This document shows positions 1 through 64,000 of a stretch of DNA of 64,000 bases, one piece after another. The notes beneath the pieces were generated by a model. The model made no database searches and was not told where the DNA came from. It was given only the letters and a program-made list of their open reading frames with translations. Source of the DNA: a virus; IMG/VR virus record IMGVR_UViG_3300029787_000005, positions 1 to 64,000 of that record; one strand, written 5' to 3'. The translations under genes were made by a program, and so were the position numbers. The number at the start of each line of letters is the position of its first letter. Positions within the stretch are counted from its first letter, which is position 1.

Positions 1-195
1 AGTTCTCATACTGTTCTCTCCAGCGTTCTCAATTTATTCTCTCTAAAAACATGGTTCTGTGAACTAGTTTATTATCTATTATCTCTCAAAAGTTCCCTAT
101 AGTCAACCACATTCTGTTCTACCCCCGGGATGCTCCAGCGTTCCACTTTTGTGGCTCGTCAGTTAATCTAGCATCCACTCTCTCTATTGTTTGAT

Positions 196-228
196 GTGGG
201 GGTCAGGAGAGAGAATACTGACCCCCAC
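196..228. terminator. GC-rich hairpin, probable terminator for leftward early transcript
   Basis: Perfect 11-bp inverted repeat GTGGGGGTCAG / CTGACCCCCAC with an 11-nt loop, downstream of the minus-strand ORF 283-645. Confidence 0.5.
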
Positions 229-282
229 TGGCTTATGACTGCTTCAAAGGACCAGGGATCCTGAGCTTGTCATCGCCAATCT

Positions 283-645
283 CTAGGCTGCTGCCATCTC
301 CCTTTCAGTATCAACACCATACTCCATCATCAGTGGGCGGCCCAGGAACTCTGCGATTGCTGTCTCTAGCTCAGCTTGGATCGCATCTTTCTGCGGGCAT
401 GCCTTCATTCTTCTCCAGTGCCAGCCATACCAGCCGTGGTAGGCGATCTCGAACTCGACTGTTAGGTTGTGGTCCATGTCCCGGAAGGTGTGGACCCGGG
501 CTAGCTGGTCCTTCTTAGTCCGGCCATCGAACCTGAAGTGTCCGCCGACCTTGTGTCCGTACTTGGTGGACTCGTCTTCGAAGATGATTTCCGTAATATG
601 GCAGAATCCTGCGGTTTCCATTTTTCTCTCCTCTAAATCTCTCAT
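283..645 (-). CDS. hypothetical early phage protein (ends ...EMAAA)
   Basis: 120-aa ORF with GAGGAGAG RBS and an upstream minus-strand TTGACC promoter near 680. Confidence 0.75.
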   Translation of the reverse strand: MRDLEERKMETAGFCHITEIIFEDESTKYGHKVGGHFRFDGRTKKDQLARVHTFRDMDHNLTVEFEIAYHGWYGWHWRRMKACPQKDAIQAELETAIAEFLGRPLMMEYGVDTEREMAAA

Positions 646-668
646 TCTCTTATCATCCCATATAACAA

Positions 669-710
669 CGATAGGGTCAACATCTAAATCGACCCTATCG
701 CCATTTTTTT
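669..710. terminator. inverted repeat/terminator overlapping -35 box of leftward promoter
   Basis: CGATAGGGTC (669-678) / GACCCTATCG (691-700) followed by a T-run on the + strand. Confidence 0.45.
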
Positions 711-901
711 TAAATTAATTCACTTTTATTTTTACTTACTTCTATTTCTTCAATACTATCATCAATAGTATTATAATACATCATTACAAACCAATCTTTA
801 AACTCACCTTTACTTACTTTAAATAAATCTTCATTTTCAAATGCTTCAATAAGATCCATTTCAATTTCACTATCACTTACCATTTCAATTAATCTATCCA
901 T
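710..901 (-). CDS. hypothetical acidic protein
   Basis: 63-aa ORF with AGGAGAG RBS; very AT-rich. Confidence 0.65.
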   Translation of the reverse strand: MDRLIEMVSDSEIEMDLIEAFENEDLFKVSKGEFKDWFVMMYYNTIDDSIEEIEVSKNKSELI

Positions 902-1020
902 TTTTCTCTCCTTTTTTTTAACTATCTTTATTATGCTATAGTTTTAAGTAATAGTAAAGCATTTTTTTGAACTAAATTTGTAACCCGACAAATAAAAAAC
1001 CGCACTATTCTGCGGGCCGT

Positions 1021-1048
1021 ATATAGGGGGGGCGATATAGGGGGGGCG
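1021..1048. repeat. perfect 14-bp tandem repeat ATATAGGGGGGGCG x2
   Basis: Directly visible, in the intergenic region between divergent early genes. Confidence 0.9.
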
Positions 1049-1108
1049 TATATAAGCTGTTGACCCAAACACGGATATATGGGACTATAGGGTATAAGGA
1101 GAGATAAT

Positions 1109-1399
1109 ATGTTAAAATATGAAAATACCGCAGAAATAGGTGATGTAATCAAAGCTTTCGATTTTCAGCCAATGCCAGGTAGAGGCAACTGCTATATCAC
1201 AGGTAAGGTCCTAGAGAAGGGCAACATCGAGATGGGATATGCAGCATACAAGATCGAAGTGACCGGCCAGATGTGGGATGGCAAGCCTACAGATAGAGCA
1301 GTAGGCGAGATCTTCTATGTACCATTTGAGACATCAATGGAAGATAGATTTGATGACTACAACAACAGAGTAACTAAGGTAATGGGAGCAGCAGCATGA
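1109..1399 (+). CDS. hypothetical early phage protein (ends ...MGAAA)
   Basis: 96-aa ORF, AAGGAGAG RBS, upstream GTTGAC at 1059. Confidence 0.8.
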   Translation: MLKYENTAEIGDVIKAFDFQPMPGRGNCYITGKVLEKGNIEMGYAAYKIEVTGQMWDGKPTDRAVGEIFYVPFETSMEDRFDDYNNRVTKVMGAAA

Positions 1400-1476
1400 G
1401 AGCGGCTATAGAGTTTGTAGGGCTAGTAGGGATGCTAGCAGTGATCCTAGGGTTTGGTGTTGCATTTGGTATGTAG
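1396..1476 (+). CDS. small hydrophobic peptide (26 aa)
   Basis: ATGA overlap with the previous gene; MRAAIEFVGLVGMLAVILGFGVAFGM is a single TM-like segment. Confidence 0.5.
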   Translation: MRAAIEFVGLVGMLAVILGFGVAFGM

Positions 1477-1536
1477 CACCACCCATGGGGGGGGTAGTTG
1501 AATCTTTTTTTTTAGTTAAATATAATACACTTTAGA

Positions 1537-1887
1537 TTGGATCTAGATAAACCGATGTCAAAAAATTTTCCTGACGAAAAAATGACCAAATATGGGTTCC
1601 ACAAAGTTCTTGTATCCGTTGGTGGGTATCCTGCCAAGTTGGTATACAAGTATGAATCTCCCCACTACATTATCTCCCCTCTCTCTGATGGCTCATGGAA
1701 TGTAATCTCAAAGAAGCTGATGAAGATAGTTAAAAAGAAGCAGCAGCATGAGGCAATAGTCGGAAGAGTAAACGATGAAAAAGAATTGGATGATTTATTA
1801 AAGTATCTGTTGACCCATTATGGATATGGTGCTATAATAGAAGAACGTAACGACTTAAGCCTGCTAAAGCATGGGTCGTGTTATTAA
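1537..1887 (+). CDS. hypothetical protein
   Basis: 116-aa ORF; start uncertain. Confidence 0.55.
   Translation: MDLDKPMSKNFPDEKMTKYGFHKVLVSVGGYPAKLVYKYESPHYIISPLSDGSWNVISKKLMKIVKKKQQHEAIVGRVNDEKELDDLLKYLLTHYGYGAIIEERNDLSLLKHGSCY
1810..1838 (+). promoter_or_regulatory. sigma70-like early promoter
   Basis: TTGACC-N17-TATAAT. Confidence 0.75.
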
Positions 1888-1912
1888 TTGTTTTAACGAA
1901 TAAGGATTAATA

Positions 1913-2095
1913 ATGGAATATGCAATACCTGAAGGATTTGAGATTACATATTGTAAGCCTGGTAAGGCTCGAGGTCTCATTAACTTGACAGCGCGAAATA
2001 GAAAGAGTGTTAGTAATGGCACTAGGCGTTGTCCTAACCTTTATAGTAAATCAACTAGAACTCATAAGGAGATGAATAATGAAGTATGTATATAA
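1913..2095 (+). CDS. hypothetical protein
   Basis: 60-aa ORF with TAAGGA RBS. Confidence 0.6.
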   Translation: MEYAIPEGFEITYCKPGKARGLINLTARNRKSVSNGTRRCPNLYSKSTRTHKEMNNEVCI

Positions 2096-2456
2096 ATCAA
2101 TAAAAACTGTTGCCTGGGACTTCAGTGAGCCTACAAAGGATGTTACTCGCGATCGTGGCTTTGATGTGTATGAGCTGTTAGGCGATAGCGACACTCCTAT
2201 CCGTGTAGGATGTAGCATTAATCTTAGCAGCAGGTTATATGATTACAAGAAACAAGTTCGGACTTACTATCCGGAGATTATCTCTGAGACTAAAGCTGTC
2301 AAGGTGTATAGGTTTGCTACACTAGAGATGGCCGAGACTTATGAGAGGTATCTGATAGCTAAGTTTAAGCCTAAGTATAACATCGAAGGTGTCACTAAAG
2401 GTCACACTTACGATAACAGGCCTAGAGCTGATGTCTATATGCTGAGAGCTGCATAA
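2079..2456 (+). CDS. GIY-YIG family nuclease-like protein (ends ...MLRAA)
   Basis: VYEL...IRVGCS.NL..RL..Y, conserved E (AETYERYLI) and PKYN, as in the GIY-YIG fold. Confidence 0.65.
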   Translation: MKYVYKSIKTVAWDFSEPTKDVTRDRGFDVYELLGDSDTPIRVGCSINLSSRLYDYKKQVRTYYPEIISETKAVKVYRFATLEMAETYERYLIAKFKPKYNIEGVTKGHTYDNRPRADVYMLRAA

Positions 2457-2468
2457 GGGTTCTTCATC

Positions 2469-2502
2469 AGGGGTGGTCTTAGGATCACCCCTCTCCTTTT
2501 TG
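2469..2502 (+). terminator. rho-independent terminator
   Basis: AGGGGTGGTC-TTAG-GATCACCCCT stem followed by a T-run. Confidence 0.7.
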
Positions 2503-2514
2503 GATAAATATTAT

Positions 2515-2646
2515 ATGAAAAAGGACTGGAAGCAAATCTGGGAAGAGGCTGAGAAGGCGAGTAGGCAATACGGCTCGCTCGAAGCAAAAGACTACATTGC
2601 ATTGGGCTTTGTAGCAATATTCTTAATGGTGTTCGTAATACTATGA
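2515..2646 (+). CDS. small membrane protein (43 aa)
   Basis: MKKDWKQIWEE...IALGFVAIFLMVFVIL, read by hand. Confidence 0.5.
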   Translation: MKKDWKQIWEEAEKASRQYGSLEAKDYIALGFVAIFLMVFVIL

Positions 2647-2701
2647 CATATCTTATCATCTGGTTCTGTATATCTTTAATCCTTATAGACACTATACCAC
2701 T

Positions 2702-2893
2702 ATGAAGATAAAAAGAGGAATGTTAACACCTTGCAGATCTCTGTGCAATATCAAAGATGATGTGTGCCAGGGATGTGGCAGGACGTCTGAGCATATCCGC
2801 AATTGGCGTAGCTATGACGGGAACACTAGAGAGAAGATATGTGCCGAGATTGCTGATTGGGTGACTCCAAGAGAGTTTGGCGCATGGCAGTAG
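2702..2893 (+). CDS. DUF1289-type small Cys-rich (predicted Fe-S) protein
   Basis: PCxxxC...CxGCGRT..EI..W-like motif (PCRSLC...CQGCGRTSEHIRNW). Confidence 0.75.
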   Translation: MKIKRGMLTPCRSLCNIKDDVCQGCGRTSEHIRNWRSYDGNTREKICAEIADWVTPREFGAWQ

Positions 2894-3198
2894 CACAAGT
2901 GCGAGAGCAAATAGTAGACAATCTTAGACAATGCTATGATCCGGAGATCAGCATAAATATATACGATCTCGGATTGATATATGATATAGACACTGACCAT
3001 CTACCTAAAGTAACAATAACCCATACTCTTACGTCAGCATTCTGTCCTGCGGCAGATGACATCATAAGTGATATAGAGGCAGCTGCTGGGATGGTAGATG
3101 GAGTTGATGGTGTTGATGTGGTGACAACATTTGAGCCACCTTTTGGTCCAGAGATGATGAGCGAAGAGGCTAAACTAATGCTGGGGATAGATTGGTGA
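2884..3198 (+). CDS. sufT: Fe-S cluster assembly protein SufT/PaaD (DUF59)
   Basis: YDPEI.INIYDLGLIY, TLTSAFCP and PP...EMMSEEAKL.LG motifs. Confidence 0.9.
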   Translation: MAVAQVREQIVDNLRQCYDPEISINIYDLGLIYDIDTDHLPKVTITHTLTSAFCPAADDIISDIEAAAGMVDGVDGVDVVTTFEPPFGPEMMSEEAKLMLGIDW

Positions 3199-4088
3199 AG
3201 ATAGGATTTTTTGGAGACAGTTTTTGTGAGACATATGAGTACTGGGGGCAAATAGCACTTCCATGGAAAGAGCTTGATGTAACAGGAAAGAAGAAAGACC
3301 GCAAGTTCAAAGGAATGCGTATCAATCAGATGCGGAGTGATGATGGGGATGCTGAGACATGGCTCAAGAAAATATGCGATCACTTTGATGCTGAATGTGT
3401 TCACACAGGGGTTGCTGGTACTTCAATATGGGATACTATCATAAACCAGTTCCAAGAATACATGCTAACAAAAGGACTTCCAGATGTTGCAGTGTTCTGT
3501 TGGACTGATCATACAAGACTGTATCATAAAGAACACAGAGTGATGAATTACAACGCTGTAATGAACCACAAGAATACAACAGTACCAAAGAAGACATGGC
3601 TAGCTGCAAGAATGTACTATGAAGAGCTGTTTGATATGCAGCAATCAAAGCATGCGTTCTTTGGTGCGATGCACTACTTTGATAATCTACTTGAAACGAT
3701 TGAAGGTTCTGGCCATGGTCAGATGAAAGTTATCCATTGCCATAACTATGGACTAGTCAATGACTTTAATCCAGGAGATAGACATGAGTGGCGTAATCTA
3801 TTGTCATATCCTCATGAGTGGAAGAATGGAAAGATGATCAAGCCATCTTTAGCTAATCTTATGGTTGAAGGTCATGTATTTGGAGATCTCTCTAAAGACG
3901 TTATTGAAATTTACAGTGCAAATCATATCCACGGAGATGATAAGAACCAAAGACTTGCAGAAGCTGTTATCAGAGCTATAGAAGATTATGATAGTAAGAA
4001 GAGAAAAAGCTACAAATACAAAGTAAGAAAACTTAGAATGACAAAAGAAATTATAGAAAATGGCAGAATACCGTTGACTTCAATTTAA
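3192..4088 (+). CDS. SGNH/GDSL-like hydrolase or acyltransferase
   Basis: N-terminal FFGDSF, GVAGTS block and C-terminal NH...N..LA. Confidence 0.55.
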   Translation: MVKIGFFGDSFCETYEYWGQIALPWKELDVTGKKKDRKFKGMRINQMRSDDGDAETWLKKICDHFDAECVHTGVAGTSIWDTIINQFQEYMLTKGLPDVAVFCWTDHTRLYHKEHRVMNYNAVMNHKNTTVPKKTWLAARMYYEELFDMQQSKHAFFGAMHYFDNLLETIEGSGHGQMKVIHCHNYGLVNDFNPGDRHEWRNLLSYPHEWKNGKMIKPSLANLMVEGHVFGDLSKDVIEIYSANHIHGDDKNQRLAEAVIRAIEDYDSKKRKSYKYKVRKLRMTKEIIENGRIPLTSI

Positions 4089-4101
4089 AAAGGTATATAA
4101 T
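4074..4101 (+). promoter_or_regulatory. sigma70-like early promoter
   Basis: TTGACT-N16-TATAAT. Confidence 0.6.
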
Positions 4102-4126
4102 AAACTTTGTGTCCCGGGGAAATAGT

Positions 4127-4411
4127 ATGTACACTTTAGATACACAACAACAGCTGTTTGCAATAACCGCAGAGGAGTGTGGTGAACTAACACAGGTTTG
4201 TATGAAGATACTCCGCAAAGCCAACGTTGATGCTACATGGAATAAAAGACTACTAGAAGAAGTAGGAGACGTATACTGTATGTTGGATCTAATAGTTCAA
4301 CATGGTTACCTTAACTGGGATGATATTATTGATAGAAGTAATGTGAAAAAACAAAAACTCAGTAAGTGGAGTAATTTAATTAAGGAGACAAGATGGCAAC
4401 TAAGAGATTGA
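4127..4411 (+). CDS. MazG-like nucleotide pyrophosphohydrolase
   Basis: EECGEL...EEVGDV acidic motifs. Confidence 0.8.
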   Translation: MYTLDTQQQLFAITAEECGELTQVCMKILRKANVDATWNKRLLEEVGDVYCMLDLIVQHGYLNWDDIIDRSNVKKQKLSKWSNLIKETRWQLRD

Positions 4412-4548
4412 ATGAACGTGGTATTGGTATTCCTGGTACTGCACATAAGTTTAAACACAAAACTTCCATAGGGAAGAGTGTGTTCTCAAGACCAAGTAAT
4501 AAGAACCAAAGACGGTCATGGAAAAAGTACAGGGGGCAAGGTGCTTGA
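4393..4548 (+). CDS. small basic protein typical of T4-like phages (51 aa)
   Basis: TAAGGAG RBS; MATKRL...KTSIG...RPSNKNQRRSWKKYRGQG; not in the ORF track. Confidence 0.65.
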   Translation: MATKRLNERGIGIPGTAHKFKHKTSIGKSVFSRPSNKNQRRSWKKYRGQGA

Positions 4549-4777
4549 TAAAGTACTAATGCTAGCATACTTGATCAACCCTATAGACGATAATAATGCC
4601 TTTGTTGTAGTAGAGCCGTGGTTCCATAATAAAATAGAATGTGGATACCATGTCCGTAACAACTATCTTGGATTACGGCATAAAATTTTACAGTTGACTA
4701 AGGCCGAATCTTTGGATAAAATAGTATGTATAAGAGAACGTGATTTACTTAATGGACTAGGGATGGAAAACTCATGA
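4541..4777 (+). CDS. hypothetical protein
   Basis: ORF track 4478-4777; GTG start at 4541 more likely. Confidence 0.5.
   Translation: MLDKVLMLAYLINPIDDNNAFVVVEPWFHNKIECGYHVRNNYLGLRHKILQLTKAESLDKIVCIRERDLLNGLGMENS
4694..4722 (+). promoter_or_regulatory. sigma70-like promoter
   Basis: TTGACT-N17-TAAAAT. Confidence 0.6.
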
Positions 4778-5175
4778 CGATGCATTTACTTCCTGCATAT
4801 GTGACTACTACTAAGTTTAAACACAATAAGAAAAAGAAGTCCGCTTCTGCTATCAAAGCTGATATAGAACATGATAAGTTTCTAAAGAAGATGGGTGTAC
4901 ATCCAGATCAGCTGAAAGCTAAGAAGAGCTCGAATAAGGCTAAGTATAGTAGAAGGCCTAACATGCATGTTGCTGGAAAGCCACAGACTACTGTAAGCCA
5001 GAATTGGAAACGTGACACAGATCAAATCCCTGTTGGTGTTGCTGTAAAAAAAGATGCTAATATATATAGTGGCGAGAGAAAGCTGCTAGGTATATCTGCT
5101 ATGCACAAGTCAAGTCTAGTACCTGTCTTCTCATCCGATCAAGCAAAAGAGATAGCCAATATGAGAAGGGGATAA
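4774..5175 (+). CDS. conserved hypothetical basic phage protein
   Basis: 133 aa; MHL...GISAMHKS..VPVF...A.EIA.MRR resembles a family common in marine T4-like phages. Confidence 0.75.
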   Translation: MTMHLLPAYVTTTKFKHNKKKKSASAIKADIEHDKFLKKMGVHPDQLKAKKSSNKAKYSRRPNMHVAGKPQTTVSQNWKRDTDQIPVGVAVKKDANIYSGERKLLGISAMHKSSLVPVFSSDQAKEIANMRRG

Positions 5176-5177
5176 CT

Positions 5178-5402
5178 ATGGCGGTAATGAGTACGTTCTA
5201 TGGTCAAGATAAATATCAAGACAGAAAAGCAAACGTTGTTTGGGATGGTCGTTGGTATCATGTTGACATGTATGTCAGTGAGAAGTTATGGGAATCAAGA
5301 CTCATAAAAGGCCATACTGAACAGTATTGTGAAGATACCGCAGAGAACTTTGTAATGGGAATATTCGATGCCAACACCAACCATGAGCCGCAGATCTCCT
5401 GA
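5178..5402 (+). CDS. hypothetical protein
   Basis: 74-aa ORF within the operon. Confidence 0.7.
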   Translation: MAVMSTFYGQDKYQDRKANVVWDGRWYHVDMYVSEKLWESRLIKGHTEQYCEDTAENFVMGIFDANTNHEPQIS

Positions 5403-6183
5403 TCAGCAAAGGGCTAAACCAAAAGAGATAAAGAAGAAGGTCATGACTGAGGGCGTGATCTTAGAATTTGTTGTTGATAACAAACAAGGTGTGATGCCTG
5501 ATATCCCTCAGTCGGATTATGGTTCATGTATAATGAACATGCCATTAATCCAACACCAGTTGATGACAACTGATGAAGATCGTGCACAGATACAACAGAT
5601 AAACCAACGTATCAAGAATGACATTGATATGGCCAGACGTACTGATGATGCAAAGAATGTAAGTGCACATCAGACAGACTTCTTATTCTATAAGCAGAGT
5701 CAAGGAGTCAATTGGGTGCGTCAGGTTGCATTCAGTTTCGTAGAGAGGATCATTGATCTTAATAGATGGAAGTTATATCCAGTAGATGGTTGGGGAATTA
5801 GATATCAAAAAGGTGATAGAACTAAGAAACACGCTCATTGGCCACATAGTTGGGCTTTCGTATACTTTGTTGACTGTGGTGATGATTGTAGTCCTCTCGA
5901 AATATATAGTGAACCTGATCCAGCTATACAGCAAACTTTAGACTTAGCTAGAGAGCATGACAAGTCTGGTCAAGCTATTCCAGCATCTATTTCATATCAA
6001 AGACATTCAATTACACCAGAGCCTGGTAAGTTATGCATCTTCCCAGGTTGGGTTCCTCATGAAGTGAAAGAACAACAAAGCGATCGCGCAAGGTATGTTG
6101 TTGCTGGTAATATTGCTCAAATTGCAATTCAGCCTCAAGGTATCGAAGTGAACGTAGACGGTTATATAAGTGGGAAAGCATAA
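5368..6183 (+). CDS. putative Fe(II)/2OG-type oxygenase (TIGR02466-like)
   Basis: HAH...WAFVYFV...PEPGKLCIFPGWVPHEV...R...AGN. Confidence 0.75.
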   Translation: MPTPTMSRRSPDQQRAKPKEIKKKVMTEGVILEFVVDNKQGVMPDIPQSDYGSCIMNMPLIQHQLMTTDEDRAQIQQINQRIKNDIDMARRTDDAKNVSAHQTDFLFYKQSQGVNWVRQVAFSFVERIIDLNRWKLYPVDGWGIRYQKGDRTKKHAHWPHSWAFVYFVDCGDDCSPLEIYSEPDPAIQQTLDLAREHDKSGQAIPASISYQRHSITPEPGKLCIFPGWVPHEVKEQQSDRARYVVAGNIAQIAIQPQGIEVNVDGYISGKA

Positions 6184-6887
6184 TGCAACAGACAGAGGTA
6201 GACGCTACATTTCAGCCATTAGGCGCATTCAATATTCTCCTGGTGAATATGCCAGCAGAATTGGTGAATCTTTTCAACGATTACATAGACGACAACTCAA
6301 AGGAGTTGAATTCCCTGTCAGACAGACTAGTGGGGCAAATACGTCAAAATCCTAAGTCTTCACAGCTAGATATTCCAATTGATGATGAATTTGGTGCTGT
6401 AATGAAGAATTTTCTCAATGGAATGGGTACTTCATACGTAAGACAAGGATATGATGGCGGGGCAACAGCAGAATGTTACGAGTTATGGTCAAATGATTCG
6501 TATGAAGGTGATTATCAACCGCTTCATATGCATGGATCACGCACTCCAGCAGGGCTTTCTGGCTTTGCTTACCTCGAAGTTCCACCTCAAATAGCTGCTG
6601 GACCGCCTGGCCACAGTGTAAATCACAAAAATGCAGCCGGTGAGAGCGATGGTTACACGCAGTTAGTGTGGGGAACCACCAATGCTCAGGACATAATGAT
6701 GATGAAACCGCAAACTTCCACGTTTATCAAGCCTACAAAAGGGCTGTTAGTGATGTTTCCTAACTGGTTATACCACCAAGTCCACCCATTTTTTGGTGAA
6801 GGATGCCGAAGGACGTTTGCATTTAACTGCAAAGTCAATAATTCTCGAGAATTTTTAGAAAAATTTGGTGCTGTAGACGTAATTTAG
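6183..6887 (+). CDS. putative Fe(II)/2OG-type oxygenase (TIGR02466-like)
   Basis: GDYQPLHMH...LSGFAYL.VP...FPNWLYHQVHPF...RRT.AFN. Confidence 0.8.
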   Translation: MQQTEVDATFQPLGAFNILLVNMPAELVNLFNDYIDDNSKELNSLSDRLVGQIRQNPKSSQLDIPIDDEFGAVMKNFLNGMGTSYVRQGYDGGATAECYELWSNDSYEGDYQPLHMHGSRTPAGLSGFAYLEVPPQIAAGPPGHSVNHKNAAGESDGYTQLVWGTTNAQDIMMMKPQTSTFIKPTKGLLVMFPNWLYHQVHPFFGEGCRRTFAFNCKVNNSREFLEKFGAVDVI

Positions 6888-6889
6888 TG

Positions 6890-6918
6890 TTGACCCTTTT
6901 TCGTTTTTGATGTATACT
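6890..6918 (+). promoter_or_regulatory. sigma70-like early promoter
   Basis: TTGACC-N17-TATACT; shares TGATGTATACTAAGGTAT with the promoter at 38644. Confidence 0.8.
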
Positions 6919-6946
6919 AAGGTATAAACATTGAGAGAGGAAATAC

Positions 6947-7183
6947 ATGATGTTAGGTATGCAGTTTGTTGAGGAAAATGGTGATTTCATTTCTACTAAT
7001 GCGTATGAGACTGTCTTTATTGTAAAAGATATGCTTGGTGATTGGTCAGTTCAGTGTCCTACAAAGATGATTGACGAAATTGGTTTTGTTGATTTTGATA
7101 GTGCTAAGCGTTTTGCTGAGCAGCATGTAGTTCATACCTGGTATCCTGGTGAATTCACAAGTAGCAACCGAGAGCTTTCTTAA
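6947..7183 (+). CDS. hypothetical protein
   Basis: 78-aa ORF with GAGAGGA RBS. Confidence 0.75.
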   Translation: MMLGMQFVEENGDFISTNAYETVFIVKDMLGDWSVQCPTKMIDEIGFVDFDSAKRFAEQHVVHTWYPGEFTSSNRELS

Positions 7184-8352
7184 TGAAAGCTCTGGGTACT
7201 TCCATATCTACTTGGAATAGGTGGGATATGGATACTGATGACCAAGGAGCGCAAGCTCCTCATTGGTATGCTGACTGGGATACACAGTTTCCTGAAGTTA
7301 TAGAGCGTATTGCACAGGATGGATCTAACTCTGTATTGATTCATGTTAACTATACGTTGGATAAAAAGGATTCAACGCTCTCTGAAACAGAGATTACACC
7401 AGACCAAGAGAACATTGAAGATGGATTGCAGGCATCCATCGATGCTGGACTGCAACCTATCCTATATCCTACGATCACATTGCCTGATTGGGGTGGATCT
7501 CAGCTGTGGGACAATGCAGCTGGTGGCCGAGTTACCATAAAAGACCCGGATCAGTGGTTCCAAGACTATACAGAGATCATTACAACCCATGCAGAGCTTG
7601 CCAATAAGTATGATTTACCGTATTTAAGCATTGGTTGTGAGCTTGGAACGATCACAGAAAGCCATGCAGCGCAGTGGAATACGCTGATTGATGGAGTCAA
7701 GGCGATATATGATGGCCCTCTGATGTATTCCAGTCACGTAGATCCACGTTGGAACTCATTTGAGCCTAAGGACTTAGTCTTTTATGACAAAATTGACGTG
7801 ATAGGTTTCAATTTATATCTTGAAACTAACTCTGCGGGTAATGATCTTACCCATATTGTCGAGGCAGCAGGTAAACCTGTGATGATTACTGAATATGGGT
7901 TTGCTGGTCCTAACCAAGATGATGCATTCAAGGCTTTCCTTGATCAATGGAAGGATGAGGATCTTGAGGGTATGTTTGCTTGGGATCTGGCTCCAGCCTT
8001 TGATAAGGATGTTGGCAGTCTGCATTACAACATCTGGGAAACTGAATCTATGGATATCGTAGCTGACGCATACCGAGAAATCAACCTCGATGAGGGCATG
8101 GCTCCAGTGTATAAGTTTGAGAATCTTGCTACTGAGACAGATTTCTTCACGATGAGTGAGGTTGAAGCGCAGATTGTTGCGGATATGGCCCAATTTGAGT
8201 CGCAAGGTATTGGATTCTATGCGCATGAAAGCGAAGGAACCGCAGTTTACCGCCATTTTGACACTACCACAGGAATCCACAGCTATGAATCTGAGATAAA
8301 AAACGATTTTTATGAAGGAATTGCGTATTATTCTGTTGACCTGTTTGCATAA
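7183..8352 (+). CDS. glycoside hydrolase family 113-like TIM barrel with C-terminal DUF5648-like repeat
   Basis: WF..Y...I...A.LA, IGCEL acid/base, D.IG.N.Y, PVMITEYG nucleophile; C-terminal VYKF...FFT...E...GIGFYA...VYR. Confidence 0.7.
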   Translation: MKALGTSISTWNRWDMDTDDQGAQAPHWYADWDTQFPEVIERIAQDGSNSVLIHVNYTLDKKDSTLSETEITPDQENIEDGLQASIDAGLQPILYPTITLPDWGGSQLWDNAAGGRVTIKDPDQWFQDYTEIITTHAELANKYDLPYLSIGCELGTITESHAAQWNTLIDGVKAIYDGPLMYSSHVDPRWNSFEPKDLVFYDKIDVIGFNLYLETNSAGNDLTHIVEAAGKPVMITEYGFAGPNQDDAFKAFLDQWKDEDLEGMFAWDLAPAFDKDVGSLHYNIWETESMDIVADAYREINLDEGMAPVYKFENLATETDFFTMSEVEAQIVADMAQFESQGIGFYAHESEGTAVYRHFDTTTGIHSYESEIKNDFYEGIAYYSVDLFA

Positions 8353-8364
8353 TTATCGTATAAT
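8336..8364 (+). promoter_or_regulatory. sigma70-like early promoter
   Basis: TTGACC-N17-TATAAT. Confidence 0.75.
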
Positions 8365-8389
8365 AGGGTTAATGATAGAGGAGATAGTA

Positions 8390-8569
8390 ATGAGCAAGAT
8401 GAAAAGCTGGATGATGGATATGGAAGAAGCTGTTGTAGATTGTATCGAGAATGGCGCGTCTTCAATGAGTGATGTTTTAGCTGGAGTGCGAACTGCTGTA
8501 CCAATCTGTGATGACAAATTTGTAATGGAATATGTCAAGACTATCATGGGCCCCGATGAAGCTGACTAG
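8390..8569 (+). CDS. hypothetical protein
   Basis: GAGGAG RBS; MSKMKSWMMDMEE start typical of phage early genes. Confidence 0.75.
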   Translation: MSKMKSWMMDMEEAVVDCIENGASSMSDVLAGVRTAVPICDDKFVMEYVKTIMGPDEAD

Positions 8570-8585
8570 CTAGATTCGCAGCCCC

Positions 8586-8696
8586 AGTCGAGCGAGCAGC
8601 ATGACGATGCAAAACGCGGTTAAGCCAGTAACGACTATAAACTCAAGTTCTGGTGGGAACGGAGATGCCCTCACAAGAAAGACCTCCACCACTTCA
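8586..8696 (+). ncRNA. candidate structured RNA (unidentified)
   Basis: GC-rich intergenic segment with nested pairings AGTCG/CGACT, GCG/CGC, GCAT-GACG-ATGC and GGT-TAA-GCC, then a TGGTGG/CCACCA stem and T-rich tail. Confidence 0.4.
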
Positions 8697-8725
8697 TTTT
8701 TTTTGTATTTTTTCCGTTTTTGATG

Positions 8726-8754
8726 TTGACCATAACGCAAATATGTAGGATACT
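8726..8754 (+). promoter_or_regulatory. sigma70-like early promoter
   Basis: TTGACC-N17-GATACT. Confidence 0.6.
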
Positions 8755-8760
8755 ATAATA

Positions 8761-9831
8761 ATGATGAGAGAGAACACACATATGGAACATTTCGAGGACT
8801 TGTTATTCGAGTCCTGGGGATTTGAGCTGCTTGAGAAATTCAAGTCTAATGATGTTGAGTATACCCGTAAGTGGGATGGTGCTCCTAGTATCTTCTTTGG
8901 TAAGGATGAGGGTGGATATTGGATTGCTCGTAAGGGCATATTCAACAAGATTCCTCTGAAATATTACAAGCGATCCGACTTCGATGATGATCCTAAGTTT
9001 CCTGAAGATCTGAAGACTGCAATGTGGAACACTCTTGTGTATCTACAGAATGCATATATTGGACCATCCAACATTATGGTTCAAGGTGATCTGATGTTCT
9101 ATGGATCTAACGATACGTGGTCTGCATCTGAAACGATTGGCGGACCAGTTAGAGTGTTCCATCCTAATACTATCCGATATGAAACTACTGTTATTCCTAG
9201 AGCTGCTATCGTTGGCGTTGTATGGCATACAATGTATACAGCTGACGAAGTGATATATGGTGCTAAGGTCAAAGAGATGTTTAGGATTACTGATGAGCTT
9301 TGGATGATCAATGCTCATGATGAAGTATCTGAACCTAAGGATATTGATCTTCCACTTCGTATTGTTAAGTCTGTTGTTGGTCGTTATTCTGATCTGTCTG
9401 ATGAAACAAAATCTCTATATAAGATGTGGAGGAATGCTCAGATCAAAGGTACGATTACAAAGGATGATAACATAACAGACTTTATGTTTGATCGTATGTT
9501 GAAAGAAGTAAATTCTGTTAAGGATGCAGATAAGAAAGCTGAGAAGATTGAGAAGTATCGTTCAATTACAAACGAGCTAACTAATGTAATAACTCGTCTC
9601 AACAATGACTATGAGTTGATGATTGATGCGAAAGAAATGTTGTTAATGGAACTGAACAGACAGCCAACGTCTTTCAAGACGTCAGTTGTATGTGCTGGTG
9701 GTATTTACAGACCAGTTGACCATGAGGGCTATGCAATGTATACTGAAGGATATGCTGCAAAGCTAGTGAACCGAGAAGAGTTTTCTAAGAATAACTTCTC
9801 CGATGACATCTTGAAAGGATGGCAAAAATGA
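8761..9831 (+). CDS. DUF6267-like protein with ligase/nucleotidyltransferase-type motifs
   Basis: HxEHxED, KWDGAP (KxDG motif I), QGDLMF, HEGY and AKLV.R..FS. Confidence 0.7.
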   Translation: MMRENTHMEHFEDLLFESWGFELLEKFKSNDVEYTRKWDGAPSIFFGKDEGGYWIARKGIFNKIPLKYYKRSDFDDDPKFPEDLKTAMWNTLVYLQNAYIGPSNIMVQGDLMFYGSNDTWSASETIGGPVRVFHPNTIRYETTVIPRAAIVGVVWHTMYTADEVIYGAKVKEMFRITDELWMINAHDEVSEPKDIDLPLRIVKSVVGRYSDLSDETKSLYKMWRNAQIKGTITKDDNITDFMFDRMLKEVNSVKDADKKAEKIEKYRSITNELTNVITRLNNDYELMIDAKEMLLMELNRQPTSFKTSVVCAGGIYRPVDHEGYAMYTEGYAAKLVNREEFSKNNFSDDILKGWQK

Positions 9832-10418
9832 AAGCAATGTTGATAGTCGCGTTAATGGGATTGGCACAGCCACATCAGGTCGTGTATGATTCAATGGAGC
9901 AGTGTATTGCTTCTAAAGTAGTTGTTGAAAAGCAAGAGATGGTAGAGGGTGCAGCTTGTGTACCACATCAGAATATTGCAAAACAACTAGAAGATCCAAT
10001 GAAGATAATTCTAGGTTTCATGAAGCAAATCAAACAACGACATAAGTGTGAAGATATGCAGAATATGATTCTGTTGGAAGAATGCTTAAAGAAGCCAATC
10101 AAGCTACCTCAAACAATGCATGAGCCTAGTAAGCTACCAGGACCATCTTGGCCTGAAGGAGTAAAGGTTCCTTGTCGTTGTGATATTCTAGCAATACCAT
10201 ATGACTTATGCTTGAAAGGTATTGGTAGAGAAGAGTGCTTTAAAAAAGAAAAGCCTAAGCAATCATCTGAGGCACCTAAGGTTACACTTCCAAAAGTTGT
10301 AGATCCTAAGAACTTTGTATTCAAACGTGAACCAAAGAATCATTGGGAAGATAAGTGGAACTTCTCTGATAACAAACACAGAGAGTATGTTGAGTCGGAG
10401 AGAAAGTTTAAGTGGTAG
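9828..10418 (+). CDS. hypothetical protein with N-terminal signal-like segment
   Basis: MKAMLIVALMGLAQP; several Cys. Confidence 0.6.
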   Translation: MKAMLIVALMGLAQPHQVVYDSMEQCIASKVVVEKQEMVEGAACVPHQNIAKQLEDPMKIILGFMKQIKQRHKCEDMQNMILLEECLKKPIKLPQTMHEPSKLPGPSWPEGVKVPCRCDILAIPYDLCLKGIGREECFKKEKPKQSSEAPKVTLPKVVDPKNFVFKREPKNHWEDKWNFSDNKHREYVESERKFKW

Positions 10419-10885
10419 AGTACCGTCCTTTAAATGAGGATCTAATAACCTCTGATGTCTGCATCCAATGTGGTCGATGTTGTAAGACTACATGGTTGCA
10501 GCCTCGGTGGAATAAAGCTGAACGTAATAGAGAAAAATATGGAGATCGTGTTGACAAGATGCCATATTTGAGAGAAATGTTTAGCCAGAGTACGACTACT
10601 TTTGTTGAAGAGAGAGGTGATACGGCCGCTGTTATAACATGGTGTCCTAATCTGAAACAAGATGCATTTTGCCCAACAAAAGATTGGGATGGTAATCCAA
10701 CCTATAAGTGTAGTATATACAAAAATAGACCTGATGTATGTAGTGCGTACAATTGTTTTACAGCAGCTAATGGTCAAAAGAGAAATCCAGAATACTTTGA
10801 ATTCATAAAAGGATTGATTGAGAGGGTACATGGTACAGATCCATATCAAAGGCGGACGGAAGAGTCAGAGAAGCAAGATAAGTGA
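10412..10885 (+). CDS. YkgJ-family CxxCxxCC cysteine-cluster protein
   Basis: CIQCGRCC ... CPNL ... CSIYKNRPDVCSAY. Confidence 0.85.
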   Translation: MVEYRPLNEDLITSDVCIQCGRCCKTTWLQPRWNKAERNREKYGDRVDKMPYLREMFSQSTTTFVEERGDTAAVITWCPNLKQDAFCPTKDWDGNPTYKCSIYKNRPDVCSAYNCFTAANGQKRNPEYFEFIKGLIERVHGTDPYQRRTEESEKQDK

Positions 10886-11273
10886 TGCTATCGTATTTGC
10901 TGCTTACGAGTTATGTCATTGGCGTATGGCTGACAACTTAGAGATAAATGTCGAGCTAAAAAAGATTCATGGCACACCAGTAGGATTCTGTATGTGGGCT
11001 GATGATAATATCAAGCCAAGAGAGTTTGATATTGAGATAGACAAAACACAAAATGATGAAGAGCTTCTTGTTACTGTAATGCATGAGATGGTACATGCAA
11101 GTCAGTATGCAAAAGGTCATCTACGTGAGAGGTTCATGCCACGTCACAGGGTTGTCTGGATGGATGGCAATAAGGTTTACGACAATACTAAATACAAGGA
11201 CTTGCCTTGGGAGCAGGAGGCTTACCAATTGCAAGAAGTATTGTATGAAAATTTTATTGAGAGGAGATGCTAA
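10830..11273 (+). CDS. zincin-type metallopeptidase (HExxH)
   Basis: MHEMVH..Q...G and Y.DLPWE.EAY motifs. Confidence 0.75.
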   Translation: MVQIHIKGGRKSQRSKISDAIVFAAYELCHWRMADNLEINVELKKIHGTPVGFCMWADDNIKPREFDIEIDKTQNDEELLVTVMHEMVHASQYAKGHLRERFMPRHRVVWMDGNKVYDNTKYKDLPWEQEAYQLQEVLYENFIERRC

Positions 11274-12074
11274 TTGAACGTACCATCTGCTGCCCCTGAA
11301 GGAGCATCCAAACGAAGTGCCAAGGATGTTATGAAGAAGGCATCCACAAAGAATTTATTCAGACATTTTAAAAACAAAACCCCAATACTAGAAGAAGCTA
11401 GAGAGTATCTAGATTCAATTACTGGACCAGAAGGTGATTGGTTTGAAACTGAGCACTGGGATCCAACAAACAAATATGCATTCCATCATGCATACTTTCC
11501 TAAAGAGCTTATGTTCAAATGTCCTCTTTCTACATTCATCTATGAGAGGTTTGGTGAAATCCAACCTTGGATCTTAGGTGTTGGTCCTGGTGTTCAATTT
11601 GAACAGCATGTTGACCAATCCAAAGGTGCATCAATGAACTATGCTATCAGACCTCGTGGTCAAGTTATAACAACATTCAGACACTCAAATTATCATCGTA
11701 GATTCCAACAACAGATAGGTGGTATGGAATATTGTGATGAAGGTGGTGTTGTTCTACTTAATAATATGAAACCTCACAGTGTAATCAACTGGAGTCATGA
11801 ACCATCGTTTACATTTACAATACCGTGCGTATTGAAACGACCAGACTTTGATGATCTATTTGAGGATGGTGTGTATGAGTATCTTGCTAATGTAAAGGAA
11901 GATGGCACATACAGACCAGGGCAAGACTTAAACATGCCTTCAAATGATTCGTTGACTCCACAACATTTAGAGATTATAATATTTAACAAAGTCTTGAAAA
12001 TCTTAGTAGAGGAAGGTGGGTTTGAAATAGATGAACATTTTCGTGGTGGACAAAAATCCAAGAATAGCAGCTAG
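11274..12074 (+). CDS. hypothetical protein, cupin/Fe(II)-oxygenase-like
   Basis: HVD...NYAI...LLN...PHSV.N, an HxD...H triad pattern. Confidence 0.5.
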   Translation: MNVPSAAPEGASKRSAKDVMKKASTKNLFRHFKNKTPILEEAREYLDSITGPEGDWFETEHWDPTNKYAFHHAYFPKELMFKCPLSTFIYERFGEIQPWILGVGPGVQFEQHVDQSKGASMNYAIRPRGQVITTFRHSNYHRRFQQQIGGMEYCDEGGVVLLNNMKPHSVINWSHEPSFTFTIPCVLKRPDFDDLFEDGVYEYLANVKEDGTYRPGQDLNMPSNDSLTPQHLEIIIFNKVLKILVEEGGFEIDEHFRGGQKSKNSS

Positions 12075-12549
12075 GTCATTATGTGATCAGCATGTTGTTA
12101 AAATGCTTATTGAAAATTGTCAAATGTTGTCAGCAGTATTGGATGTTACTTATTCTGATAAGTATCGTGGTGGTGATGGGGATCCTCACGTCACTCTCGG
12201 GTTGGCTAATTATCCAAAGTCTGTTAGGAAGCACCCTTGTACTTTGTGGCTGATGGAATCTATTAACAATGTTAAGTGGTTGATAGCACATCATAGAGAA
12301 ATGATTATGGAGTATACAAGGCGGTATGGTAAGAACCATAAATATGAAGGTACTCCAATGATCTACGAAGCTCAATTGAAGTACACTGATCTACCTGCTG
12401 TGAAAGGTACACCATTTGTTAATGCTAACACTAACTTCAAACACATTGAGGATACCGTGGAAGCATATAGGACCTGTTACAATATTGAAAAGTCTAAGTT
12501 TGCAAGGTGGAAATATTGTGAGCCACCTAAATGGTATCAGCCAGCTTAG
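12031..12549 (+). CDS. pyrimidine-dimer DNA glycosylase / endonuclease V-like
   Basis: MNIF.VD..P..AA..LCD.HVVKM..E..QMLS, HPCT.W, EY..RYGK.H. Confidence 0.8.
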   Translation: MNIFVVDKNPRIAARSLCDQHVVKMLIENCQMLSAVLDVTYSDKYRGGDGDPHVTLGLANYPKSVRKHPCTLWLMESINNVKWLIAHHREMIMEYTRRYGKNHKYEGTPMIYEAQLKYTDLPAVKGTPFVNANTNFKHIEDTVEAYRTCYNIEKSKFARWKYCEPPKWYQPA

Positions 12550-12560
12550 CGGAGAAAAGA

Positions 12561-13319
12561 TTGAAGAAAATAGATGAAGATGAAGAGGCATGGGTTGCGT
12601 TCCCACACCATAGATGGGTATTCAATAAATTACAAGTAGCATTGAAGTTGGGTTATGCGGCTGGCCCTGCCTGCGTTCCTGTTCAGCATGATGGGATGTA
12701 TATTGTAAGACCAATATACAATTTATATGGTATGAGTGTTGGAGCTAAGAAGCAGTGGCTCCGAATACAAGATGCTGAGGATATAAAAAGCCACAAGTTT
12801 ATGCCCGCAGGACATTTCTGGTGTGAGTTTTTTGAAGGTACTCACTACTCTATTGACTATCGTTGGGTTGAAGATGGTAAAGGTGGCATACATAGTCACT
12901 GGGAACCATTCTGCACGACAATAGGAAAGTGCCATCCAGACCAGATGTGGAAGTTTACACACTGGCAAACTATAGAGAGCTTTCCTCATATTTTACCTAA
13001 CTGGCTAGATGATTTTAGCGACTGTGGTGTTATAAATATTGAGTGGAAGAGAAATGGATCTCCATACAATCATGGTGGATCAGCTTTAGATAATAGGCTG
13101 CTTGAGATTCATTTACGATCTGGTAATGATGTCGTACATGAAGGTCCCGTGGGAACTGAAATGATACCTGTCTGGCAAAGTGATGGTATACGGCTTATAA
13201 AGAAGTATGAAGCACAAGGATGGGTCTACCATAACAACTATATCAAGGGAGAGATATATCACGCAGATGGCCAGATCTCAGATCCAAGAGTTGGTTACTT
13301 AACGAGATGCAAATTGTAA
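12561..13319 (+). CDS. ATP-grasp-like hypothetical protein
   Basis: YIVRP..N..G.S.GA, W.EF..G.H.S.D, INIEW and LEIHLR (ExNxR-like) pattern; TTG start after GGAG. Confidence 0.5.
   Translation: MKKIDEDEEAWVAFPHHRWVFNKLQVALKLGYAAGPACVPVQHDGMYIVRPIYNLYGMSVGAKKQWLRIQDAEDIKSHKFMPAGHFWCEFFEGTHYSIDYRWVEDGKGGIHSHWEPFCTTIGKCHPDQMWKFTHWQTIESFPHILPNWLDDFSDCGVINIEWKRNGSPYNHGGSALDNRLLEIHLRSGNDVVHEGPVGTEMIPVWQSDGIRLIKKYEAQGWVYHNNYIKGEIYHADGQISDPRVGYLTRCKL
13031..13038 (+). promoter_or_regulatory. T4-type late promoter
   Basis: TATAAATA, ~270 bp upstream of the B12 radical SAM gene. Confidence 0.45.
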
Positions 13320-14869
13320 TCTTCACAGAGGTTAGTTATCCAGGTTTTGGTAGATATGCAGGAACATATAGAGTAGCCACAGAACTTAGAGACTCAGGAT
13401 ACACAGTCCAGGTCATTGAGTTCTTTACTCGTATGGATAAAGATGAACTACTCAAAGTCATTGATAAGTTTGTTACAAAGGAGACCAAGCTAGTTGGTTT
13501 CTCTTGCACATTCTTTTTACCTAAAGCTATGGGCTGGGGTGGAAGATCAAAGATTAGAAAACTTATCAATACACAAAATATTGATGATGCACTAGATGAA
13601 ACAACACCATCTCCAGGAAGTAAAGTATCAACTGAAAGACATATGTCTACTGATGCAGCAACAGTCTCTGGTGTATCTAATCTGTTGTTTGGTAGAGATG
13701 ATATGTTTGAGATATTTGATCGTATCAAAGAAAGAGGTAATCCACGTATGATGGTTGGAGGTGCCAGAGCTTATCTTGCTGAAGATCCTCCATTCAACTC
13801 TGAGATAGACTATGTTATAAGAGGCCAAGCTGATACATCTGTTGTAGCTTTAGCTGATCATATATTCTATAATGCTGATCTCAAGATAGGATATCAAAAA
13901 GGCAAATGTAAGATTATTGAAGAAAAGGATTATCCGGTAGATGATTTTACTATATCAAGAATAAGATATACCGATAGTGATATCATTATGCCAAAAGAAG
14001 TGTTGCCTTTAGAACTTGCTAGAGGTTGTATATTCAAATGTGCATTCTGCTCATACAATCTTATTGGTAAGAAAGTTTGGGAGTTCAATAGAAACCCAGA
14101 TCTGGTTGCAAGAGATCTCCAAGAGATGTATGATAAGTATGGATCCACAGGATTCATGGTGTGTGACGACACGTATAACGACTCTATAGACAAGGTAGAG
14201 AGGTTCCATAAGGCATTCACTAGCCTGAACTTCCAACCCACCTTCTCAACGTATGCTAGGGCGGATATGATGGTGTCTAAGCCAGAGACAATGCCTTTAT
14301 TATATGAGAGTGGTATGCGTAGTGTGTTCTTTGGTATTGAGACATTGAACCACCGAGCTGGTAAAGCTATTGGTAAAGGTATGGATCCTGAAAAGATAAA
14401 GGATGGGTTATTTAAAGCTAAAGCTACTCCTGGCTGGAATGAGATCGTAACAACATCTGGTTTTATTATTGGATTGCCTTATGAGACTGAAGAGTCTATA
14501 CATGAAACATATCAATGGTTATTGAGAGATGATTGTCCACTAGATTCATTTAGTCCTACAGCTCTAACAATCAGTCCAGATTCTTCAATGGGATTGAATA
14601 TGGCTAAATACGGATATCAATGGGATGAGAATGGTAGCTGGTATAGTGAATGGATGACAGAGCAACAAGCTAAAGATCTGGCAATGTATTATTCCAGACA
14701 GCTTGTGAAGAAGAAAAGAGCTAGGTTCCAGTTTACATTCTTTGGCAGGATGCAAAATATTGGATGGACATTACAAGATTTTGATAATGAAAGATTCACT
14801 AATGATGAAAGTGACAGACGTAAAGATGTTGTTCAATATAACTACTTAGAACGATTAATGAACTTGTGA
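13307..14869 (+). CDS. cobalamin-dependent (B12-binding) radical SAM enzyme
   Basis: N-terminal B12-binding-like region (LVGFS.TF, VGGA, GQAD); RGCIFKCAFC; DDT.N; FGIETL; FIIGLP.ET.ES. Confidence 0.9.
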   Translation: MQIVIFTEVSYPGFGRYAGTYRVATELRDSGYTVQVIEFFTRMDKDELLKVIDKFVTKETKLVGFSCTFFLPKAMGWGGRSKIRKLINTQNIDDALDETTPSPGSKVSTERHMSTDAATVSGVSNLLFGRDDMFEIFDRIKERGNPRMMVGGARAYLAEDPPFNSEIDYVIRGQADTSVVALADHIFYNADLKIGYQKGKCKIIEEKDYPVDDFTISRIRYTDSDIIMPKEVLPLELARGCIFKCAFCSYNLIGKKVWEFNRNPDLVARDLQEMYDKYGSTGFMVCDDTYNDSIDKVERFHKAFTSLNFQPTFSTYARADMMVSKPETMPLLYESGMRSVFFGIETLNHRAGKAIGKGMDPEKIKDGLFKAKATPGWNEIVTTSGFIIGLPYETEESIHETYQWLLRDDCPLDSFSPTALTISPDSSMGLNMAKYGYQWDENGSWYSEWMTEQQAKDLAMYYSRQLVKKKRARFQFTFFGRMQNIGWTLQDFDNERFTNDESDRRKDVVQYNYLERLMNL

Positions 14870-14875
14870 GGTGAC

Positions 14876-15751
14876 ATGAAAGTAGATCAGTGGGAAGTGT
14901 GTATGAATGCAGCTCAAGAAATTGTTCTTAGCAGCTCAAACGGTATATTGCATGATCAAGTTGATCAGTGGCACAATAAAGGATATTTCATAGTTAAGAA
15001 TGTCAATCTACCAGGAGAGGTCAATTCACTAAGAGATGCTTCAAGACAAGCAGAAGACATCAATGACGATAGATTTTTTGGTGAATATGATGGACGTGCA
15101 AGGACAGTTTGGGCACCACATTGGGAAGACTGGGGTAAGTGGTTAGAACACTATGCAAGGAATAATCCAGTACTTCCTGTAGTTAAATATTTAATGGGTG
15201 GCCAGGTTTATATAAACCAATTGCATTTCAACTACAAGCTAGCCAATGGTGGTGGAGCATTTGGATGGCATTCTGATTATACTGTATTCAAGTATCATGA
15301 TAAATGGCAGAATATGAATGGACTTAGTGTGTTCTTCATGCTTGATGATATGAATGAGACTAATGGTCAGTTTCATTTTGCACCAGGGAGTCATAAAGTT
15401 GATCTTCAGTTACAAGAAGGTTTTGATTTACCAGATAGCTTTACTCATGCAGAATATGGTGACAATCCTAGCCATGATAGAGGAAGCACGTCTTCCGATA
15501 CATTCACTGCACCCAGTTATGTTGGAGGACCTGCAGATGGTCCTACATACCCAATTGAAAGAATAGAAGCCAAAGCTGGTGATGCTTTAGTCTTTCATTC
15601 TAATGTGTGGCATATGAGTCCTAAGAATCTTTCAAAGAAGGATCGACGTACTTTCTGCGTATGTTACAATCACATAGACAATAAAACGCAGTGGCCTATC
15701 ACAAATGACCGTAAGAAATGGATGACTCTTAAAGACTTCACTCCTATTTAA
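14876..15751 (+). CDS. PhyH/EctD-like Fe(II)/2OG dioxygenase
   Basis: FGWHSD (EctD-like FxWHSD), LDD....NG.....PGSH, GDA..FHSN.WH.S..N.S...R. Confidence 0.85.
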   Translation: MKVDQWEVCMNAAQEIVLSSSNGILHDQVDQWHNKGYFIVKNVNLPGEVNSLRDASRQAEDINDDRFFGEYDGRARTVWAPHWEDWGKWLEHYARNNPVLPVVKYLMGGQVYINQLHFNYKLANGGGAFGWHSDYTVFKYHDKWQNMNGLSVFFMLDDMNETNGQFHFAPGSHKVDLQLQEGFDLPDSFTHAEYGDNPSHDRGSTSSDTFTAPSYVGGPADGPTYPIERIEAKAGDALVFHSNVWHMSPKNLSKKDRRTFCVCYNHIDNKTQWPITNDRKKWMTLKDFTPI

Positions 15752-15759
15752 TATAAATA
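15752..15759 (+). promoter_or_regulatory. T4-type late promoter
   Basis: TATAAATA immediately upstream of the riboswitch. Confidence 0.7.
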
Positions 15760-15763
15760 GATA

Positions 15764-15810
15764 TACGTTCACCCATATAGGGCGGAAGTAGCGAAAGCGA
15801 AGGAACGCAT
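15764..15810 (+). ncRNA. glutamine riboswitch (glnA RNA motif), minimal form
   Basis: CGTTC...GAACG P1, CCC-ATATA-GGG P2, CGGAAGTA E-loop, GC-GAAA-GC P3 and GAAGGAACGC, matching the glnA-motif consensus. Confidence 0.85.
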
Positions 15811-15836
15811 CTTACTTTTAACAAAAGGAGGGTGCT

Positions 15837-16043
15837 GTGAGATATGCAATCTTAAACCAATATCTTAAAAAAGAACGTACAAAAAAAAGCCACATAGCTT
15901 TATTGAAAACTCGAGGTAATTTATTATGTCAACAGAACAGCAAGGTGGGATCAAACCTGAAATATTTCCTGACCACGTTGAGCTTGAATTTACCTTTACT
16001 GAAAACGAGCTATCGTTCAGGGATGCTTTTCTCGAGACGTTAA
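15837..16043 (+). CDS. small basic peptide downstream of riboswitch
   Basis: AAGGAGG RBS and GTG start directly after the riboswitch; overlaps the next gene. Confidence 0.5.
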   Translation: MRYAILNQYLKKERTKKSHIALLKTRGNLLCQQNSKVGSNLKYFLTTLSLNLPLLKTSYRSGMLFSRR

Positions 16044-16885
16044 TTGATATTGCCAGCAAGACCACAAAAGAGTTAGTAATATGCTTTAGTGGTGGAGCAG
16101 ACTCACAATTAGTAAAGTGGGGTTTCGATTATCTCGAAATCCCACATAGAGTCATGCATCAAAGATATCTATTAAATGGTGCTTATCTAAACTGGGAAGA
16201 AGCTGGTTTAGTTCCACCAGAGACAGAGTTTGTAGATATAGATGTAAAGAAGTATCAGAAGTCTAAATTCTTTCAAGATAGATTTGTTAAAGAGTTTCCA
16301 ACTAGTGTGCACTCATCTATTCAATGTGATCTAGATGGTAAGTACGATCCCAATGATATATTCTTAGTTAGTTGTTCATCACCATACAACATATACAAAT
16401 TTGGTTGGAGAGAAGACAAGAGATGGTCTTTTGCTCCATCTAATCTATGGAAGACAATTGGTTTCAGAGAGTATGATTACACTGGTGTATTCTATGATAA
16501 TCCATCAGTGTGTTATGCCCTGTTTGATGATCTTTACAAACAACAATCAAGAGAGTTGGAACAAGGTAAGTGGGAATATTGGTACAAGCATACGTTTTTT
16601 GAACATCACTTTCCAGAAGTGTCTGACAAGATAAAGCAGAAGCTCAATAACGATAAGTTTCCATACTTTTCAGATCTAGTATATGATAGAACAAGAGGCA
16701 TATATCAATATGATATAAATGATAATAGGTACTTGTATGACTGTTATCCTCAAAGGTCATTTATTGGTGTGGAGATGGAAGAGTTTTTTGAGCGTATAGA
16801 AAAAGGAACTACAGTAATGAAGTTTAGTCGTGAATGGTGTAGGTTGGGAGATCAAATAGTTGTTGACACTCCAATCATCGAATGA
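15926..16885 (+). CDS. PP-loop (adenine nucleotide alpha-hydrolase) family protein
   Basis: ICFSGGADS PP-loop. Confidence 0.65.
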   Translation: MSTEQQGGIKPEIFPDHVELEFTFTENELSFRDAFLETLIDIASKTTKELVICFSGGADSQLVKWGFDYLEIPHRVMHQRYLLNGAYLNWEEAGLVPPETEFVDIDVKKYQKSKFFQDRFVKEFPTSVHSSIQCDLDGKYDPNDIFLVSCSSPYNIYKFGWREDKRWSFAPSNLWKTIGFREYDYTGVFYDNPSVCYALFDDLYKQQSRELEQGKWEYWYKHTFFEHHFPEVSDKIKQKLNNDKFPYFSDLVYDRTRGIYQYDINDNRYLYDCYPQRSFIGVEMEEFFERIEKGTTVMKFSREWCRLGDQIVVDTPIIE

Positions 16886-17513
16886 TAGACTTGTTCAAAT
16901 ACCCTATAGGCAAGAACAGAGGGTTGGAATACTCTTATCAGGGGGTATGGACTCAGGTCTTCTACTTAACTTGCTTGATATTGCTTGTACTGATTGCACT
17001 TTTGTAATCTTTACAATGGACAAGCCTGATGGCAGTCTAAAGTATTCTGCAGACATTATACAAAAGAGTAAGTTAAGAAACAAATGGGAACAACACATAG
17101 TTAAAGGTGGAAAGGAAAATGAGATTGCTTCGTTGGGTATTACAGGTAAAACTGCATTTAGACACATTCTTGATGATTATATCACCGACTTGGATGTACT
17201 GTACAGCGGCAATACTTCTAATCCTCCTCAATCTCTTATGTCAACTACCGCACCCCCAGACAGGTCAGTAGCAAACAAAGCTGTAGAAAAGTATGATAAG
17301 TTTGAAATACCATTCATTGAATTGAACAAAGCTGAAACTATTGATCTGGTAAAGAGGCTTGATATAGAATGGTTGTTTGAAGCCTCACATACGTGTACTG
17401 AGTTTGATGTTGGCAGATGTTATCAACAAACAGAAACAATACATTGTTGGCAGTGTATGGAAAGACAATGGGGCTTCATAGAAAACAATATGAGAGATCC
17501 CGGTACAAAATAG
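16860..17513 (+). CDS. QueC-like PP-loop ATPase with Zn-binding Cys cluster
   Basis: LLSGGMDS, PF..L.K.E, SHTC...C...C..C.ER.WGF. Confidence 0.75.
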   Translation: MLTLQSSNDRLVQIPYRQEQRVGILLSGGMDSGLLLNLLDIACTDCTFVIFTMDKPDGSLKYSADIIQKSKLRNKWEQHIVKGGKENEIASLGITGKTAFRHILDDYITDLDVLYSGNTSNPPQSLMSTTAPPDRSVANKAVEKYDKFEIPFIELNKAETIDLVKRLDIEWLFEASHTCTEFDVGRCYQQTETIHCWQCMERQWGFIENNMRDPGTK

Positions 17514-17542
17514 TTGACTAAATACCACGTTAGTAGTATTAT
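17514..17542 (+). promoter_or_regulatory. sigma70-like promoter upstream of carbamoyltransferase/radical SAM operon
   Basis: TTGACT-N17-TATTAT. Confidence 0.65.
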
Positions 17543-17570
17543 ACAATTATAATTGCTTGATAAGGAGTAT

Positions 17571-17825
17571 ATGATGGCAAAAGACGATACAGATATGAGT
17601 CATATCGATCAAAGGCTATTTAAGATGGCTGCGATGATTGATACAACAATCCGATATAACTGTGATGGTATGGAACTCGATGAGTTTGAGCAAAACTATC
17701 TCAATGTCTGGTTGAAGAAAGAACGGGATCCTTTGATTGTCGTTATTCTAGCAACACTAACTGGTGCTAGAGATCCTAATGCGGACGTTGATGGTGAAGT
17801 GGAAGCAGAAGCAGATGCAGCATGA
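17571..17825 (+). CDS. small acidic protein (ends ...EAEADAA)
   Basis: TAAGGAG RBS; ATGA overlap with the carbamoyltransferase. Confidence 0.75.
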   Translation: MMAKDDTDMSHIDQRLFKMAAMIDTTIRYNCDGMELDEFEQNYLNVWLKKERDPLIVVILATLTGARDPNADVDGEVEAEADAA

Positions 17826-19255
17826 GGGTACTCGGCTTCAGTGAAGGATTTCATGATGCCGCTGTAACTGTCTTAGATGGTAGTGAGATACTTTTTGCTG
17901 GTCACAGTGAAAGGTTCTCCAAAGTGAAAAATGACAAATACGTTTGTCAGGAGTTAAAAGATTATGTTAAAGAATACACGCACGGACTACGACCTCCTGA
18001 AATTGCTTTCTATGAACGGCCTTTTATCAAACGGACCCGTCAAGCGTATGCGGGGCAATGGAAGTCAGCTTTTAAAGCACGTCACCTTAACTATAACTAC
18101 GATCATTGCTTTAATCATCATCTTTCTCATGCTGCTGCCGCATTCCAATGTTCTCCATTCAGTAATGCAAATGCGCTTGTAGTAGATGCTATAGGAGAAT
18201 GGGATACCGTTAGTATATGGTATTGTGAATATGTTAACGAGAAAGCTGTATACAAAAAAGTAAAGTCTATGAGGTATCCCACTTCAATAGGTTTATTCTA
18301 TTCTGCTGTGACAGCTAGAGTAGGACTCAAACCTATGGAGGATGAATATATTACTATGGGTATGGCAGCATATGGCAAACCCAACAAAGAACTATATGAA
18401 GAATTAAGACGTCTAATGTTGAAGAAGAATCTTCACAGAGGAATGAATGGTTTACTATCAGAATATGATGATGTTGATATAGCATTCAATGCACAAAAGC
18501 TGGTAGAGAATATTCTAAAGACATTTGTAAACAAGTTAGACAAAAAACTTCCTATGGTATATGGTGGAGGTGTTGCGCTTAATAGTGTTGCAAATGGATT
18601 AATTTTGAGAAACAAACAACACTATGTGTTTCCTAATCCTGGTGATGCTGGTTCTTCATTAGGTGCAGCTGCATTGGTTCATAGGAATAAGATAAATTAT
18701 ACTCATTCATTTCATGGTTATAAATTATCAATGTTGACTGTTGATCAAATAAAACATGTTGTGGATGTGTTAGAGAAAGGAGAGCCAGTTGGTATTGCAG
18801 CTGGCAAAGCAGAATTTGGACCCAGAGCTTTAGGCAATAGAAGTTTATTATGTGATCCAAGAACATCAGAAAATAAAGATAGAGTTAATGACATAAAGAA
18901 ACGTCAGAAGTTTAGACCATTTGCTCCATCTATACTTTCTGAACATGCATCAAAATATTTTAGAACATTTAGACAACATGATTACAGCTATATGCAGAAT
19001 GTTGTTAAAGCTAGAGATTCATCATTCCTGGCTACCATGCATGAGGATGGTTCTGCCAGAGTGCATACAGTTGATCGATCTACCTGGTGTTATTCACCAT
19101 TGAGACATATACTTGAAATATGGTATGAAAGAACTGGATGTCCTACATTATTGAATACAAGTTTGAATATTAAAGGTCAACCTATGGTTAATGATAGTGC
19201 TGATGCAAAAGCATTTGCAGACGAATATGGAGTAGAAGTAGTTTGCAATGGATGA
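17822..19255 (+). CDS. carbamoyltransferase (NodU/CmcH/TobZ family)
   Basis: HDAA, ERFS..K, HHLSHAA, DAIGE, MGMAAYG, GGVALN, GDAG, EFGPRALGNRS, FRPFAP, H.DGSAR, LLNTSLN. Confidence 0.95.
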   Translation: MRVLGFSEGFHDAAVTVLDGSEILFAGHSERFSKVKNDKYVCQELKDYVKEYTHGLRPPEIAFYERPFIKRTRQAYAGQWKSAFKARHLNYNYDHCFNHHLSHAAAAFQCSPFSNANALVVDAIGEWDTVSIWYCEYVNEKAVYKKVKSMRYPTSIGLFYSAVTARVGLKPMEDEYITMGMAAYGKPNKELYEELRRLMLKKNLHRGMNGLLSEYDDVDIAFNAQKLVENILKTFVNKLDKKLPMVYGGGVALNSVANGLILRNKQHYVFPNPGDAGSSLGAAALVHRNKINYTHSFHGYKLSMLTVDQIKHVVDVLEKGEPVGIAAGKAEFGPRALGNRSLLCDPRTSENKDRVNDIKKRQKFRPFAPSILSEHASKYFRTFRQHDYSYMQNVVKARDSSFLATMHEDGSARVHTVDRSTWCYSPLRHILEIWYERTGCPTLLNTSLNIKGQPMVNDSADAKAFADEYGVEVVCNG

Positions 19256-20651
19256 ACGTATTGGGCTTATCAAAGATAAGTTAGCTGAGCAAGTTAGTTC
19301 AACTTTTTGTTTGGCTAAGTTTCATCACGTAACAATATATCTACAAACTGGTGAGACTCACAGTTGTTATCATCCACCACCACATCACATCCCGCTTAAA
19401 GAACTTGAGCGGGATGCTTCAGCTCTACATAACACTGAACAAAAGAAACAAGAACGTAAATTGATGCTCGAAGGTAAGAAACCTAAGGGCTGTCAGTATT
19501 GTTGGAACGTTGAGTCATTAGGTAAAGAGTATGTCAGTGACAGACATGAACGTAATGCATCTATTCATAGAGATGAGAGAGTAGATGAAATAGTCAAGCA
19601 TGGCTATGATCATCATATAAATCCAGAGTACATTGAGATAAGTTTTGGTAATGAATGTCAGTTTAAATGTGGATACTGTCATCCAAAAGCAAGTAGTAGT
19701 TACTGGAAAGAGATAGAGAAGTTTGGTCCATATGATATGGTTGAAAACCATAGACTGGATATTGATTGGATCAAACTATTCAAAAGAGAAGAAGAGAACC
19801 CATATGTCGATGCTTGGTGGGAATGGTGGCCTGAGGTAAGAAAGACTCTTAGTATTTTGAGGATAACTGGTGGTGAGCCATTACTTCAACAAAGTACGTG
19901 GAAGTTGTTTGAGAACATCTCTAAGTATCCGCTACCAGATCTTGAGATCAATACAAATAGTAATCTTGGTATGACTAATAGAATAGTTAAGAGATTATCT
20001 AAGTATGTAAAAGAGTTTGAAGATGAAAATAAAATCAAAAGATTCAAACTATTCACTTCATTAGATACATGGGGTTCAAGAGCTGAGTATATAAGAACTG
20101 GTCTGGATCTAAAAGTATGGGAAGAAAATTTCCATACATATTTAACGGAGACTAGTGCCAACATTACATTTATGATGACGTTTAATATATTGACCGTCAC
20201 CACATTTAAGAGTTTGTTAAAGAAAATATTAGAGTGGAGAGAACAGTACCCTGATGTGACAAATGGGGCAGGACAGCTACATCGTGTTCGTTTTGATACA
20301 CCATATCTCAAAGAACCATTACAGTATGATATGAATCTGTTACCCAAGAATCAGTTTATGCATTATATGAATGACTCTCTACAATTTTTGAAAGATAATG
20401 TCAAAGAAGGTGATCCAACAAAGTTTAGTGACCTTGAGTATTGGAAGTTTAAGAGAGTTGTTGATTACATGCAACAAACAAACTATTCCAAAGAAAGAGT
20501 ATTAGAAGGTCGTATTGATTTTTATAATTGGTTTAATGAACTTGACAGAAGACGGAATACAAATTTTTACAACACTTTCCCTGAAATGAAGGAGTTCATG
20601 GATCAATGTCAGTCGTTAGCAAAAGCCCAGAGCAAAAGCAAGAACTCTTAA
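19248..20651 (+). CDS. N-terminal twitch-domain radical SAM protein 1
   Basis: FC..K...SC...CQYC N-terminal cluster; CQFKCGYC; TGGEP. Confidence 0.9.
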   Translation: MDERIGLIKDKLAEQVSSTFCLAKFHHVTIYLQTGETHSCYHPPPHHIPLKELERDASALHNTEQKKQERKLMLEGKKPKGCQYCWNVESLGKEYVSDRHERNASIHRDERVDEIVKHGYDHHINPEYIEISFGNECQFKCGYCHPKASSSYWKEIEKFGPYDMVENHRLDIDWIKLFKREEENPYVDAWWEWWPEVRKTLSILRITGGEPLLQQSTWKLFENISKYPLPDLEINTNSNLGMTNRIVKRLSKYVKEFEDENKIKRFKLFTSLDTWGSRAEYIRTGLDLKVWEENFHTYLTETSANITFMMTFNILTVTTFKSLLKKILEWREQYPDVTNGAGQLHRVRFDTPYLKEPLQYDMNLLPKNQFMHYMNDSLQFLKDNVKEGDPTKFSDLEYWKFKRVVDYMQQTNYSKERVLEGRIDFYNWFNELDRRRNTNFYNTFPEMKEFMDQCQSLAKAQSKSKNS

Positions 20652-21967
20652 ACGAACGTAAGAGCTTCTGCATATTACCTTGGGTTCACTTATATGCAGA
20701 ACCAGATGGAACAGTATTTCCATGTTGTACAGCAACACCTTTATGGGATGGTGAAATGGGTGAGCCTGGGACTAGGACTGATCCTTACTTTGCAACATCT
20801 AATATAAAAGACAAGTCTATATTAGAGGCTTTGAATACTCCAAATTTCAATAAACTCAGATTAGATATGTTGAATGGAGAAGAATTACCAAGTACATGTA
20901 CAAGATGTAAGAGATTTGAAGATGTTGGTAATGATAGCTACAGACATTATGGTAGACGGCACTTTGGTCAGTTTATAGATGCTATTGACAATACAAATGA
21001 AGATGGAAGTTTAAAAAAACTTGATCTAAAGTTTTTAAATGTTAGATTCAGCAATCATTGTAACATGGCGTGTCTTACTTGTAATGCTCAATGGAGTACT
21101 ACTTGGTATGATAAGTCTCCTTGGTTATGGAAAGATAAAACAAGAACAAAACTTTTAGATCTCAATGACAACTCTAAGTATCCAATCTGGGAAGAGATAG
21201 AACCTTATTTGCACACAGTAGAAAAGATATACTTCACCGGTGGTGAACCGCTAATGATGCCAGCGCATTGGAAGATACTCAAGTACCTGGTTGATAATAA
21301 TCTTGAAGAGAAAGTAGAGTTGCAATACAATACTAATCTAAGTAGGTTAAAATTTGGTAAACAACATGCAATGGATTACTGGCCAAAGTTTAAAGAGATT
21401 GATCTTGGACTTAGTATTGATGGTGTTGAAAAAGATATAGAAATTATAAGATGGGGTACAAAGTGGAACGATGTTGTGGCTAACATCAAAGAGATACAAA
21501 AGTATGATAATATAAGATACTCAATAGATTCAGTTATCAGTATCTTTAATATATACCACCTACCAAAAATGGTCACCTACTTTCATAATGAAAAGTTAAC
21601 AAAATACAATACCAATACAGTTGCAAATATAGCTCATGAACCTGAGCCTTTGAGTCTCACATCTATTCCTTCAGATATGAAACCAACAGTTGAAGCATTC
21701 TTAAAAACAGAATGGGAAAAGCTACCAATAGAGATTAGATCAAAATATTTGAACACAAACTGGCAGACGTGTATAGACTATATGTATGCTCGTGATACAT
21801 ACAAACCTGGAAAACTTTCTGAGCATATAAACGCTACTCTGAATTTTGCAAAGGATTCATTATTAGAACATATACCATTGGTGAAAATGATATACGAACG
21901 TGATGCTCCATTTGATAGATGGAACAAGAATATTGGAGAATCTGGTGGCTATAAAGAACCCATCTGA
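20606..21967 (+). CDS. N-terminal twitch-domain radical SAM protein 2
   Basis: FCILPW.H...PCC...CTRC; CNMACLTC; TGGEP. Confidence 0.9.
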   Translation: MSVVSKSPEQKQELLNERKSFCILPWVHLYAEPDGTVFPCCTATPLWDGEMGEPGTRTDPYFATSNIKDKSILEALNTPNFNKLRLDMLNGEELPSTCTRCKRFEDVGNDSYRHYGRRHFGQFIDAIDNTNEDGSLKKLDLKFLNVRFSNHCNMACLTCNAQWSTTWYDKSPWLWKDKTRTKLLDLNDNSKYPIWEEIEPYLHTVEKIYFTGGEPLMMPAHWKILKYLVDNNLEEKVELQYNTNLSRLKFGKQHAMDYWPKFKEIDLGLSIDGVEKDIEIIRWGTKWNDVVANIKEIQKYDNIRYSIDSVISIFNIYHLPKMVTYFHNEKLTKYNTNTVANIAHEPEPLSLTSIPSDMKPTVEAFLKTEWEKLPIEIRSKYLNTNWQTCIDYMYARDTYKPGKLSEHINATLNFAKDSLLEHIPLVKMIYERDAPFDRWNKNIGESGGYKEPI

Positions 21968-23159
21968 TAACGAAAATTTTTGCATACTTCCATGGATGCA
22001 TCTGTACGCAGAACCAAACGGTGATGTGTTTCCATGCTGTACGGCTGTACCATATCCAGGAATAGAAGAACTAAAAGGTAGTCTCAAAGACAACACATTG
22101 GCAGAAATATATCATTCTGATGAGTGGAATAAGCTCAGAAAAGATATGATGGAAGGCAAGAGAAATGATGCTTGTACCAGATGTTGGCAGTTTGATGATG
22201 CAGGAGGATCTTCATATAGAAAACATAACAACAATCTATTCAAGAAACATTTTAATCTTGTAGACTTAACAGCTGAAGATGGTAGCATAGAAGAGTTTCA
22301 TTTTAAAGCTATCAATATAAGGTTCAGTACAGAATGTAACTTTGCATGTTTAACTTGTGGTCCTTCTTGGAGTACTGGATGGAACAAATATATCATTGGA
22401 CCAAAAGGACCAAATCTTAAACTAGAAGACAATACAAAAGAGTCTGTGTGGGAACAGATCAAAGAACATTTACCAACGGTTGATGAGATATACTTCACCG
22501 GTGGTGAACCATTAATGATGCCTGAACATTATAAGATTCTAGATTATCTAATACAACATGGTCTTACAGAAATGACTCTTAGATACAATACTAATATGAG
22601 CAATCTTAACTTCTACAAATACAACGTAGTTGATAAGTGGAAGATGTTTAAGAAGGTTGAAGTAGGAGCAAGTATTGATGCATATGGTGAAAGAGCAGAG
22701 TTAATTAGACTTGGTACTAAGTGGCAACAAGTTGAAGATAATTTATTATCTCTCAAAGGTATTGACAACATTAACTTAGGTATTGATAGTGTTATAAGTA
22801 TACTGAATGTTGATCATATTCCTAAGTTTCACATCTATCTTGAACACAGGGGAATTGTTGACGAAACAAGTATAATGTCGTATAATATAGCATTCAGCCC
22901 ACCAGAATTCAATATACAAGCTATACCAAGAAGTATAAAAGGGGAGATTGAACAATACCTAGACATACACCTAGAGAACTACTCTGGACGGATGACCCAT
23001 CCCAGATGGGGATTCCCTCAAATCATATCTTTTATGAAGGAGAAGGATACGTGGGATCGATCCAAGTTAGTTCACAATCTTCATTCAAGATTCAGACATG
23101 TATACAAGGAGATGACGGAGAACATTCCTATTATCAAACAGTGTCTACGACATGACTAA
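21900..23159 (+). CDS. N-terminal twitch-domain radical SAM protein 3
   Basis: FCILPW.H...PCC...CTRC; CNFACLTC; TGGEP; true start may be a downstream GTG. Confidence 0.9.
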   Translation: MMLHLIDGTRILENLVAIKNPSDNENFCILPWMHLYAEPNGDVFPCCTAVPYPGIEELKGSLKDNTLAEIYHSDEWNKLRKDMMEGKRNDACTRCWQFDDAGGSSYRKHNNNLFKKHFNLVDLTAEDGSIEEFHFKAINIRFSTECNFACLTCGPSWSTGWNKYIIGPKGPNLKLEDNTKESVWEQIKEHLPTVDEIYFTGGEPLMMPEHYKILDYLIQHGLTEMTLRYNTNMSNLNFYKYNVVDKWKMFKKVEVGASIDAYGERAELIRLGTKWQQVEDNLLSLKGIDNINLGIDSVISILNVDHIPKFHIYLEHRGIVDETSIMSYNIAFSPPEFNIQAIPRSIKGEIEQYLDIHLENYSGRMTHPRWGFPQIISFMKEKDTWDRSKLVHNLHSRFRHVYKEMTENIPIIKQCLRHD

Positions 23160-24408
23160 AGAGGCTTATCTAAACAACAAAACATTTTGTATGCTACCAT
23201 GGACTCATTTGCATATGTGGCCTAATGGTGAAACCTATCCTTGTTGTTTAGCAGATTCAAGAATGCCAATTGGAAGTTCTCATGATAATACCATACAAGA
23301 GTTATGGAACAATGATAAGATGAGATCTCTTAGAAATGCTATGCTTGAAGGAAGAGAGAGTCAAGAGTGTAGAAGATGTTATGAGCAAGAAAGATCAGGT
23401 ATACAAACACTAAGAATGTCTAGCAATAAAGAGTTTGCTGATCATTGGTGGAAGGTAGAAGAAACAGAAGAAGATGGAAGTGCTGGTATGGTGAATATGG
23501 CATATCTTGATATCCGTTTCTCAAACCTATGCAATCTAAGATGCCGTACTTGTGGACCTAACTTCAGTACTAGCTGGTATGATGATCATGTTAAGATGCA
23601 TGGTGATCCAGGTATACCTCAACTACTTAAAGTTGGTAAAGATATGGATACATTCTTCAAAGAACTTGAACCTATGTTACTTGATGTGGAGAAAGTATAC
23701 TTTGCAGGCGGTGAAGCAATCATAACAGAAGAACATTATAGAGTATTAGACTATTGGTTGCATCATAAAATGACTGATGTCAAGTTAAGCTACACTACTA
23801 ACTTTACTAACATGAGATTCAAGAAGAAGACTATCTTTGAATATTGGAATTCATTTGAGACTGTAGAAGTGGCTGCTAGTTTAGATGGTAATCATGAACG
23901 AGGTGAATATCTTAGAAAGAATCTAAAGTGGGATAGAGTTGTACAAAATAGAAAAGATATGATGGAACAATGTCCTAATGTTAGCTTTTGGATAACACCT
24001 ACAGTTAGTATATTTAATGTTTTCAATGTATCTGAGTTTCATAAAGAGTGGGTTGATCTAGGATTGTTAGAACCAGAGAACTTTAGAATCAATCCATTGT
24101 TAGATCCTGAGTTTTATAGAACACAATGCCTACCACGAAAATGTAAAAAGATGGTAGAACAAAAGTATCTTGAGTGGATAAAGGAGCTTAGACAATATGG
24201 TAGCAGAGTTGATAAAGTCATAAGCGACTATGAAAGTTTGATTCATTTTATGTGGGAAGAAGATAAAACTGAACTGCTGACTGTATTCTTTGATAAGGTA
24301 ATTCAATTAGATAAGCTCAGAGGTGAATCATTCTTTGACACGTATACTGAGTTTGCCAAGTTGAAAGAGTACTATTTTCACAATGAGTTTTGGAAGAATC
24401 GTGGCTGA
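23152..24408 (+). CDS. N-terminal twitch-domain radical SAM protein 4
   Basis: FCMLPW.H...PCC...CRRC; CNLRCRTC; AGGE. Confidence 0.9.
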   Translation: MTKEAYLNNKTFCMLPWTHLHMWPNGETYPCCLADSRMPIGSSHDNTIQELWNNDKMRSLRNAMLEGRESQECRRCYEQERSGIQTLRMSSNKEFADHWWKVEETEEDGSAGMVNMAYLDIRFSNLCNLRCRTCGPNFSTSWYDDHVKMHGDPGIPQLLKVGKDMDTFFKELEPMLLDVEKVYFAGGEAIITEEHYRVLDYWLHHKMTDVKLSYTTNFTNMRFKKKTIFEYWNSFETVEVAASLDGNHERGEYLRKNLKWDRVVQNRKDMMEQCPNVSFWITPTVSIFNVFNVSEFHKEWVDLGLLEPENFRINPLLDPEFYRTQCLPRKCKKMVEQKYLEWIKELRQYGSRVDKVISDYESLIHFMWEEDKTELLTVFFDKVIQLDKLRGESFFDTYTEFAKLKEYYFHNEFWKNRG

Positions 24409-25612
24409 GACATTTTGCATATATCCATGGACAAATATTCATACAAATACTGATGGTAGATGTAAGCTATGCTGTAACATCTACACAGAAGATTATATAA
24501 CAATTGATGATAAGTATGCTATTCTAGGTCATCAAGAGTTTGATGAAATATGGCATGGTAAGTATATGACTGATGTTAGAAAGGCAATGTTACAAGGTGA
24601 ACGTATTGATGCATGCCACAGATGTTATGAGCATGAAGAGAAAGGATTGGAAAGTTCAAGACAATGGGCAAACGCAAACTTCTTCACTGAGAGTTTAGAT
24701 CCAGTATTTGATCCAAATCTACTTGAACTAAGACTTGGTAATGTATGTAATTTAAAGTGTAGCGGATGCTGGGCTGTAAGTTCTGATCAATTGTATAACG
24801 AAAGAAAAAGGATACTTGATAATGAGAAGGTTCCTCAATGGTTACAGAATGTATGGCGACATGAGTTGGATAGTGTTGATCAGTTTGATTATGATTGGTT
24901 CAATACACCAATGTTTGACAAATTCATTGATAGAGTGGCGCCTAATCTCAAAAGATTGTATCTTACGGGGGGAGAACCAACGCTCATCCAAAAAAATAGA
25001 GAGATCCTAGACAAGTTAGTAGAAGTTGGTAACAATGAATGTTATGTTTGTTGGACTACTAATCTTACTAATTTTCCAGATGAGTTTTATGATAAATTAG
25101 AATTCTTTGATGAGTCAGAGATCCAGATGAGTATTGATGGGTATGAAATGACTAACTCATATGTAAGATATCCAACCAATTGGAAATCAGTAGAAAAGAA
25201 CTTTGCAAAGGCTCAACAGTTAACTGAGAAGTGTATACTAAAAGTATACTTTGTATATCAAGCATGGAATGTATATGATGTAACAAAAGTAATAAGATGG
25301 ATAGAACGTAATCAAAAACGTAGAGTAGACTTTGTTCCTATCTTTCTTGAAAGCCCAGATTATATTCACAGCTGTGTGTGGCCAGAAGAGATAAGAACAG
25401 ATGTAGTGAACAAACTACAAGCATTTGATACACAATATGAAGGTGCAATACGTAATATAATAAACTATACAAAAAATACAGATAAGTATAAAGGCGAGCT
25501 TATCAATAAAATGAGAACGTATATACACTTCCTTGATAAGTATAGGAAGTATAAATTTGAAGATGTGTTTCCAGATATGGTAAAAGTGATATCTCATGCC
25601 CACCCTGACTAA
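24383..25612 (+). CDS. N-terminal twitch-domain radical SAM protein 5
   Basis: FCIYPW...LCC...CHRC; CNLKCSGC; TGGEP. Confidence 0.9.
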   Translation: MSFGRIVAETFCIYPWTNIHTNTDGRCKLCCNIYTEDYITIDDKYAILGHQEFDEIWHGKYMTDVRKAMLQGERIDACHRCYEHEEKGLESSRQWANANFFTESLDPVFDPNLLELRLGNVCNLKCSGCWAVSSDQLYNERKRILDNEKVPQWLQNVWRHELDSVDQFDYDWFNTPMFDKFIDRVAPNLKRLYLTGGEPTLIQKNREILDKLVEVGNNECYVCWTTNLTNFPDEFYDKLEFFDESEIQMSIDGYEMTNSYVRYPTNWKSVEKNFAKAQQLTEKCILKVYFVYQAWNVYDVTKVIRWIERNQKRRVDFVPIFLESPDYIHSCVWPEEIRTDVVNKLQAFDTQYEGAIRNIINYTKNTDKYKGELINKMRTYIHFLDKYRKYKFEDVFPDMVKVISHAHPD

Positions 25613-26558
25613 GATTGTACCAGCCAAAGAAAAATGGTTGAGTATTGTTTGGCAAGTAAATGACTTTTGTAACTTTCGTTGCACTTATTGTAATGAAGGA
25701 AACTGGGGTGGTAGGTTTAAACATGAGGATGACATTGATAAGATCCTCACAACATTAGACTATATCATAGATCTGTATCAGGATCGTGGTTATCGCTACT
25801 TTAAACTGTTTCTAAGCGGTGGTGAGCCTACTCTATGGCCAGGACTCATACCAACCATAGAGCTGTTTAGAGAGCGTGTAGAGTTCCCTGGAAGCTGTGT
25901 AGGTGTCAATACAAACTTATCAAGAGGTCTGAAGTGGTGGCAAGAAAACTACACCTTGTTTGATGATATAGTAGCAAGCTATCATGCAGAATTTACAAAG
26001 GACGACAGATACTTTGAGAACTATGATTGGTTGTGTACAAGAATAGCATATATGTGTGCCAGAGTGATGATGCACAAAGACAAATGGGACCAATGTATTG
26101 CTATGACAGAGAGACTCAAAGAATGTACAAACCACATTATTGATTACGTGCCAGTGTTAGATTCTCTTAGACCAGACACAGAAGAATATCATTATGATGA
26201 GGACTATCAGATTGAGTTTTTCAAATCTAATCCAGATGTAAAGACAACCAATTTTACTATATTCAAAGATCCAAATTACGCTTATGCAAACATGATAGTT
26301 GATGGTGAAGAGATGCCAATAGAATCAAATATGATAATGCAAAATGGTTGGAACTTCTGGAAGGGTTGGGAATGTAACATACAAGACAGTCTCCACATAT
26401 ATCCAGATGGAAGAATAAGACAAGCTAGCTGTGGTGTAGGACCAATAGTTGGTAATATAGCTGGCAAGTTTGATTCAAGTAATATCAAACCAATAATTTG
26501 TCCGAAGCATCACTGTCATTGTGCTGCTGATTTTAATATTGCAAAAGGTCCAATATAA
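25596..26558 (+). CDS. radical SAM protein 6 with C-terminal twitch-like Cys cluster
   Basis: CNFRCTYC near the N-terminus; SGGEP; C-terminal C...DG...SC...CPKHHCHC. Confidence 0.9.
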   Translation: MPTLTKIVPAKEKWLSIVWQVNDFCNFRCTYCNEGNWGGRFKHEDDIDKILTTLDYIIDLYQDRGYRYFKLFLSGGEPTLWPGLIPTIELFRERVEFPGSCVGVNTNLSRGLKWWQENYTLFDDIVASYHAEFTKDDRYFENYDWLCTRIAYMCARVMMHKDKWDQCIAMTERLKECTNHIIDYVPVLDSLRPDTEEYHYDEDYQIEFFKSNPDVKTTNFTIFKDPNYAYANMIVDGEEMPIESNMIMQNGWNFWKGWECNIQDSLHIYPDGRIRQASCGVGPIVGNIAGKFDSSNIKPIICPKHHCHCAADFNIAKGPI

Positions 26559-27916
26559 TGTATTGTTATTATGCTATGAACGGTTTGAGTATAAACAACT
26601 TTGGTAGAGTAAGACCATGTTGTGTGGCAAAAACATTTAAGTCAATATCAGGAGCTCCTGGTGTAATTAACTCTCATGACTTAGACTATATCAATACGTG
26701 GCCAATCAAAATGAACAATGGTAAGTTTGGATTCCAACCACAGATTCAAGCAATGAATCATGTTAAAGAACTTCTTAATGATCCTGTGTTGTGTCATCTT
26801 AGAGAGAAGCTAAAGAAGAATAGAAGACCTGCAGAATGTGAAAGATGCTTCTATGTTGAGGACCAAGGCGGAGTCTCATATAGAATGGATGCAAACGAAA
26901 CTCACAAACATCTTATATATGAAGAATCCATCCAAGAAAAAGATGGGATAATGATTGATATGGAGCATATATCATACTTGGATATTACTCTTGGTAATGT
27001 GTGCAATTTACAATGCAAGACATGCAATCCATGGAGTAGTCACAACTGGATAGAAGAAGCGCAAGTTATACCTCACCAAGAACACAAACCAGAATACATT
27101 CCTTACTTAAAGCAAGGTAGAGAACAGCCTTGGTTTGTAAAAGCATTCAGAGAAAGATTCTTTGATCCTATACTTGGTCAGATAAGAACAATCAACTTTC
27201 TTGGTGGAGAGCCACTAGTTGTTAAAGAACACTATGAGTGGTTGAAGCATATCATAAACAAAGGATGGGCAAAGAATAAGACACTACAATATACATCAAA
27301 TGGAACTACAATACCTAACGCATTGATTGATTTGTGGTCACATTTTGAGCATGTAAATCTTGGTATAAGTATTGACGCCATAGGTGATAAAGCATACTAT
27401 ATAAGGCATCCTAGTAAATGGTCAGTGATTGAGAAAAACTTCGACAAACTAAGACAAAGGTGTAAAGAGGTTAAGCATATCAATGTGCAGTTGCATACAA
27501 CGGTAAGTATGCTTAACATCTTAGACATCGGCGAAGTGTATGAGTTTTCGAGGAATCAATATCAGAAATTTCACTATTTCGATGGAGAAGCCAGGACTCC
27601 TCACGGTTATATTAACATACTTCCTCATATCAACATTGTTGACTTCCCTAGGTATTACCATATCCGCCATCTACCTACTGAGTTGAAACACCAAGCAGTT
27701 AAACAAATAAAGTTGACTTATGATCGAGTTAAAGGTACAATAGAAAATCATTGGGAACAAAGTAATCTCATCAATCTAAATAACTTAGCAGAAATTATTA
27801 TGGAAGATCGTGATCCTCATATGTGGGATCAATTCTTAGATGTGCAAAGAGCGTCAGATAAATTTAGAAAATTAAAAGGAAGCGATTACCTACCATGGAT
27901 GAGTCAATATGTCTGA
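26558..27916 (+). CDS. N-terminal twitch-domain radical SAM protein 7
   Basis: YC...RPCC...CERC; CNLQCKTC; LGGEP. Confidence 0.9.
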   Translation: MYCYYAMNGLSINNFGRVRPCCVAKTFKSISGAPGVINSHDLDYINTWPIKMNNGKFGFQPQIQAMNHVKELLNDPVLCHLREKLKKNRRPAECERCFYVEDQGGVSYRMDANETHKHLIYEESIQEKDGIMIDMEHISYLDITLGNVCNLQCKTCNPWSSHNWIEEAQVIPHQEHKPEYIPYLKQGREQPWFVKAFRERFFDPILGQIRTINFLGGEPLVVKEHYEWLKHIINKGWAKNKTLQYTSNGTTIPNALIDLWSHFEHVNLGISIDAIGDKAYYIRHPSKWSVIEKNFDKLRQRCKEVKHINVQLHTTVSMLNILDIGEVYEFSRNQYQKFHYFDGEARTPHGYINILPHINIVDFPRYYHIRHLPTELKHQAVKQIKLTYDRVKGTIENHWEQSNLINLNNLAEIIMEDRDPHMWDQFLDVQRASDKFRKLKGSDYLPWMSQYV

Positions 27917-28811
27917 AGAAGTAGAATGGAGTCACATAACCGAAGCTAACAAGTCTACTTGGCCAAATTGGGATGATTATAATGGAGTGTTTATATCTCT
28001 TGGTTGCAGTCACACAGCCGGAAGTGAGATTGATAGTATGGGTGATAATGACGAACAGAGACAAAAATCTTATGGTGCTAAACTAGCAGAGAAGTTTGGT
28101 TACCAGCATTTGAACTATGCACAGTGTGGTGGTAGTAATCATAGAATATTTGATCAGTTCTGTGCAATCATGGCCGACATAGAATCTGGATATGGTTACT
28201 ATGCTCCTGTAAGAGAAGACTTCAACTATTTCTTTCTAATAGGATGGACTAGTTTGAATAGACTTGATCTGAGATACAAACAAGAAGACGATAATGAGTG
28301 GAAACAAGCTGGTCATTATGGTGACCGAGCTGATAACAAATATATTCCAGCTACTGTTGGTACTAATCCACTTATGATTAAAGATAAAGAGATACGTAAG
28401 GCATTTGATATGGCTTATATCTATGCAGATGATGTGATTGCTGCTAATAGACTAGCATCTTATATCTTTGCAATACAAAATATCATGATATCGTCTCCAT
28501 ATAAATACTATATGTTCAATGCGATTGAAAACTTTTACGATACACATACATCTCGTAAAGACCTTAATCAATCGTACAATCCAATTAGGTTTCCCCCATT
28601 TGTAGGAAACCAAAAGATTTATCAGAATATTGATACAAGGTTTTACTACAAGCCCATGGACAAACATTTCAACTATTATAGATGGTGCACTGAGGTTAAA
28701 GGTCATTCACCAAAAAGCCAAACATATTGGCATCTTGGAGAACAAGCTCATATAGATTGGGCAGAACATATTTACCCGGAGATAATTAATGCTTATCCAG
28801 ATTTGGCATAG
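27909..28811 (+). CDS. SGNH-like hydrolase/acyltransferase
   Basis: LGCSHTAG, N.A..GGSN.RI, IGWT..R and C-terminal H....H..WA. Confidence 0.55.
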   Translation: MSEEVEWSHITEANKSTWPNWDDYNGVFISLGCSHTAGSEIDSMGDNDEQRQKSYGAKLAEKFGYQHLNYAQCGGSNHRIFDQFCAIMADIESGYGYYAPVREDFNYFFLIGWTSLNRLDLRYKQEDDNEWKQAGHYGDRADNKYIPATVGTNPLMIKDKEIRKAFDMAYIYADDVIAANRLASYIFAIQNIMISSPYKYYMFNAIENFYDTHTSRKDLNQSYNPIRFPPFVGNQKIYQNIDTRFYYKPMDKHFNYYRWCTEVKGHSPKSQTYWHLGEQAHIDWAEHIYPEIINAYPDLA

Positions 28812-28908
28812 TTTTATTGATTGGATAACATATCCATACATAAGATACAAAAGAAGAAAAAGACTTGCAGAGATCCGTAAACACGATCCATTTATCTATG
28901 AGGAATGA
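28789..28908 (+). CDS. small phage protein (39 aa)
   Basis: GGAGA RBS; ...KRRKRLAEIRKHDPFIYEE, read by hand. Confidence 0.55.
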   Translation: MLIQIWHSFIDWITYPYIRYKRRKRLAEIRKHDPFIYEE

Positions 28909-29163
28909 GTGATGGCACTATATACTATCTACACCAGAGATCTATGTGGCTTTTGTGATGCAGCAAAGGCACTTATGGATTCATTGAATCTTCCATACGA
29001 AGAATTTAATCTTGAATCACATCCACACCACAGAGATGAGTTACTTTCAAAGGTACCTCCTGGAACTACTACTGTTCCACAAATATTTGTCGGTGACCTA
29101 CACATTGGTGGCTTTGATGACTTCAAAGTATATGTAGAGGAATCAGTACAAAGCGGAAGATAA
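28909..29163 (+). CDS. glutaredoxin
   Basis: CGFC, TVPQIF, IGG. Confidence 0.9.
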   Translation: MMALYTIYTRDLCGFCDAAKALMDSLNLPYEEFNLESHPHHRDELLSKVPPGTTTVPQIFVGDLHIGGFDDFKVYVEESVQSGR

Positions 29164-29169
29164 TTTATT

Positions 29170-30141
29170 ATGGTAAAATTGACAATAATGGACAGTGGTC
29201 CAGAAAAAAATGAGTTGAATAAAAATGCTTGGGGTGGTACTGAGCTTATGCAAAATAGATTGTATAAGGAGATGCCAAAAGATCTGATTGATCAATTCCA
29301 AATTATTTGTTCTAGACCTCGTAAGTTAAAAGAAGATAAGAAGAGGATACTTTGGTGTCATGATCTTGCACAAGATCCTGAGGTAGAACATTTAAAAGAT
29401 GGTGGTCATGAGAAGTATGACAAACTTGTGTTTGTATCTCATTGGCAATTTCAAGACTACATGTATCATCTTGGTATACCTCATTCATCAGGTTATGTTC
29501 TTCAAAATGCTATTGATCCAATAGATGAACATGAAAAACCAACAGATGAGATCAACCTCGTATACTTTTCAACACCACATAGAGGGTTGGATATATTGGT
29601 TCCTGTATTTGAGGAGATGAGAAACAATCACTTTCAGAGTATAAAGAAACCAGTTAACCTACATGTATACTCTAGTTTCAAATTGTATGGGTGGCCCGAG
29701 AGGGACAAAGAACACAAAGCTCTTATTGATAAGTGTAAGAACACTGAAGGTATTCATTATCATGGAGCTGTACCAAATGCAGAGATGAGAGAAAACTTGA
29801 AGAAGATGCATATCCTTGCATACCCATGTGTATGGCCTGAGACAAGCTGTATGGTTCTTATGGAAGCTATGTCAGCAAAGTTATTGTGTGTTCATAGTTC
29901 ATTTGCTGGGTTACCAGAGACAGCTGCTAACTGGACTATGATGTATCCAGTACATGAAGTAGCTAATGATCATGCTCAGATCTTTGCACAGAATTTGTTT
30001 AACGCAGTATCATTAGTAGATGACAGTGCATTACAAGATAGGTTACATATGCAGAAACAATATACTGATGCATTCTACAATTGGGATGTAAGAGCTATGC
30101 AGTGGAAAATATTTTTGGAAGGCTTAGCAAATGGGGGTTGA
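29170..30141 (+). CDS. glycosyltransferase (GT-B, GT4-like)
   Basis: GGTE, FVS.WQ, STPHRGL, YP..W.ETSC...MEAM. Confidence 0.85.
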   Translation: MVKLTIMDSGPEKNELNKNAWGGTELMQNRLYKEMPKDLIDQFQIICSRPRKLKEDKKRILWCHDLAQDPEVEHLKDGGHEKYDKLVFVSHWQFQDYMYHLGIPHSSGYVLQNAIDPIDEHEKPTDEINLVYFSTPHRGLDILVPVFEEMRNNHFQSIKKPVNLHVYSSFKLYGWPERDKEHKALIDKCKNTEGIHYHGAVPNAEMRENLKKMHILAYPCVWPETSCMVLMEAMSAKLLCVHSSFAGLPETAANWTMMYPVHEVANDHAQIFAQNLFNAVSLVDDSALQDRLHMQKQYTDAFYNWDVRAMQWKIFLEGLANGG

Positions 30142-30364
30142 TATGTCACCAGAAGAATTTATGGAAATGAAAAAAATAGAGTCCGGTGCCAATATATTAT
30201 GGGATAGGATATCAGACCAAGGTAGATATAATGTATATAAGGTTGTATCAGAACTTCAAGAACTATTAGATACCATAGATGATGAGTTTGCTGTAACAAA
30301 GAAACAAAGAGAGTATTTAAGAAGAGTGAGGTTATCCTGTGACAAAGTATTCGGTTCCAACTAG
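30131..30364 (+). CDS. hypothetical protein
   Basis: 77-aa ORF within the operon. Confidence 0.6.
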   Translation: MGVDMSPEEFMEMKKIESGANILWDRISDQGRYNVYKVVSELQELLDTIDDEFAVTKKQREYLRRVRLSCDKVFGSN

Positions 30365-30989
30365 CGAAAAACTAACACCAGACAATCAAGAAGAGTTCAG
30401 AGAGTTCTTAATTCAACAAAGAGAGTTAGGAATGGCTGATCGTAATGCTGATTGGTTTGACTATCTACTTGATAAAGATTTCTGGAAAACATATCCTATG
30501 TGGACATTCTCAAAGATAGATGGTGAGATATGGTGTTGTGCAGCTGTACAAAAGCATAACTTTCCTGTTGGTATCTATAGAGTAATGTCAAGACTTTATG
30601 TAGCACCTAAGTTCCGTAAGAGGACCAGTGAGCTACTTGGACCGGTTCAGAGAGGCGTATACAAGGCTGATTGGCCGGCTAAATCAGCTTATCTGTTTCC
30701 TATGCAAAGAAAAATGGCATCATCTGGTAGAAACTCAATGATCATGACAATGGAACATGTCCAGAGAATCAGACCATTGAATGTTATATGTAAGTTTTTC
30801 AATAAGCAATATGATACTAGCTTCAAGGTAGTCAAGGATAAAATGTTTAAGACATTCCCAGATGAGAACAATTGGAAAGCATGGCAAGTACTTGCGTGGG
30901 AAGGGAATCATACCCCACCCATTGAAAATATTAGTGTAGATGAATGGAAAGAAAGATTTCCTGAAGCTACTCTTTCAATTTCCAAGTAG
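30339..30989 (+). CDS. GNAT-like hypothetical protein
   Basis: RLYVAPKFRKR resembles GNAT motif A. Confidence 0.45.
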   Translation: MTKYSVPTSEKLTPDNQEEFREFLIQQRELGMADRNADWFDYLLDKDFWKTYPMWTFSKIDGEIWCCAAVQKHNFPVGIYRVMSRLYVAPKFRKRTSELLGPVQRGVYKADWPAKSAYLFPMQRKMASSGRNSMIMTMEHVQRIRPLNVICKFFNKQYDTSFKVVKDKMFKTFPDENNWKAWQVLAWEGNHTPPIENISVDEWKERFPEATLSISK

Positions 30990-31293
30990 TGGCAGTTACT
31001 TTATTACCAAATACAATAACACAAGCAGTAGTACCTCCTCTAGCTGGAGCTAACTCTACAGCATGGACTACGTTTAGTACCGTATTATAGTATATTACAC
31101 CTATTGTATTGTGTAATGGATCTTCATACTTAAAGATAACCTGTTCGTTCTTGTCATCATTAAACTTTTTAAACATTGCATTAGTATTCATACATGCTGC
31201 TGGTTTACTGCTCATGTATGCACCATCTGCTTGAGCTAAGGCTGCCGTACTAACAAATAGCGAGATCAGTACACCAACTAAAATTTTATACAC
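30967..31293 (-). CDS. hypothetical secreted protein
   Basis: GTG start; signal peptide MYKILVGVLISLFVSTAALA. Confidence 0.65.
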   Translation of the reverse strand: MYKILVGVLISLFVSTAALAQADGAYMSSKPAACMNTNAMFKKFNDDKNEQVIFKYEDPLHNTIGVIYYNTVLNVVHAVELAPARGGTTACVIVFGNKVTATTWKLKE

Positions 31294-31948
31294 TGTATTT
31301 CTCCTTATAAAGAGATCTATATTGTTGGAAGAGATTGATATAATCATCTCTCTTTTCAATAAATAATTGAGGTTCATCTTGTTCTACAGCTATCACAGTT
31401 ACTATTCTTGAGATAGGTATTTTTGTCCGTTCTTCAAACATAACTGCATATGCTGCTTCTTGCATAAAGTAATTGTGAATCCAAGACCGCTGCTTTCTTT
31501 TGTTTGCTGTCTTGAAGTCAATGATTGCAGGCTTACCTTTGAATGTACCAATACAATCAACACGACCTGCAGTCTCAAGGTAGTCACTATACAATGGACA
31601 TTCTATTGCATAGACGTTCTCTAAGTATGTATCTAATATAGGCTTGATCTGTTTGAACATAAACAGATTAACTGGTAACACATTCTCAAAGTCTAGTTCT
31701 TTATTGTTAACATAATCTTCAACCAACTTATGCACCTTAGTACCTCGTGATGAGGCCTTTGATGATATTTTATTGGCTTGTTCGTTACCAACTCTCTTAC
31801 GCCACTTCTTGATACTATCAATGGTAGCTAGACTACACACAGTAGTTACAGAAGGATACTTATTACCTTCTGGTGTAAGATAGAATCTTTTCTTATCTTC
31901 TGTAATAGTTTCAAGCTCATCAAATTCAACTAATGTGTGTTTAAACAT
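31286..31948 (-). CDS. PD-(D/E)XK exonuclease (T4-like marine phage exonuclease)
   Basis: YPSVTT, WR..VG, RGT.VH, AGRVDCI, IIDFKT, YF.Q..AYA. Confidence 0.9.
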   Translation of the reverse strand: MFKHTLVEFDELETITEDKKRFYLTPEGNKYPSVTTVCSLATIDSIKKWRKRVGNEQANKISSKASSRGTKVHKLVEDYVNNKELDFENVLPVNLFMFKQIKPILDTYLENVYAIECPLYSDYLETAGRVDCIGTFKGKPAIIDFKTANKRKQRSWIHNYFMQEAAYAVMFEERTKIPISRIVTVIAVEQDEPQLFIEKRDDYINLFQQYRSLYKEKYSV

Positions 31949-32696
31949 ACCCAAGGTTGCTCTTCTCAATAATATACTCCCGGACTATACCGGATCTCAC
32001 TATGTCGTCCACTCCAAATTCAAAACTTGTAAACGACTCAATGTTATTTAGTATCTTTTGAAACTGCTTCAAACCATTTTTATCTTGCTCAAGAGTTAAG
32101 TCCGTTTGTCTGTAATCACCACAAAATATAATCCTACAGTTCTCACCTACTCTGGTTATAAGACTATCAAGTTCGTGGAAGTTCATGTTGTTCATTTCAT
32201 CTACAACAATAACACAGTTGCGAAATGTAGTACCTCTGACAAAACTTGTTGTGATAAACTCTACCATATTCTTGTTGGATAGTATATCATATGCATCACC
32301 ACGTCCATATAACTCACTGGCTATCTGCCTATATGGCTCTGAATAAACCGCAGATTTCTGCTGCCAATTGCCAGGCAAAAACCCCATGTCTCTTGTGGGA
32401 ACTACCGATCTAACAATGTATACTTTCTGAGGTCCATCACCAAGAGGGTTATTCTGTATCTCATTCAATGCAAGATACATTGAAAGAAAAGTCTTACCTG
32501 TACCTGCCATACCATGTAACACTAAGTGGTTACCAGACTCATATGCATCCAAGACCTGTTCTTGAGTATCAGTTAGATCAAAGGCACTTTCAATATCAAT
32601 AAGATTGAACTTACCTTGTCGGACTTCATTGTGTTCATCCAACAGCCCATCTTGACGTAGCATACGCTTCTGACGCTTAGTTAATCTACGAGCCAT
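31941..32696 (-). CDS. phoH: PhoH-family ATPase
   Basis: GMAGTGKT, RS.V..R.MGFLPG, RGTT, VDE..N, GD..Q.DL, DIVRSG. Confidence 0.95.
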   Translation of the reverse strand: MARRLTKRQKRMLRQDGLLDEHNEVRQGKFNLIDIESAFDLTDTQEQVLDAYESGNHLVLHGMAGTGKTFLSMYLALNEIQNNPLGDGPQKVYIVRSVVPTRDMGFLPGNWQQKSAVYSEPYRQIASELYGRGDAYDILSNKNMVEFITTSFVRGTTFRNCVIVVDEMNNMNFHELDSLITRVGENCRIIFCGDYRQTDLTLEQDKNGLKQFQKILNNIESFTSFEFGVDDIVRSGIVREYIIEKSNLGYV

Positions 32697-32697
32697 A

Positions 32698-32925
32698 TCA
32701 AATATCAATCGTATTACCGGCGCCAGATCCTTTTTTAACAGTCTTCAGAAGGTCTTTCCACCCTGAGTCTGTTTTGAAGCCTCCAACACCACCAATAATG
32801 TTAGGAGCTGTTATTACTTTTCTTAGATGGGGATGTTGTACTAATAACTCTTGGAGCTCAGTATACTTCACATTTACATCATATGTTTTGTTTGTCTTGG
32901 TGTCTTCGATAGTATAAGTTGGCAC
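32698..32925 (-). CDS. conserved small phage protein upstream of phoH
   Basis: MPTY...HP.L......P....G....D.GWKD.L pattern typical of T4-like marine phages. Confidence 0.7.
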   Translation of the reverse strand: MPTYTIEDTKTNKTYDVNVKYTELQELLVQHPHLRKVITAPNIIGGVGGFKTDSGWKDLLKTVKKGSGAGNTIDI

Positions 32926-33092
32926 TAGATTTCGTCTTCCATATCCATTATATATTGCACATCTTTTGTACGAAGAGCTGCATTTACTTTGTTTTTATTT
33001 TTACGAGCATTGATAGCTTTTTTGAACTTGAGAGATTTTTTCTCATCTCCTTCATCATATTCATAAGGGGATGACTTGTGGACGGGACTCAT
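32925..33092 (-). CDS. hypothetical protein (55 aa)
   Basis: AGGAGG RBS; MSPVHKSSPYEYDE..., read by hand. Confidence 0.55.
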   Translation of the reverse strand: MSPVHKSSPYEYDEGDEKKSLKFKKAINARKNKNKVNAALRTKDVQYIMDMEDEI

Positions 33093-33101
33093 GTTAGCCT
33101 C

Positions 33102-33548
33102 CTATTTTGTTTGGATCTGGGGGAAAGCCTTTTCTACCACACCAGTGGATACACCTTTAATTGCTCCACTTTTCATTTCTAAAACTAACTTAGCATCCTT
33201 GGGGGCTATTGTTTCAAGGAGCTGTATAAACACTACCTCTCTTTTTGCTGGTTTGATATTTTCCAATACATTACCATCAACTGAAATGAAGTACTTCATC
33301 ATTCTCATCTTGCCTATAAGGGCACCTTCTAGATCTGTACCTTCACCATCTTCATTCACACCTTCAGCTGGTTTATATGGAGGCTCACCTTCTGGGAGCA
33401 ACCATTTGATACCTGGATTGTATGTCAGTTGTAGTAAGTCAATTAGTGCTGTAGATTCATTATTTTGTAGAATCTCAGACTTTATTTTAACGTTTTTAGA
33501 TTTCCTAACTTCGTCAATTATCTCATACAGAGCTTTAGTATAAGCCAT
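33102..33548 (-). CDS. conserved T4-like hypothetical protein (DUF6433-like)
   Basis: W.LPEG.PPY, KRE..FIQLLE, DA.L....K, V..AFP; sits downstream of rnh. Confidence 0.75.
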   Translation of the reverse strand: MAYTKALYEIIDEVRKSKNVKIKSEILQNNESTALIDLLQLTYNPGIKWLLPEGEPPYKPAEGVNEDGEGTDLEGALIGKMRMMKYFISVDGNVLENIKPAKREVVFIQLLETIAPKDAKLVLEMKSGAIKGVSTGVVEKAFPQIQTK

Positions 33549-34423
33549 TAAAAATCACCTATGTTTTCTATTAATCCTTTAAGTTTCTTGTTGAGGAAAT
33601 ACGTATAGAGTTGATCACGTTTTGGTTCAAATTCCTCATTATATTGCTTCTTCACTTCATCTTTAATATAGTCTGGAATAAGAGACAAGTCAACGAGTCG
33701 TCTATTCCTATTCCAATTAGTTATGTGATCTGTATGATAGTTCTCTATTTCTTCAATATTTCTCATATCAACAAAAGTATTTAGTACTTTAGAACGCAAT
33801 GGCTTTTGTCTGCCATTGATAAAGCAATCATCTTTAGATAAGATGTTTGGTATACCATCACCTCGGTCACCCTTGGCAATGTGTTCAATTAAATACTTCT
33901 CAGGATTGTCATGCTTGATCCAACGCTTACGTACTGGGTCATACTGACTTACATTACTGTATTTGTGAAGCTGTATAAAGTCTTTATCACCAGACATTAT
34001 CAATACTGGCTTAGAGTGACCATTCATTAGATGAGAACCCTCAATGTCATGAATGATAGTAGCTATGAGATCATCTGCCTCAGCAGACTCAACTTGTATA
34101 ACTTTATATGGAAAGTACTCTCTTATCTCTTCTCTGATAGCATTCAAACACGAGAACAGATTACTCCAATCAAGATCAGATTCATTTCTTGCTTTCTTAC
34201 GATTGGCTTTGTAATATGGATATAGCTTTTTACGCCAGAAGTTCTTATCATCACAGCATATTACTAACTCACCATATTGTTCTGTAAATTTGTTTCTGTA
34301 TCCTCTGAGAGAATTCAGGACCATATGTCTAACTAGGTCTTCATTAAGTTCAACGTTATGGTGACTTCCTATCTGTGCCATCAAATTAGAAATCATCACT
34401 TGGTTCATATCAACTAAAATCAT
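33548..34423 (-). CDS. rnh: T4-type RNase H (5'-3' exonuclease)
   Basis: ILVD.NQ, WRK..YPYYK.NR, EADD, SGDKDF.QL, GDRGDGIPN. Confidence 0.95.
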   Translation of the reverse strand: MILVDMNQVMISNLMAQIGSHHNVELNEDLVRHMVLNSLRGYRNKFTEQYGELVICCDDKNFWRKKLYPYYKANRKKARNESDLDWSNLFSCLNAIREEIREYFPYKVIQVESAEADDLIATIIHDIEGSHLMNGHSKPVLIMSGDKDFIQLHKYSNVSQYDPVRKRWIKHDNPEKYLIEHIAKGDRGDGIPNILSKDDCFINGRQKPLRSKVLNTFVDMRNIEEIENYHTDHITNWNRNRRLVDLSLIPDYIKDEVKKQYNEEFEPKRDQLYTYFLNKKLKGLIENIGDF

Positions 34424-34438
34424 AACTATTCCTTTGTG

Positions 34439-34780
34439 TTAGCCATCCTCTTCATCAAAATCTTCAAAGCTGATATCGGCATCTTTTAAGTTAATGATGT
34501 TTTGAGCAAACTCTTGTAGAGGATGTTTTTGCTCAAGAGATCTGCACATTGCAGACTTAATAGCTTCACTGATTAATACAAGATCATATTTTATATCAGT
34601 GCTGCTTCGAAGGTCAAACCCATGCGTTTCCAGTGATCTGAATACATCAAAAGCAAAGTCAGTAGCATGATCTTGTATGAACTTCTGTCTTATAGCTTCC
34701 GCATGAGCTTTGAGTTCAGCTTCATTTTGCGGAGGACGTAAACCAACTTTGTGTGTGGGAAATGCAATTACATTCGACAT
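34439..34780 (-). CDS. hypothetical protein
   Basis: 113-aa ORF starting MSNVIAFP. Confidence 0.75.
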   Translation of the reverse strand: MSNVIAFPTHKVGLRPPQNEAELKAHAEAIRQKFIQDHATDFAFDVFRSLETHGFDLRSSTDIKYDLVLISEAIKSAMCRSLEQKHPLQEFAQNIINLKDADISFEDFDEEDG

Positions 34781-34807
34781 ATATAGCCCTCTAACATTGT
34801 TTACTTG

Positions 34808-35434
34808 TTATTTAGGCTTCTTTCGTGCCTTGGTTTTTCTCTTTACTTTTGTTTTTGTTTTAGGCTTTACGTCATCAAACTCAGGTATACCATAGTATTC
34901 ATCATTCATTTCTTGTGTCCAGAGACCAATATCTTGATACCATGTACCTACTTGACGTTTGACCATACCAATAAATGGATCGGCAGGATGCCAATGATAA
35001 GCATTGACTCTTACAATACTATTGATTCTGCCTTCCATATTCTCACCCCACCTAAAGTCCAACCACACTCCAGTACGGAGATATGATTGCATATTATGGA
35101 CATAGGTTTCGAGAATGTTAACCTCATTGTTTAGCTCTCTGTTCTTTTCATTGAGCTTGAGGCTTGCTTTTGCAGCCGCTAGTCTTTCTTGATTAGATCT
35201 GATCCACTTTCTCACAGTAGTGACATTTACTGGATCTTTATCATCTCTGCTTACAGAGTGATGTACAGACTTATGCTCAGAAGGACCTTTAGCTGCTCTA
35301 GCTTTAGCTAAACGCTCAGCACGTTCAGCTTTCTGTTCAGGAGTTAGTGGCTTCCTGATCTTGCGTATCTTCTTCTTGGGTGCCCCATCCTTCGGCAATG
35401 CTCGTGTCGATCTCTTTGCTAGTCGCATCTTCAT
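34808..35434 (-). CDS. conserved basic hypothetical phage protein
   Basis: 208 aa; ERLAKARAA...V..WI...YL..G.W. Confidence 0.75.
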   Translation of the reverse strand: MKMRLAKRSTRALPKDGAPKKKIRKIRKPLTPEQKAERAERLAKARAAKGPSEHKSVHHSVSRDDKDPVNVTTVRKWIRSNQERLAAAKASLKLNEKNRELNNEVNILETYVHNMQSYLRTGVWLDFRWGENMEGRINSIVRVNAYHWHPADPFIGMVKRQVGTWYQDIGLWTQEMNDEYYGIPEFDDVKPKTKTKVKRKTKARKKPK

Positions 35435-35594
35435 CTCGCTTTAAGTGTTGTGTCCATTGGAAGAAGTCCATCTTGGCTTCTTCAGGGGTCATGTCAAATC
35501 TATGTTCTAAGTGCCTAGGCGCTTCAAACATATTTACCTTCCCGGATGCTCTTAACTCATCCAGGAAGACAAATACTTCATTTCTTGATACCAT
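35337..35594 (-). CDS. hypothetical protein
   Basis: FLD.LR.SG..NMF.A...L motif common in phages. Confidence 0.7.
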   Translation of the reverse strand: MVSRNEVFVFLDELRASGKVNMFEAPRHLEHRFDMTPEEAKMDFFQWTQHLKRDEDATSKEIDTSIAEGWGTQEEDTQDQEATNS

Positions 35595-35603
35595 TATGTA
35601 CTC

Positions 35604-35750
35604 CTAAGTGAAAGGGAATGTTACAATATTTATAACACCTTCCATAGCATATTGAGCCAAATCAACTGTGGTACCTATAATACCATATGCTGCCATAAAT
35701 GCCAAAGGAAGCGCAAAGAACACTCCACCTACTACTAATACAGTTTCCAT
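35604..35750 (-). CDS. small membrane protein (48 aa)
   Basis: METVLVVGGVFFALPLAFMAAYGII..., read by hand. Confidence 0.5.
   Translation of the reverse strand: METVLVVGGVFFALPLAFMAAYGIIGTTVDLAQYAMEGVINIVTFPFT
35627..35634 (-). promoter_or_regulatory. T4-type late promoter
   Basis: TATAAATA on the minus strand upstream of 35594. Confidence 0.5.
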
Positions 35751-36094
35751 TATTTCATACTCCATTTTCCGTTTTCATAACACATTGCACCCTCAGTATC
35801 AGGAATAGACCTGCAAAACTTTTCATCAAAGTTTAGTTGTAATCCATTCTTTCTGATATCCTCAAAGCGCGCTTGCTGATGTTGTCTAGTCTTATAAAGA
35901 TCAATCAATTCCGTCTTATTGACAACGGTCTTACATGATATCATTTTACAAAAGATAGATCCACCAACTACACTAGCTGCAATAGAGAGCGGCTCAACAG
36001 CTTGAGCCGGACTTACTGCAATACTACTGGCCAGTATAAGACTTAATGACAGCTTGTTGTTCATCATTCTTCTCCTTCTTGGATGCAGCAACAT
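35750..36094 (-). CDS. hypothetical secreted protein
   Basis: Signal peptide MNNKLSLSLILASSIAVSPAQA. Confidence 0.65.
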   Translation of the reverse strand: MLLHPRRRRMMNNKLSLSLILASSIAVSPAQAVEPLSIAASVVGGSIFCKMISCKTVVNKTELIDLYKTRQHQQARFEDIRKNGLQLNFDEKFCRSIPDTEGAMCYENGKWSMK

Positions 36095-36689
36095 TCTTAT
36101 CTAACTCTTTAAATGCAGTGTTAGATCGGATCTTAGCCATCAACATCCTATCTTTCTTGAGACGATTCATGAGAACTTTACTAGCTTCCTCATCGTTATA
36201 CTTCAGTAGTACATAAGCTCGGAACTGATTACCAGCAGACTGTACAACATTCTCAACTAAGCTGTAGCCAGAGACATCAGTATCAGCAACTAGATTCTTA
36301 GTCACTCTTTCGAGCTCATTTATCACAGAGGTGTCTACAGCTGTAGAACCAACCTTAGCAATAAAGTTTTTAGTCTGAGATCTCAACTGACTCTGAAACC
36401 TATCAGCCAGAGTAGTCTTAGCCATTAGTATAGCCATATCAACAGACAATTGTAGATCTGGTGTAGCAGAAGTACCTACAGCATATATACTATCTTCAGA
36501 CTTAGGCATTTTCAGATACCAATCAGGGATCTTATCAACCTGTTCCTTATTAGCTTTCACATTATATGCATACAGAGCTTTAGCTCCATAAGGCGGTGTA
36601 TCTTCCAAACTAGATATGTTTGTAGATCCACAAGCAGTTAAGCCTAACAGACCCAACCCAGTTACACCAATCTTAATCGACCTATTCAT
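36024..36689 (-). CDS. lipoprotein (LPP20-like)
   Basis: Lipobox LTAC-G; P.WY...P....IYAVG...S.DLQL....A...AK..LA. Confidence 0.75.
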   Translation of the reverse strand: MNRSIKIGVTGLGLLGLTACGSTNISSLEDTPPYGAKALYAYNVKANKEQVDKIPDWYLKMPKSEDSIYAVGTSATPDLQLSVDMAILMAKTTLADRFQSQLRSQTKNFIAKVGSTAVDTSVINELERVTKNLVADTDVSGYSLVENVVQSAGNQFRAYVLLKYNDEEASKVLMNRLKKDRMLMAKIRSNTAFKELDKNVAASKKEKNDEQQAVIKSYTGQ

Positions 36690-37132
36690 TATGAACTCCC
36701 TTCACGCAGGCCTTTGAAAAATCCTCTAAAGAACGCCTTAGTGTTCCATCGAGGTACTCGCTTACCTTTATAGTCTATCAAAAGCGGATCTTTGTCAACA
36801 GGTCCTAATAATACTACTTTCTGTACTGGTTCTACAGGAGCAGCCTTAGGTACCTTAGCAACTACAACAGGCTTTTGACGTTCTTCAATGTAGTCGAGTC
36901 TATTTTGGACTTCTCGCAATGTTGATTCTAACTTTCTTGTTCTTTCAAGAGCATTAGCATCAAAGCCACAGTCCGCAGTAATCTTGCTAGTGAGAATCTC
37001 CTTACCATTCTTATCTGTTGTGACAGTGGTAGTTTTTCTCACATTACAAGGATCAGGTCCAGCAGCCATTGCTTCAGTGCTCATCAGAGCAACTGAAGCG
37101 GCTACTAGAACAATTTTAGGAAGCATATTCAA
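36689..37132 (-). CDS. hypothetical secreted protein
   Basis: Signal peptide MNMLPKIVLVAASVALMSTEAMA. Confidence 0.65.
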   Translation of the reverse strand: MNMLPKIVLVAASVALMSTEAMAAGPDPCNVRKTTTVTTDKNGKEILTSKITADCGFDANALERTRKLESTLREVQNRLDYIEERQKPVVVAKVPKAAPVEPVQKVVLLGPVDKDPLLIDYKGKRVPRWNTKAFFRGFFKGLREGSS

Positions 37133-38066
37133 GAGCTTTCTCTAAAGCACGAGTCTTTAGCTGCTTGTTAGATCCGTAGAAGTTAGAGATCAAACGAGAC
37201 TCTTGAGACTTACCGATCTCATGATCGACTAAGTAAGTAGCAGCATTAAGAGCCTGCCACCATGTACCTTTAGCATATTCTGCTCCAGGCTGTGTCTCAA
37301 GTACTTCAAAAGCTCTCAAAGCATTCTTAGAAGACTTCTTATCTTCTGTCTTCTTAGAGTAGCCAGGAAACACTTCATCGAAGTAGTCTGCTACAATTTC
37401 ATCCTTGTAAGACCTAGTGCCTAAGAACTGAGCCATTGATTTGAAGGATTCCATTTTATCAGCAGCTAGACCAAGAAGTTCTTTAGCTAGATCAGCATCA
37501 AAAGCACGACGATGATTGAATCGAACCTTATTCTTAGAAGGACCTTGTAGTGCAACATTTATAGTATTGTTACATACAACCCTAGTAAGAGTTTGTTGGA
37601 TATCAATTCCACGACCATAAATGTGTGGGTTAGAGAAAAGTAGATATCCTTCGATGGAATCACCACCGAACAACTCAAAGGTATCAGTCATCTTAGCCAA
37701 AGCCCAGACCCACTGTCCACCTTTCAATGAACCAGCAGTTTCCATTCTCATGGCTCCAACTTCACAGAACTCATTAAAGAACTCGAAAGCCTCAGAATTC
37801 TGTACTGGATTCCAATCACCAGTGATAATTGTAAGAGGCTTAGCATCAGTCTCACGAATCAGCATCTTATGACCTGACTCAATTCGATTGCCATTGAACT
37901 CTGCATACACAGGACGCTCAATAACATCCCAATCAAGACCAGCAGCTTTTTGAAATTCTGCAGGACTAAGATTCTCTTCAACCTTAACACCTAGACCATG
38001 CCATGGAACTTCTCCAGTGTAGGCCATTTGTGCTTCGCCATTTACTACTTCTAAATTATGTGACAT
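37116..38066 (-). CDS. DUF932 / phage-plasmid-like protein (TIGR03299-like)
   Basis: PWHGLG, AGLDW.V, VQN..AF.F, ETAGSL..G..VW.LA, RVVCNNT, GT.W...NA.T..VDH. Confidence 0.85.
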   Translation of the reverse strand: MSHNLEVVNGEAQMAYTGEVPWHGLGVKVEENLSPAEFQKAAGLDWDVIERPVYAEFNGNRIESGHKMLIRETDAKPLTIITGDWNPVQNSEAFEFFNEFCEVGAMRMETAGSLKGGQWVWALAKMTDTFELFGGDSIEGYLLFSNPHIYGRGIDIQQTLTRVVCNNTINVALQGPSKNKVRFNHRRAFDADLAKELLGLAADKMESFKSMAQFLGTRSYKDEIVADYFDEVFPGYSKKTEDKKSSKNALRAFEVLETQPGAEYAKGTWWQALNAATYLVDHEIGKSQESRLISNFYGSNKQLKTRALEKALEYAS

Positions 38067-38097
38067 TTAAGTCTCCTATCTGTGTTTTCATTCTCTT

Positions 38098-38125
38098 ATT
38101 ATACACGTTATTCACTTTCGGTCAA
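38098..38125 (-). promoter_or_regulatory. sigma70-like early promoter
   Basis: Minus-strand TTGACC-N16-TATAAT. Confidence 0.65.
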
Positions 38126-38134
38126 CAGCTAAAT

Positions 38135-38560
38135 CTACTCCCTCCATTCTTTTTCAAAAACTTCAAGAAGAGCAGCATTGCACTCCTTACCATAATCGGT
38201 AAAGAGAACACCGTGCTCCCAGAAGAAGTGATCGATGTCTTGTGAATGGTCGATTTGACGACCATCCTGAATCAACCACCTAAGAGCGGTGATCTCATCA
38301 CCAGCACCATTCTCAATGGTGCGAGCAATAAGCCGCTTGAACTCAACAAGCTGCTGAGCTTCATGGTCAGCAGCAGCTTGGTCTGCCTCTTCCATCTCAG
38401 CAATGAGACCGTCCCAGATGGCTTGCTTGCCATCATTGTCGGCATTGTCCCACTTATCGCAGAACCAGTTACCAGGACGAGGACGAAATCCTCGTGCTTC
38501 TTTGTGAAGGTCTGAAATAATGGTCTCATCAAATGTATATGTCATATCTGCTCTCCTCAT
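38135..38560 (-). CDS. hypothetical early phage protein
   Basis: SDLHK.A.GFRP motif; GAGGAGAG RBS. Confidence 0.75.
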   Translation of the reverse strand: MRRADMTYTFDETIISDLHKEARGFRPRPGNWFCDKWDNADNDGKQAIWDGLIAEMEEADQAAADHEAQQLVEFKRLIARTIENGAGDEITALRWLIQDGRQIDHSQDIDHFFWEHGVLFTDYGKECNAALLEVFEKEWRE

Positions 38561-38569
38561 TATTAATAT

Positions 38570-38598
38570 AGTATACTACCGATTATCAAAAAGGTCAA
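38570..38598 (-). promoter_or_regulatory. sigma70-like early promoter (divergent pair)
   Basis: Minus-strand TTGACC-N17-TATACT. Confidence 0.75.
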
Positions 38599-38643
38599 CA
38601 CTAAAAAACAATTATTTTAAAAAAAAGTTTTTGAAAAAAGTTG

Positions 38644-38672
38644 TTGACCCTGTTTCAATTATGATGTATACT
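38644..38672 (+). promoter_or_regulatory. sigma70-like early promoter (divergent pair)
   Basis: TTGACC-N17-TATACT with an upstream A-tract. Confidence 0.8.
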
Positions 38673-38692
38673 AAGGTATGAGAGGAAATCAA

Positions 38693-38842
38693 ATGAAATA
38701 TAACTTCGAAGATCACCATGAAATTCCACACACATTAGCTAGTTACATTGTAATGTGTGCGGATGCGCATTCAGTTCATCAGATTCCACTAGATGAAATA
38801 AATGAGTTCTTAAACGAGATGGAGGAGCATTTCTATGAGTAA
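38693..38842 (+). CDS. hypothetical protein (49 aa)
   Basis: GAGAGGA RBS; MKYNFEDHHEIP..., read by hand. Confidence 0.55.
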   Translation: MKYNFEDHHEIPHTLASYIVMCADAHSVHQIPLDEINEFLNEMEEHFYE

Positions 38843-39077
38843 ACGACCTTTAGAGTTCAAAATTGACGTTCTTGCAATGTATGAGAACAACTATATCACA
38901 GCAAAGCAGGCTTTCAGGATTGCTTGTAAAAAGTTCAATCAGAAGCCTTCTGGATGCATGACTAAATACGCTGGAAGCTATATTAGAGACTACCAGAACG
39001 AGATCAAAGCTAAATTGTTCGATAAAGATGGCCGAACAATGCTGCTATGTAAAGAGAATGGATTGTATGGGTTTTAA
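38835..39077 (+). CDS. hypothetical protein
   Basis: 80-aa ORF with GGAGGAG RBS. Confidence 0.65.
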   Translation: MSKRPLEFKIDVLAMYENNYITAKQAFRIACKKFNQKPSGCMTKYAGSYIRDYQNEIKAKLFDKDGRTMLLCKENGLYGF

Positions 39078-40104
39078 GTTTTACAAAAAAGATATCCCAG
39101 ACTGTGATACAGTTGACTCTTTCATCAGACGAGAAACTGATATTGAAGAAAGAGTCAACCACGTAAAAAGAGCCTGGGCATGGCCACATAAGATATACAG
39201 ACTGGAAATGAATCTTCCAGTCAGTAACTTACAGACTGCTGTTGAAGCAGCTTTTGGTATGTATGGGTGGCATGGATTCTTGATAGCAAACTTTGGTGAA
39301 GGATACGGAGCATCAGATCTCCGTAGCCAAAGACTTGGTGGATTATCTATTACATACAACCCAGATTTCAAACAATCAGATATCAATATAAACTGTCAGA
39401 CACTAGGTAACAGGAAGTTCAATCTTCCACCAGAGATGTATGCTGGTAAAAGAGGCAATGAGATATTTGAACAAGTCAATATAAAAGACTTGCGTGTTGA
39501 GTTCTTTGACAAAGTAAACAATCACGGAGCTGGTGAAGCCTGGGACTTTTTATACAGTAAAGATATAATCACACATGAGGTGTGGTCAAAAGAGAGACCT
39601 TATTATCATCAATGGAAGTATAATCCAGCCGCAAAGAACCAAACCGGTAAGAACACCTATAGCGATGCTCTCGGATTTAATAGATTGACACCGGCTTGTG
39701 AATCTGGCTACCTTGGGGAAGTGTTCAGTCAGATACCTAGAACAATAGTTCGCGGTCGTATTGTGGAGATGAAGTCTGGTGATTTGCATTGGCATCGTGA
39801 CGAATCCTTCTATATGAACTTTCGTATTAACATTCCTTTGTACTTGGATAAAACAGCATACATAGCAACTGAAGATGAACAAATGCTTATGCATCCTGGC
39901 TATATGTATCATTTTGATACGGGACAACCGCATGCTGTTATAAGAAAAAAAGGTAAAATAACCAAAAGAATTAACATTATTTTGGGTGTCAGTCCTTGGT
40001 TTGATTGGAATGATGAAGACCAATCTTGGGAACAGAATGAGTTCTATGGAAAGATACATCCAGTAGAAATGTTTCATGAAGGATTGCTTGTTGACTTTGT
40101 ATGA
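39067..40104 (+). CDS. hypothetical protein with C-terminal Asp/Asn beta-hydroxylase-like Fe(II) oxygenase domain
   Basis: R.R...M....L.WHRD....RI.IPL ... Y.FDT..PH.V. Confidence 0.6.
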   Translation: MGFKFYKKDIPDCDTVDSFIRRETDIEERVNHVKRAWAWPHKIYRLEMNLPVSNLQTAVEAAFGMYGWHGFLIANFGEGYGASDLRSQRLGGLSITYNPDFKQSDININCQTLGNRKFNLPPEMYAGKRGNEIFEQVNIKDLRVEFFDKVNNHGAGEAWDFLYSKDIITHEVWSKERPYYHQWKYNPAAKNQTGKNTYSDALGFNRLTPACESGYLGEVFSQIPRTIVRGRIVEMKSGDLHWHRDESFYMNFRINIPLYLDKTAYIATEDEQMLMHPGYMYHFDTGQPHAVIRKKGKITKRINIILGVSPWFDWNDEDQSWEQNEFYGKIHPVEMFHEGLLVDFV

Positions 40105-40113
40105 TATGTAATG

Positions 40114-40121
40114 TATAAATA
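40114..40121 (+). promoter_or_regulatory. T4-type late promoter
   Basis: TATAAATA just upstream of the tmRNA. Confidence 0.7.
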
Positions 40122-40127
40122 TAACGT

Positions 40128-40378
40128 AATGTTGAAGAGGAGCAAAAGCTATGCAGGACCAGGGTGCAAATCCCTGCACCTCCACCAAAAGTTCATCATG
40201 GTGAATTTCTGGGGGGTGTGTTAGGATCGACTGGTAGTAAATAGCAAATTGGAGTTACGAGGTTGATCGCTTAATAGATCAAAAAAGTAAATGCTAACGA
40301 TAATGTAGCATCTGATAATTTTGCTCTTGCAGCATAATTGATCGGGGTCCGGAGGTACCTGGCAACAGAAACCTCCAC
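40128..40378 (+). ncRNA. ssrA: circularly permuted (two-piece) tmRNA, alphaproteobacterial type
   Basis: Acceptor piece first: T-arm CAGGG-TGCAAAT-CCCTG, then CACCTCC-ACCA ending at 40187. After a spacer, 5' piece GGGGGTG at 40212 gives a G3.U70 Ala identity pair, followed by GGATCGAC. Tag ORF 40293-40337 reads ANDNVASDNFALAA*. Outer ends are approximate. Confidence 0.92.
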
Positions 40379-40396
40379 TTAATTAGGAGGAGAGAT

Positions 40397-40747
40397 ATGG
40401 TAGCAAGTCCAATAGAACTAACAGACAGCGCTAAAAATTATCTTCAAGACGCAGCTATAAATAGTGGCAAACAGTATGTCTGGTTTGGTGTAGAAGGTGG
40501 AGGATGTAGTGGATTTCAATACGCTTGGAAGTTTATTGATGATCCAGATCCTTCAGATTATAAAATGAATATTGGTAATGATCCATCTGACATGAGAGAA
40601 CTGTTCTTTGTAATTGATGTAGTTAGTGAGATGCATGTACTTGGTTCAACAATTGATTATGTTCAAGAACTTGGTGGTTCATTTCTCAAAGTTATTAATC
40701 CTTTGGCAACAGCAGGTTGTGGATGTGGAGAGAGCTTTAGTGTATGA
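40397..40747 (+). CDS. iscA: A-type Fe-S carrier (IscA/SufA/HesB)
   Basis: GGGCSGFQY, G..IDY, NP.A...CGCGESF. Confidence 0.93.
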   Translation: MVASPIELTDSAKNYLQDAAINSGKQYVWFGVEGGGCSGFQYAWKFIDDPDPSDYKMNIGNDPSDMRELFFVIDVVSEMHVLGSTIDYVQELGGSFLKVINPLATAGCGCGESFSV

Positions 40748-41547
40748 TAACAATTAATTGGAAGGGCAAGATAGGTTATGGTGACATAATCTCGCCTCTT
40801 TGTTATGCTCATAATATGGCACAAAAGAACTGTGATGACGTCACCTTACATATGCACTGGATGCACAAACGAGGTGAGAAGTTTAAACCAGAAGATGCAG
40901 ATACATTAGACGTTAAGTTTAAATATTTGTGGTCTATATGTAAACCTATAAACTATCATCAAGTTCATCTTAAACAATCATTTGGTAAAGAGATAAACTA
41001 TAACCATGACAATTATGATGATGAATCAAATTTTCATAATCTGTGGTGGTCAAGAATAAAGAATCTCTCTATCAATAAACCATATGTTGTACTTAATACT
41101 ACAGCATCACACAAACAACAGTTCGAAGAATATGATCCGGGGAAACAATGGAAGGATCCAGTTGGACTAGACAAATGGAGACAAATTGAAAACCTTATTC
41201 AAACAAAGTGGGGCATGGATGTGGTCCATTGTGACTACACCGATGCCATTGCGGATGCGGTTGATAAATATAAGAAGGCATTTTTGGCTGTAGGTTATCA
41301 CGGATCTACTGCATGGGTGGCAAGGTATGTCAGAACACCTATGCTATTGTATTCAACAAAGAAGATTACTAAGAAGGCGTTTCCTTGGGCACTGGTAAAG
41401 TCCAAGTATGAGCACGGTGACTTCGAGTCTATAAACCCTTATGAAATAAGAGAGAAGGGTATAGAACGGATAAGAGAATTGGAGAAACAACTTGAAATAT
41501 ACCTCAACACTCCCAATATTCATAGGTTACGAGGAAAGAGAACATGA
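40744..41547 (+). CDS. glycosyltransferase-like hypothetical protein
   Basis: GYGD N-terminal motif and VGYHGSTAW.A (GT-B/GT9-like); clustered with two GTs. Confidence 0.45.
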   Translation: MITINWKGKIGYGDIISPLCYAHNMAQKNCDDVTLHMHWMHKRGEKFKPEDADTLDVKFKYLWSICKPINYHQVHLKQSFGKEINYNHDNYDDESNFHNLWWSRIKNLSINKPYVVLNTTASHKQQFEEYDPGKQWKDPVGLDKWRQIENLIQTKWGMDVVHCDYTDAIADAVDKYKKAFLAVGYHGSTAWVARYVRTPMLLYSTKKITKKAFPWALVKSKYEHGDFESINPYEIREKGIERIRELEKQLEIYLNTPNIHRLRGKRT

Positions 41548-42259
41548 TGCATACGAGGTATGTAGGTTCTCAATAGAATATCAAAACCGACGAAGAAAAG
41601 AAACAGGAACTTGGGCATGGGATGATCATCCAGATATTATCCAGCTAAGATCAAAAAGCATACCTGAATACAATCGTAATCATGGTGAACCTCAATCCAC
41701 CGACTTCACATTTACTAGATTCTGGGTTCCATATATGTGTGACTTCACGGGATTTAGTATGTTTGTTGATTGTGACTTCTTATTCTTATCATCACCATAT
41801 GAACTTATCAATGAGATTGATACAAGTAAAGCTGTCAGTGTAGTACAACATCCAGAGTATATTCCTCTTGGTGATATCAAGATGGATGGTATTGCTCAGC
41901 ATAGATCGTTCAGAAAGAACTGGGCTTCATTAATGATTTTCAACAACGAACATCCAAAGAATCAAATACTGAAACCTGACTATCTTAATGATCATTTACC
42001 AGGTTTAGACTTTCATCATCTTAAATGGTTAGATGATGATGACATTGGTTCACTACCTATGGAGTGGAATTGTTTAGATCAATACTATCATTTGGCTGAT
42101 CCAAAAGCAATACATTATACAGAAGGTGGTCCTTGGTTTATCGATATGGAAGCAGAGAAGACACATCCGTTTCACAATACGAGATACGGACAAGAATGGG
42201 TAAAATATAAAGATAGGTTTGATCAAAATGATATATCTCATCACACCACAGACGTATAA
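41492..42259 (+). CDS. GT-A glycosyltransferase (GT8-like)
   Basis: IFIGY..RE, STDFTFTRF.VP, FVDCD, RKNWAS, LP.EWN, IHYTEGGPW. Confidence 0.85.
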   Translation: MKYTSTLPIFIGYEEREHDAYEVCRFSIEYQNRRRKETGTWAWDDHPDIIQLRSKSIPEYNRNHGEPQSTDFTFTRFWVPYMCDFTGFSMFVDCDFLFLSSPYELINEIDTSKAVSVVQHPEYIPLGDIKMDGIAQHRSFRKNWASLMIFNNEHPKNQILKPDYLNDHLPGLDFHHLKWLDDDDIGSLPMEWNCLDQYYHLADPKAIHYTEGGPWFIDMEAEKTHPFHNTRYGQEWVKYKDRFDQNDISHHTTDV

Positions 42260-43086
42260 TGATGGATGAATCTGATGAGTGGTTTGATGATGTATCGTGG
42301 AACTTTAATGATACAAATGACATCACAATATCACTAACATATTATGGTCAAGTAGATAAGTTAATACACCACTGTGAGTTCTTTTCTGGTATGACTGACT
42401 GGTTAAAGAACCACATTACAGTACAGTTTATTAATGATGCTGCTCCAGATCAAGGTATATTTGAAGACATATGTCATGCTTATAAAAACAGATTCAAACT
42501 GAAATCTTACACTATAAAACAAGATATTGGATTCAATAATCATGGTTGTAGGAATCTTGCAATGCTACAATCTGAGACTCATTGGAACTGGTTGATTGAT
42601 ATAGACGTGTTCTTTAATGAAGAATTGCTACAAGCAATGACAAGTACTCACCTAGAGAACAATCAATTTTATGTGTTCAAAGTACGGTTTGACCACTATG
42701 ATAACCCAGAAGACTATGAGTTATTTGATGAGAAAAAGCTATTGAAATGGGTTGCACACCCTAATGTTTGGCTGATAAACAAGCCATGTTTCTGGTCTAC
42801 TGGTGGATATGATATGGAATTTGCTGGTATGAGACATGGTGATAAAGAGTTTTTTGAGGCTATTGATAAGAAAAAATACGAACATTTTCTCTTCCATCCA
42901 TACCTTGAAGAGGAGTATGATATCCATGTACAGATGCCAAATAGGACAAAGTCTTATTTGAACCAGATAACTGAGCATGTAGGTTATTTACAAAAATGTG
43001 TTGACTTTGTCAAGAAAAGGAACGATAATAAAGAACGTAAGCACAAGAAGCGCTTACTTTGTTTTGATTGGCAAAGGAATGTATAA
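42259..43086 (+). CDS. GT-A glycosyltransferase (GT2/GT7-like)
   Basis: INDA, CRNL, DID, GGYD.EF.G...GD.EF. Confidence 0.8.
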   Translation: MMDESDEWFDDVSWNFNDTNDITISLTYYGQVDKLIHHCEFFSGMTDWLKNHITVQFINDAAPDQGIFEDICHAYKNRFKLKSYTIKQDIGFNNHGCRNLAMLQSETHWNWLIDIDVFFNEELLQAMTSTHLENNQFYVFKVRFDHYDNPEDYELFDEKKLLKWVAHPNVWLINKPCFWSTGGYDMEFAGMRHGDKEFFEAIDKKKYEHFLFHPYLEEEYDIHVQMPNRTKSYLNQITEHVGYLQKCVDFVKKRNDNKERKHKKRLLCFDWQRNV

Positions 43087-43625
43087 TGTTGAAGAGAGTG
43101 ACAATCGTGACTGCATTAGGTGTTACTTTGTGGTCTGGAGCATTAGTATCAGCTAGTGAGCCGATTACAGATGCAGAACACAAAGAACGATTCTGTATGG
43201 CAGAGGCTTTGTTCTTTGAAACTGGCAACCAGCCTATGATAGGAATATTAGGTGCTGCTGAAGTTATATTGAATAGAGTTAAGAGTGAGAAATGGCCTAA
43301 CACTGTATGCGGAGTTGTACATCAAGGTCCAATTAATAAGTGGTGGAAGAAACGAGGTAAGATAGTTCCTGTCAAATGGAAGTGTCAGTTCACATATTAT
43401 TGTGATGGCAAAAGTGATGATGTATCTAATATTGTTGGTACTAAGACTTGGGCTAAAGTTATCAAAGCTGTAAACTTTATTTACAGTCAGTTTGGAAAGT
43501 TACAACGTGATGGTATATCAATTACTAATGGTGCCACTCACTATCATACAACACAAGTTAATCCAAGATGGGGACAACTATTGGAACATACAATTACAAT
43601 TCAAGATCATAAGTTTTTTCGATGA
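43086..43625 (+). CDS. SleB-like cell wall hydrolase (Hydrolase_2)
   Basis: C.A..LFFE, V.LNRV....P.TVC.VV.Q, CQF..YCDGK, T.GATHYH, H.F. Confidence 0.9.
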   Translation: MLKRVTIVTALGVTLWSGALVSASEPITDAEHKERFCMAEALFFETGNQPMIGILGAAEVILNRVKSEKWPNTVCGVVHQGPINKWWKKRGKIVPVKWKCQFTYYCDGKSDDVSNIVGTKTWAKVIKAVNFIYSQFGKLQRDGISITNGATHYHTTQVNPRWGQLLEHTITIQDHKFFR

Positions 43626-43858
43626 TAGAGTTAAAGATAAATACTCCATCTCAGTTCGCTATGGAAATTGAAAAGATAGTCAAAGAAAAATCTATTGAGT
43701 ATCTTGATGCTGTAATGTACTACGTTGAGAAGAATGGTATAGAGGTTGAGACTGCTGCTTCGTTAATAAAGAGTAGTCAAATTCTAAAAGCTAAGATTGC
43801 AACAGAAGCTGAAGACCTTCGGCTTCTAAAAACAAAAGGAGCTCGCTTACCATTATGA
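43622..43858 (+). CDS. late promoter transcription co-activator gp33
   Basis: F..EIE..V......Y.DA...Y.E.N.IE.E.....I...LK.K...EA..L..L.....LP; precedes gp59. Confidence 0.85.
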   Translation: MIELKINTPSQFAMEIEKIVKEKSIEYLDAVMYYVEKNGIEVETAASLIKSSQILKAKIATEAEDLRLLKTKGARLPL

Positions 43859-44433
43859 ATGCTCATGAAACATATCAGAAATATATGGCATTGAAAAGAC
43901 ACTTCACGTCAGATTATGATATTTTCAAGTACAATGGCAAAGTAAAAAATACAGAACACTCTAGGTTTGAAGTTAGAAGAGACAAGATGTTCTTTCATAA
44001 GTTATCTAAGTTAAAGAACCCAGATGACTTTATGTTAGCTAATATGTTGCAGAACATTAACTTCTGGCCTGGTGATATAAACAATATGGAGACTCATGCT
44101 GTCTATGCTAACTGGCAAAAGAGACAACAGAGTATGTCATATATGTTCAAACAAGACCTCATGAAGTTGAAAGATTCATATGATGAGAATATTTTAACTA
44201 AGGGTGATACACATCCTTATCTAATGAGGTTAGTTATTAGAGAAGATGTTGGCGTCGAGACTATGATAGTTATGAATGAACTAACACCCTTCTTTGATTA
44301 CTGGACCAAAAAACTTGGTCTGGATATGGTCTGGCAAGACCTACAGAAGAAAGCTGAGAAATATAAGCCTTTCTTTATAAATACTGTTGACTTATCTAAG
44401 TATAAGTCGTATATTATGGAACGCTTTGAATAA
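43855..44433 (+). CDS. helicase loader gp59
   Basis: Y..Y.ALK.HF...YD..KY.GK, F..R.D..FF.KL, ET. Confidence 0.9.
   Translation: MNAHETYQKYMALKRHFTSDYDIFKYNGKVKNTEHSRFEVRRDKMFFHKLSKLKNPDDFMLANMLQNINFWPGDINNMETHAVYANWQKRQQSMSYMFKQDLMKLKDSYDENILTKGDTHPYLMRLVIREDVGVETMIVMNELTPFFDYWTKKLGLDMVWQDLQKKAEKYKPFFINTVDLSKYKSYIMERFE
44376..44415 (+). promoter_or_regulatory. tandem late (TATAAATA 44376) and sigma70-like (TTGACT-N17-TATATT) promoters for gp32
   Basis: Both motifs are visible upstream of gp32. Confidence 0.6.
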
Positions 44434-44472
44434 AACGTATACATCGCATATATCGCACATAAGGAGAAACAT

Positions 44473-45378
44473 ATGTCGCTTGCACAATGGAAGAAGAAGA
44501 ACTCTACGTCTAATATAGATAAATTGACTGAAGAGTTAAGTAAACTCACTGATAAAGGTCCACGTCGTGATGACGATGGGTTCTGGAAACCTGAAGTTGA
44601 TAAGTCTGGTAATGGCTCTGCTATTATTAGGTTCTTACCATCTCCAGATTCAGATGTACCTTTTGTACGTATCTGGGATCATGGATTCCAAGGTCCTGGT
44701 GGATGGTTTATTGAGAAATCACTAACCACTATCAATCAAGCCTGTCCTATTTCTGAGTATAACTCTATGCTGTGGAACTCTGGAACAGAAGCTGATAAGA
44801 CGTTTGTTCGTACTAAGACTAAACGTCGACTATCCTTTATCTCTAATATAGTTGTGATTAAGGATCCTTCACGACCTGAGAATGAAGGGCAAGTATTCTT
44901 GTATAAGTTTGGCAAGAAAATCTTTGATAAGATCAATGATGCTGCTATGCCTGAGTTTGATGATGAGGAAAAGGTTGATGCATTCTCTCTTGGAGAAGGT
45001 GCTAACTTTAGACTCAAGATTCGTAATGTAGAAGGATATCGTAACTATGATAAGTCTGAGTTTGATTCACCTTCTGAAATTCCAGAAGACGACTTAGAAG
45101 GTATCTACAATCAATTGAAGCCTTTACAAGAACTTGTAGATCCTAAGAACTTTAAGTCTTACGATGAACTTAAAACAAAGCTCTATAGAGTTCTTGCTTT
45201 AGGTGGTGGTGAGACTGCTAATACAATAACTGCTGATGAGTTGTCTGAAGTTAAACAGGCTCCTGCACCAGCAGCAGCACCATCACAACCAGCTGCTGCG
45301 TCAGCTCCATGGGATGAACAATCCAATGATGATGACGACGATGGTCTATCTTTCTTTAAGAAGCTGGCAGACGAATAG
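44473..45378 (+). CDS. single-stranded DNA-binding protein gp32
   Basis: FWKP..DK.GNG.A.IRFLP, H.FQGPGGW.IE, YKFGKKIFDKI, NYDKSEF, acidic tail. Confidence 0.97.
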   Translation: MSLAQWKKKNSTSNIDKLTEELSKLTDKGPRRDDDGFWKPEVDKSGNGSAIIRFLPSPDSDVPFVRIWDHGFQGPGGWFIEKSLTTINQACPISEYNSMLWNSGTEADKTFVRTKTKRRLSFISNIVVIKDPSRPENEGQVFLYKFGKKIFDKINDAAMPEFDDEEKVDAFSLGEGANFRLKIRNVEGYRNYDKSEFDSPSEIPEDDLEGIYNQLKPLQELVDPKNFKSYDELKTKLYRVLALGGGETANTITADELSEVKQAPAPAAAPSQPAAASAPWDEQSNDDDDDGLSFFKKLADE

Positions 45379-45397
45379 TCAACTGATGGTATGGGGC

Positions 45398-47317
45398 TTA
45401 TAGTCCCATACCATAGGCTATCTTAGCGCCTATTTTAGGCATATCCCCATCAGTCTTAACGACGACTACTGGGGTTGATGTGCCTCCTCCACCACCTTCT
45501 TGATTGATTGTGGTGTCACCATCTCTGTTGATTGTAACATTGTTACCACCAGCGGCTGCTTGTTGTATTGCAGCTTGATTAACCATTGCAGCCTTTTGTG
45601 TTGGAGTAGCTGCTGCTAATCTTTGCGCAGCTGGACCAGGAGATGATACTGATGGAATGGAACCTTCAAGAGCCTCAGGACTCATTGAAGTGCTCATTGC
45701 AGCAGGGTCACCCATATCTGAAGTACCACCACCAGCACTCATTGTAGTAGGTTTAGGCTGATTGTAACTTCCTGAAACACCAAGACCTCTTCTTTGTCTT
45801 GCACCTCCAGGCAAATCTCTATTTCTTCTACGTGATGGTGTTGGTTTTGCCGGTGCGCCAGATTGTTCTGATGATGTATCACCCTTAGTTAATGAAAAAG
45901 GATTAATTGCATCTATTGCACTATTAATACCTTTGTTTATTGCTGATGCATCAATTCCTACATTTTCTTTTAATTTAGTTGCAACAGCACTTAATCTATT
46001 AATCACTCCAGCTGGATCAACTGGAGTATCACTCAATAAAAATCTAACTAATAATTCAGCTCCAGCTCTACCAACCATGTCGCCACCATAGTAACCAAGT
46101 ACACCAAAACCAACAGCTCCAACAAAACCTGTGATTGGTGCGGCTATCCCACCGGTGATTGCAGTAAGAACAACAGCACCAATTGCAGCTCCAACCAATC
46201 CAGCAATAGTTCCTGTTAACAAGCCAGCAGCTGTTTCAATTAATGCTTCTCGTTTCTCTTCTAATGATGCAGTGGGGTCTTGTAAAATTGTAAGACTTTC
46301 AAGAGCAGCGAAAAAACCTGAGAGAAGAAGACCAGCTTTACCAAGTTTTGAATTGGTTCCTGTTATTCTTTGCAATTGTTTCAATTTTTTCATAGCTCTG
46401 GCTACTTCTTTTTCTCCTGCAGTTTGCTTGATTGGTTTAACTTGATCAAATTTTTCTACTGGAGCTGCGTTTGCTTTTGCTGCTGCAACTGACTTTGGAG
46501 CAAATTTTTCCAATTCCGGATTTTTTATTTGTTTCCCTTTAAATGAAACACCACCACCTTTAGTGCTATATCCTTTTGGAAGATTCTGTGGCCTACTTTT
46601 AATTTCTTCTAACATTTGAGCTCTGGTTGGACCTCTACCACGTCCACCAGCTGCAGGTTGTCGACCAGCATTAGGACCTATATCATCAACACCACCCATA
46701 CCACCTTTAGGAGTTTTTCTGCCATCTGGTATTGGTTCACCAGGTACTCCACCTTTAGGAGTCTTTGTTTTTTCTAATTCAATTTCTTGTTGTTTAGTTG
46801 CTGATATGAATCTTGTTTGAGCTTTTTCCAATAATTTATTGAATCTTCTTTGCGCAGTTAGAAATCCTGCTGTAGCTCCTGTTATGAGACTCTTTTCAAA
46901 ATCTCTTACATAACCTTGAGCTAATTCTCTAAACGCTGCAATTTCCTCTTCAAATGCTTTTGTTAGACCACTAAAGAATCCTTTGAGAAAGTCTGCAATC
47001 TGTTTTCTAAATGCTACAATCAATCCTAGTAGTGCACCATAATCTAATAATTTATTTCCTGTTGATATTGGTAAGTTTGGAGCCTTATCTATCAAACCTC
47101 CAACACCAGTGCCAGTTGGCTTTGCACCAGCTCTTTCTTTAAGTCCTTCTCTTGCTGCTTCACCAGAAGTTTGACCTGTTCTTTCCCTTTCAGTCAAATC
47201 TTTTGGACCAGATGGTATAGGTTTGACACCACGTAGTCCATCAAGTTTTGAATTGTTTCTTACAAGTTGACCCTTTATTTCTCCAAGGGTTTCATTTACT
47301 GCAGCAAGAGTTGACAT
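45398..47317 (-). CDS. probable baseplate hub/tape-measure-like protein (gp29 position)
   Basis: 639 aa, helical, with a Gly/Ala-rich hydrophobic zipper; downstream of gp26/gp51. Confidence 0.5.
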   Translation of the reverse strand: MSTLAAVNETLGEIKGQLVRNNSKLDGLRGVKPIPSGPKDLTERERTGQTSGEAAREGLKERAGAKPTGTGVGGLIDKAPNLPISTGNKLLDYGALLGLIVAFRKQIADFLKGFFSGLTKAFEEEIAAFRELAQGYVRDFEKSLITGATAGFLTAQRRFNKLLEKAQTRFISATKQQEIELEKTKTPKGGVPGEPIPDGRKTPKGGMGGVDDIGPNAGRQPAAGGRGRGPTRAQMLEEIKSRPQNLPKGYSTKGGGVSFKGKQIKNPELEKFAPKSVAAAKANAAPVEKFDQVKPIKQTAGEKEVARAMKKLKQLQRITGTNSKLGKAGLLLSGFFAALESLTILQDPTASLEEKREALIETAAGLLTGTIAGLVGAAIGAVVLTAITGGIAAPITGFVGAVGFGVLGYYGGDMVGRAGAELLVRFLLSDTPVDPAGVINRLSAVATKLKENVGIDASAINKGINSAIDAINPFSLTKGDTSSEQSGAPAKPTPSRRRNRDLPGGARQRRGLGVSGSYNQPKPTTMSAGGGTSDMGDPAAMSTSMSPEALEGSIPSVSSPGPAAQRLAAATPTQKAAMVNQAAIQQAAAGGNNVTINRDGDTTINQEGGGGGTSTPVVVVKTDGDMPKIGAKIAYGMGL

Positions 47318-47640
47318 TATTTCTTACTCATATATGCTGTCATACCCATATAAGCACCGACCACACCGGCCATACCAATATAGAATAGAGCAGACAAGTC
47401 TCCAAGTAATTTAAGTCTAGTTTCTGGAATGAATCCAGGAATCATTGCAAGTACTGTGAAGATGATCATTGCTGCCATGGCAATCCATGCCATACGTCTT
47501 TGAGCATCTGCTTTTTCTTCTTGCATTTCTATTTCTTCAATTTTGGCTATAGCAGCCATCTCTTCATCAGTCACAACACCATCTCCATCTAAGTCATACT
47601 TATTGTACTCTGAGTTTGATTGTAGCTTCTTTTGTACCAT
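47317..47640 (-). CDS. membrane protein with EF-hand-like DxDxDG motif
   Basis: DLDGDGVVTDEE followed by two TM helices. Confidence 0.7.
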   Translation of the reverse strand: MVQKKLQSNSEYNKYDLDGDGVVTDEEMAAIAKIEEIEMQEEKADAQRRMAWIAMAAMIIFTVLAMIPGFIPETRLKLLGDLSALFYIGMAGVVGAYMGMTAYMSKK

Positions 47641-47641
47641 G

Positions 47642-47803
47642 TTACTCTTCTTTCTGCGACTCTATGTATTCCAATAACATATCAACATACAAATCACGTT
47701 CAAAGGGATAACAATTCTCTAGTTCTTTTATACTGTATTTATGGTGCTGAACCATACTGAACATTGTCTGGTAGTAATTAGCCAGATTAGTATGGGACAG
47801 CAC
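47642..47803 (-). CDS. baseplate hub assembly catalyst gp51
   Basis: L.NYY...F.M.QHHKYS..ELEN..PFER..YV.ML, read by hand; follows gp26. Confidence 0.85.
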   Translation of the reverse strand: MLSHTNLANYYQTMFSMVQHHKYSIKELENCYPFERDLYVDMLLEYIESQKEE

Positions 47804-47805
47804 TA

Positions 47806-48504
47806 CTAGAAAAAATCATTTAGACCTTTCAATACAGTCTTTTTATTCTTATTCTTTCCATTCTTTTTAATTTTATAATCTACTTCCATTTCTACTGATG
47901 GTAGACTTGTTAAGAAGTTTTGTATGTTTTGAAATGCTTCTGCTGGAAGAGAGTTAATAAACTCTGTTTGTTCTTCTTCTGAGAAATCTTTCAGCTCATA
48001 AACTTCTTCACCTTCGTAAATTTTTTCAATTACTCTCGTAACCATGTCTATTGATTCTGACATTTGATCATTATCACCTAATACCAACAAATCTGTAAAA
48101 GAAGGAGGTCTCAGTTGTAATTTTACATCATCATTTACATCTATAATGTTGGTTGGTATCTCCCCAGAACATTCTACCTTATCAAGGTCAACTTCTATTT
48201 GAACATAGTCTTCTGTCTCATCATCCCAAACTTGTATCTTTGCAAGAGTGGAAACGCTGCTAGCTCTGAGTTTCAAAAACATATATTCAATATCAAAACT
48301 TGCTAGCTTATCAACACTATAATCCATCGTACAATTGTTAAGTACTTGTATCATAGCTTTTATAAACTCATCTGGTTGTCCTGTTTGTTGTGCAACCAAT
48401 AGAATCTTTTCTTCTTTGACCAAGAATGGTCTGTATCTAATTTCTTCTTTCGTCGACGGTATTGTCAATCCAAAAGTAGGGTGTTGAATAATTGGTAACC
48501 CCAT
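47806..48504 (-). CDS. baseplate hub subunit gp26
   Basis: LP....P...L.IPST...I.YRPFLVKEEKILL, FD.EY.FL.LR..SV, L.GL.DFF. Confidence 0.92.
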   Translation of the reverse strand: MGLPIIQHPTFGLTIPSTKEEIRYRPFLVKEEKILLVAQQTGQPDEFIKAMIQVLNNCTMDYSVDKLASFDIEYMFLKLRASSVSTLAKIQVWDDETEDYVQIEVDLDKVECSGEIPTNIIDVNDDVKLQLRPPSFTDLLVLGDNDQMSESIDMVTRVIEKIYEGEEVYELKDFSEEEQTEFINSLPAEAFQNIQNFLTSLPSVEMEVDYKIKKNGKNKNKKTVLKGLNDFF

Positions 48505-48519
48505 AGTGTATCCTCCATA

Positions 48520-49365
48520 TTAAAATAACTTGAACGTGCTGTTCACAGCTCCTAATGCTAGTCCAACTCGAGAAGCATTACTCAAGTTTGGATTCAGTAG
48601 ATCATTGATTCCAAATCCTTGAAATCTACTATTGTTTAATCTTGATACTACTCCTAAACCATTCTTCAAAAGTCCCAAGAAACCTCTACCACTACCTGGT
48701 ACTGCTGTCTCAATAGTGTTTAGTGTATAATATCTATATGTAAAGTTAACTGCTACTGATGCAAACGAATCATTCTCAGCCCAAGCTAGTGATACATCAC
48801 CTATTTGCATTGGAAAGCATTCGTGTAATGTGTATTCCAAAAATCTTTGTTGCGCATCATCAAACCAAGCAATTTGTACTGTGGAAATGTATTCAGACCT
48901 GAAACGTATGTTGAATGTTGGTGTTCCTCCTGGACTGCTTCCTTCACCACCATTTCTTGCGTCAGTGTAAAATATGTTATCAAGCCACGAGTTGAAGTAT
49001 GTTAATGGCTCTCCATTTGTTCCAACAAAAAATGTTAAGCTGACATCTGGATTAACTGCACCAGATACCCTTCTATCTAACGTACCGTATCCTAATCTTT
49101 TGTGATCAACAGGTATGATTTGCTTGCCTGGTAATGTTGCTGAGCTACAAAGTAGTGGCTGTGGTCCTGCTCCTACTAATGCTCTAGGTGGATTGACTGT
49201 AGCAAGGAATAGAGGAGGTCTAGCTAGACCGCCCATTGAGTTTATATCAGAACGTATCTTACCTACGTTGAATGTTTGTTGGCCTCCATCAGCACCAATG
49301 CCAAGAAAGCCTTCAAACTGACTAATGCCAGTTCCTATCCTGTTAATTAAATCTGTTATTGCCAT
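48520..49365 (-). CDS. tail-tube-like protein (gp54/gp19-like)
   Basis: GLARP..F, C...LPG, F..W...I, L..CFP..I....L.W, V.F.Y. Confidence 0.7.
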   Translation of the reverse strand: MAITDLINRIGTGISQFEGFLGIGADGGQQTFNVGKIRSDINSMGGLARPPLFLATVNPPRALVGAGPQPLLCSSATLPGKQIIPVDHKRLGYGTLDRRVSGAVNPDVSLTFFVGTNGEPLTYFNSWLDNIFYTDARNGGEGSSPGGTPTFNIRFRSEYISTVQIAWFDDAQQRFLEYTLHECFPMQIGDVSLAWAENDSFASVAVNFTYRYYTLNTIETAVPGSGRGFLGLLKNGLGVVSRLNNSRFQGFGINDLLNPNLSNASRVGLALGAVNSTFKLF

Positions 49366-49941
49366 TTAGTACTTACCAATTGAATCTGCGTATACTGAAG
49401 CTTTGCTTGCTTTTGCAAACCGTTCTGTTGGTAAAAACACAGCAATATTCCATTCTTCAGGGTATACCGTTACAAAACGAGACTTTACATGATTATTTAG
49501 ATACCTTTTTACACAAGGCTTGAAGTATCTTAAACGTGATGCTCTTTTGAGTGTTTGGTAACTTATTTTCAATCTACTGCCAGGAGTCATGTTTTCATTG
49601 TCAATAAGTGGCCACAAACCATCCATCAACTTAGCTCTAGCTAGAGGAGGAAGATAATGTAGATTTAATCCCATGAATCCTCCTGGAGCACTATCAAATG
49701 GAAAGACTAATGGAAATCTATCGTAGTATGGTAGTTTATCTTTTGTTTTTGGATCATAATTAAACATATACATACGGCCTGGCTGTACACTATCAGTTTG
49801 TCTTTGTCTATCACCAGTTAGAATCCTATTTGTAGTTACAGTTGTCACATTATCTTGCATCCATGATCTTGCATCAGCAACATTGTTCCTGATACTCATT
49901 GGAGCTTTAGACAACAAATCTTGAAATATATAACTTGCCAT
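49366..49941 (-). CDS. DNA end protector protein gp2
   Basis: G.MY.F.YDPK.K..LPYYD.FPL, GLNLHYL, CVKRYL..HV, LP.E.F. Confidence 0.92.
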   Translation of the reverse strand: MASYIFQDLLSKAPMSIRNNVADARSWMQDNVTTVTTNRILTGDRQRQTDSVQPGRMYMFNYDPKTKDKLPYYDRFPLVFPFDSAPGGFMGLNLHYLPPLARAKLMDGLWPLIDNENMTPGSRLKISYQTLKRASRLRYFKPCVKRYLNNHVKSRFVTVYPEEWNIAVFLPTERFAKASKASVYADSIGKY

Positions 49942-50240
49942 TATTGATATACGCTAGCTTTAAGATATTCCAATTCAGTACGCATGATATCCATCTTCTT
50001 TTCTAATTCTCTAACAGACTTAACTGTTTCTTGTACAGCTTCTGGTGGTTTAAAGTTATCAATCCAGTTATCATTCTCTTCAATCTCTACTGCCATCATC
50101 TGCGTATTGTGTTCCAACATTGACAGCCTTTCTTCAATTCCAAAGTATCCCCACACTGCAATACCTGTTACAGCAATCATAGCTATAAGATTCTTTAATG
50201 GTATAGTAAATTCACTACCTTCGTTTAATTTGTTTGCCAT
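49941..50240 (-). CDS. membrane-anchored coiled-coil protein
   Basis: One TM helix followed by a coiled coil. Confidence 0.7.
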   Translation of the reverse strand: MANKLNEGSEFTIPLKNLIAMIAVTGIAVWGYFGIEERLSMLEHNTQMMAVEIEENDNWIDNFKPPEAVQETVKSVRELEKKMDIMRTELEYLKASVYQ

Positions 50241-50683
50241 CAGACACCTAAATCTTTCTCGGTCATTATCTTAAACTCCCATTTCCTATCTCTACAGTAA
50301 GCATAAGCAGCCTTCCACTTAGCTTCGTTTATACCGTATGTTTTTACTTCGTTAAGATATCTTCTACTTGGTCTTCCTGACTTTGTGTTATTCTTTTTCT
50401 TAGGATCTGGTGGTTTCGTTTGAGCTGCTGGCTTAACTTCAATAATTACACATCTTCCGTTCTTTTTCTTTATCCAGAAATCTGGATAGTATCTGTGTCT
50501 TTTACCATCTATTGGACTTTTGTATGGTATGCAAAACTCTTCACTAGCCCACTTAACGATGTCAGAATGTTCATCTAAATAGATCATAAGTTTGAGTTCC
50601 CACGAACTTCTATAAATAATGTTAGTGGGGTCTCCGTTATATTTATGTGGATTTGTTGGACGGAATTTGCCTTTATAACTCAT
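50240..50683 (-). CDS. head completion protein gp4
   Basis: YKG.F.P.NP.KY.GD..NI.YRS.WE, W.SEE..IPY, RY.PDF, EVKP, N.AKW. Confidence 0.95.
   Translation of the reverse strand: MSYKGKFRPTNPHKYNGDPTNIIYRSSWELKLMIYLDEHSDIVKWASEEFCIPYKSPIDGKRHRYYPDFWIKKKNGRCVIIEVKPAAQTKPPDPKKKNNTKSGRPSRRYLNEVKTYGINEAKWKAAYAYCRDRKWEFKIMTEKDLGV
50611..50618 (+). promoter_or_regulatory. T4-type late promoter for baseplate operon
   Basis: TATAAATA ~80 bp upstream of gp48. Confidence 0.6.
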
Positions 50684-50695
50684 AGGAATATTTAG

Positions 50696-51730
50696 ATGAC
50701 CAATATATTACAAGGAGCTGGAGGATCCAGAGACCCTGTTGGTGTTCAAAGTAGAGCCAGAACACAGAATCAATTGATGGCTGCAAAGAAAGCTGGCTTC
50801 TCCCAAACTGATCAAGGCTTCACATTCCCGTCAGACTTGTCTGCTGATTATTGTTTTCAAATGGCAATGGTTGAGTTTGAGTATGCTTCTAAGGGTCAAG
50901 GAGGTGCCACTAGTGGTGTCCCTGATCAAATTTCTGGTAGTGGTAATCAAACAGTTTTAAGAAAAGTAGGACGAAATTATTTTTTGCCTGTACCAACTAG
51001 TATGAAAGATACCCAAGGAGTTGATTACAGCACTATGGAACTTGGTGCAATTGGTGGTAAGCTAGCTGGAAAAGTAGATGAAATAGCTCAAAAATTAGGT
51101 GCTGCTACTACTGTGGAAGAGGCAGGAAGAATTTTAGGTAGAGCAGTTGGTGAAGGAGCAAAAACATTATCTAATGCTAAACCAGCAGACGCAATTGGAG
51201 CTGTACAATCTATAGTAGGAACCAACAATAGAGTTGGTGCCGTAGCTGGAGCAATACTTGGTCAAGTACCAAATCCTCATGTAACAGCTTTCTTCAAAGG
51301 AGTAAAACTAAAAAATTATACTTTTGATTGGCAACTATGGCCACAATCAGCTGAAGAGACTCTTACCATTGAGAAAATGATCAATTCTTTGAAATCAGAT
51401 ATATTACCAAAAACAGGAGATGGTTCTCTTGGATTAACTTTAAAATATCCTAAAGAAGCACATTGCCGTATCCATACACTAAATGGTAATCAAAGTCATA
51501 TAAATTTTAAACCTGCATTTGTTACAGATGTTAGTGTTGATTATACACCACAAGGACCTGCATTCTTAGAGAACGGACATCCTGCTGGTATAGGACTATC
51601 AATTAGCTTACAAGAAACTTCTATATGGTTGTCAACTGACTATCCTGATAATGGATTAAATTTAAGCGAAGGTGCAAGTAACGCAGCTAGGATTGTTAAG
51701 TCCCAAGGTTTACAAGGATCGGTGGGCTAA
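50696..51730 (+). CDS. baseplate tail-tube cap gp48
   Basis: LP.P....D..V.Y, NP....F.GV.L..Y.F.W.L.P.S..E, L.YP, V.VDYTP, L..QE. Confidence 0.8.
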   Translation: MTNILQGAGGSRDPVGVQSRARTQNQLMAAKKAGFSQTDQGFTFPSDLSADYCFQMAMVEFEYASKGQGGATSGVPDQISGSGNQTVLRKVGRNYFLPVPTSMKDTQGVDYSTMELGAIGGKLAGKVDEIAQKLGAATTVEEAGRILGRAVGEGAKTLSNAKPADAIGAVQSIVGTNNRVGAVAGAILGQVPNPHVTAFFKGVKLKNYTFDWQLWPQSAEETLTIEKMINSLKSDILPKTGDGSLGLTLKYPKEAHCRIHTLNGNQSHINFKPAFVTDVSVDYTPQGPAFLENGHPAGIGLSISLQETSIWLSTDYPDNGLNLSEGASNAARIVKSQGLQGSVG

Positions 51731-52242
51731 TGGCACTTAATAAACTTCCATTGACAACATTCCAGAATCAAACTATAAGAGATATCACAAAAGGATATAA
51801 ACTTATAGAGTTGATACCAAGTCAATTTGGATTGAACAATTATGAAATCCAAGATGGCGAAAGACCAGACACCGTATCATTCTTTGCATATGATGATTCA
51901 TCTCTATCTTGGTTGGTGTTATTACCAAACGTACAACTTGATCCATATTATGAGTGGCCTCTTTCTACAAGAGAGTTTGAAAAACATATGGAAGCAAAGT
52001 ATGGATCAGTAGCTACTAGCCAATCAACTATATTGTTCTATGAACATCAAACAAAAGATATTACTATATCAACAGATACATACAATCATGCAGGATTTTA
52101 TAGTGAAATAACAGCTGGAGACTTCACAGGAGTCTCTGCATATAGTTATTTTGAGAGAGTTAACGACAACAAAAGACACATAAAATTAGTACCACCAAGT
52201 ATGGTGAGTAGAGTTCTAACCCAATTGGATAGGTTATTTTAA
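51730..52242 (+). CDS. baseplate wedge subunit gp53
   Basis: Y.I.DGERPD..S...Y......W.VLL.N...DP..EWPL. Confidence 0.85.
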   Translation: MALNKLPLTTFQNQTIRDITKGYKLIELIPSQFGLNNYEIQDGERPDTVSFFAYDDSSLSWLVLLPNVQLDPYYEWPLSTREFEKHMEAKYGSVATSQSTILFYEHQTKDITISTDTYNHAGFYSEITAGDFTGVSAYSYFERVNDNKRHIKLVPPSMVSRVLTQLDRLF

Positions 52243-52270
52243 TGTGGCCTTATACTGACGAAGAAGAAGA

Positions 52271-53608
52271 ATGGCTAAACTAGGTAATCTAGTTATTGAT
52301 AACTTACATCTTGTTACATTAAATAAAGATGGAAGTATTAAAGCTGGACCAGTAGAATTATTTACTAAGATTGTATCAGCAGTCTTGACCCAAAGTTTGT
52401 TTGAGAGTTCTATTACTCTCACGCTCACTATCAGTGAAGCTACAGGAATGCTAACAAGGTTCAATAAGAAAGGCATTCTTGGCCAAGAGTTTGTTATACT
52501 TACAGCTCGTAATGATCATGCAAACGATAGACCAATAAATCTTCAATTTTATGTACGATCAGCAAAAAATGCTGAGTTGTCTACACAAGGTCAAAGTGTT
52601 TTGATGACATTGGAATGTGTAACAAAAGAATCTTTAATAGATTCATACACTAGTGTTAATCAATCATTCAATAAAACATATTCTAAGACAGTAGAGTCTA
52701 TATGGGACAGATATATAACTAAAAGTCCAAAGCAAGAATTTTTTAAGAATACACCACTAACACCATTTGATAAAAGAACAATTGAAGTACATGATACACA
52801 ACAAGTTATAAACTCTTTTATTATACCAGGAAGAAGTCCTTTTGGTGCTATTGATATGTGTGGTAGAAGAGCTCATGATTTTACATTTGGTGGTAGTATG
52901 TTTTTATTTTATGAAACTATAAATGGATACTATTTTCACAATATTGAAAAGTTAATTAATGATCAAAATGAGTTATTAGAATCAGAACCACAGCTCAGAT
53001 CATATAGATGGAGTCCTTTGGATGATTCTAGTGAAGGTGTTATTGATGAAATAAAGAAAATTAGGTCACTAGATGAGTTAAAACTTCCTGATCAACACCT
53101 ATTGGGTGCAACAGGATCACTTAGAAACACTGCGAGAGCGCTTGATGTTGTGGGTAAGACTTATAGAGATGTTGCCTTTGACTACCAGGAAAAAACCAGA
53201 GGAGCATATCAACTTGTGGATCCTGCTGGTGATACTTTTATTGATGATGACTTTCATGATATGTTTGTGGAAGATACGTATGAGTTCCTAATAGTCAAAG
53301 ATACAACAAAGAGAAACCAATTTTATGAACACGTTGTCAGTCAACGTATGCCATTTGTACATCATTTAATGTCTCAACAATTGAATGTTACATTAACTGG
53401 TGACATTACATTAGTACCTGGTGAAATGGTTGATCTCCAAATACCAGAACAGTCTGCATACAAGGGTGACAAACAAACAGATGTACCTTCCAATAGACTT
53501 GGTGGTAGATGGATGATAGCATCTGTTAAACAAATATTTGATGCACAAGAAAGCCATACTACTGTACTATCTTGTATGAAAAATTCTGGTGTTCCAGGAG
53601 AAAAATAA
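52271..53608 (+). CDS. baseplate hub protein (gp27-like)
   Basis: Located between gp53 and gp5; F.FYET..G..F, G...L..G..V.L.IP, GRW.I..V.Q.F. Confidence 0.65.
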   Translation: MAKLGNLVIDNLHLVTLNKDGSIKAGPVELFTKIVSAVLTQSLFESSITLTLTISEATGMLTRFNKKGILGQEFVILTARNDHANDRPINLQFYVRSAKNAELSTQGQSVLMTLECVTKESLIDSYTSVNQSFNKTYSKTVESIWDRYITKSPKQEFFKNTPLTPFDKRTIEVHDTQQVINSFIIPGRSPFGAIDMCGRRAHDFTFGGSMFLFYETINGYYFHNIEKLINDQNELLESEPQLRSYRWSPLDDSSEGVIDEIKKIRSLDELKLPDQHLLGATGSLRNTARALDVVGKTYRDVAFDYQEKTRGAYQLVDPAGDTFIDDDFHDMFVEDTYEFLIVKDTTKRNQFYEHVVSQRMPFVHHLMSQQLNVTLTGDITLVPGEMVDLQIPEQSAYKGDKQTDVPSNRLGGRWMIASVKQIFDAQESHTTVLSCMKNSGVPGEK

Positions 53609-55050
53609 TGTCATTAAACTCAGCTGAAGCATTGATTAATGTCCAACATTTTATTGGTGTTGTTGAAAATAGAAATGATCCATTGAATATTGGCCGTTGT
53701 CAAGTTAGAGTTTATGGTGTACACACTGAAGATAAAGTAGATATTCCAACAGCTGACTTGCCTTGGGCAATGCCAGTAATGCCATACAACAGTGCATCTA
53801 TAAGTGGAGTTGGTATAAGTCCAACGGGTCCTGTTGAAGGTACATGGGTGTTTGGTATGTTCATTGATGGTGTTGAATTACAACAACCAATCATACTTGG
53901 TACATTAGTAGGTATACCAAAAGAAAAGATTGCATCTAATCTTGGGTTTGGTGATCCAAGAGGAGTATATCCAAAAGAAAAATATCTTAGGCAAAGTGAT
54001 GTTAACAAGCTAGCTAGAGGTCCTATGGCTGAAGGTGAAGAGTCTTTAGCTGTAAAAAATAGAGATAGAGTCACTCAAATACCAACAGCAGTACCTCCTA
54101 TAGCAGAAACAGTTAGAAAACTAGATGGACCAAAGATTCCAACTAGTGATAAGCACAATGCTGGCAATCCAGGAGACTTTTACTATAGAAACCATTGGAA
54201 TGAACCATTTCCAAGATATGGTGGACAAGAAGATGGTGATACATGTTTCCTAGATGATACAAGCAATGGACAAATATGGGAAGGTAGGACTGGAGAGAAG
54301 CCACCTAATCAATCAGCATATCCATATAATCACACATATACATCTGAATCTGGTCATGTTATGGAGTATGATGACACACCAGGAAGTGAAAGAATTCATC
54401 AGTATCATACTAAAGGTAGTTTTTATGAGATACAACCAGATGGTTCAAGAGTTACAAAGATAGTTGGTGATGATTATGAAATGTTTCTTAAAGGAAAGAA
54501 TGTTGTAGTTGATGGCAACATGAACCTCACTGTAAGAGGTGATGTAAGATTACTTGTTGAGAAGAATATGTATCAAGAAGTCAGGGGTGATTATCATCTT
54601 CGTGTTGATGGAGATATGGTTACCAAGATCAGAGGTAATGAACAAAAAGAAATTCAAACAAGTAAATCAACACAGATCAATGAGAATAGAAGTTTGAGAA
54701 TTGGTGGTAATGAGGACAGTACTATCGATGGTAGTACCAGAGAAAAGTTCAAAGGTGACATGTATCAAGTATACTCAAACAATGTTACAATGACAATCAA
54801 AGGCTTTGAGAGACATCTTATCACTAATGGATCGTTTACAATGTATACAAGTGGTAACACAAACATTATGACTGATTCAAACTTTACTGTTAAGACTACT
54901 TCTAATGTTAACATTCATACAGAAGATAATCTAAACATGGATGCTACTTCTAATGTTACTATTGATACTCCAGCACAGTTTCTTGTAGGTACAAGCACTA
55001 CCCCAGCTAACACATTTATTAAATCAACCAGGATTGATCTAAATGAATAA
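53608..55050 (+). CDS. baseplate hub/spike gp5 (no lysozyme domain)
   Basis: OB-fold GVVE.R.DPL..GR..VR..G.H, LPWA, G.WV.G.F.DG; YPYN...SESGH..E.DDTPG.ERI; C-terminal beta-helix repeats. Confidence 0.92.
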   Translation: MSLNSAEALINVQHFIGVVENRNDPLNIGRCQVRVYGVHTEDKVDIPTADLPWAMPVMPYNSASISGVGISPTGPVEGTWVFGMFIDGVELQQPIILGTLVGIPKEKIASNLGFGDPRGVYPKEKYLRQSDVNKLARGPMAEGEESLAVKNRDRVTQIPTAVPPIAETVRKLDGPKIPTSDKHNAGNPGDFYYRNHWNEPFPRYGGQEDGDTCFLDDTSNGQIWEGRTGEKPPNQSAYPYNHTYTSESGHVMEYDDTPGSERIHQYHTKGSFYEIQPDGSRVTKIVGDDYEMFLKGKNVVVDGNMNLTVRGDVRLLVEKNMYQEVRGDYHLRVDGDMVTKIRGNEQKEIQTSKSTQINENRSLRIGGNEDSTIDGSTREKFKGDMYQVYSNNVTMTIKGFERHLITNGSFTMYTSGNTNIMTDSNFTVKTTSNVNIHTEDNLNMDATSNVTIDTPAQFLVGTSTTPANTFIKSTRIDLNE

Positions 55051-56341
55051 TTTAGATATAACACAATTTACAACTGCACTACAGAATAGTGGTATTGATA
55101 CTAAGCTAATATCTATCACTGAACAAGTTGCTACAGAACTGAGTACTATCCTCGATACGGATATTGCAGCTAGTACTCCAAGTAGTCTTAAATCAATACT
55201 ACAAGCATCAACTGATGCTATTGCTGATGTAACTAACACATTGCATGAAGCTACTGAAGCATTGAAACCAGACCTAACAAGCCTACAAGAAGAGATGGGT
55301 AAAGTACTATCTGGTAGTGTTCCTCCAAACAGTCTTCAAGGATTGCTTGATAGCGTAGCAAATGATATAGCAATACCTTCTATTGAATCATTACAAGACA
55401 GTTTAGGTAGTGCTATCAACGCTCCACAGTTAACAGGACTTGAAGCATTTGCAAATGAAATACAAGGAACAGTTGCTGGTAGTGAATGGACAGATCCTAC
55501 CGGTGCATTAAGAAGAAGGTTTACAGAAACAACAGAAGCTGCTTCTGCTACTGCATTTGATCCTGGTACATTGATACCCAACTTTAAGTTCAAGACAGAG
55601 CCTACCTTTGATGAGGATGGTGTTCAAAATGGTGAAAGGCTAGTAGCATTCAAATTTGGTAATGCTGCTGTGCAACCTATTAAAGATGCATTGTCTGAAG
55701 TTATTCCAGAGCCTTATGAAGTAGAAGCAATGGCTGCTACAATAAAGAATGAGTTGTTAGAAGATAAAGGAGTATCTATAGCTACCCTAGGTCCTGTTAT
55801 AAATAAATTTAAGGAAAGGCTTGCAACTGAAGTTAAGTTTGATCCTTCTACTGGAGAGAACTTTGTCTTTCAAAAAACTATTGATGAAGATGGAGCTGAG
55901 ATATTGATACCATTTGGCTTTGCTTCAAAAGAAGATTGGGAAGAGTCATTTAAGCAAGGTCGTGCTGCAGCACAAGGTATGATGCAAGTTAATGCTGGAG
56001 CATTGAAGAAGTTCATTGGTGAAAATACTGAAGTTGCACAAGATACATTTAAAAGATTAAGTGAGATTGATATTACAATACCAACCTCAGAAAATATATC
56101 TGAAGGTGCAATTAATGAATTTGCTAAAGATCCAACTACAGGTCTTGCAGTAAATTTTGATAATATAATGAATGCTTTTGGTCCAACTATTGAGTCAGCT
56201 AAGAAAGCTGCTCCTGGAGTGGAAGCTAACTTAAAAGAATTAGATAGTAACTTTAAAAACTTTTTTACTCAATTGGGTAAAGAATTACCACCAGGGCAAA
56301 AACCAGAGCCTTTTGTTGATCCTGAGGAGGGCGCAGAGTGA
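55043..56341 (+). CDS. hypothetical (probable virion) protein
   Basis: 432-aa acidic helical ORF between gp5 and gp25. Confidence 0.7.
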   Translation: MNNLDITQFTTALQNSGIDTKLISITEQVATELSTILDTDIAASTPSSLKSILQASTDAIADVTNTLHEATEALKPDLTSLQEEMGKVLSGSVPPNSLQGLLDSVANDIAIPSIESLQDSLGSAINAPQLTGLEAFANEIQGTVAGSEWTDPTGALRRRFTETTEAASATAFDPGTLIPNFKFKTEPTFDEDGVQNGERLVAFKFGNAAVQPIKDALSEVIPEPYEVEAMAATIKNELLEDKGVSIATLGPVINKFKERLATEVKFDPSTGENFVFQKTIDEDGAEILIPFGFASKEDWEESFKQGRAAAQGMMQVNAGALKKFIGENTEVAQDTFKRLSEIDITIPTSENISEGAINEFAKDPTTGLAVNFDNIMNAFGPTIESAKKAAPGVEANLKELDSNFKNFFTQLGKELPPGQKPEPFVDPEEGAE

Positions 56342-56760
56342 GTAAAGTAGCAGTAGTAACACAAAATAGAGCTGCAACAACTACTGTATATTCAGACTTT
56401 TTTACTGACTTTACAAGGAATGCTGTCACAGGTCAATTGAATAAAAAAACTAATGCTGAAGCAGTAAAGCAATCTGTAAGAAATTTATTGTTGACAGATA
56501 AACTTGAAAGAGTTTTTCAACCTAATGTTGGTGGTGGTTTGAAAGCATTATTGTTTGAAAATGCTACACCATTCACACAAATGCAAGTACAAGCATATAT
56601 TAATGAAACAATAACAAACTTTGAGCCAAGAGCTGAGTTAATATCAACAGAGCTTGAGTTTATCAACGATAAACATGAAGCTAGAATAACAATTACTTTT
56701 GCTATTATAAATATTGAAGACCCAGTTACTTTTACTTTAGGCCTAGAAAGGACTAGATAA
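56338..56760 (+). CDS. baseplate wedge subunit gp25
   Basis: YSD, AVKQSVRNL..T...ER.F.P..G..L..LLFE, I.NFEPR. Confidence 0.92.
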   Translation: MSKVAVVTQNRAATTTVYSDFFTDFTRNAVTGQLNKKTNAEAVKQSVRNLLLTDKLERVFQPNVGGGLKALLFENATPFTQMQVQAYINETITNFEPRAELISTELEFINDKHEARITITFAIINIEDPVTFTLGLERTR

Positions 56761-58577
56761 TGGCTACGACCAATACAGAATTCTCGGTCGCCAATTTGGA
56801 CTTTAGCACAATTAAGTCTAACCTAATCACGTTCATGCAAGGCCAAGATGTTTTTGCTGATTATGACTTCACAGGTTCAAACTTAAATGTATTGATGGAT
56901 CTGTTAGCATACAACACATACTATAATGGAATCTATCTTAATCACGTTGCAACAGAGATGTTTCTTGATAGTGCACAGTTGAGAGACAGTGTTTATTCTA
57001 TATCTAAATCATTAAACTATCTTCCAAGATCCCATAGATCATCTGTTGCATATGTTAACATTAATGTCAACCCATCAAGCAATCCACATCAGATTACTAT
57101 TCCAAGACTTACAAAGCTAACATCTACTATTGGTGACAATACATATACATTCTCAACCAACTCAGATATAATTGTATATTCAAATAACAGCTATCTTGCT
57201 TCTAATGTTGCAATATATGAAGGTGATCTTGTTCAAGAGGCATTCTTAGTTACAAATACATCACCTAATACTTCTTCATTCTATATTAACAACTCAGATA
57301 TTGACTTAACTAGTCTTGCAGTTAAGATACGAACATCTAATACTGATAGTACTAATAGTGAGTACACAAGAGCAAATTCATTATTTGGATTGACAGCTAC
57401 AAGTAATGTATACTTTGTTGAACCATCAACAAATGGTAGTTATACTATTGTTCTTGGAAATGGAACATTTGGTAGACAGCCTTCTAATAATAACTTGTTG
57501 GAGATATCCTACAGAAGATCAAACGGAGAAGAACCAAATGGAGCTAATAGTTTTTCTGCTGATAGTATCGCTGGCCACAGCGCTGCTATTTCGTTGGTAA
57601 CAAGAGCAACTGGAGGTTCTGGTTCTCAAAACTTAGATGACATTAGATTTTCAGCACCAAGAGCATTAGCTGTTCAAGAGAGAGCTGTTACAAAAGAAGA
57701 TTATAAGACATTAGTTGTTAATGAGTTCAATGATATATCATCTTTGAATGTGTATGATGGTGCAGATGAACCTGTACCTCAAATGGGTGTTGTTAAGTTA
57801 GCAATACGAAGTGATTCATTTGATGTTCTTCCAACAACATTGAAGACACAGATAACTAACTTCTTGAAGGATAAGACACCTATTGGTATTAGAACAGATA
57901 TAGTTGATCCTACATTCATCAATATTGATGTACATGCAGACGTTAAGTACAATAGAAATGCAACAGACGATAACGTAGCTACTATTCAAACAGCTGTAGA
58001 AACAACAATTGATACATTCAATAGCGATAACTTAGATGACTTCTTTAAAACATTTAGAAAAAGTAAATTGATTGAAAAGATTAATGAAACCAAAACATCT
58101 ATTCTAAGTTGTGATGTTACTGTTAGAATGATGAAGCTAATCAGTCCTCAAGCAAACGTTGCGTTTGATGAAACATTAATATACAATCAACCATTCAAAA
58201 GAGACAATCCAGTGGAACCTGTTGATCAAGGTGAGTTTGTATCCTTTTCTACTCCATCTGTTGAATCTGAACCATTTGTATTCCAAAATATTACTGGTGC
58301 ATCAATAAGAGATAATGGTGCAGGAGCTTTGCAAGTTGTCACAGCTAACTTATCAAGCATAGAAGTATTGAGTTCAAATGTTGGTACTGTTGACTATGAT
58401 TTAGGACAAATTGTAGTATCTAACTTGATCATAAATTCTTATTCATCTGGTGCATCATCTGGCACATTGAAGATATTTGCAAGACCTAAAGATCAAGACA
58501 TTGAAGGAAAACGAAACGATGTGATCAGGATTAGAACAAATGAGACTAACGTGACCGTCATTGAATTAAGAGAATAG
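56760..58577 (+). CDS. baseplate wedge subunit gp6
   Basis: LDF..IK..L..F...Q..F.DYDF.GS.L..L.D.LAYNTYY, E.FLDSA.LR, Q.RAVT..DY. Confidence 0.95.
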   Translation: MATTNTEFSVANLDFSTIKSNLITFMQGQDVFADYDFTGSNLNVLMDLLAYNTYYNGIYLNHVATEMFLDSAQLRDSVYSISKSLNYLPRSHRSSVAYVNINVNPSSNPHQITIPRLTKLTSTIGDNTYTFSTNSDIIVYSNNSYLASNVAIYEGDLVQEAFLVTNTSPNTSSFYINNSDIDLTSLAVKIRTSNTDSTNSEYTRANSLFGLTATSNVYFVEPSTNGSYTIVLGNGTFGRQPSNNNLLEISYRRSNGEEPNGANSFSADSIAGHSAAISLVTRATGGSGSQNLDDIRFSAPRALAVQERAVTKEDYKTLVVNEFNDISSLNVYDGADEPVPQMGVVKLAIRSDSFDVLPTTLKTQITNFLKDKTPIGIRTDIVDPTFINIDVHADVKYNRNATDDNVATIQTAVETTIDTFNSDNLDDFFKTFRKSKLIEKINETKTSILSCDVTVRMMKLISPQANVAFDETLIYNQPFKRDNPVEPVDQGEFVSFSTPSVESEPFVFQNITGASIRDNGAGALQVVTANLSSIEVLSSNVGTVDYDLGQIVVSNLIINSYSSGASSGTLKIFARPKDQDIEGKRNDVIRIRTNETNVTVIELRE

Positions 58578-58578
58578 T

Positions 58579-61245
58579 ATGTCAGTGCTCAACACAGTTC
58601 AGGATAAGATATCTCCTCTAATACAAGAGCAGTTCCCAGACGTCTATAAAGAAGATGGGAATCTTATGACTTTGTTTGTCAAAGCATACTATGAATTCCT
58701 TGAGCAATCAGACAAACCATTAGGTCAATCAAGAGATCTTGCTTCTCAACTAGATGTTGATCAAACAACAACAGAGTTTTTGAACCACTTCAGAGAAACA
58801 TATCTGTTTAGTATTCCAATGACAATGACTGTGGATGCTCCATATGTTATTAAACATATACTTGATTTGTATAGATCAAAAGGATCTAAGAGAGCTCTTG
58901 AGTTATTTTTCAAGTTGATATATGGTAAAAATGCTGATCTTTATATTCCAAATGAACATCTAGCTAAAGCATCTGATGCCACATTTGTTACACCAAGATA
59001 TATTGAAATCTTTGCTGACTCTACAGTAATACAAGCATTCTTAGGAAACAAAATAGAAGGTCAGCTATCTGGTGCAACAGCTTTTGTTACTTCTATTGTT
59101 GATACTAGTGTACAAGGAAAAGCATTACAGATTGTTTACCTTGAGAATCTTGTTGGTGAATTCATAAGGAATGAGTTGGTTTTTGATCCAACTGGTGTGC
59201 ACTTTGCACGAACAAATGGTTCTCTTTCTGCTGTCAACATAACAGATGGTGGTAACAGTTATACTGTTGGTCAAGAACTTACAGTTAAATCACAAGCTAA
59301 CACATCTACTGTTGGTGAGATAAGAGTTACTGCAGTTGCAGATGGTACTGGTGTTCCTGAATTAGTATTACAAGTTGGTGGATCTGGTTACAGTGCTAAT
59401 GTTGCATTGTCCAATGTTATTGTAAGTAACACAATACTACAAGTAAATAACATATCCAATACCTATACAAATCCATACGGTGGTGCTAATACTACACCAG
59501 CAAACACGTTTCAGATATTTGAAAATGTATTTGCTCCAAGAGTTGAAGTAACTTATACTTCTGAAGATAATATATTTGCTTCTACAGCTAACACCTCAAG
59601 TTATGTACAAGGAATTAATTCTACAGCTGGTGTTATAGCTAATGGACATATTGCAATTAATGATGCTGCTGCTGGAGCAACTAATGGTACGTTGTTAATA
59701 TATGAAACATCTGGATCGTTTGCAGCAGACAATGGTGTTGTTAAACTAAGATTTGGTGGTGATGCTGATGTAAACTCTGACTTTGGTGCATTTACAAATG
59801 TATATTCAACAGGTAGATTCATAGGTAAAAGAGCAAACAATATAGGAATAACCGACAACAATATGGTGTTTCCTGTAGAACCTCAAGGATTCATCAAAGG
59901 TGAAGTAACAAATACATATGCTGATATTGTTGCAAATAGATCAGGACTTAATGCAAATGTGTTGATCAATGCAGTTGGTAATGCTGTAGCCACAAATGTT
60001 TACACTGACATGATTGAGTTTACTAACTCTGGTAATGTACTTTCATTAGATATAATAATAAGTGGTTCAAATAGTAATGTTGCTGCTGCTGGTTATGGGT
60101 TCTCTAAAGATACATCTGCCGGTATTGATAATGTTATTGACAAAGCATTAAGATTTGAAACTAGTGAACTACTAGGTGAGGTGACATCATTTACAGTTGT
60201 TAGTAGTGGTAATTCATTTACTGCTGATCCTATAGTGATGGCTCAAAATAGATTTGTAGATAGTTTCTTTCAAAAAGACTTAGAGATAACATATCTGAAT
60301 AGAGCTGGTGACACTCCTGCTGTAGGTGATATGTATCGTCAATACTTTGCTCATGATACAAGAACATTAACATTTTCAACTAACACAGCTAATCAATTCT
60401 CTGTTGGTGAAGGTCTCAAACAAGTTATCAATAGTAGTACAAATACATTCATGCAAATAAGATCAATTACCAATACAACACATATGGTAGTTGGTGGATT
60501 GTATACATCAAATACAACAGCTGGTGCTGAGAGATTGATTGGTGATAATGCAACAATCAATGCAACTATAAACATAACTGGATTGTTATCTGGTGCAACT
60601 ATAAACACTATAACAGCATCATCTAACACTAGTGAAAACACAGTTGCTGTTGGTAAAGTATTAGAATCTAATACATCAAACAACTACTTGAAGATGAGAA
60701 TGCATTCTATTGAACATGATTTCAAAGTATCTGATGTTACCTCAGAGAGATTACAGTCAAACAATAATAACAAATCATTCCAGATCAATACTATAGATGA
60801 AGATACAAACAATTACAACAGGTTTGTTAAAGCTGGTGTCAATGCAAATACGTTTGCTAATGTTACCATTGGTCAAGGATTGATACAACAGGCAGAAGTT
60901 GTAACATCAGGTTTAGGATTCAAAGACGGGGAAATATTAGACTTTACATTAGGATCAAATGCACAAGCAGTTGTTGGAACAGCTGTTGCCAATGGCACAG
61001 GTATTGGTGTAGGGTATGTTAAGCTCGATAGTGGTGTACTTGGAGAAGAGTTTTTCCTCCATGATAACAACTTCTTCCAACAGTTCTCATACGAGGTGTT
61101 GTCTGAGTTTGAACTAAATAAGTATGAAAGAATTCTTAAAGAAGTAATCCATACAGCTGGATACAAACTATTTGGTCGGCCTGTTGTAGAGTCGTTCAAC
61201 AATACAGCAATCTCAGTTGCTAATTCAGCTGTAAGTCAGGCGTAG
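58579..61245 (+). CDS. baseplate wedge initiator gp7-like
   Basis: I..QFP......F.KAYYEFLE, Y.SKGS, C-terminal D..F.Q.FSY...H.AG...FG. Confidence 0.85.
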   Translation: MSVLNTVQDKISPLIQEQFPDVYKEDGNLMTLFVKAYYEFLEQSDKPLGQSRDLASQLDVDQTTTEFLNHFRETYLFSIPMTMTVDAPYVIKHILDLYRSKGSKRALELFFKLIYGKNADLYIPNEHLAKASDATFVTPRYIEIFADSTVIQAFLGNKIEGQLSGATAFVTSIVDTSVQGKALQIVYLENLVGEFIRNELVFDPTGVHFARTNGSLSAVNITDGGNSYTVGQELTVKSQANTSTVGEIRVTAVADGTGVPELVLQVGGSGYSANVALSNVIVSNTILQVNNISNTYTNPYGGANTTPANTFQIFENVFAPRVEVTYTSEDNIFASTANTSSYVQGINSTAGVIANGHIAINDAAAGATNGTLLIYETSGSFAADNGVVKLRFGGDADVNSDFGAFTNVYSTGRFIGKRANNIGITDNNMVFPVEPQGFIKGEVTNTYADIVANRSGLNANVLINAVGNAVATNVYTDMIEFTNSGNVLSLDIIISGSNSNVAAAGYGFSKDTSAGIDNVIDKALRFETSELLGEVTSFTVVSSGNSFTADPIVMAQNRFVDSFFQKDLEITYLNRAGDTPAVGDMYRQYFAHDTRTLTFSTNTANQFSVGEGLKQVINSSTNTFMQIRSITNTTHMVVGGLYTSNTTAGAERLIGDNATINATINITGLLSGATINTITASSNTSENTVAVGKVLESNTSNNYLKMRMHSIEHDFKVSDVTSERLQSNNNNKSFQINTIDEDTNNYNRFVKAGVNANTFANVTIGQGLIQQAEVVTSGLGFKDGEILDFTLGSNAQAVVGTAVANGTGIGVGYVKLDSGVLGEEFFLHDNNFFQQFSYEVLSEFELNKYERILKEVIHTAGYKLFGRPVVESFNNTAISVANSAVSQA

Positions 61246-61248
61246 GGT

Positions 61249-63018
61249 ATGACAGAAAGAGTATACAAAGAGTTTAATGTTCATAGTGCAGAGCAGCTTA
61301 CTGAGTCTATAACAGAAGCCTCTAACACAATGTACTATGTGTTTAGTACAAAGCATACTGCATATAGTGAAAGTAGTACACCAACTCCTAATGCATCTAT
61401 TGCTAACTCATTATTCCAAACATATGATGAAATGTTATTTGGTAAACTTGTTACATCTAATGACATATCACAAGCAATATACAATAATGCATGGTCAAAT
61501 GGTACAATATACTACGCATATGATGATCAAGATGCAACATTAAACGATAAAGTTTATTATGTATCAACATCAGAAGGATCTGATTATCACGTATGGAAAT
61601 GTATAGATAACAATGGAAATAGTGTTTCAAACTCACAACCATTGTTTTCTGATGTTTCGTCTTCATTAAGTTCATTGTATTTAAAGACTGCTACTGATGG
61701 ATATCAGTGGAGATTTATGTATACAATACCAGCTGCTACATATACTAAATTTACATCAAACAATTATATTCCTGTTGTAGCTCATGCAAATGCATCTGGT
61801 AATGCAATCAATGGTGCGTTAGATGCATTCGTTGTATCCAATAGTGGCAACAACTACAATGAGTTTGCAAATGGATCTGTAGTATTAGGTACTAATGGTA
61901 TGTTGTTTACCATTAACTCTACTTCATTTACTTTATCAGGTAACAATGATTTCTACAACAACTGTTCAATATATTTTACAGCTGGTACATCAAATGGTGA
62001 AATAAGAGAGATCACAGATTATGTTTCAAACTCTACTGGTAAGTTTGTAACGGTCAATACTGCATTTTCATCTACACCAGATAGTACTTCTAAGTTTGAA
62101 ATCACACCTACAGTTAGAATAAAAGGTGATGGTTCAAATGCAATTGCTAGAGCACTAATCAATACAAGCACAAATACAGTTGCAAACATTCAAGTATTGC
62201 AACGAGGTTCTAAGTACACGTATGCTGATGTAACTATTGAAGCAAATAATATGGCTTCAGCAAATCTTGCAGTTGTTAGAGCAGTGATAGGTCCTTTTGG
62301 TGGACACGCACATAATCCAGCATCAGAGTTGGATGGTAGATATGTTATTATATCTACAAACTTTGCTAACAATGAATCAACTAATATTCAAACAGATAAT
62401 GACTTTAGAACAATAGGTCTAATTAAAGATCCGTTCTATGCAAATACAAGAATAACAATTGATGCTCCAACAGCTAACTTCCAAGTTGATGAAACAGTAA
62501 CTGATTCTGGCACTGGAGCTACTGGTACATTAGTTGCATCTAACACTACAACAGTTAACTTAACTAATGCATCAGGTATTTTCTTATTGTCATCTAATGT
62601 CACAGGAAGTATAACAGGAGCAACTGCAAACGTAACTGCTGTAAGAGTAAATGATTCAGACTCTGGTAGAGCCAACTATCACTACTTTCAACAAACAACT
62701 AAATTTGAACACAACTTAGTATCTGGTTCTGTATTCACTGAAGATGAAGCTGTATCACAAGCTACCAGTGGAGCAAATGGAGTTGTATATCAAAGTAACA
62801 CTACACACACTTCTTTGACAACAGTCCGCGGAGACTTTGAAGCAGCCAACAGCTATATAGTTACTGGAGGTACTTCATCGCAAACAGCTAGATTCAAGTC
62901 TACAATACCTGGTGATCTTGTGAGAGGATCTGGAGAGGTATTATTTCTCAAGAATATAGAAGCTGTGTCGAGATCAAACACTTTAACCGAAACAGTCAAA
63001 CTCGTGTTAAAATTTTAG
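61249..63018 (+). CDS. baseplate wedge subunit gp8
   Basis: W..GT.Y..YD, V.KC.DN, DGY.W.FMYTI, GGH...P..EL, NDFR.IGLIKDP, SGE.L...N...R...Q/T.E..K....F. Confidence 0.9.
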   Translation: MTERVYKEFNVHSAEQLTESITEASNTMYYVFSTKHTAYSESSTPTPNASIANSLFQTYDEMLFGKLVTSNDISQAIYNNAWSNGTIYYAYDDQDATLNDKVYYVSTSEGSDYHVWKCIDNNGNSVSNSQPLFSDVSSSLSSLYLKTATDGYQWRFMYTIPAATYTKFTSNNYIPVVAHANASGNAINGALDAFVVSNSGNNYNEFANGSVVLGTNGMLFTINSTSFTLSGNNDFYNNCSIYFTAGTSNGEIREITDYVSNSTGKFVTVNTAFSSTPDSTSKFEITPTVRIKGDGSNAIARALINTSTNTVANIQVLQRGSKYTYADVTIEANNMASANLAVVRAVIGPFGGHAHNPASELDGRYVIISTNFANNESTNIQTDNDFRTIGLIKDPFYANTRITIDAPTANFQVDETVTDSGTGATGTLVASNTTTVNLTNASGIFLLSSNVTGSITGATANVTAVRVNDSDSGRANYHYFQQTTKFEHNLVSGSVFTEDEAVSQATSGANGVVYQSNTTHTSLTTVRGDFEAANSYIVTGGTSSQTARFKSTIPGDLVRGSGEVLFLKNIEAVSRSNTLTETVKLVLKF

Positions 63019-63027
63019 AGGAACGAG

Positions 63028-64000
63028 ATGTCTAAAACCCTTGATACTAACTTAAACGTAAGTCCGTACTTTGACGACTACGATGTTGATTCACAACATC
63101 ACAGAGTATTGTTCAAACCTTCTGTTCCTATTCAGGCAAGAGAGTTAACACAACTTCAAAGTATACTACAGAACCAAATTGAAAAGTTTGGTGATGTTGT
63201 TGTTAAAGAAGGATCAATTGTTGAGGGTTGTTCCTTTAACATAAAAAACACAGAATATGTAAAACTACTTGATAGAGACACCGGCGCAGCATTGTATACT
63301 GTTTCTGAATTTGCTAATGGTTTCTTACAACACGAATCATCTAACTTAATTATGCAAACTATTGATTCATCAGCTGGTTTTGAAATAACAAACCCTGATT
63401 TGAATACATTGTACGGTAAATATGTCAATAGTGGTAACTCTAGTGGTACAGATAAACTTAGGTTTGTTGCTGGTGAAACATTAAAGTTCTATCCAGCTAA
63501 TGGACAGATATCAAATACATTTACTATCAATGACGGTGGATCGGCTTTTACTAATGGTGACACTCTTATCTTTACAGCTACTCGTGGTATTAACGCTAGT
63601 GCTAATGTAACAACAAACAGCACTGGTGGCATTACAGCAGTATCATTAATTAAAGCAGGACAAGATTTCAAAATCAATGATGTACCTGTCATTACATTCA
63701 GCACAGCTGGCGGTACTGGTGCTAATGTTACTTGTACAATTAACTCAACAGCTTCGTTTGAGATTGCTGGATTGGGATTTACAGTATCTGGTAACACAGA
63801 GTTTGATCCAGTTGGACAAACAAAACGTGTTAATGTCTCTGATGGTACGATATATCAAAAAGGTCATTTTGTTGAGGTAGACCAACAAGGTGTCAATGTA
63901 CTAAGATACAATTCAAATCCAAACAATATGTCAGTTGGATTCATTACTGCTGAAACTATTGTAAACAGTTCATCAAACACATCACTATTAGACAACTCTT
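63028..64000 (+). CDS. VrlC/DUF4815-like large virion structural protein (truncated by window end)
   Basis: NLNVSPYFDDY....HRVLFKP..P.QARELTQLQSILQNQIE.FG; open to the end of the window. Confidence 0.88.
   Translation, partial: MSKTLDTNLNVSPYFDDYDVDSQHHRVLFKPSVPIQARELTQLQSILQNQIEKFGDVVVKEGSIVEGCSFNIKNTEYVKLLDRDTGAALYTVSEFANGFLQHESSNLIMQTIDSSAGFEITNPDLNTLYGKYVNSGNSSGTDKLRFVAGETLKFYPANGQISNTFTINDGGSAFTNGDTLIFTATRGINASANVTTNSTGGITAVSLIKAGQDFKINDVPVITFSTAGGTGANVTCTINSTASFEIAGLGFTVSGNTEFDPVGQTKRVNVSDGTIYQKGHFVEVDQQGVNVLRYNSNPNNMSVGFITAETIVNSSSNTSLLDNS

What the first reader, a model, noticed from the sequence alone, without database searches (positions are those of the whole stretch)
12561..30989. 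Phage-encoded ~18 kb biosynthetic cluster built around eight radical SAM enzymes
Seen in sequence: about 20 co-directional, mostly overlapping genes. In order: ATP-grasp-like, B12 radical SAM, EctD/PhyH dioxygenase, glutamine riboswitch, PP-loop ATPase, QueC-like ATPase, small acidic protein, NodU/CmcH carbamoyltransferase, seven radical SAMs, SGNH-like protein, glutaredoxin, GT4 glycosyltransferase and a GNAT-like protein. Established: these families carry out C-methylation, hydroxylation, adenylation/amidation, O-carbamoylation, acylation and glycosylation. Inference: this looks like a tailoring pathway inside a lytic T4-like genome. It could make a hypermodified product, such as a decorated glycan on virion proteins, a hypermodified DNA base or a modified peptide/small molecule. 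I know of no characterised phage pathway with this composition. TATAAATA late promoters at 13031 and 15752 favour a late (virion- or DNA-packaging-related) role.
Basis: partly seen in the sequence, partly recalled or inferred. Interest (0 to 1): 0.92.

Follow-up and report, generated by a model that had tools for sequence, protein, structure and literature searches.

The report
Phage radical-SAM tailoring operon, nitrogen-gated
An uncultured but common marine T4-like phage carries about 19 tightly packed enzyme genes, eight of them iron-sulfur "radical SAM" enzymes, that most likely rebuild and decorate a sugar-bearing molecule nobody has identified, and part of the block sits behind a glutamine-sensing RNA switch.

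Summary
Window 12531-30989 carries 19 co-directional plus-strand genes, and all 16 tested are under purifying selection (dN/dS 0.00-0.16). Eight are radical SAM enzymes: one B12-type, six members of the catalogued but uncharacterised NCBIfam family NF033640 (auxiliary Fe-S "twitch" domain at the N-terminus), and one with a C-terminal Cys cluster. Also confirmed: PhyH dioxygenase, glutamine riboswitch, two PP-loop ATPases, NodU/CmcH-type carbamoyltransferase, DUF6071 (SGNH-like), glutaredoxin and GT4. "ATP-grasp" (g01) and "GNAT" (g19) could not be confirmed, and the late-promoter argument is weak.

The block is composite. Its core is an eight-gene radical-SAM block with an SGNH-like gene. That core is collinear in other phage contigs at 41-62% identity. 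The family occurs in at least 589 IMG/VR stretches. The B12 enzyme, PhyH, riboswitch, PP-loop pair, Grx and GT4 are add-ons of this lineage.

My best reading (0.45) is stepwise radical editing, amidation, carbamoylation and transfer of a sugar-bearing substrate. Product and target are unknown. Peptide or protein targets and a 7-deazapurine link are not excluded.

This scan has met the same cassette on other phage DNA many times (373 notes, at least 284 genomes), with the same reading. What is new here is the riboswitch-gated PP-loop module and a position away from the tail fibres.

The parts
12531..13319 (+). g01, 262 aa, phrog_3577, function unknown. Doubtful member of the pathway.
   Evidence: PHROG E 9e-21. 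No Pfam or NCBIfam match. 106 homologue clusters in marine phage data. A profile search against PDB found nothing. The ATP-grasp label rests only on an Atlas lead.
13307..14869 (+). g02, 520 aa, B12-type (class B-like) radical SAM
   Evidence: Radical_SAM 59.1 bits. B12-binding 19.1 bits, below the cut-off. The best NCBIfam match is the PhpK family at 74 bits against a cut-off of 600.
14876..15751 (+). g03, 291 aa, PhyH-family Fe(II)/2-oxoglutarate dioxygenase
   Evidence: PhyH 87.9 bits. It is not an EctD equivalog (86.7 vs 336.5). No match in relative L121.
15752..15759 (+). TATAAATA, a T4 late-promoter-like octamer in an intergenic position
   Evidence: Identical in 4 of 4 close relatives. 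The motif is not enriched in the window.
15764..15811 (+). Glutamine riboswitch aptamer (glnA type)
   Evidence: RF01739, 50.4 bits against a gathering score of 35, full model length. Not found in L121, L012, L036, L017 or L024.
15837..16043 (+). 68-aa basic ORF behind a strong Shine-Dalgarno site. It overlaps g04 by 118 nt in another frame.
   Evidence: The only indel inside the ORF is an in-frame 3-nt one, in an alignment with three near relatives. No family match.
15926..16885 (+). g04, 319 aa, PP-loop ATP pyrophosphatase of the asparagine-synthetase / beta-lactam-synthetase / QueC kind
   Evidence: SGGADS motif. No Pfam match. AF2 model at pLDDT 68.9. Foldseek hits to carbapenam synthetase, LarE, beta-lactam synthetase, AsnB and GMP synthetase at E 2e-4 to 3e-3 and TM up to 0.43. 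The nearest Atlas clusters are almost all viral (95-100%), and some carry QueC or Asn_synthase.
16860..17513 (+). g05, 217 aa, divergent QueC-like PP-loop protein with a C-terminal Cys (zinc-site-like) motif
   Evidence: QueC Pfam 33.4 bits, covering profile positions 152-209 only. TIGR00364 22.5 vs 150.3. SGGMDS motif. It is the only QueC match in the 128-kb record.
17553..17825 (+). g06, 90 aa, acidic, no family. Its stop overlaps the carbamoyltransferase start.
   Evidence: 62% identical over the whole-length alignment to L121 (71% over the 72-residue tblastn match). No non-synonymous change in 76 codons against L010.
17822..19255 (+). g07, 477 aa, NodU/CmcH/TobZ-type carbamoyltransferase
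   Evidence: Carbam_trans_C 153.4 bits and Carbam_trans_N 110 bits. 29 related phage loci.
19248..20651 (+). g08, N-twitch radical SAM 1
   Evidence: NF033640 306.1 bits. 62% identical to a protein in L154 but only 24% to its nearest paralogue in the window.
20606..21967 (+). g09, N-twitch radical SAM 2
   Evidence: NF033640 338.2 bits. SPASM domain at residues 22-102, before the Radical_SAM domain at 147-301.
21900..23159 (+). g10, N-twitch radical SAM 3
   Evidence: NF033640 348.5 bits. SPASM at 28-96 before Radical_SAM at 141-286.
23152..24408 (+). g11, N-twitch radical SAM 4
   Evidence: NF033640 395.4 bits. AF2 model at pLDDT 94.4. PDB matches cover the radical SAM core only.
24383..25612 (+). 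g12, N-twitch radical SAM 5
   Evidence: NF033640 297.5 bits.
25596..26558 (+). g13, 320 aa, radical SAM with the core motif at the N-terminus and a C-terminal Cys cluster. Not an NF033640 member.
   Evidence: Radical_SAM 30.2 bits. NF033640 only 21.9 bits. Relatives sit inside the arrays of 9 of 80 phage loci and 8 of 78 bacterial loci.
26558..27916 (+). g14, N-twitch radical SAM 6
   Evidence: NF033640 304.9 bits.
27909..28811 (+). g15, 300 aa, DUF6071 (SGNH-like)
   Evidence: DUF6071 28.2 bits vs 27. Its sequence cluster is present in 34 of 81 loci.
28909..29163 (+). g16, glutaredoxin
   Evidence: PF00462 65.6 bits. Follows the carbamoyltransferase in 7 further loci that have no N-twitch match in the stretch held.
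29170..30141 (+). g17, GT4-type glycosyltransferase
   Evidence: Glycos_transf_1 43.7 bits. 39-40% relatives lie near the carbamoyltransferase in 6 further loci.
30131..30364 (+). g18, 77 aa, no family
30339..30989 (+). g19, 216 aa, no family. The GNAT label is not confirmed.
   Evidence: 15 unannotated homologues. A profile search against PDB found nothing.

Best explanation
The block is a phage-encoded, multi-step tailoring operon for a sugar-bearing substrate. That substrate could be a nucleotide sugar or a glycan, possibly one attached to a protein.

Shown:
- The core is a collinear block of six old paralogues of the N-twitch radical SAM family, one further radical SAM and an SGNH-like protein.
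- Each paralogue keeps the SAM-cluster motif and four N-terminal cysteines.
- Five of the six paralogues have a closer relative in other phages than in their own genome.

Inferred:
- Each radical SAM enzyme performs a different radical step (oxidation, epimerisation, deoxygenation or C-C chemistry) on the same scaffold.
- The B12-type enzyme adds a methyl group and PhyH adds a hydroxyl group.
- The two PP-loop enzymes adenylate a carboxylate and turn it into an amide.
- The carbamoyltransferase O-carbamoylates a hydroxyl group.
- The SGNH-like protein adds or removes an acyl group.
- GT4 transfers the sugar.
- Glutaredoxin here, and an IscA-like gene 9 kb downstream, keep the Fe-S enzymes working.
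- The glutamine riboswitch couples translation of the small ORF and the nitrogen-consuming PP-loop and carbamoyl genes behind it to the host's glutamine level.

The product and its target (virion protein, host envelope or a soluble molecule) are unknown.
For: Real and selected:
- dN/dS is 0.00-0.16 in 16 of 16 genes against L010.
- The whole order is kept in 3 near-identical contigs. Most of it is kept in L121 at 50-85% identity.
- 19 marine DNA runs hold at least 0.97 of the sampled words; all 20 holder runs together come from 10 studies.
- Contigs of two DNA runs not flagged as the source cover 30 of 30 bins.

The core is conserved as a unit:
- NTwi1 ... NTwi4, NTwi5, g13, NTwi6 stand in the window's order in the five loci whose hit tables I printed (L122, L123, L124, L144, L154) out of 80, at up to 62% identity. 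L123 lacks NTwi1. An SGNH-like gene follows in L122 and L123.
- All 409 full-length family members in 81 loci have CxxxCxxC, and 403 have the N-terminal Cys pattern. Loci hold 2-7 copies, most often 5.

Links to sugars:
- A carbamoyltransferase lies within 10 kb in 52 of 80 N-twitch loci.
- It also travels with Grx in 7 loci and with GT4 in 6 of those, all without an N-twitch match in the stretch held.
- In lineage L012 the cassette is flanked by an NAD-dependent epimerase/dehydratase (E 4e-39), a formyltransferase (E 2e-37) and an APS-kinase-like gene.
- tblastn finds relatives of these L012 neighbours in the 80 loci: epimerase in 12, kinase in 18 and cytidylyltransferase in 12.
- One family representative is a natural fusion of a GT2 glycosyltransferase domain (E 5e-16 to solved GT2s) with an N-twitch enzyme.

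From established knowledge (recalled, not from a call): NodU, TobZ and NovN carbamoylate sugars. BtrN (twitch radical SAM), GenK (B12 radical SAM), KanJ (PhyH family), TobZ and GT4 enzymes together tailor aminoglycosides.
Against: - No sugar-nucleotide synthesis gene, aminotransferase or flippase lies in the window's block.
- Four of the ten long family representatives I read carry TPR repeats: one verified at E 1e-29, three by reading. One more carries ankyrin repeats and one Sel1-like repeats, both by reading. Such repeats are protein-binding modules.
- The single-copy bacterial genes whose neighbours I examined (7 neighbours in Reichenbachiella, 3 in Agaribacillus) sit among regulators, YaaA and DUF3108, not in glycan loci.
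- The most common companions of the cassette in other phages have no Pfam match.
- g04, g05, g06, PhyH, Grx and GT4 have no tblastn match in the 80 N-twitch loci. The window's add-ons may therefore serve something else.
- Co-transcription is not shown. The RNA-library contigs (24 of 30 bins) may derive from DNA.
Confidence: 0.45

Rival explanations
1. The radical SAM enzymes act directly on amino-acid side chains of a protein or peptide, either a phage structural protein or a host protein. This would be a RiPP-like or post-translational maturation system. The PP-loop, carbamoyl and hydroxylase enzymes would be further side-chain modifiers.
For: - SPASM/twitch radical SAM enzymes are mostly peptide maturases. 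The top Foldseek hits are SkfB and CteB, and SuiB and anSME follow.
- Family representatives fused to TPR, ankyrin or Sel1-like repeats suggest protein partners.
- B12 radical SAM, hydroxylase and epimerase-type radical SAM together recall proteusin tailoring (recalled).
- Small conserved ORFs exist: g06, and the 68-aa ORF behind the riboswitch.
Against: - No recognisable precursor peptide, leader or RRE/PqqD domain. The N-terminus is the Fe-S domain itself.
- g06 has no repeated or Cys/Ser/Thr-rich core.
- The single-copy bacterial genes whose surroundings I examined (2 loci) have no adjacent small ORF family or maturation genes.
- The carbamoyltransferase, GT4, epimerase/dehydratase and GT2 fusion point to sugars.
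Confidence: 0.2
2. The block, or at least its PP-loop part, belongs to a 7-deazapurine or other nucleobase pathway. FolE, QueD-like and QueE-like enzymes encoded about 100 kb away make 7-carboxy-7-deazaguanine. g05 and/or g04 amidate it when glutamine is plentiful, and a phosphoribosyltransferase makes the nucleotide. The other enzymes would decorate a nucleoside or a DNA base.
For: - The same genome encodes, at 117.9-121.3 kb, a QueE-like enzyme (phrog_2076, E 1.5e-54), a 2OG oxygenase, QueD-like, an XPRT/HGPRT-like phosphoribosyltransferase and FolE.
- g05 is the only QueC-like gene in the 128 kb.
- Four of 5 other N-twitch phage records have FolE and QueE-like. Four of 5 have no QueC match, and the fifth has only a weak one (E 7.6e-5). 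None has TGT.
- Viperin and MoaA, which act on nucleotides, recur among the weak family matches.
Against: - No TGT/DpdA and no thymidylate-synthase-type hydroxymethylase is found, although the record is only 73% complete.
- g05 matches QueC only over its last 58 profile positions and fails the equivalog cut-off (22.5 vs 150.3).
- As a control, the QueE-like gene occurs in 95 cultured phage records (KVP40, nt-1, pf16 and others), while only 3 cultured records (Vibrio K566, K567 and Ralstonia RsoM2USA) have an N-twitch match. The two traits are therefore not specifically linked.
- One complete 338-kb N-twitch phage has neither FolE nor QueE.
- g04 and g05 have no relatives beside the deazaguanine genes of three other phages.
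Confidence: 0.12
3. There is no single pathway. The 18 kb is a mosaic of independent auxiliary genes that are co-directional only because this whole 30-kb arm of the genome is transcribed one way.
For: - Plus-strand genes run without interruption from about 1.1 kb to 31 kb, so direction alone does not delimit a cluster.
- In L121, PhyH has no match and no riboswitch was found, and an extra 310-aa gene is inserted.
- g01 is a common marine phage gene.
- The add-ons are absent from 80 of 80 other N-twitch loci.
Against: - The genes are packed with start/stop overlaps.
- The radical SAM core is collinear across distant phages.
- Carbamoyltransferase recurs with N-twitch arrays (17 of 29 and 52 of 80 loci) and with Grx/GT4.
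- Neither of the two plus-strand intrinsic-terminator-like sites is intergenic.
Confidence: 0.2

Closest known systems
NCBIfam NF033640, N_Twi_rSAM (twitch domain-containing radical SAM protein)
   Same: Six window proteins score 297-395 bits against a cut-off of 170. The architecture is the same: four N-terminal cysteines, then CxxxCxxC.
   Different: The family has no characterised member that I could find. Phrase searches for "N-terminal twitch", "N-terminal SPASM" and NF033640 returned no paper, and the 6 papers concern ordinary C-terminal twitch enzymes. Here there are six old paralogues in a row inside a phage. The two bacterial isolates whose surroundings I examined carry a single copy.
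Radical SAM gene cassettes noted in pelagimyophage hypervariable islands (Zaragoza-Solas et al. 2020, PMC7029224; passages read)
   Same: Marine T4-like phages of streamlined heterotrophs. [quoted passage not shown]
   Different: The paper gives no analysis of those cassettes and reports finding no riboswitches. Its island lies between VrlC and gp14. Here the block lies between denV and the PhoH / RNase H / gp32 genes. I did not see the paper's supplements.
Aminoglycoside tailoring enzymes (BtrN, GenK, KanJ, TobZ, GT4 glycosyltransferases; recalled, not from a call)
   Same: The same set of enzyme classes is present: twitch radical SAM, B12 radical SAM, PhyH-family dioxygenase, NodU/TobZ carbamoyltransferase and GT4. 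All of these act on sugar or aminocyclitol hydroxyl and amino groups.
   Different: No equivalog cut-off is met for any of them. The twitch domain is N-terminal. There is no 2-deoxy-scyllo-inosose synthase or aminotransferase. This is a resemblance in how it may work, not family membership.
SPASM/twitch peptide maturases and anSME (SkfB, CteB, SuiB, anSMEcpe)
   Different: Only the radical SAM core aligns (TM up to 0.40). The auxiliary domain lies on the other side of the core. No RRE domain and no precursor gene are present.
Phage 7-deazaguanine DNA modification systems (FolE, QueD, QueE, QueC, DpdA; recalled)
   Same: FolE, QueD-like and QueE-like genes are in the genome, and a QueC-like gene lies in the block.
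   Different: No DpdA/TGT match. The QueC likeness is confined to the C-terminus. The QueE-like gene is common in cultured phages that lack the cassette.
Glutamine riboswitch in Melnitz-like and SAR11 myophages (Buchholz et al. 2022, PMC9004378; passages read)
   Same: The same RNA class occurs in the same broad phage group, and a two-piece alpha-type tmRNA is also present.
   Different: In Melnitz the riboswitch is placed with ssrA and a transcription coactivator. Here it precedes a small ORF and two PP-loop ATPases inside an enzyme operon. This genome has both the tmRNA and the riboswitch, which that paper calls rare.

Membership tests
NCBIfam NF033640 N_Twi_rSAM | Whole-protein score above the curated cut-off (170 bits) | tested here: met
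   g08 306.1, g09 338.2, g10 348.5, g11 395.4, g12 297.5 and g14 304.9 bits. g13 scores 21.9 and is not a member.
NCBIfam NF033640 N_Twi_rSAM | A Cys-rich auxiliary (twitch/SPASM-like) domain placed before the CxxxCxxC core | tested here: met
   Pfam SPASM lies at residues 12-102, ahead of Radical_SAM, in g09-g12. Four N-terminal Cys and the three core Cys are invariant in 6 of 6 paralogues and in 56 of 56 aligned sequences.
NCBIfam NF033640 N_Twi_rSAM | A defined reaction or substrate | not testable with these tools
   Searches found no paper on the family.
Class B (cobalamin-dependent) radical SAM methyltransferase | An N-terminal B12-binding domain plus the radical SAM core | tested here: inconclusive
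   g02 scores 59.1 bits for Radical_SAM. Its B12-binding match is 19.1 bits, below the 32.1 cut-off. 22 B12-type NCBIfam models match weakly and none reaches its cut-off.
NodU/CmcH/TobZ carbamoyltransferase | Both the Carbam_trans_N and Carbam_trans_C domains above cut-off | tested here: met
   110 bits vs 24 and 153.4 bits vs 27. The NodU equivalog is not met (103 vs 1000).
QueC (7-cyano-7-deazaguanine synthase) | A full-length match at equivalog level | tested here: not met
   g05 scores 22.5 on TIGR00364 against a cut-off of 150.3. The Pfam match covers profile positions 152-209 of 210 only. The PP-loop motif SGGMDS is present.
PP-loop ATP pyrophosphatase superfamily | The SGGxDS motif and the alpha/beta ATP-binding fold | tested here: met
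   g04 has SGGADS and g05 has SGGMDS. The g04 model matches carbapenam and beta-lactam synthetase, AsnB, LarE and GMP synthetase, with Foldseek probability 0.96-1.00 for the top 16 rows. TM reaches only 0.43 and the model's pLDDT is 68.9.
Glutamine riboswitch RF01739 | Covariance-model score above the gathering threshold over the full model | tested here: met
   50.4 bits vs 35, covering model positions 1-53 of 53.
RiPP biosynthetic cluster | A precursor peptide gene and a recognition (RRE) element | tested here: inconclusive
   Pfam and NCBIfam report no RRE/PqqD domain for any gene. g06 and the 68-aa ORF are conserved small ORFs with no family, so neither can be excluded as a substrate.
Phage 7-deazaguanine DNA modification (Dpd-type) | A DpdA/TGT-family transglycosylase | tested here: inconclusive
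   PF01702 finds nothing in the 128,318 bp, while the control rings in 14 of 14 genomes. However, the record is 73% complete and divergent DpdA proteins may escape this model.
   No Pfam or NCBIfam match. A profile of 33 homologues against PDB gives a best E of 0.18, to an unrelated antitoxin. The Atlas lead scores 0.91 with 105-111 shared features. No fold was predicted.
   No Pfam, PHROG or NCBIfam match. A profile of 13 homologues against PDB gives a best E of 0.62. No fold was predicted.
GT4 / Glycos_transf_1 | Pfam score above the cut-off | tested here: met
   g17 scores 43.7 bits vs 26.4, and Glyco_trans_1_4 scores 40.1 vs 27.

The most novel reading that the evidence does not exclude
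The arrays of N-twitch radical SAM enzymes are a phage-borne radical "assembly line". Each old paralogue would perform a different reaction, none yet described, on one scaffold. The result would be a hypermodified (C-methylated, hydroxylated, amidated, carbamoylated) sugar or sugar-nucleoside unknown to chemistry. In this phage, the nitrogen-costly steps would be switched on by a glutamine riboswitch only when the infected cell has nitrogen to spare.
Probability: 0.3. Interest if true: 0.85.

Novelty: new variant of a known kind. Interest (0 to 1): 0.6.

Why it matters
The central enzyme family is large. A search of 1.84 billion representative proteins finds 1,472 at E up to 1e-30, and at least 589 IMG/VR stretches encode a relative. 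It is concentrated in phages as arrays of 2-7 old paralogues, yet I found no paper that assigns it a reaction.

A phage found in 19 marine DNA runs (all 20 holder runs together span 10 studies) spends about 10% of its estimated genome on oxygen-sensitive Fe-S enzymes, apparently in surface seawater. The product must therefore matter for infection.

Identifying the product would:
- give a new radical SAM reaction class;
- explain a common "dark" block of phage genomes;
- show what a riboswitch does inside a viral metabolic operon.

Vibrio phages K566 and K567 and Ralstonia phage RsoM2USA carry distant members. They offer a way to test the family in culture.

Tried and rejected
- megablast of the block against 50,697 phage records found no match.
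- Complex prediction of the carbamoyltransferase with g06 gave no verdict (score 0.02, mark 0.32). This says nothing either way.
- g06 against the 34-residue peptide that precedes the carbamoyltransferase in 5 of 29 loci gives only a 7-residue local match (E 0.034 for that one comparison). I do not claim they are related.
- Sequence searches of g01, g04 and g05 against PDB found nothing useful. Profile searches of g01 and g19 also found nothing.
- Ten representatives of the commonest companion gene clusters of other N-twitch loci were sent to Pfam. Eight had no match, one gave a weak Peptidase_G2 match and one was APS-kinase-like. None of these clusters has a member in the window.
- Bacterial single-copy contexts were uninformative.
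- Sigma-70-like sites (79 vs 82.8 expected) and terminator-like sites (11 vs 7.8) are at chance level.
- In the RNA libraries, run X24 gave one short piece only. Run X20's short contigs leave 6 of 30 bins without cover.
- I considered and set aside a specific link between the cassette and the FolE/QueD/QueE module after the control.
- I rejected the idea that the Ala-Ala end of g06 is a conserved degron, because the L121 orthologue ends differently.
- I did not open supplementary files of papers. Those of PMC7029224 may annotate its radical SAM cassettes.

Full report
WHAT IS THERE

The window is the first 64 kb of a 128,318-bp linear IMG/VR virus record, estimated 73% complete. It is a T4-like myovirus:
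- PHROGs for the baseplate hub/lysozyme and wedge subunits gp6, gp7 and gp8 match at E 1e-84 to 1e-146.
- gp32, T4-type RNase H and PhoH lie just downstream of the block.
- denV lies just upstream.

Its gp6 is at most 35% identical to any cultured phage. The listed best matches are mostly phages of Alphaproteobacteria (Caulobacter Cr30, Sinorhizobium phiM12 and phiN3, Pelagibacter HTVC008M), with Stenotrophomonas phage DLP6 ranked first. The window also holds a two-piece alpha-type tmRNA.

From 12531 to 30989 there are 19 plus-strand ORFs. Most overlap the next by 1-68 nt. The gaps over 10 nt are 174 nt (after g03), 39 nt and 97 nt. Plus-strand genes in fact run from about 1.1 kb to 31 kb, so direction alone does not define the left border.

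FAMILIES

Eight genes are radical SAM enzymes.
- g02 is B12-type. Radical_SAM scores 59.1 bits and the B12-binding match is sub-threshold. Only weak matches to PhpK, HpnJ, BchE and similar models appear.
- g08, g09, g10, g11, g12 and g14 are members of NCBIfam NF033640 "N_Twi_rSAM" at 297-395 bits against a cut-off of 170.
  - Pfam places a SPASM domain at their N-terminus, before the radical SAM core.
  - Four N-terminal Cys and CxxxCxxC are invariant among the six.
- g13 has the core motif first and a Cys-rich C-terminus. It is not a member of that family.

Also confirmed:
- PhyH dioxygenase (g03);
- a NodU/CmcH-type carbamoyltransferase (g07);
- DUF6071 (g15, just over the cut-off), whose sequence starts with a GCSHT motif resembling block I of SGNH hydrolases (my reading; the motif is recalled);
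- glutaredoxin (g16) and a GT4 glycosyltransferase (g17).

g04 and g05 both carry the PP-loop motif SGGxDS.
- g05 matches QueC only over its Cys-rich C-terminal end.
- g04 has no family. Its model (pLDDT 68.9) matches carbapenam and beta-lactam synthetase, asparagine synthetase, LarE and GMP synthetase, at low TM.

g01, g06, g18 and g19 have no Pfam or NCBIfam family.

THE RIBOSWITCH

RF01739 matches at 15764-15811 over the whole model (50.4 bits vs 35). It sits 5 nt after an intergenic TATAAATA. It lies 13 nt before an AAAGGAGG site and a GTG-started 68-aa ORF that overlaps g04. In an alignment with three near relatives, the only indel inside this small ORF is an in-frame 3-nt one. The octamer and aptamer are identical in all four.

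TATAAATA as such is not enriched in the window. Ten copies are found against 7 expected, and 18 of 100 shuffles reach 10. The copy at 13031 lies inside g01. The "late" inference therefore rests on one site.

Glutamine riboswitches and two-piece tmRNAs are already reported in Melnitz-like and SAR11 myophages. There the riboswitch sits next to ssrA, and the two features are said to occur together only rarely (PMC9004378, passages read).

IS IT CONSERVED AND FUNCTIONAL?

- Three IMG/VR contigs carry the whole block in the same order at 81-99% protein identity.
- dN/dS against the most distant of them is 0.00-0.16 in 16 of 16 genes.
- A further relative, L121 (50-85% identity), keeps g01, g02, g04, g05, g06, the carbamoyltransferase and NTwi1-4 in order. 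PhyH has no match in it, no riboswitch was found, and an extra 310-aa gene is present.
- Nineteen marine DNA runs hold at least 0.97 of the sampled words; all 20 holder runs together come from 10 studies.
- Contigs of two DNA runs not flagged as the source cover all 30 bins at 99% identity or more.
- One metatranscriptome library has short contigs over 24 of 30 bins, including the small-ORF/g04 start and the g08/g09 junction. DNA carry-over cannot be excluded and I could lay no control stretch.

THE BLOCK IS COMPOSITE

In the best 80 loci plus the window:
- The family is present in 81 of 81 loci with 413 copies, at 2-7 per locus and most often 5.
- All 409 full-length copies have CxxxCxxC, and 403 have the N-terminal Cys pattern.
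- Five of the window's six paralogues have a much closer relative in another phage (41-62%) than in their own genome (24-34%). NTwi2 and NTwi3 are a younger pair, 39% identical to each other, and NTwi2 has no closer relative elsewhere.

In the five loci whose hit tables I printed (L122, L123, L124, L144, L154), NTwi1 ... NTwi4, NTwi5, g13 and NTwi6 stand in the window's order (L123 lacks NTwi1). An SGNH-like gene follows in L122 and L123.

By tblastn, within 10 kb of the 80 loci:
- a carbamoyltransferase lies in 52;
- g13-like genes in 9;
- B12-type radical SAM genes in 8;
- g01, g03, g04, g05, g06, Grx and GT4 in none.

Starting from the carbamoyltransferase instead, 17 of 29 loci have N-twitch genes within the flanks. 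Seven others have Grx with no N-twitch match in the stretch held, and six of those also have GT4.

In summary, the radical SAM core is an old unit. The carbamoyltransferase is a frequent partner that also travels with Grx and GT4. The riboswitch/PP-loop/g06 module, PhyH and g01 belong to this lineage only.

OUTSIDE PHAGES

In one genome per species, 290 of 516 candidate stretches encode relatives. Of the 78 loci kept:
- 31 have two or more copies. These are mainly Bdellovibrionota, Elusimicrobia and some Bacteroidota MAGs, and some include g13-like and B12-type genes.
- 47 have one copy.

In the isolates Reichenbachiella faecimaris and Agaribacillus aureus, the single gene sits among two-component regulators, YaaA, DUF3108 and a Mur ligase. 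This says nothing about a substrate.

A full HMMER scan of 1.84 billion representatives gives 1,472 proteins at E up to 1e-30. Nine of the best 150 look like tandem double enzymes. Of the 10 long forms I read:
- one is a GT2 glycosyltransferase fused to an N-twitch enzyme (GT2 verified at E 5e-16);
- four carry TPR repeats (one verified at E 1e-29; three by reading);
- one carries ankyrin repeats and one Sel1-like repeats (by reading);
- three have unknown N-terminal domains.

STRUCTURE

The NTwi4 model is confident (pLDDT 94.4, pTM 0.90). It matches solved structures only through the radical SAM core:
- Foldseek gives SkfB, CteB, GDGT-MAS, PFL-AE, anSME, SuiB and viperin, with query TM up to 0.40.

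These are ties, so the fold does not tell the substrate.

WHAT IT MOST LIKELY DOES

I commit, at 0.45, to a tailoring pathway for a sugar-bearing substrate. The reasons are these:
- The carbamoyltransferase family acts on sugar or similar hydroxyl groups in its characterised members (recalled).
- It travels with GT4.
- In lineage L012 the cassette is flanked by an NAD-dependent epimerase/dehydratase, a formyltransferase, a weak cytidylyltransferase-like match (below the Pfam cut-off) and an APS-kinase-like gene.
- Relatives of the epimerase, kinase and cytidylyltransferase recur in 12, 18 and 12 of 80 loci.
- A natural GT2 fusion exists.
- The enzyme classes present parallel aminoglycoside tailoring: BtrN, GenK, KanJ, TobZ and GT4 (recalled).

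The six paralogues would each do a separate radical step. The PP-loop pair would amidate a carboxylate. The riboswitch would tie translation of the small ORF and the nitrogen-consuming genes behind it to glutamine. That glnA-type switches turn translation on is recalled, not tested here. Grx, and the IscA-like gene at 40397-40747, fit maintenance of Fe-S enzymes.

RIVALS

(a) Direct protein or peptide modification (0.2).
- For: the peptide-maturase structural neighbours and the fusions to TPR, ankyrin and Sel1-like repeats.
- Against: no precursor, no RRE, and the sugar-linked companions.

(b) A 7-deazapurine or nucleobase pathway (0.12).
- For: the genome encodes a QueE-like enzyme, a 2OG oxygenase, QueD-like, an XPRT/HGPRT-like phosphoribosyltransferase and FolE at 117.9-121.3 kb. 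g05 is the only QueC-like gene. No TGT is found. Four of 5 other N-twitch phage records show FolE and QueE-like without TGT; four of 5 have no QueC match and the fifth only a weak one.
- Against: as a control, the QueE-like gene is in 95 cultured phage records, while only 3 cultured records have an N-twitch match. One complete N-twitch phage has neither FolE nor QueE. The link is therefore not specific. g05 may still serve that pathway.

(c) A mosaic of unrelated auxiliary genes (0.2).
- For: the lineage-specific add-ons.
- Against: the tight packing and the recurring partnerships.

NOVELTY

The enzyme superfamilies are known, and the central family is catalogued but untested. The pelagimyophage paper mentions radical SAM cassettes in one sentence without analysis (PMC7029224). 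A cyanophage paper lists a single "radical SAM maturase" among "antibiotic genes" (PMC12801897).

I searched for "twitch domain-containing radical SAM", for "N-terminal twitch" / "N-terminal SPASM" / NF033640, and for radical SAM with carbamoyltransferase, phage and glycosyltransferase terms. None of these found a description of this cassette.

This scan has noted the same cassette on other DNA many times (373 notes in at least 284 genomes). Follow-up agents reached the same "sugar-tailoring, product unknown" reading. I treat that as a lead, not as support. I re-derived the family membership, the spread and the partnerships here.

New in this window:
- the glutamine-riboswitch-gated PP-loop/g06 module joined to the carbamoyltransferase;
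- the B12 and PhyH add-ons;
- the position in the replication-side variable region rather than behind the tail fibres.

I file it as a new variant of a known kind, with interest 0.6.

Noticed in passing
own genome G000:C1:117940-121276 (outside the window): A module of QueE-like radical SAM, 2OG-Fe oxygenase, QueD-like, an XPRT/HGPRT-like phosphoribosyltransferase and FolE. No TGT/DpdA match and no QueC match other than g05 occur in the 128 kb. Orthologous FolE/QueD/QueE genes (with the PRTase in 2 of 3) occur in three other N-twitch phage records. This suggests a deazaguanine nucleotide route without a transglycosylase.
   Followed up: partly
window 40087-40379 and 15764-15811: The same genome has both a two-piece alpha-type tmRNA and a glutamine riboswitch. 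PMC9004378 says phages of this group rarely have both.
   Followed up: partly
window 15837-16043: A 68-aa basic ORF with a strong Shine-Dalgarno site directly behind the riboswitch. It overlaps g04 by 118 nt in another frame. The overlap is nearly invariant among four contigs, and the only indel inside the ORF is in frame.
   Followed up: partly
L012:9897-10001, and the same place in L015, L016, L036 and L037: A 33-34-residue basic peptide gene ends at the start codon of the carbamoyltransferase in 5 of 29 loci. It is nearly identical between loci whose carbamoyltransferases are each only 46-48% identical to the window's. The window has the 90-aa g06 in that position, with only a 7-residue resemblance.
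   Followed up: partly
window 40397-40747 and 42259-43086: An IscA/HesB-type Fe-S assembly gene lies right after the tmRNA, and a GT2-like gene lies 1.5 kb further on. The two ORFs between them (40744-42259) have no Pfam or NCBIfam match, so the "three glycosyltransferases" noted earlier are only partly confirmed.
   Followed up: partly
own genome G000:C1:91530-92459 (minus strand): A ninth radical SAM gene (309 aa) outside the block. Its best weak matches are TrsS, MoaA and Tes-type enzymes.
   Followed up: no
L043-L046, L050-L052 (Bdellovibrionota and Oligoflexia MAG contigs): Arrays of 2-8 N-twitch genes in MAGs of predatory bacteria, some with g13-like genes and two (L043, L045) with a B12-type radical SAM. 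I did not test whether these contigs are bacterial or mis-binned phage.
   Followed up: no
proteins P0135-P0138, P0144, P0166, P0174, P0234, P0244: Nine of the best 150 family representatives are about twice as long and have two matched stretches. They appear to be natural tandem fusions of two N-twitch enzymes, which hints that the paralogues work in pairs.
   Followed up: no
L202 (Vibrio phage K566, 161548-165950 of the record): A cultured 255-kb Vibrio phage has three radical SAM genes in a row, one of them 24.5% identical to NTwi4, among unannotated genes. It is a possible laboratory model.
   Followed up: partly
L121:5648-5721 and 3251-3321: The 50-85% relative has two tRNA genes just upstream of g01, where the window has denV. 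The window itself has no tRNA gene.
   Followed up: no

What the first reader, a model, noticed from the sequence alone, without database searches (positions are those of the whole stretch)
19248..27916. Seven tandem radical SAM paralogs, six with an inverted (N-terminal) twitch domain
Seen: seven consecutive overlapping ORFs, each with CxxxCxxC and GGE. Six carry an N-terminal C...C(C)...CxxC auxiliary cluster, and one (25596-26558) has it C-terminal. Five replace the usual aromatic residue before the last Cys with T or G (CLTC, CLTC, CRTC, CSGC, CKTC). Established: N-terminal twitch radical SAMs are a functionally unknown family found mostly in uncultured marine/aquifer sequences. Characterised twitch enzymes such as BtrN act on sugar-like substrates. 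Inference: a diverged paralog array acting sequentially or on different positions of one substrate (for example sugar dehydrogenation or epimerisation), possibly as a hetero-oligomer.
Basis: partly seen in the sequence, partly recalled or inferred. Interest (0 to 1): 0.85.

Follow-up and report, generated by a model that had tools for sequence, protein, structure and literature searches.

The report
Phage array of N-twitch radical SAM enzymes
An uncultured marine T4-like phage carries six old, intact copies of a catalogued but never-tested iron-sulfur "radical SAM" enzyme plus a seventh of another type, packed behind a glutamine-sensing RNA switch with amide- and carbamoyl-adding enzymes; the block probably edits a sugar-like molecule, but its product is unknown.

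Summary
Seven overlapping genes (19248-27916) all carry CxxxCxxC and GGE. Six score 297-395 bits on NCBIfam NF033640 (N_Twi_rSAM, cut-off 170). The seventh (25596-26558) belongs to another radical SAM family with four invariant C-terminal cysteines.

The six paralogs are 21-39% identical and represent old subfamilies. These subfamilies are shared with other phages and with bacteria, and the genes are under strong purifying selection.

The array recurs. All 16 related viral contigs fetched hold 3-6 copies. One Bdellovibrionia genome holds 14 copies in 33 kb, and one Elusimicrobia genome gives 60 matches.

The most constant neighbour is a NodU/TobZ-type carbamoyltransferase. Sister phage cassettes add GT-B-like glycosyltransferases, a DegT sugar aminotransferase, UDP-glucose dehydrogenase and Fe-S assembly and reductase genes. 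A sugar-type substrate is therefore the best reading, at about 0.5, and it is untested.

Two features are new in this window. A glutamine riboswitch (15764-15811) lies directly upstream of a 13-gene overlapping block. That block starts with two PP-loop ATPases.

This scan has reported the same cassette before on other DNA (13 notes returned).

No member of the family has been studied. Cultured Ralstonia and Vibrio phages carry it, so it can be tested.

The parts
13307..14869 (+). R0: B12-binding-type (class B) radical SAM protein, 520 aa
   Evidence: Pfam Radical_SAM 59 bits. The best NCBIfam matches are B12/radical SAM methyltransferase families (PhpK-type 74 bits, all far below their cut-offs). 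The same family lies next to N_Twi genes in 13 loci.
14876..15751 (+). PhyH-family Fe(II)/2-oxoglutarate dioxygenase
   Evidence: Pfam PhyH 87.9 bits. Ectoine-hydroxylase-like at 86.7 bits, below the cut-off.
15764..15811 (+). Glutamine riboswitch aptamer (Rfam RF01739), in the only sizeable gap upstream of the overlapping gene block
   Evidence: 50.4 bits against a gathering score of 35, E 4.3e-8. Also found in L008, L009 and L010. The aptamer is identical in the three sequences aligned (W, L008, L010), while the flanking genes show dS 0.35-0.95. A predicted hairpin pairs the aptamer's 3' end with the AAGGAGG that follows it.
15926..16885 (+). PP-loop ATPase-like protein, 319 aa
   Evidence: SGGADS motif seen in the translation. 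No Pfam or NCBIfam hit. The Atlas look-alikes include clusters that carry QueC or Asn_synthase in 14-38% of their members; this is a lead only.
16860..17513 (+). QueC-like PP-loop ATPase, 217 aa
   Evidence: Pfam QueC 33.4 bits, C-terminal part only. SGGMDS motif seen in the translation. Far below the QueC equivalog cut-off (22.5 against 150 bits).
17553..17825 (+). Small conserved protein (84-90 aa) whose stop overlaps the carbamoyltransferase start
   Evidence: 100% identical to L010 over 76 aa at dS 0.41. Shares an RDP[FL]I motif with a 33-residue peptide that sits in the same position in L012, L013, L040 and L048. No Pfam or Atlas hit.
17822..19255 (+). NodU/TobZ-type carbamoyltransferase
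   Evidence: Carbam_trans_C 153 bits and Carbam_trans_N 110 bits. It is the most constant neighbour of N_Twi arrays: 23 of 92 sources with a hit, including 16 of 17 viral ones. It is also adjacent in Ralstonia phage RsoM2USA and Marine virus AG-345-D19.
19248..20651 (+). R1, N-twitch radical SAM, 467 aa
   Evidence: NF033640 306 bits. Falls in a separate deep clade shared with other phages and Bdellovibrionota.
20606..21967 (+). R2, N-twitch radical SAM, 453 aa
   Evidence: NF033640 338 bits. 39% identical to R3, a duplication specific to this lineage.
21900..23159 (+). R3, N-twitch radical SAM, 419 aa
   Evidence: NF033640 348 bits.
23152..24408 (+). R4, N-twitch radical SAM, 418 aa; the subfamily that single-copy bacterial members belong to
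   Evidence: NF033640 395 bits. AlphaFold2 model with pLDDT 95.7. Tree placement.
24383..25612 (+). R5, N-twitch radical SAM, 409 aa
   Evidence: NF033640 297 bits.
25596..26558 (+). R6, radical SAM of a different family, 320 aa, with a conserved C-terminal 4-Cys site
   Evidence: NF033640 only 21.9 bits; Pfam Radical_SAM 30 bits. C260, C302, C307 and C309 are invariant in 18 of 18 relatives. The family lies beside N_Twi genes in 13 loci, viral and bacterial.
26558..27916 (+). R7, N-twitch radical SAM, 452 aa
   Evidence: NF033640 305 bits.
27909..28811 (+). DUF6071 protein, the last gene of the overlapping block
   Evidence: Pfam DUF6071 28.2 bits. A DUF6071-like family is also found in 5 sister loci.
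28909..29163 (+). Glutaredoxin-like protein, 84 aa. The name is my reading of the CGFC motif and length; it was not scanned against any library.
   Evidence: ORF and translation. Conserved in L008-L010.
29170..30141 (+). GT4-type (Glycos_transf_1) glycosyltransferase
   Evidence: Pfam Glycos_transf_1 43.7 bits. dN/dS 0.027 against L010.

Best explanation
The six N-twitch genes are working radical SAM enzymes that belong to a conserved tailoring cassette. The cassette is shared by many large phages and by some bacteria.

Proposed mechanism:
- Each enzyme holds a SAM-binding [4Fe-4S] cluster on CX3CX2C and a second cluster on the four N-terminal cysteines.
- The N-terminal domain is a BtrN-like twitch domain moved to the front of the protein.
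- SAM is cleaved reductively to a 5'-deoxyadenosyl radical. The radical abstracts a hydrogen from an unactivated C-H of a carbohydrate-type substrate: a sugar, amino sugar, cyclitol, or a residue in a short glycan.
- The twitch cluster takes the electron or holds the substrate. The outcome is oxidation to a ketone, epimerisation or dehydration.
- The different old subfamilies act at different positions or steps.
- The products are then amidated or aminated (two PP-loop ATPases here, a DegT aminotransferase in sister cassettes), carbamoylated, C-methylated (B12 radical SAM), hydroxylated (PhyH) and transferred (GT4).
- The 13 overlapping genes 15926-28811 are switched by cellular glutamine through the riboswitch in front of them.

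Shown here: family membership, cysteine and motif conservation, purifying selection, recurrence of arrays, the neighbour set, and the riboswitch match.

Inferred: Fe-S loading, SAM cleavage, the sugar-type substrate, the division of labour, and glutamine control. Whether the product ends up on the virion, on the host surface or as a free metabolite is open.
For: Membership and chemistry:
- Six genes score 297-395 bits on NF033640.
- All cluster cysteines, GGE, three Arg, Asn217 and Ser243 are invariant in 81 sequences.
- The twitch part matches BtrN residues 183-258 at E 4.8e-9.

Functional constraint:
- dN/dS against the 84-96% identical relative L010 is 0.03-0.16 for 15 of the 16 genes of the block; R3 was not computed.

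Recurrence:
- 16 of 16 related viral loci hold 3-6 copies.
- The tree shows subfamilies shared across phage lineages and bacteria.
- There are 8,873 representative clusters at E <= 1e-30.

Sugar context:
- A carbamoyltransferase lies beside arrays in 23 of 92 sources, 16 of 17 viral.
- This window has a GT4 gene.
- Sister cassettes have a multi-copy family interleaved with the radical SAM genes whose model matches GT-B glycosyltransferases. Nearly all of the listed Foldseek rows are glycosyltransferases (E 3e-3 to 4e-2). VIA gives Z 9.6 to T4 alpha-glucosyltransferase and 9.5 to FUT11.
- Sister cassettes also have DegT at 3.7e-55 and a P-loop kinase, and a borderline cytidylyltransferase-like match (20.9 bits against a cut-off of 21), plus UDP-glucose dehydrogenase and an NAD epimerase.

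Support functions for many Fe-S enzymes:
- A DUF59 Fe-S assembly gene and an FNR-like reductase lie in the sister cassette. A DUF59 gene lies at 2857-3198 in this window.

Regulation:
- The riboswitch scores 50.4 bits, and the aptamer is identical in the three relatives aligned.
- Gene gaps from 15926 to 28811 are all 39 nt or less.

All 17 proteins of 13307-30989 lack a hydrophobic 19-residue stretch of mean Kyte-Doolittle value above 1.7.
Against: - No member of the family has a known substrate.
- The fold and sequence matches of the catalytic core are generic. Foldseek TM is only 0.3-0.4, and the top rows are peptide maturases (SkfB, anSME, CteB) alongside viperin and BlsE.
- In the held 128 kb (CheckV estimate 73% complete), this phage has no DegT, NAD epimerase, NTP_transferase or DHQ-synthase-like gene. 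The sugar evidence therefore comes largely from sister cassettes.
- The 33-kb, 14-copy array in a Bdellovibrionia genome has no Pfam GT1 or GT2 hit inside it. Three of its interleaved proteins have no PDB relative.
- Immediate neighbours of single-copy bacterial members show no dominant theme. The commonest families occur in only 3-6 of 115 proteins.
- TPR and Sel1 fusions in Elusimicrobia point towards protein partners.
- The GT-B assignment of the sister family rests on weak scores.
Confidence: 0.5

Rival explanations
1. The enzymes modify a protein or peptide. Candidates are virion proteins, host proteins, or a ribosomal peptide (RiPP-like). The chemistry would be cross-links, epimerisation or C-methylation, as in SPASM/twitch peptide maturases.
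For: - The best structural and sequence matches of the core include SkfB, anSME, CteB, SuiB and TvgB, all peptide-modifying.
- 15 of the 48 long relatives, and all six long ORFs tested from one Elusimicrobia genome, fuse the domain to TPR repeats. Two ORFs from other Elusimicrobia genomes fuse it to Sel1 repeats. These repeats usually hold proteins.
- Copy numbers of 23-60 per genome look more like diversification against many targets than like one pathway.
Against: - The domain has four auxiliary cysteines, not the seven of SPASM maturases.
- No RiPP recognition element or precursor-like gene was seen.
- The one small conserved ORF is tied to the carbamoyltransferase, also in lineages where it is only 33 residues long.
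- The phage neighbours are sugar-handling enzymes.
Confidence: 0.2
2. The cassette makes or installs a nucleotide or DNA hypermodification that protects phage DNA. The radical SAM enzymes would act on nucleotides or on sugars attached to DNA.
For: - Weak matches of the core to viperin and MoaA, which act on nucleoside triphosphates.
- QueC-like PP-loop genes in the block.
- The GT-B-like family of sister cassettes is tied at the top of the VIA list with T4 DNA alpha-glucosyltransferase.
- T4-like phages often modify their DNA (recalled).
Against: - No thymidylate-synthase or hydroxymethylase family gene in the held 128 kb.
- The viperin model scores 21-43 bits against a cut-off of 180.
- The family occurs at 8-60 copies in bacterial genomes with no phage context.
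- The VIA rows are tied within 1 Z unit across many unrelated GT-B enzymes.
Confidence: 0.08
3. The substrate is a lipid, isoprenoid or other non-sugar small molecule. The chemistry would resemble that of the radical SAM tetraether and ring synthases.
For: - Weak matches to the tetraether synthase Tes/GDGT-MAS.
- UbiA prenyltransferase paralogs, FabI-type reductases and several PhyH genes lie next to family members in Bacteroidota and Bdellovibrionota loci.
Against: - No predicted membrane protein lies in this window's block.
- The UbiA and FabI neighbours are absent from the phage loci.
- The Tes matches are as weak as every other generic radical SAM match.
Confidence: 0.1

Closest known systems
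NCBIfam NF033640, N_Twi_rSAM (twitch domain-containing radical SAM protein)
   Same: Six of the seven genes match full length at 297-395 bits against a cut-off of 170. They have the N-terminal 4-Cys domain followed by the CX3CX2C core.
   Different: The family is only a catalogue entry. I found no paper that names it or a studied member. The entry says nothing about arrays, neighbours or regulation.
BtrN (butirosin 2-deoxy-scyllo-inosamine dehydrogenase), the founding twitch radical SAM enzyme
   Same: The family profile matches the BtrN twitch domain (residues 183-258 of 4M7T) at E 4.8e-9, with the same four-cysteine pattern. By recall, BtrN oxidises a secondary alcohol of an aminocyclitol, and a glutamine-dependent DegT-family aminotransferase follows it. 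A DegT gene sits in a sister cassette.
   Different: BtrN's twitch domain is C-terminal; here it is N-terminal. Outside that domain, BtrN's chain was not matched. The proteins here are about 150 residues longer, with a long helical C-terminal part. No cyclitol synthase was found in this phage.
SPASM/twitch peptide maturases (SkfB, anSME, CteB, SuiB, TvgB)
   Same: They give the best Foldseek and profile matches for the catalytic core.
   Different: TM scores are only 0.34-0.40. There is one auxiliary site of four cysteines rather than two clusters. No precursor peptide or recognition domain was seen.
Radical SAM gene cassettes noted in the host recognition cluster of marine pelagimyophages (Zaragoza-Solas et al. 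2020, PMC7029224; passages read)
   Same: Same kind of phage. The baseplate wedge protein (gp6-like) is 33% identical to that of HTVC008M. [quoted passage not shown]
   Different: In the passages read, the paper names no family, copy number, neighbours or function. Its riboswitch scan found none.
Glutamine riboswitch of Melnitz-like and SAR11 myophages (Buchholz et al. 2022, PMC9004378; passages read)
   Same: Same Rfam family (glnA RNA) in a related group of marine T4-like phages that also carry a two-piece tmRNA. This window has one at 40087-40379.
   Different: In those phages the riboswitch lies at the 3' end of the tmRNA gene. Here it lies 24 kb away, in front of the PP-loop / carbamoyltransferase / radical SAM block.

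Membership tests
NF033640 N_Twi_rSAM | Full-length HMM score at or above the curated cut-off of 170 bits | tested here: met
   R1 306, R2 338, R3 348, R4 395, R5 297 and R7 305 bits. R6 scores 21.9 bits and is not a member.
NF033640 N_Twi_rSAM | Auxiliary four-cysteine (twitch) domain N-terminal to the radical SAM core | tested here: met
   C13, C73 and C76 are invariant and C31/C32 nearly so in 81 sequences. All precede C127/C131/C134. Pfam SPASM hits at residues 12-102 pass the gathering cut-off in R2-R5; in R7 the hit is below it (18.5 against 21.5 bits).
NF033640 N_Twi_rSAM | Binds two [4Fe-4S] clusters and cleaves SAM | not testable with these tools
   This needs anaerobic purification, iron and sulfide counts, EPR and a 5'-deoxyadenosine assay.
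Twitch radical SAM enzymes of the BtrN type | Twitch domain homologous to that of BtrN | tested here: met
   Profile A2 positions 12-84 match BtrN 183-258 at E 4.8e-9.
Twitch radical SAM enzymes of the BtrN type | Twitch domain follows the core at the C-terminus | tested here: not met
   The domain is at residues 12-84, before the CX3CX2C at 127-134.
SPASM peptide maturases (RiPP) | Seven-cysteine SPASM domain carrying two auxiliary clusters | tested here: not met
   Only four conserved auxiliary cysteines per protein.
SPASM peptide maturases (RiPP) | Adjacent precursor peptide and/or RiPP recognition element | tested here: inconclusive
   No such domain appeared in the Pfam scans of the seven proteins. 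The only small conserved ORF is coupled to the carbamoyltransferase. Short precursors are easily missed.
Viperin family (NF038283) | HMM score at or above 180 bits | tested here: not met
   21-43 bits for all seven.
Glutamine riboswitch, Rfam RF01739 | Covariance-model score at or above the gathering score of 35 bits, full-length aptamer | tested here: met
   50.4 bits, model positions 1-53 of 53. The same element in three relatives scores 49.9-50.4 bits.
Glutamine riboswitch, Rfam RF01739 | Binds glutamine and changes expression of the downstream gene | not testable with these tools
   This needs in-line probing or a reporter assay. Only a predicted hairpin over the Shine-Dalgarno sequence is on hand.

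The most novel reading that the evidence does not exclude
The block is a phage-borne, glutamine-gated pathway for a nitrogen-rich pseudo-oligosaccharide of the aminoglycoside kind.

- The tool set here and in sister cassettes mirrors, by recall, the tailoring enzymes of aminoglycoside clusters: BtrN, GenK, TobZ, BtrS/NeoB and BtrM/NeoD. That tool set is: twitch radical SAM oxidation or epimerisation, a B12 radical SAM methylase, a TobZ-type carbamoyltransferase, a glutamine-using DegT aminotransferase or PP-loop amidation, and a GT4 transferase.
- All 17 proteins look soluble.
- The product would be a free or virion-bound bioactive molecule made during infection. The N-twitch family would be a large unexplored reservoir of radical carbohydrate chemistry.
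- Its subfamilies would work as fused or associated pairs.
Probability: 0.12. Interest if true: 0.9.

Novelty: new variant of a known kind. Interest (0 to 1): 0.63.

Why it matters
- **Unstudied family.** The N-twitch family is large: 8,873 clusters at 50% identity with E <= 1e-30. No member has been studied.
- **Unusual copy number.** It occurs as arrays of 3-6 in phages of the open ocean and as arrays of 14 to tens of copies in some bacteria. No known pathway uses so many radical SAM enzymes of one family.
- **Oxygen and iron cost.** A virus of an aerobic, iron-poor habitat that carries nine oxygen-sensitive Fe-S enzymes must gain a real benefit from them.
- **Likely new chemistry.** Finding the substrate would probably reveal new radical chemistry on sugars. 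It would also show what marine phages decorate: the virion, the host surface, DNA or a metabolite.
- **Nutrient sensing.** The riboswitch would be a case of a phage tying a biosynthetic block to the host's nitrogen state.
- **Testable.** Cultured carriers exist: Ralstonia phage RsoM2USA and Vibrio phages K566, K567 and QD01.

Tried and rejected
- **Complex prediction.** R4 with R5 gave no answer (score 0.00, controls not run). It says nothing either way.
- **DNA search of the phage collection.** Megablast with the 8.7-kb array found no match.
- **Literature.** Five searches found no paper on the family. They found only a passing mention of radical SAM cassettes in pelagimyophages.
- **Bacterial neighbours.** A Pfam tally of 115 immediate neighbours of single-copy bacterial members gave no dominant family.
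- **Bdellovibrionia array.** PDB sequence searches for three interleaved proteins gave nothing at E <= 0.01.
- **Atlas.** The small protein gave no usable hit. The 319-aa protein gave only weak QueC/Asn-synthase leads.
- **Second sister-cassette family (A5).** A PDB profile search gave no credible hit. My impression that it is a GT-A enzyme is untested.
- **Sister-cassette families in this window.** Profile searches with twelve neighbour families, most of them from the sister cassettes, found no relative in this window.
- **Host or DNA-modification clues in the 128 kb.** No thymidylate-synthase family, psbA, DegT, NAD epimerase, DHQ synthase or NTP_transferase gene was found. The record is about 73% complete, so absence is weak.
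- **Expression.** One metatranscriptome (X20) holds short contigs 90-99% alike over 23 of 30 bins of 13000-31000. These are contigs of an RNA library that may contain DNA, so transcription is not shown. X24 gave one 33-nt piece.
- **dN/dS for R3.** The script stopped on a stop codon in the aligned stretch and I did not repeat it.
- **Promoter and terminator scan.** Counts were at shuffle level and are not used.
- **Rejected: decaying duplicates.** All frames are open and dN/dS is 0.03-0.16 for the 15 genes computed (R3 was not).
- **Rejected: the small ORF as a RiPP precursor.** It travels with the carbamoyltransferase.

Full report
**What is there**

The window is the first 64 kb of a 128-kb IMG/VR virus record that CheckV estimates to be 73% complete. 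It is a distant T4-like myovirus. It carries PhoH, a T4-type RNase H and gp6-like baseplate genes. Its baseplate wedge (gp6-like) protein is 33-35% identical to those of Caulobacter phage Cr30, Sinorhizobium phage phiM12, Pelagibacter phage HTVC008M and the OM43 phage Melnitz. It also carries an alphaproteobacterial-type two-piece tmRNA.

Each overlaps the next by 1 to 68 nt.

**Family**

- Six proteins (R1, R2, R3, R4, R5, R7) match NCBIfam NF033640, 'twitch domain-containing radical SAM protein', over its full length at 297-395 bits against a cut-off of 170.
- Pfam places a SPASM-type match at residues 12-102, ahead of the Radical_SAM core. It passes the gathering cut-off in R2-R5 and falls below it in R7 (18.5 against 21.5 bits).
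- In an alignment of 81 family members, C13, C73, C76, C127, C131, C134, GGE, R61, R88, R255, N217 and S243 (R4 numbering) are invariant. C32 is present in 80 of 81.
- A profile of that alignment matches the twitch domain of BtrN (residues 183-258 of 4M7T) at E 4.8e-9. The core matches TvgB, viperin, SkfB, BlsE, GDGT-MAS and MoaA only weakly.
- An AlphaFold2 model of R4 is confident (pLDDT 95.7). Its best Foldseek matches in the PDB reach only TM 0.3-0.4: SkfB, anSME, CteB, viperin and BlsE. No close solved relative exists.
- The aromatic residue usual before the third cluster cysteine is missing in 66 of 81 members.
- R6 (25596-26558) is not a member (21.9 bits). It belongs to a separate short radical SAM family with four C-terminal cysteines invariant in 18 of 18 relatives.

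**Age and constraint**

The paralogs are 21-39% identical. In a tree of 83 sequences they fall into several deep, well-supported subfamilies. Each subfamily also holds genes of other phage lineages and of bacteria. Only R2 and R3 are a duplication private to this lineage.

Against the closest distinct relative (L010, 84-96% protein identity), dN/dS is 0.03-0.16 for 15 of the 16 genes between 13307 and 30141. R3 was not computed because of a script error. These are working genes.

Near-identical DNA (97-98% of sampled words) is held by 19 marine DNA runs of 9 studies from 2014-2025. Sixteen of those runs may be the source or copies of it. Two runs not so marked cover all of 13000-31000 with 0-4 differences per contig.

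**Recurrence**

- All 16 related viral contigs found with R4 hold 3-6 family members side by side. In two contigs, two members are fused into one 850-residue ORF.
- In the genome collection, 384 of 400 candidate stretches encode a relative. The best 78 loci are mostly MAGs of Bdellovibrionota, Elusimicrobiota and Bacteroidota. Some 'MAG' contigs look like phage arrays. Two isolates also appear: Paenibacillus polysaccharolyticus and Cytophagales bacterium Alg240-R148.
- Whole-genome scans gave 60 matches in one Elusimicrobia genome, 23 in a Bdellovibrionia genome, and 8, 3 and 1 in three others. Fourteen of the Bdellovibrionia copies lie within 33 kb, together with R6-type genes.
- Cultured phages with the family are Ralstonia phage RsoM2USA and Vibrio phages K566, K567 and QD01.
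- A profile search of 1.84 billion representatives found 8,873 at E <= 1e-30. Thirty of the best 150 have two or three matched stretches.
- Among longer proteins, 33 of 48 relatives carry only SPASM and Radical_SAM (and Fer4_12) Pfam domains; most of them are about double length. The other 15 are TPR fusions. All six long ORFs tested from one Elusimicrobia genome are TPR fusions. Two from other Elusimicrobia genomes are Sel1 fusions.

**Neighbours**

I clustered 939 crude gene calls lying within 7 kb of family members. These came from the 92 sources that had a hit, out of 95 examined.

- The most widespread neighbour is the NodU/TobZ-type carbamoyltransferase, in 23 sources. These include 16 of 17 viral ones; the 17th is a 7.7-kb contig that ends inside its array.
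- Next come the R6-type radical SAM (13 sources) and the B12-type radical SAM (13 sources).
- The carbamoyltransferase is also next to a family member in the soil jumbo phage RsoM2USA and in Marine virus AG-345-D19.
- Sister phage cassettes (L011-L019, L040, L048) interleave the radical SAM genes with a multi-copy family that has no Pfam match. Its model (pLDDT 81.7) hits almost only GT-B glycosyltransferases. Foldseek E-values are 3e-3 to 4e-2. VIA gives Z 9.6 to T4 alpha-glucosyltransferase and 9.5 to FUT11, with many rows tied.
- Those cassettes also hold a DegT/DnrJ/EryC1 aminotransferase (3.7e-55), a P-loop kinase, a borderline cytidylyltransferase-like protein, an FNR-like reductase, a DUF59 Fe-S assembly protein and 2OG-Fe(II) oxygenases.
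- Other loci hold UDP-glucose dehydrogenase, an NAD epimerase, UbiA, PhyH and an ABC ATPase.
- Against a universal sugar link: the neighbours of single-copy bacterial members show no dominant family, and the Bdellovibrionia array has no Pfam GT1 or GT2 hit inside it.

**This window's block**

Upstream of the array lie, in order:
- a B12-type radical SAM gene (13307-14869);
- a PhyH dioxygenase;
- a 174-nt gap;
- a PP-loop protein (15926-16885, SGGADS motif);
- a QueC-like PP-loop protein;
- a small protein;
- the carbamoyltransferase.

Downstream lie a DUF6071 protein, a glutaredoxin-like protein (my reading of the sequence, not scanned) and a GT4-type glycosyltransferase.

From 15926 to 28811, all 13 genes overlap or are at most 39 nt apart. 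None of the 17 proteins has a membrane-like segment.

The 174-nt gap holds a glutamine riboswitch aptamer (RF01739; 50.4 bits against a gathering score of 35; full length).
- It is present in the three nearest relatives at 49.9-50.4 bits. It is absent from four sister loci searched.
- Its sequence is identical in the three sequences aligned (W, L008, L010), while the neighbouring genes have dS of about 0.35-0.95.
- A predicted hairpin pairs the aptamer's 3' end with the strong Shine-Dalgarno sequence that follows it.
- Glutamine riboswitches and two-piece tmRNAs are already described in Melnitz-like and SAR11 myophages, where the riboswitch lies at the tmRNA gene (PMC9004378, passages read). 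Here it precedes a biosynthetic block whose first two enzymes are of the amide-forming PP-loop kind. The block's constant member uses carbamoyl phosphate, a glutamine-derived donor; that last point is established knowledge, not tested here.

**The small ORF**

The 84-90-residue ORF at 17553-17825 ends inside the carbamoyltransferase start codon. It is 100% identical to that of L010 at dS 0.41.

Following a lead from earlier notes of this scan, I looked upstream of every carbamoyltransferase. A 33-residue basic peptide overlaps the start in the same way in L012, L013, L040 and L048. It shares an RDP[FL]I motif with the window's protein.

It therefore looks like a partner of the carbamoyltransferase and not a precursor peptide. 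By recall, small proteins accompany carbamoyltransferases in other clusters, such as the saxitoxin cluster.

**Reading**

The most likely account is a tailoring cassette in which the N-twitch enzymes perform radical C-H chemistry on a sugar-type substrate, and the other enzymes amidate, carbamoylate, methylate, hydroxylate and transfer it. I put this at 0.5.
- The rivals are protein or peptide modification (0.2), lipid or other small molecule (0.1) and nucleotide or DNA modification (0.08).
- The target of the product is open. In this window the block is not next to fibre genes, and the nearest baseplate genes start about 25 kb away.
- The hetero-oligomer idea gains some support from natural fusions. 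The one complex prediction gave no answer and is listed only under Tried and rejected.

**Novelty**

This scan has described the same cassette on other genomes: 13 notes were returned. I found no paper on the family, its arrays or its function.

The riboswitch-gated version with two PP-loop genes is a variant that none of the notes shown to me mentions.

Noticed in passing
window 40087-40379 (+): A two-piece, alphaproteobacterial-type tmRNA gene (RF01849 117 bits; RF04321 119 bits). ARAGORN did not report it. It is known as a feature of Melnitz-like and SAR11 myophages (PMC9004378). It hints at an alphaproteobacterial or similarly streamlined marine host.
   Followed up: partly
window 15826-16040 (+): Directly after the riboswitch, a strong AAGGAGG precedes a GTG-started 68-codon frame that overlaps the start of the 15926 gene in another frame. 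A 3-nt indel in L008 and L010 keeps that frame open. It may be a leader ORF that couples the switch to the block.
   Followed up: partly
L012, L013, L040, L048: just upstream of each carbamoyltransferase gene: A conserved 33-residue basic peptide ORF whose stop overlaps the carbamoyltransferase start. It is too short for my 60-residue gene-call threshold. It shares an RDP[FL]I motif with the window's 84-90-residue protein.
   Followed up: partly
own genome G000:C1:91935-92390 (-), outside the window: A ninth radical SAM gene (Pfam 58.9 bits, 318-residue frame) lies elsewhere in the phage genome. Its type was not determined.
   Followed up: no
window 7183-8352 (+): A GH113-family glycoside hydrolase fused to DUF5648. 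Upstream on the same strand lie two 2OG-FeII_Oxy_5 genes (5368-6887) and a DUF59 Fe-S assembly gene (2857-3198). The oxygenase pair also precedes the array in sister contig L014.
   Followed up: partly
handle G003 (Elusimicrobia genome), e.g. L041, L044, L059: About 60 matches to the family in one 2.9-Mb genome. In the loci fetched from this genome, many are tandem ORFs of 560-1210 residues. All six such ORFs scanned have long N-terminal TPR arrays. This is a striking expansion with no explanation.
   Followed up: partly
handle G005 contig C192, 22-55 kb (L104, L105): Fourteen N-twitch genes plus R6-type genes lie on both strands within 33 kb of a Bdellovibrionia genome. They are interleaved with proteins of 250-680 residues. 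None of these matched my 28 neighbour-family profiles above a stray 22 bits. The three I searched have no PDB relative.
   Followed up: partly
window 10412-12549 (+): A CxxCxxCC-domain protein, a weak SprT-like match and a DenV-type pyrimidine dimer glycosylase sit between the oxygenase genes and the radical SAM block. They are probably unrelated AMG or repair genes.
   Followed up: no
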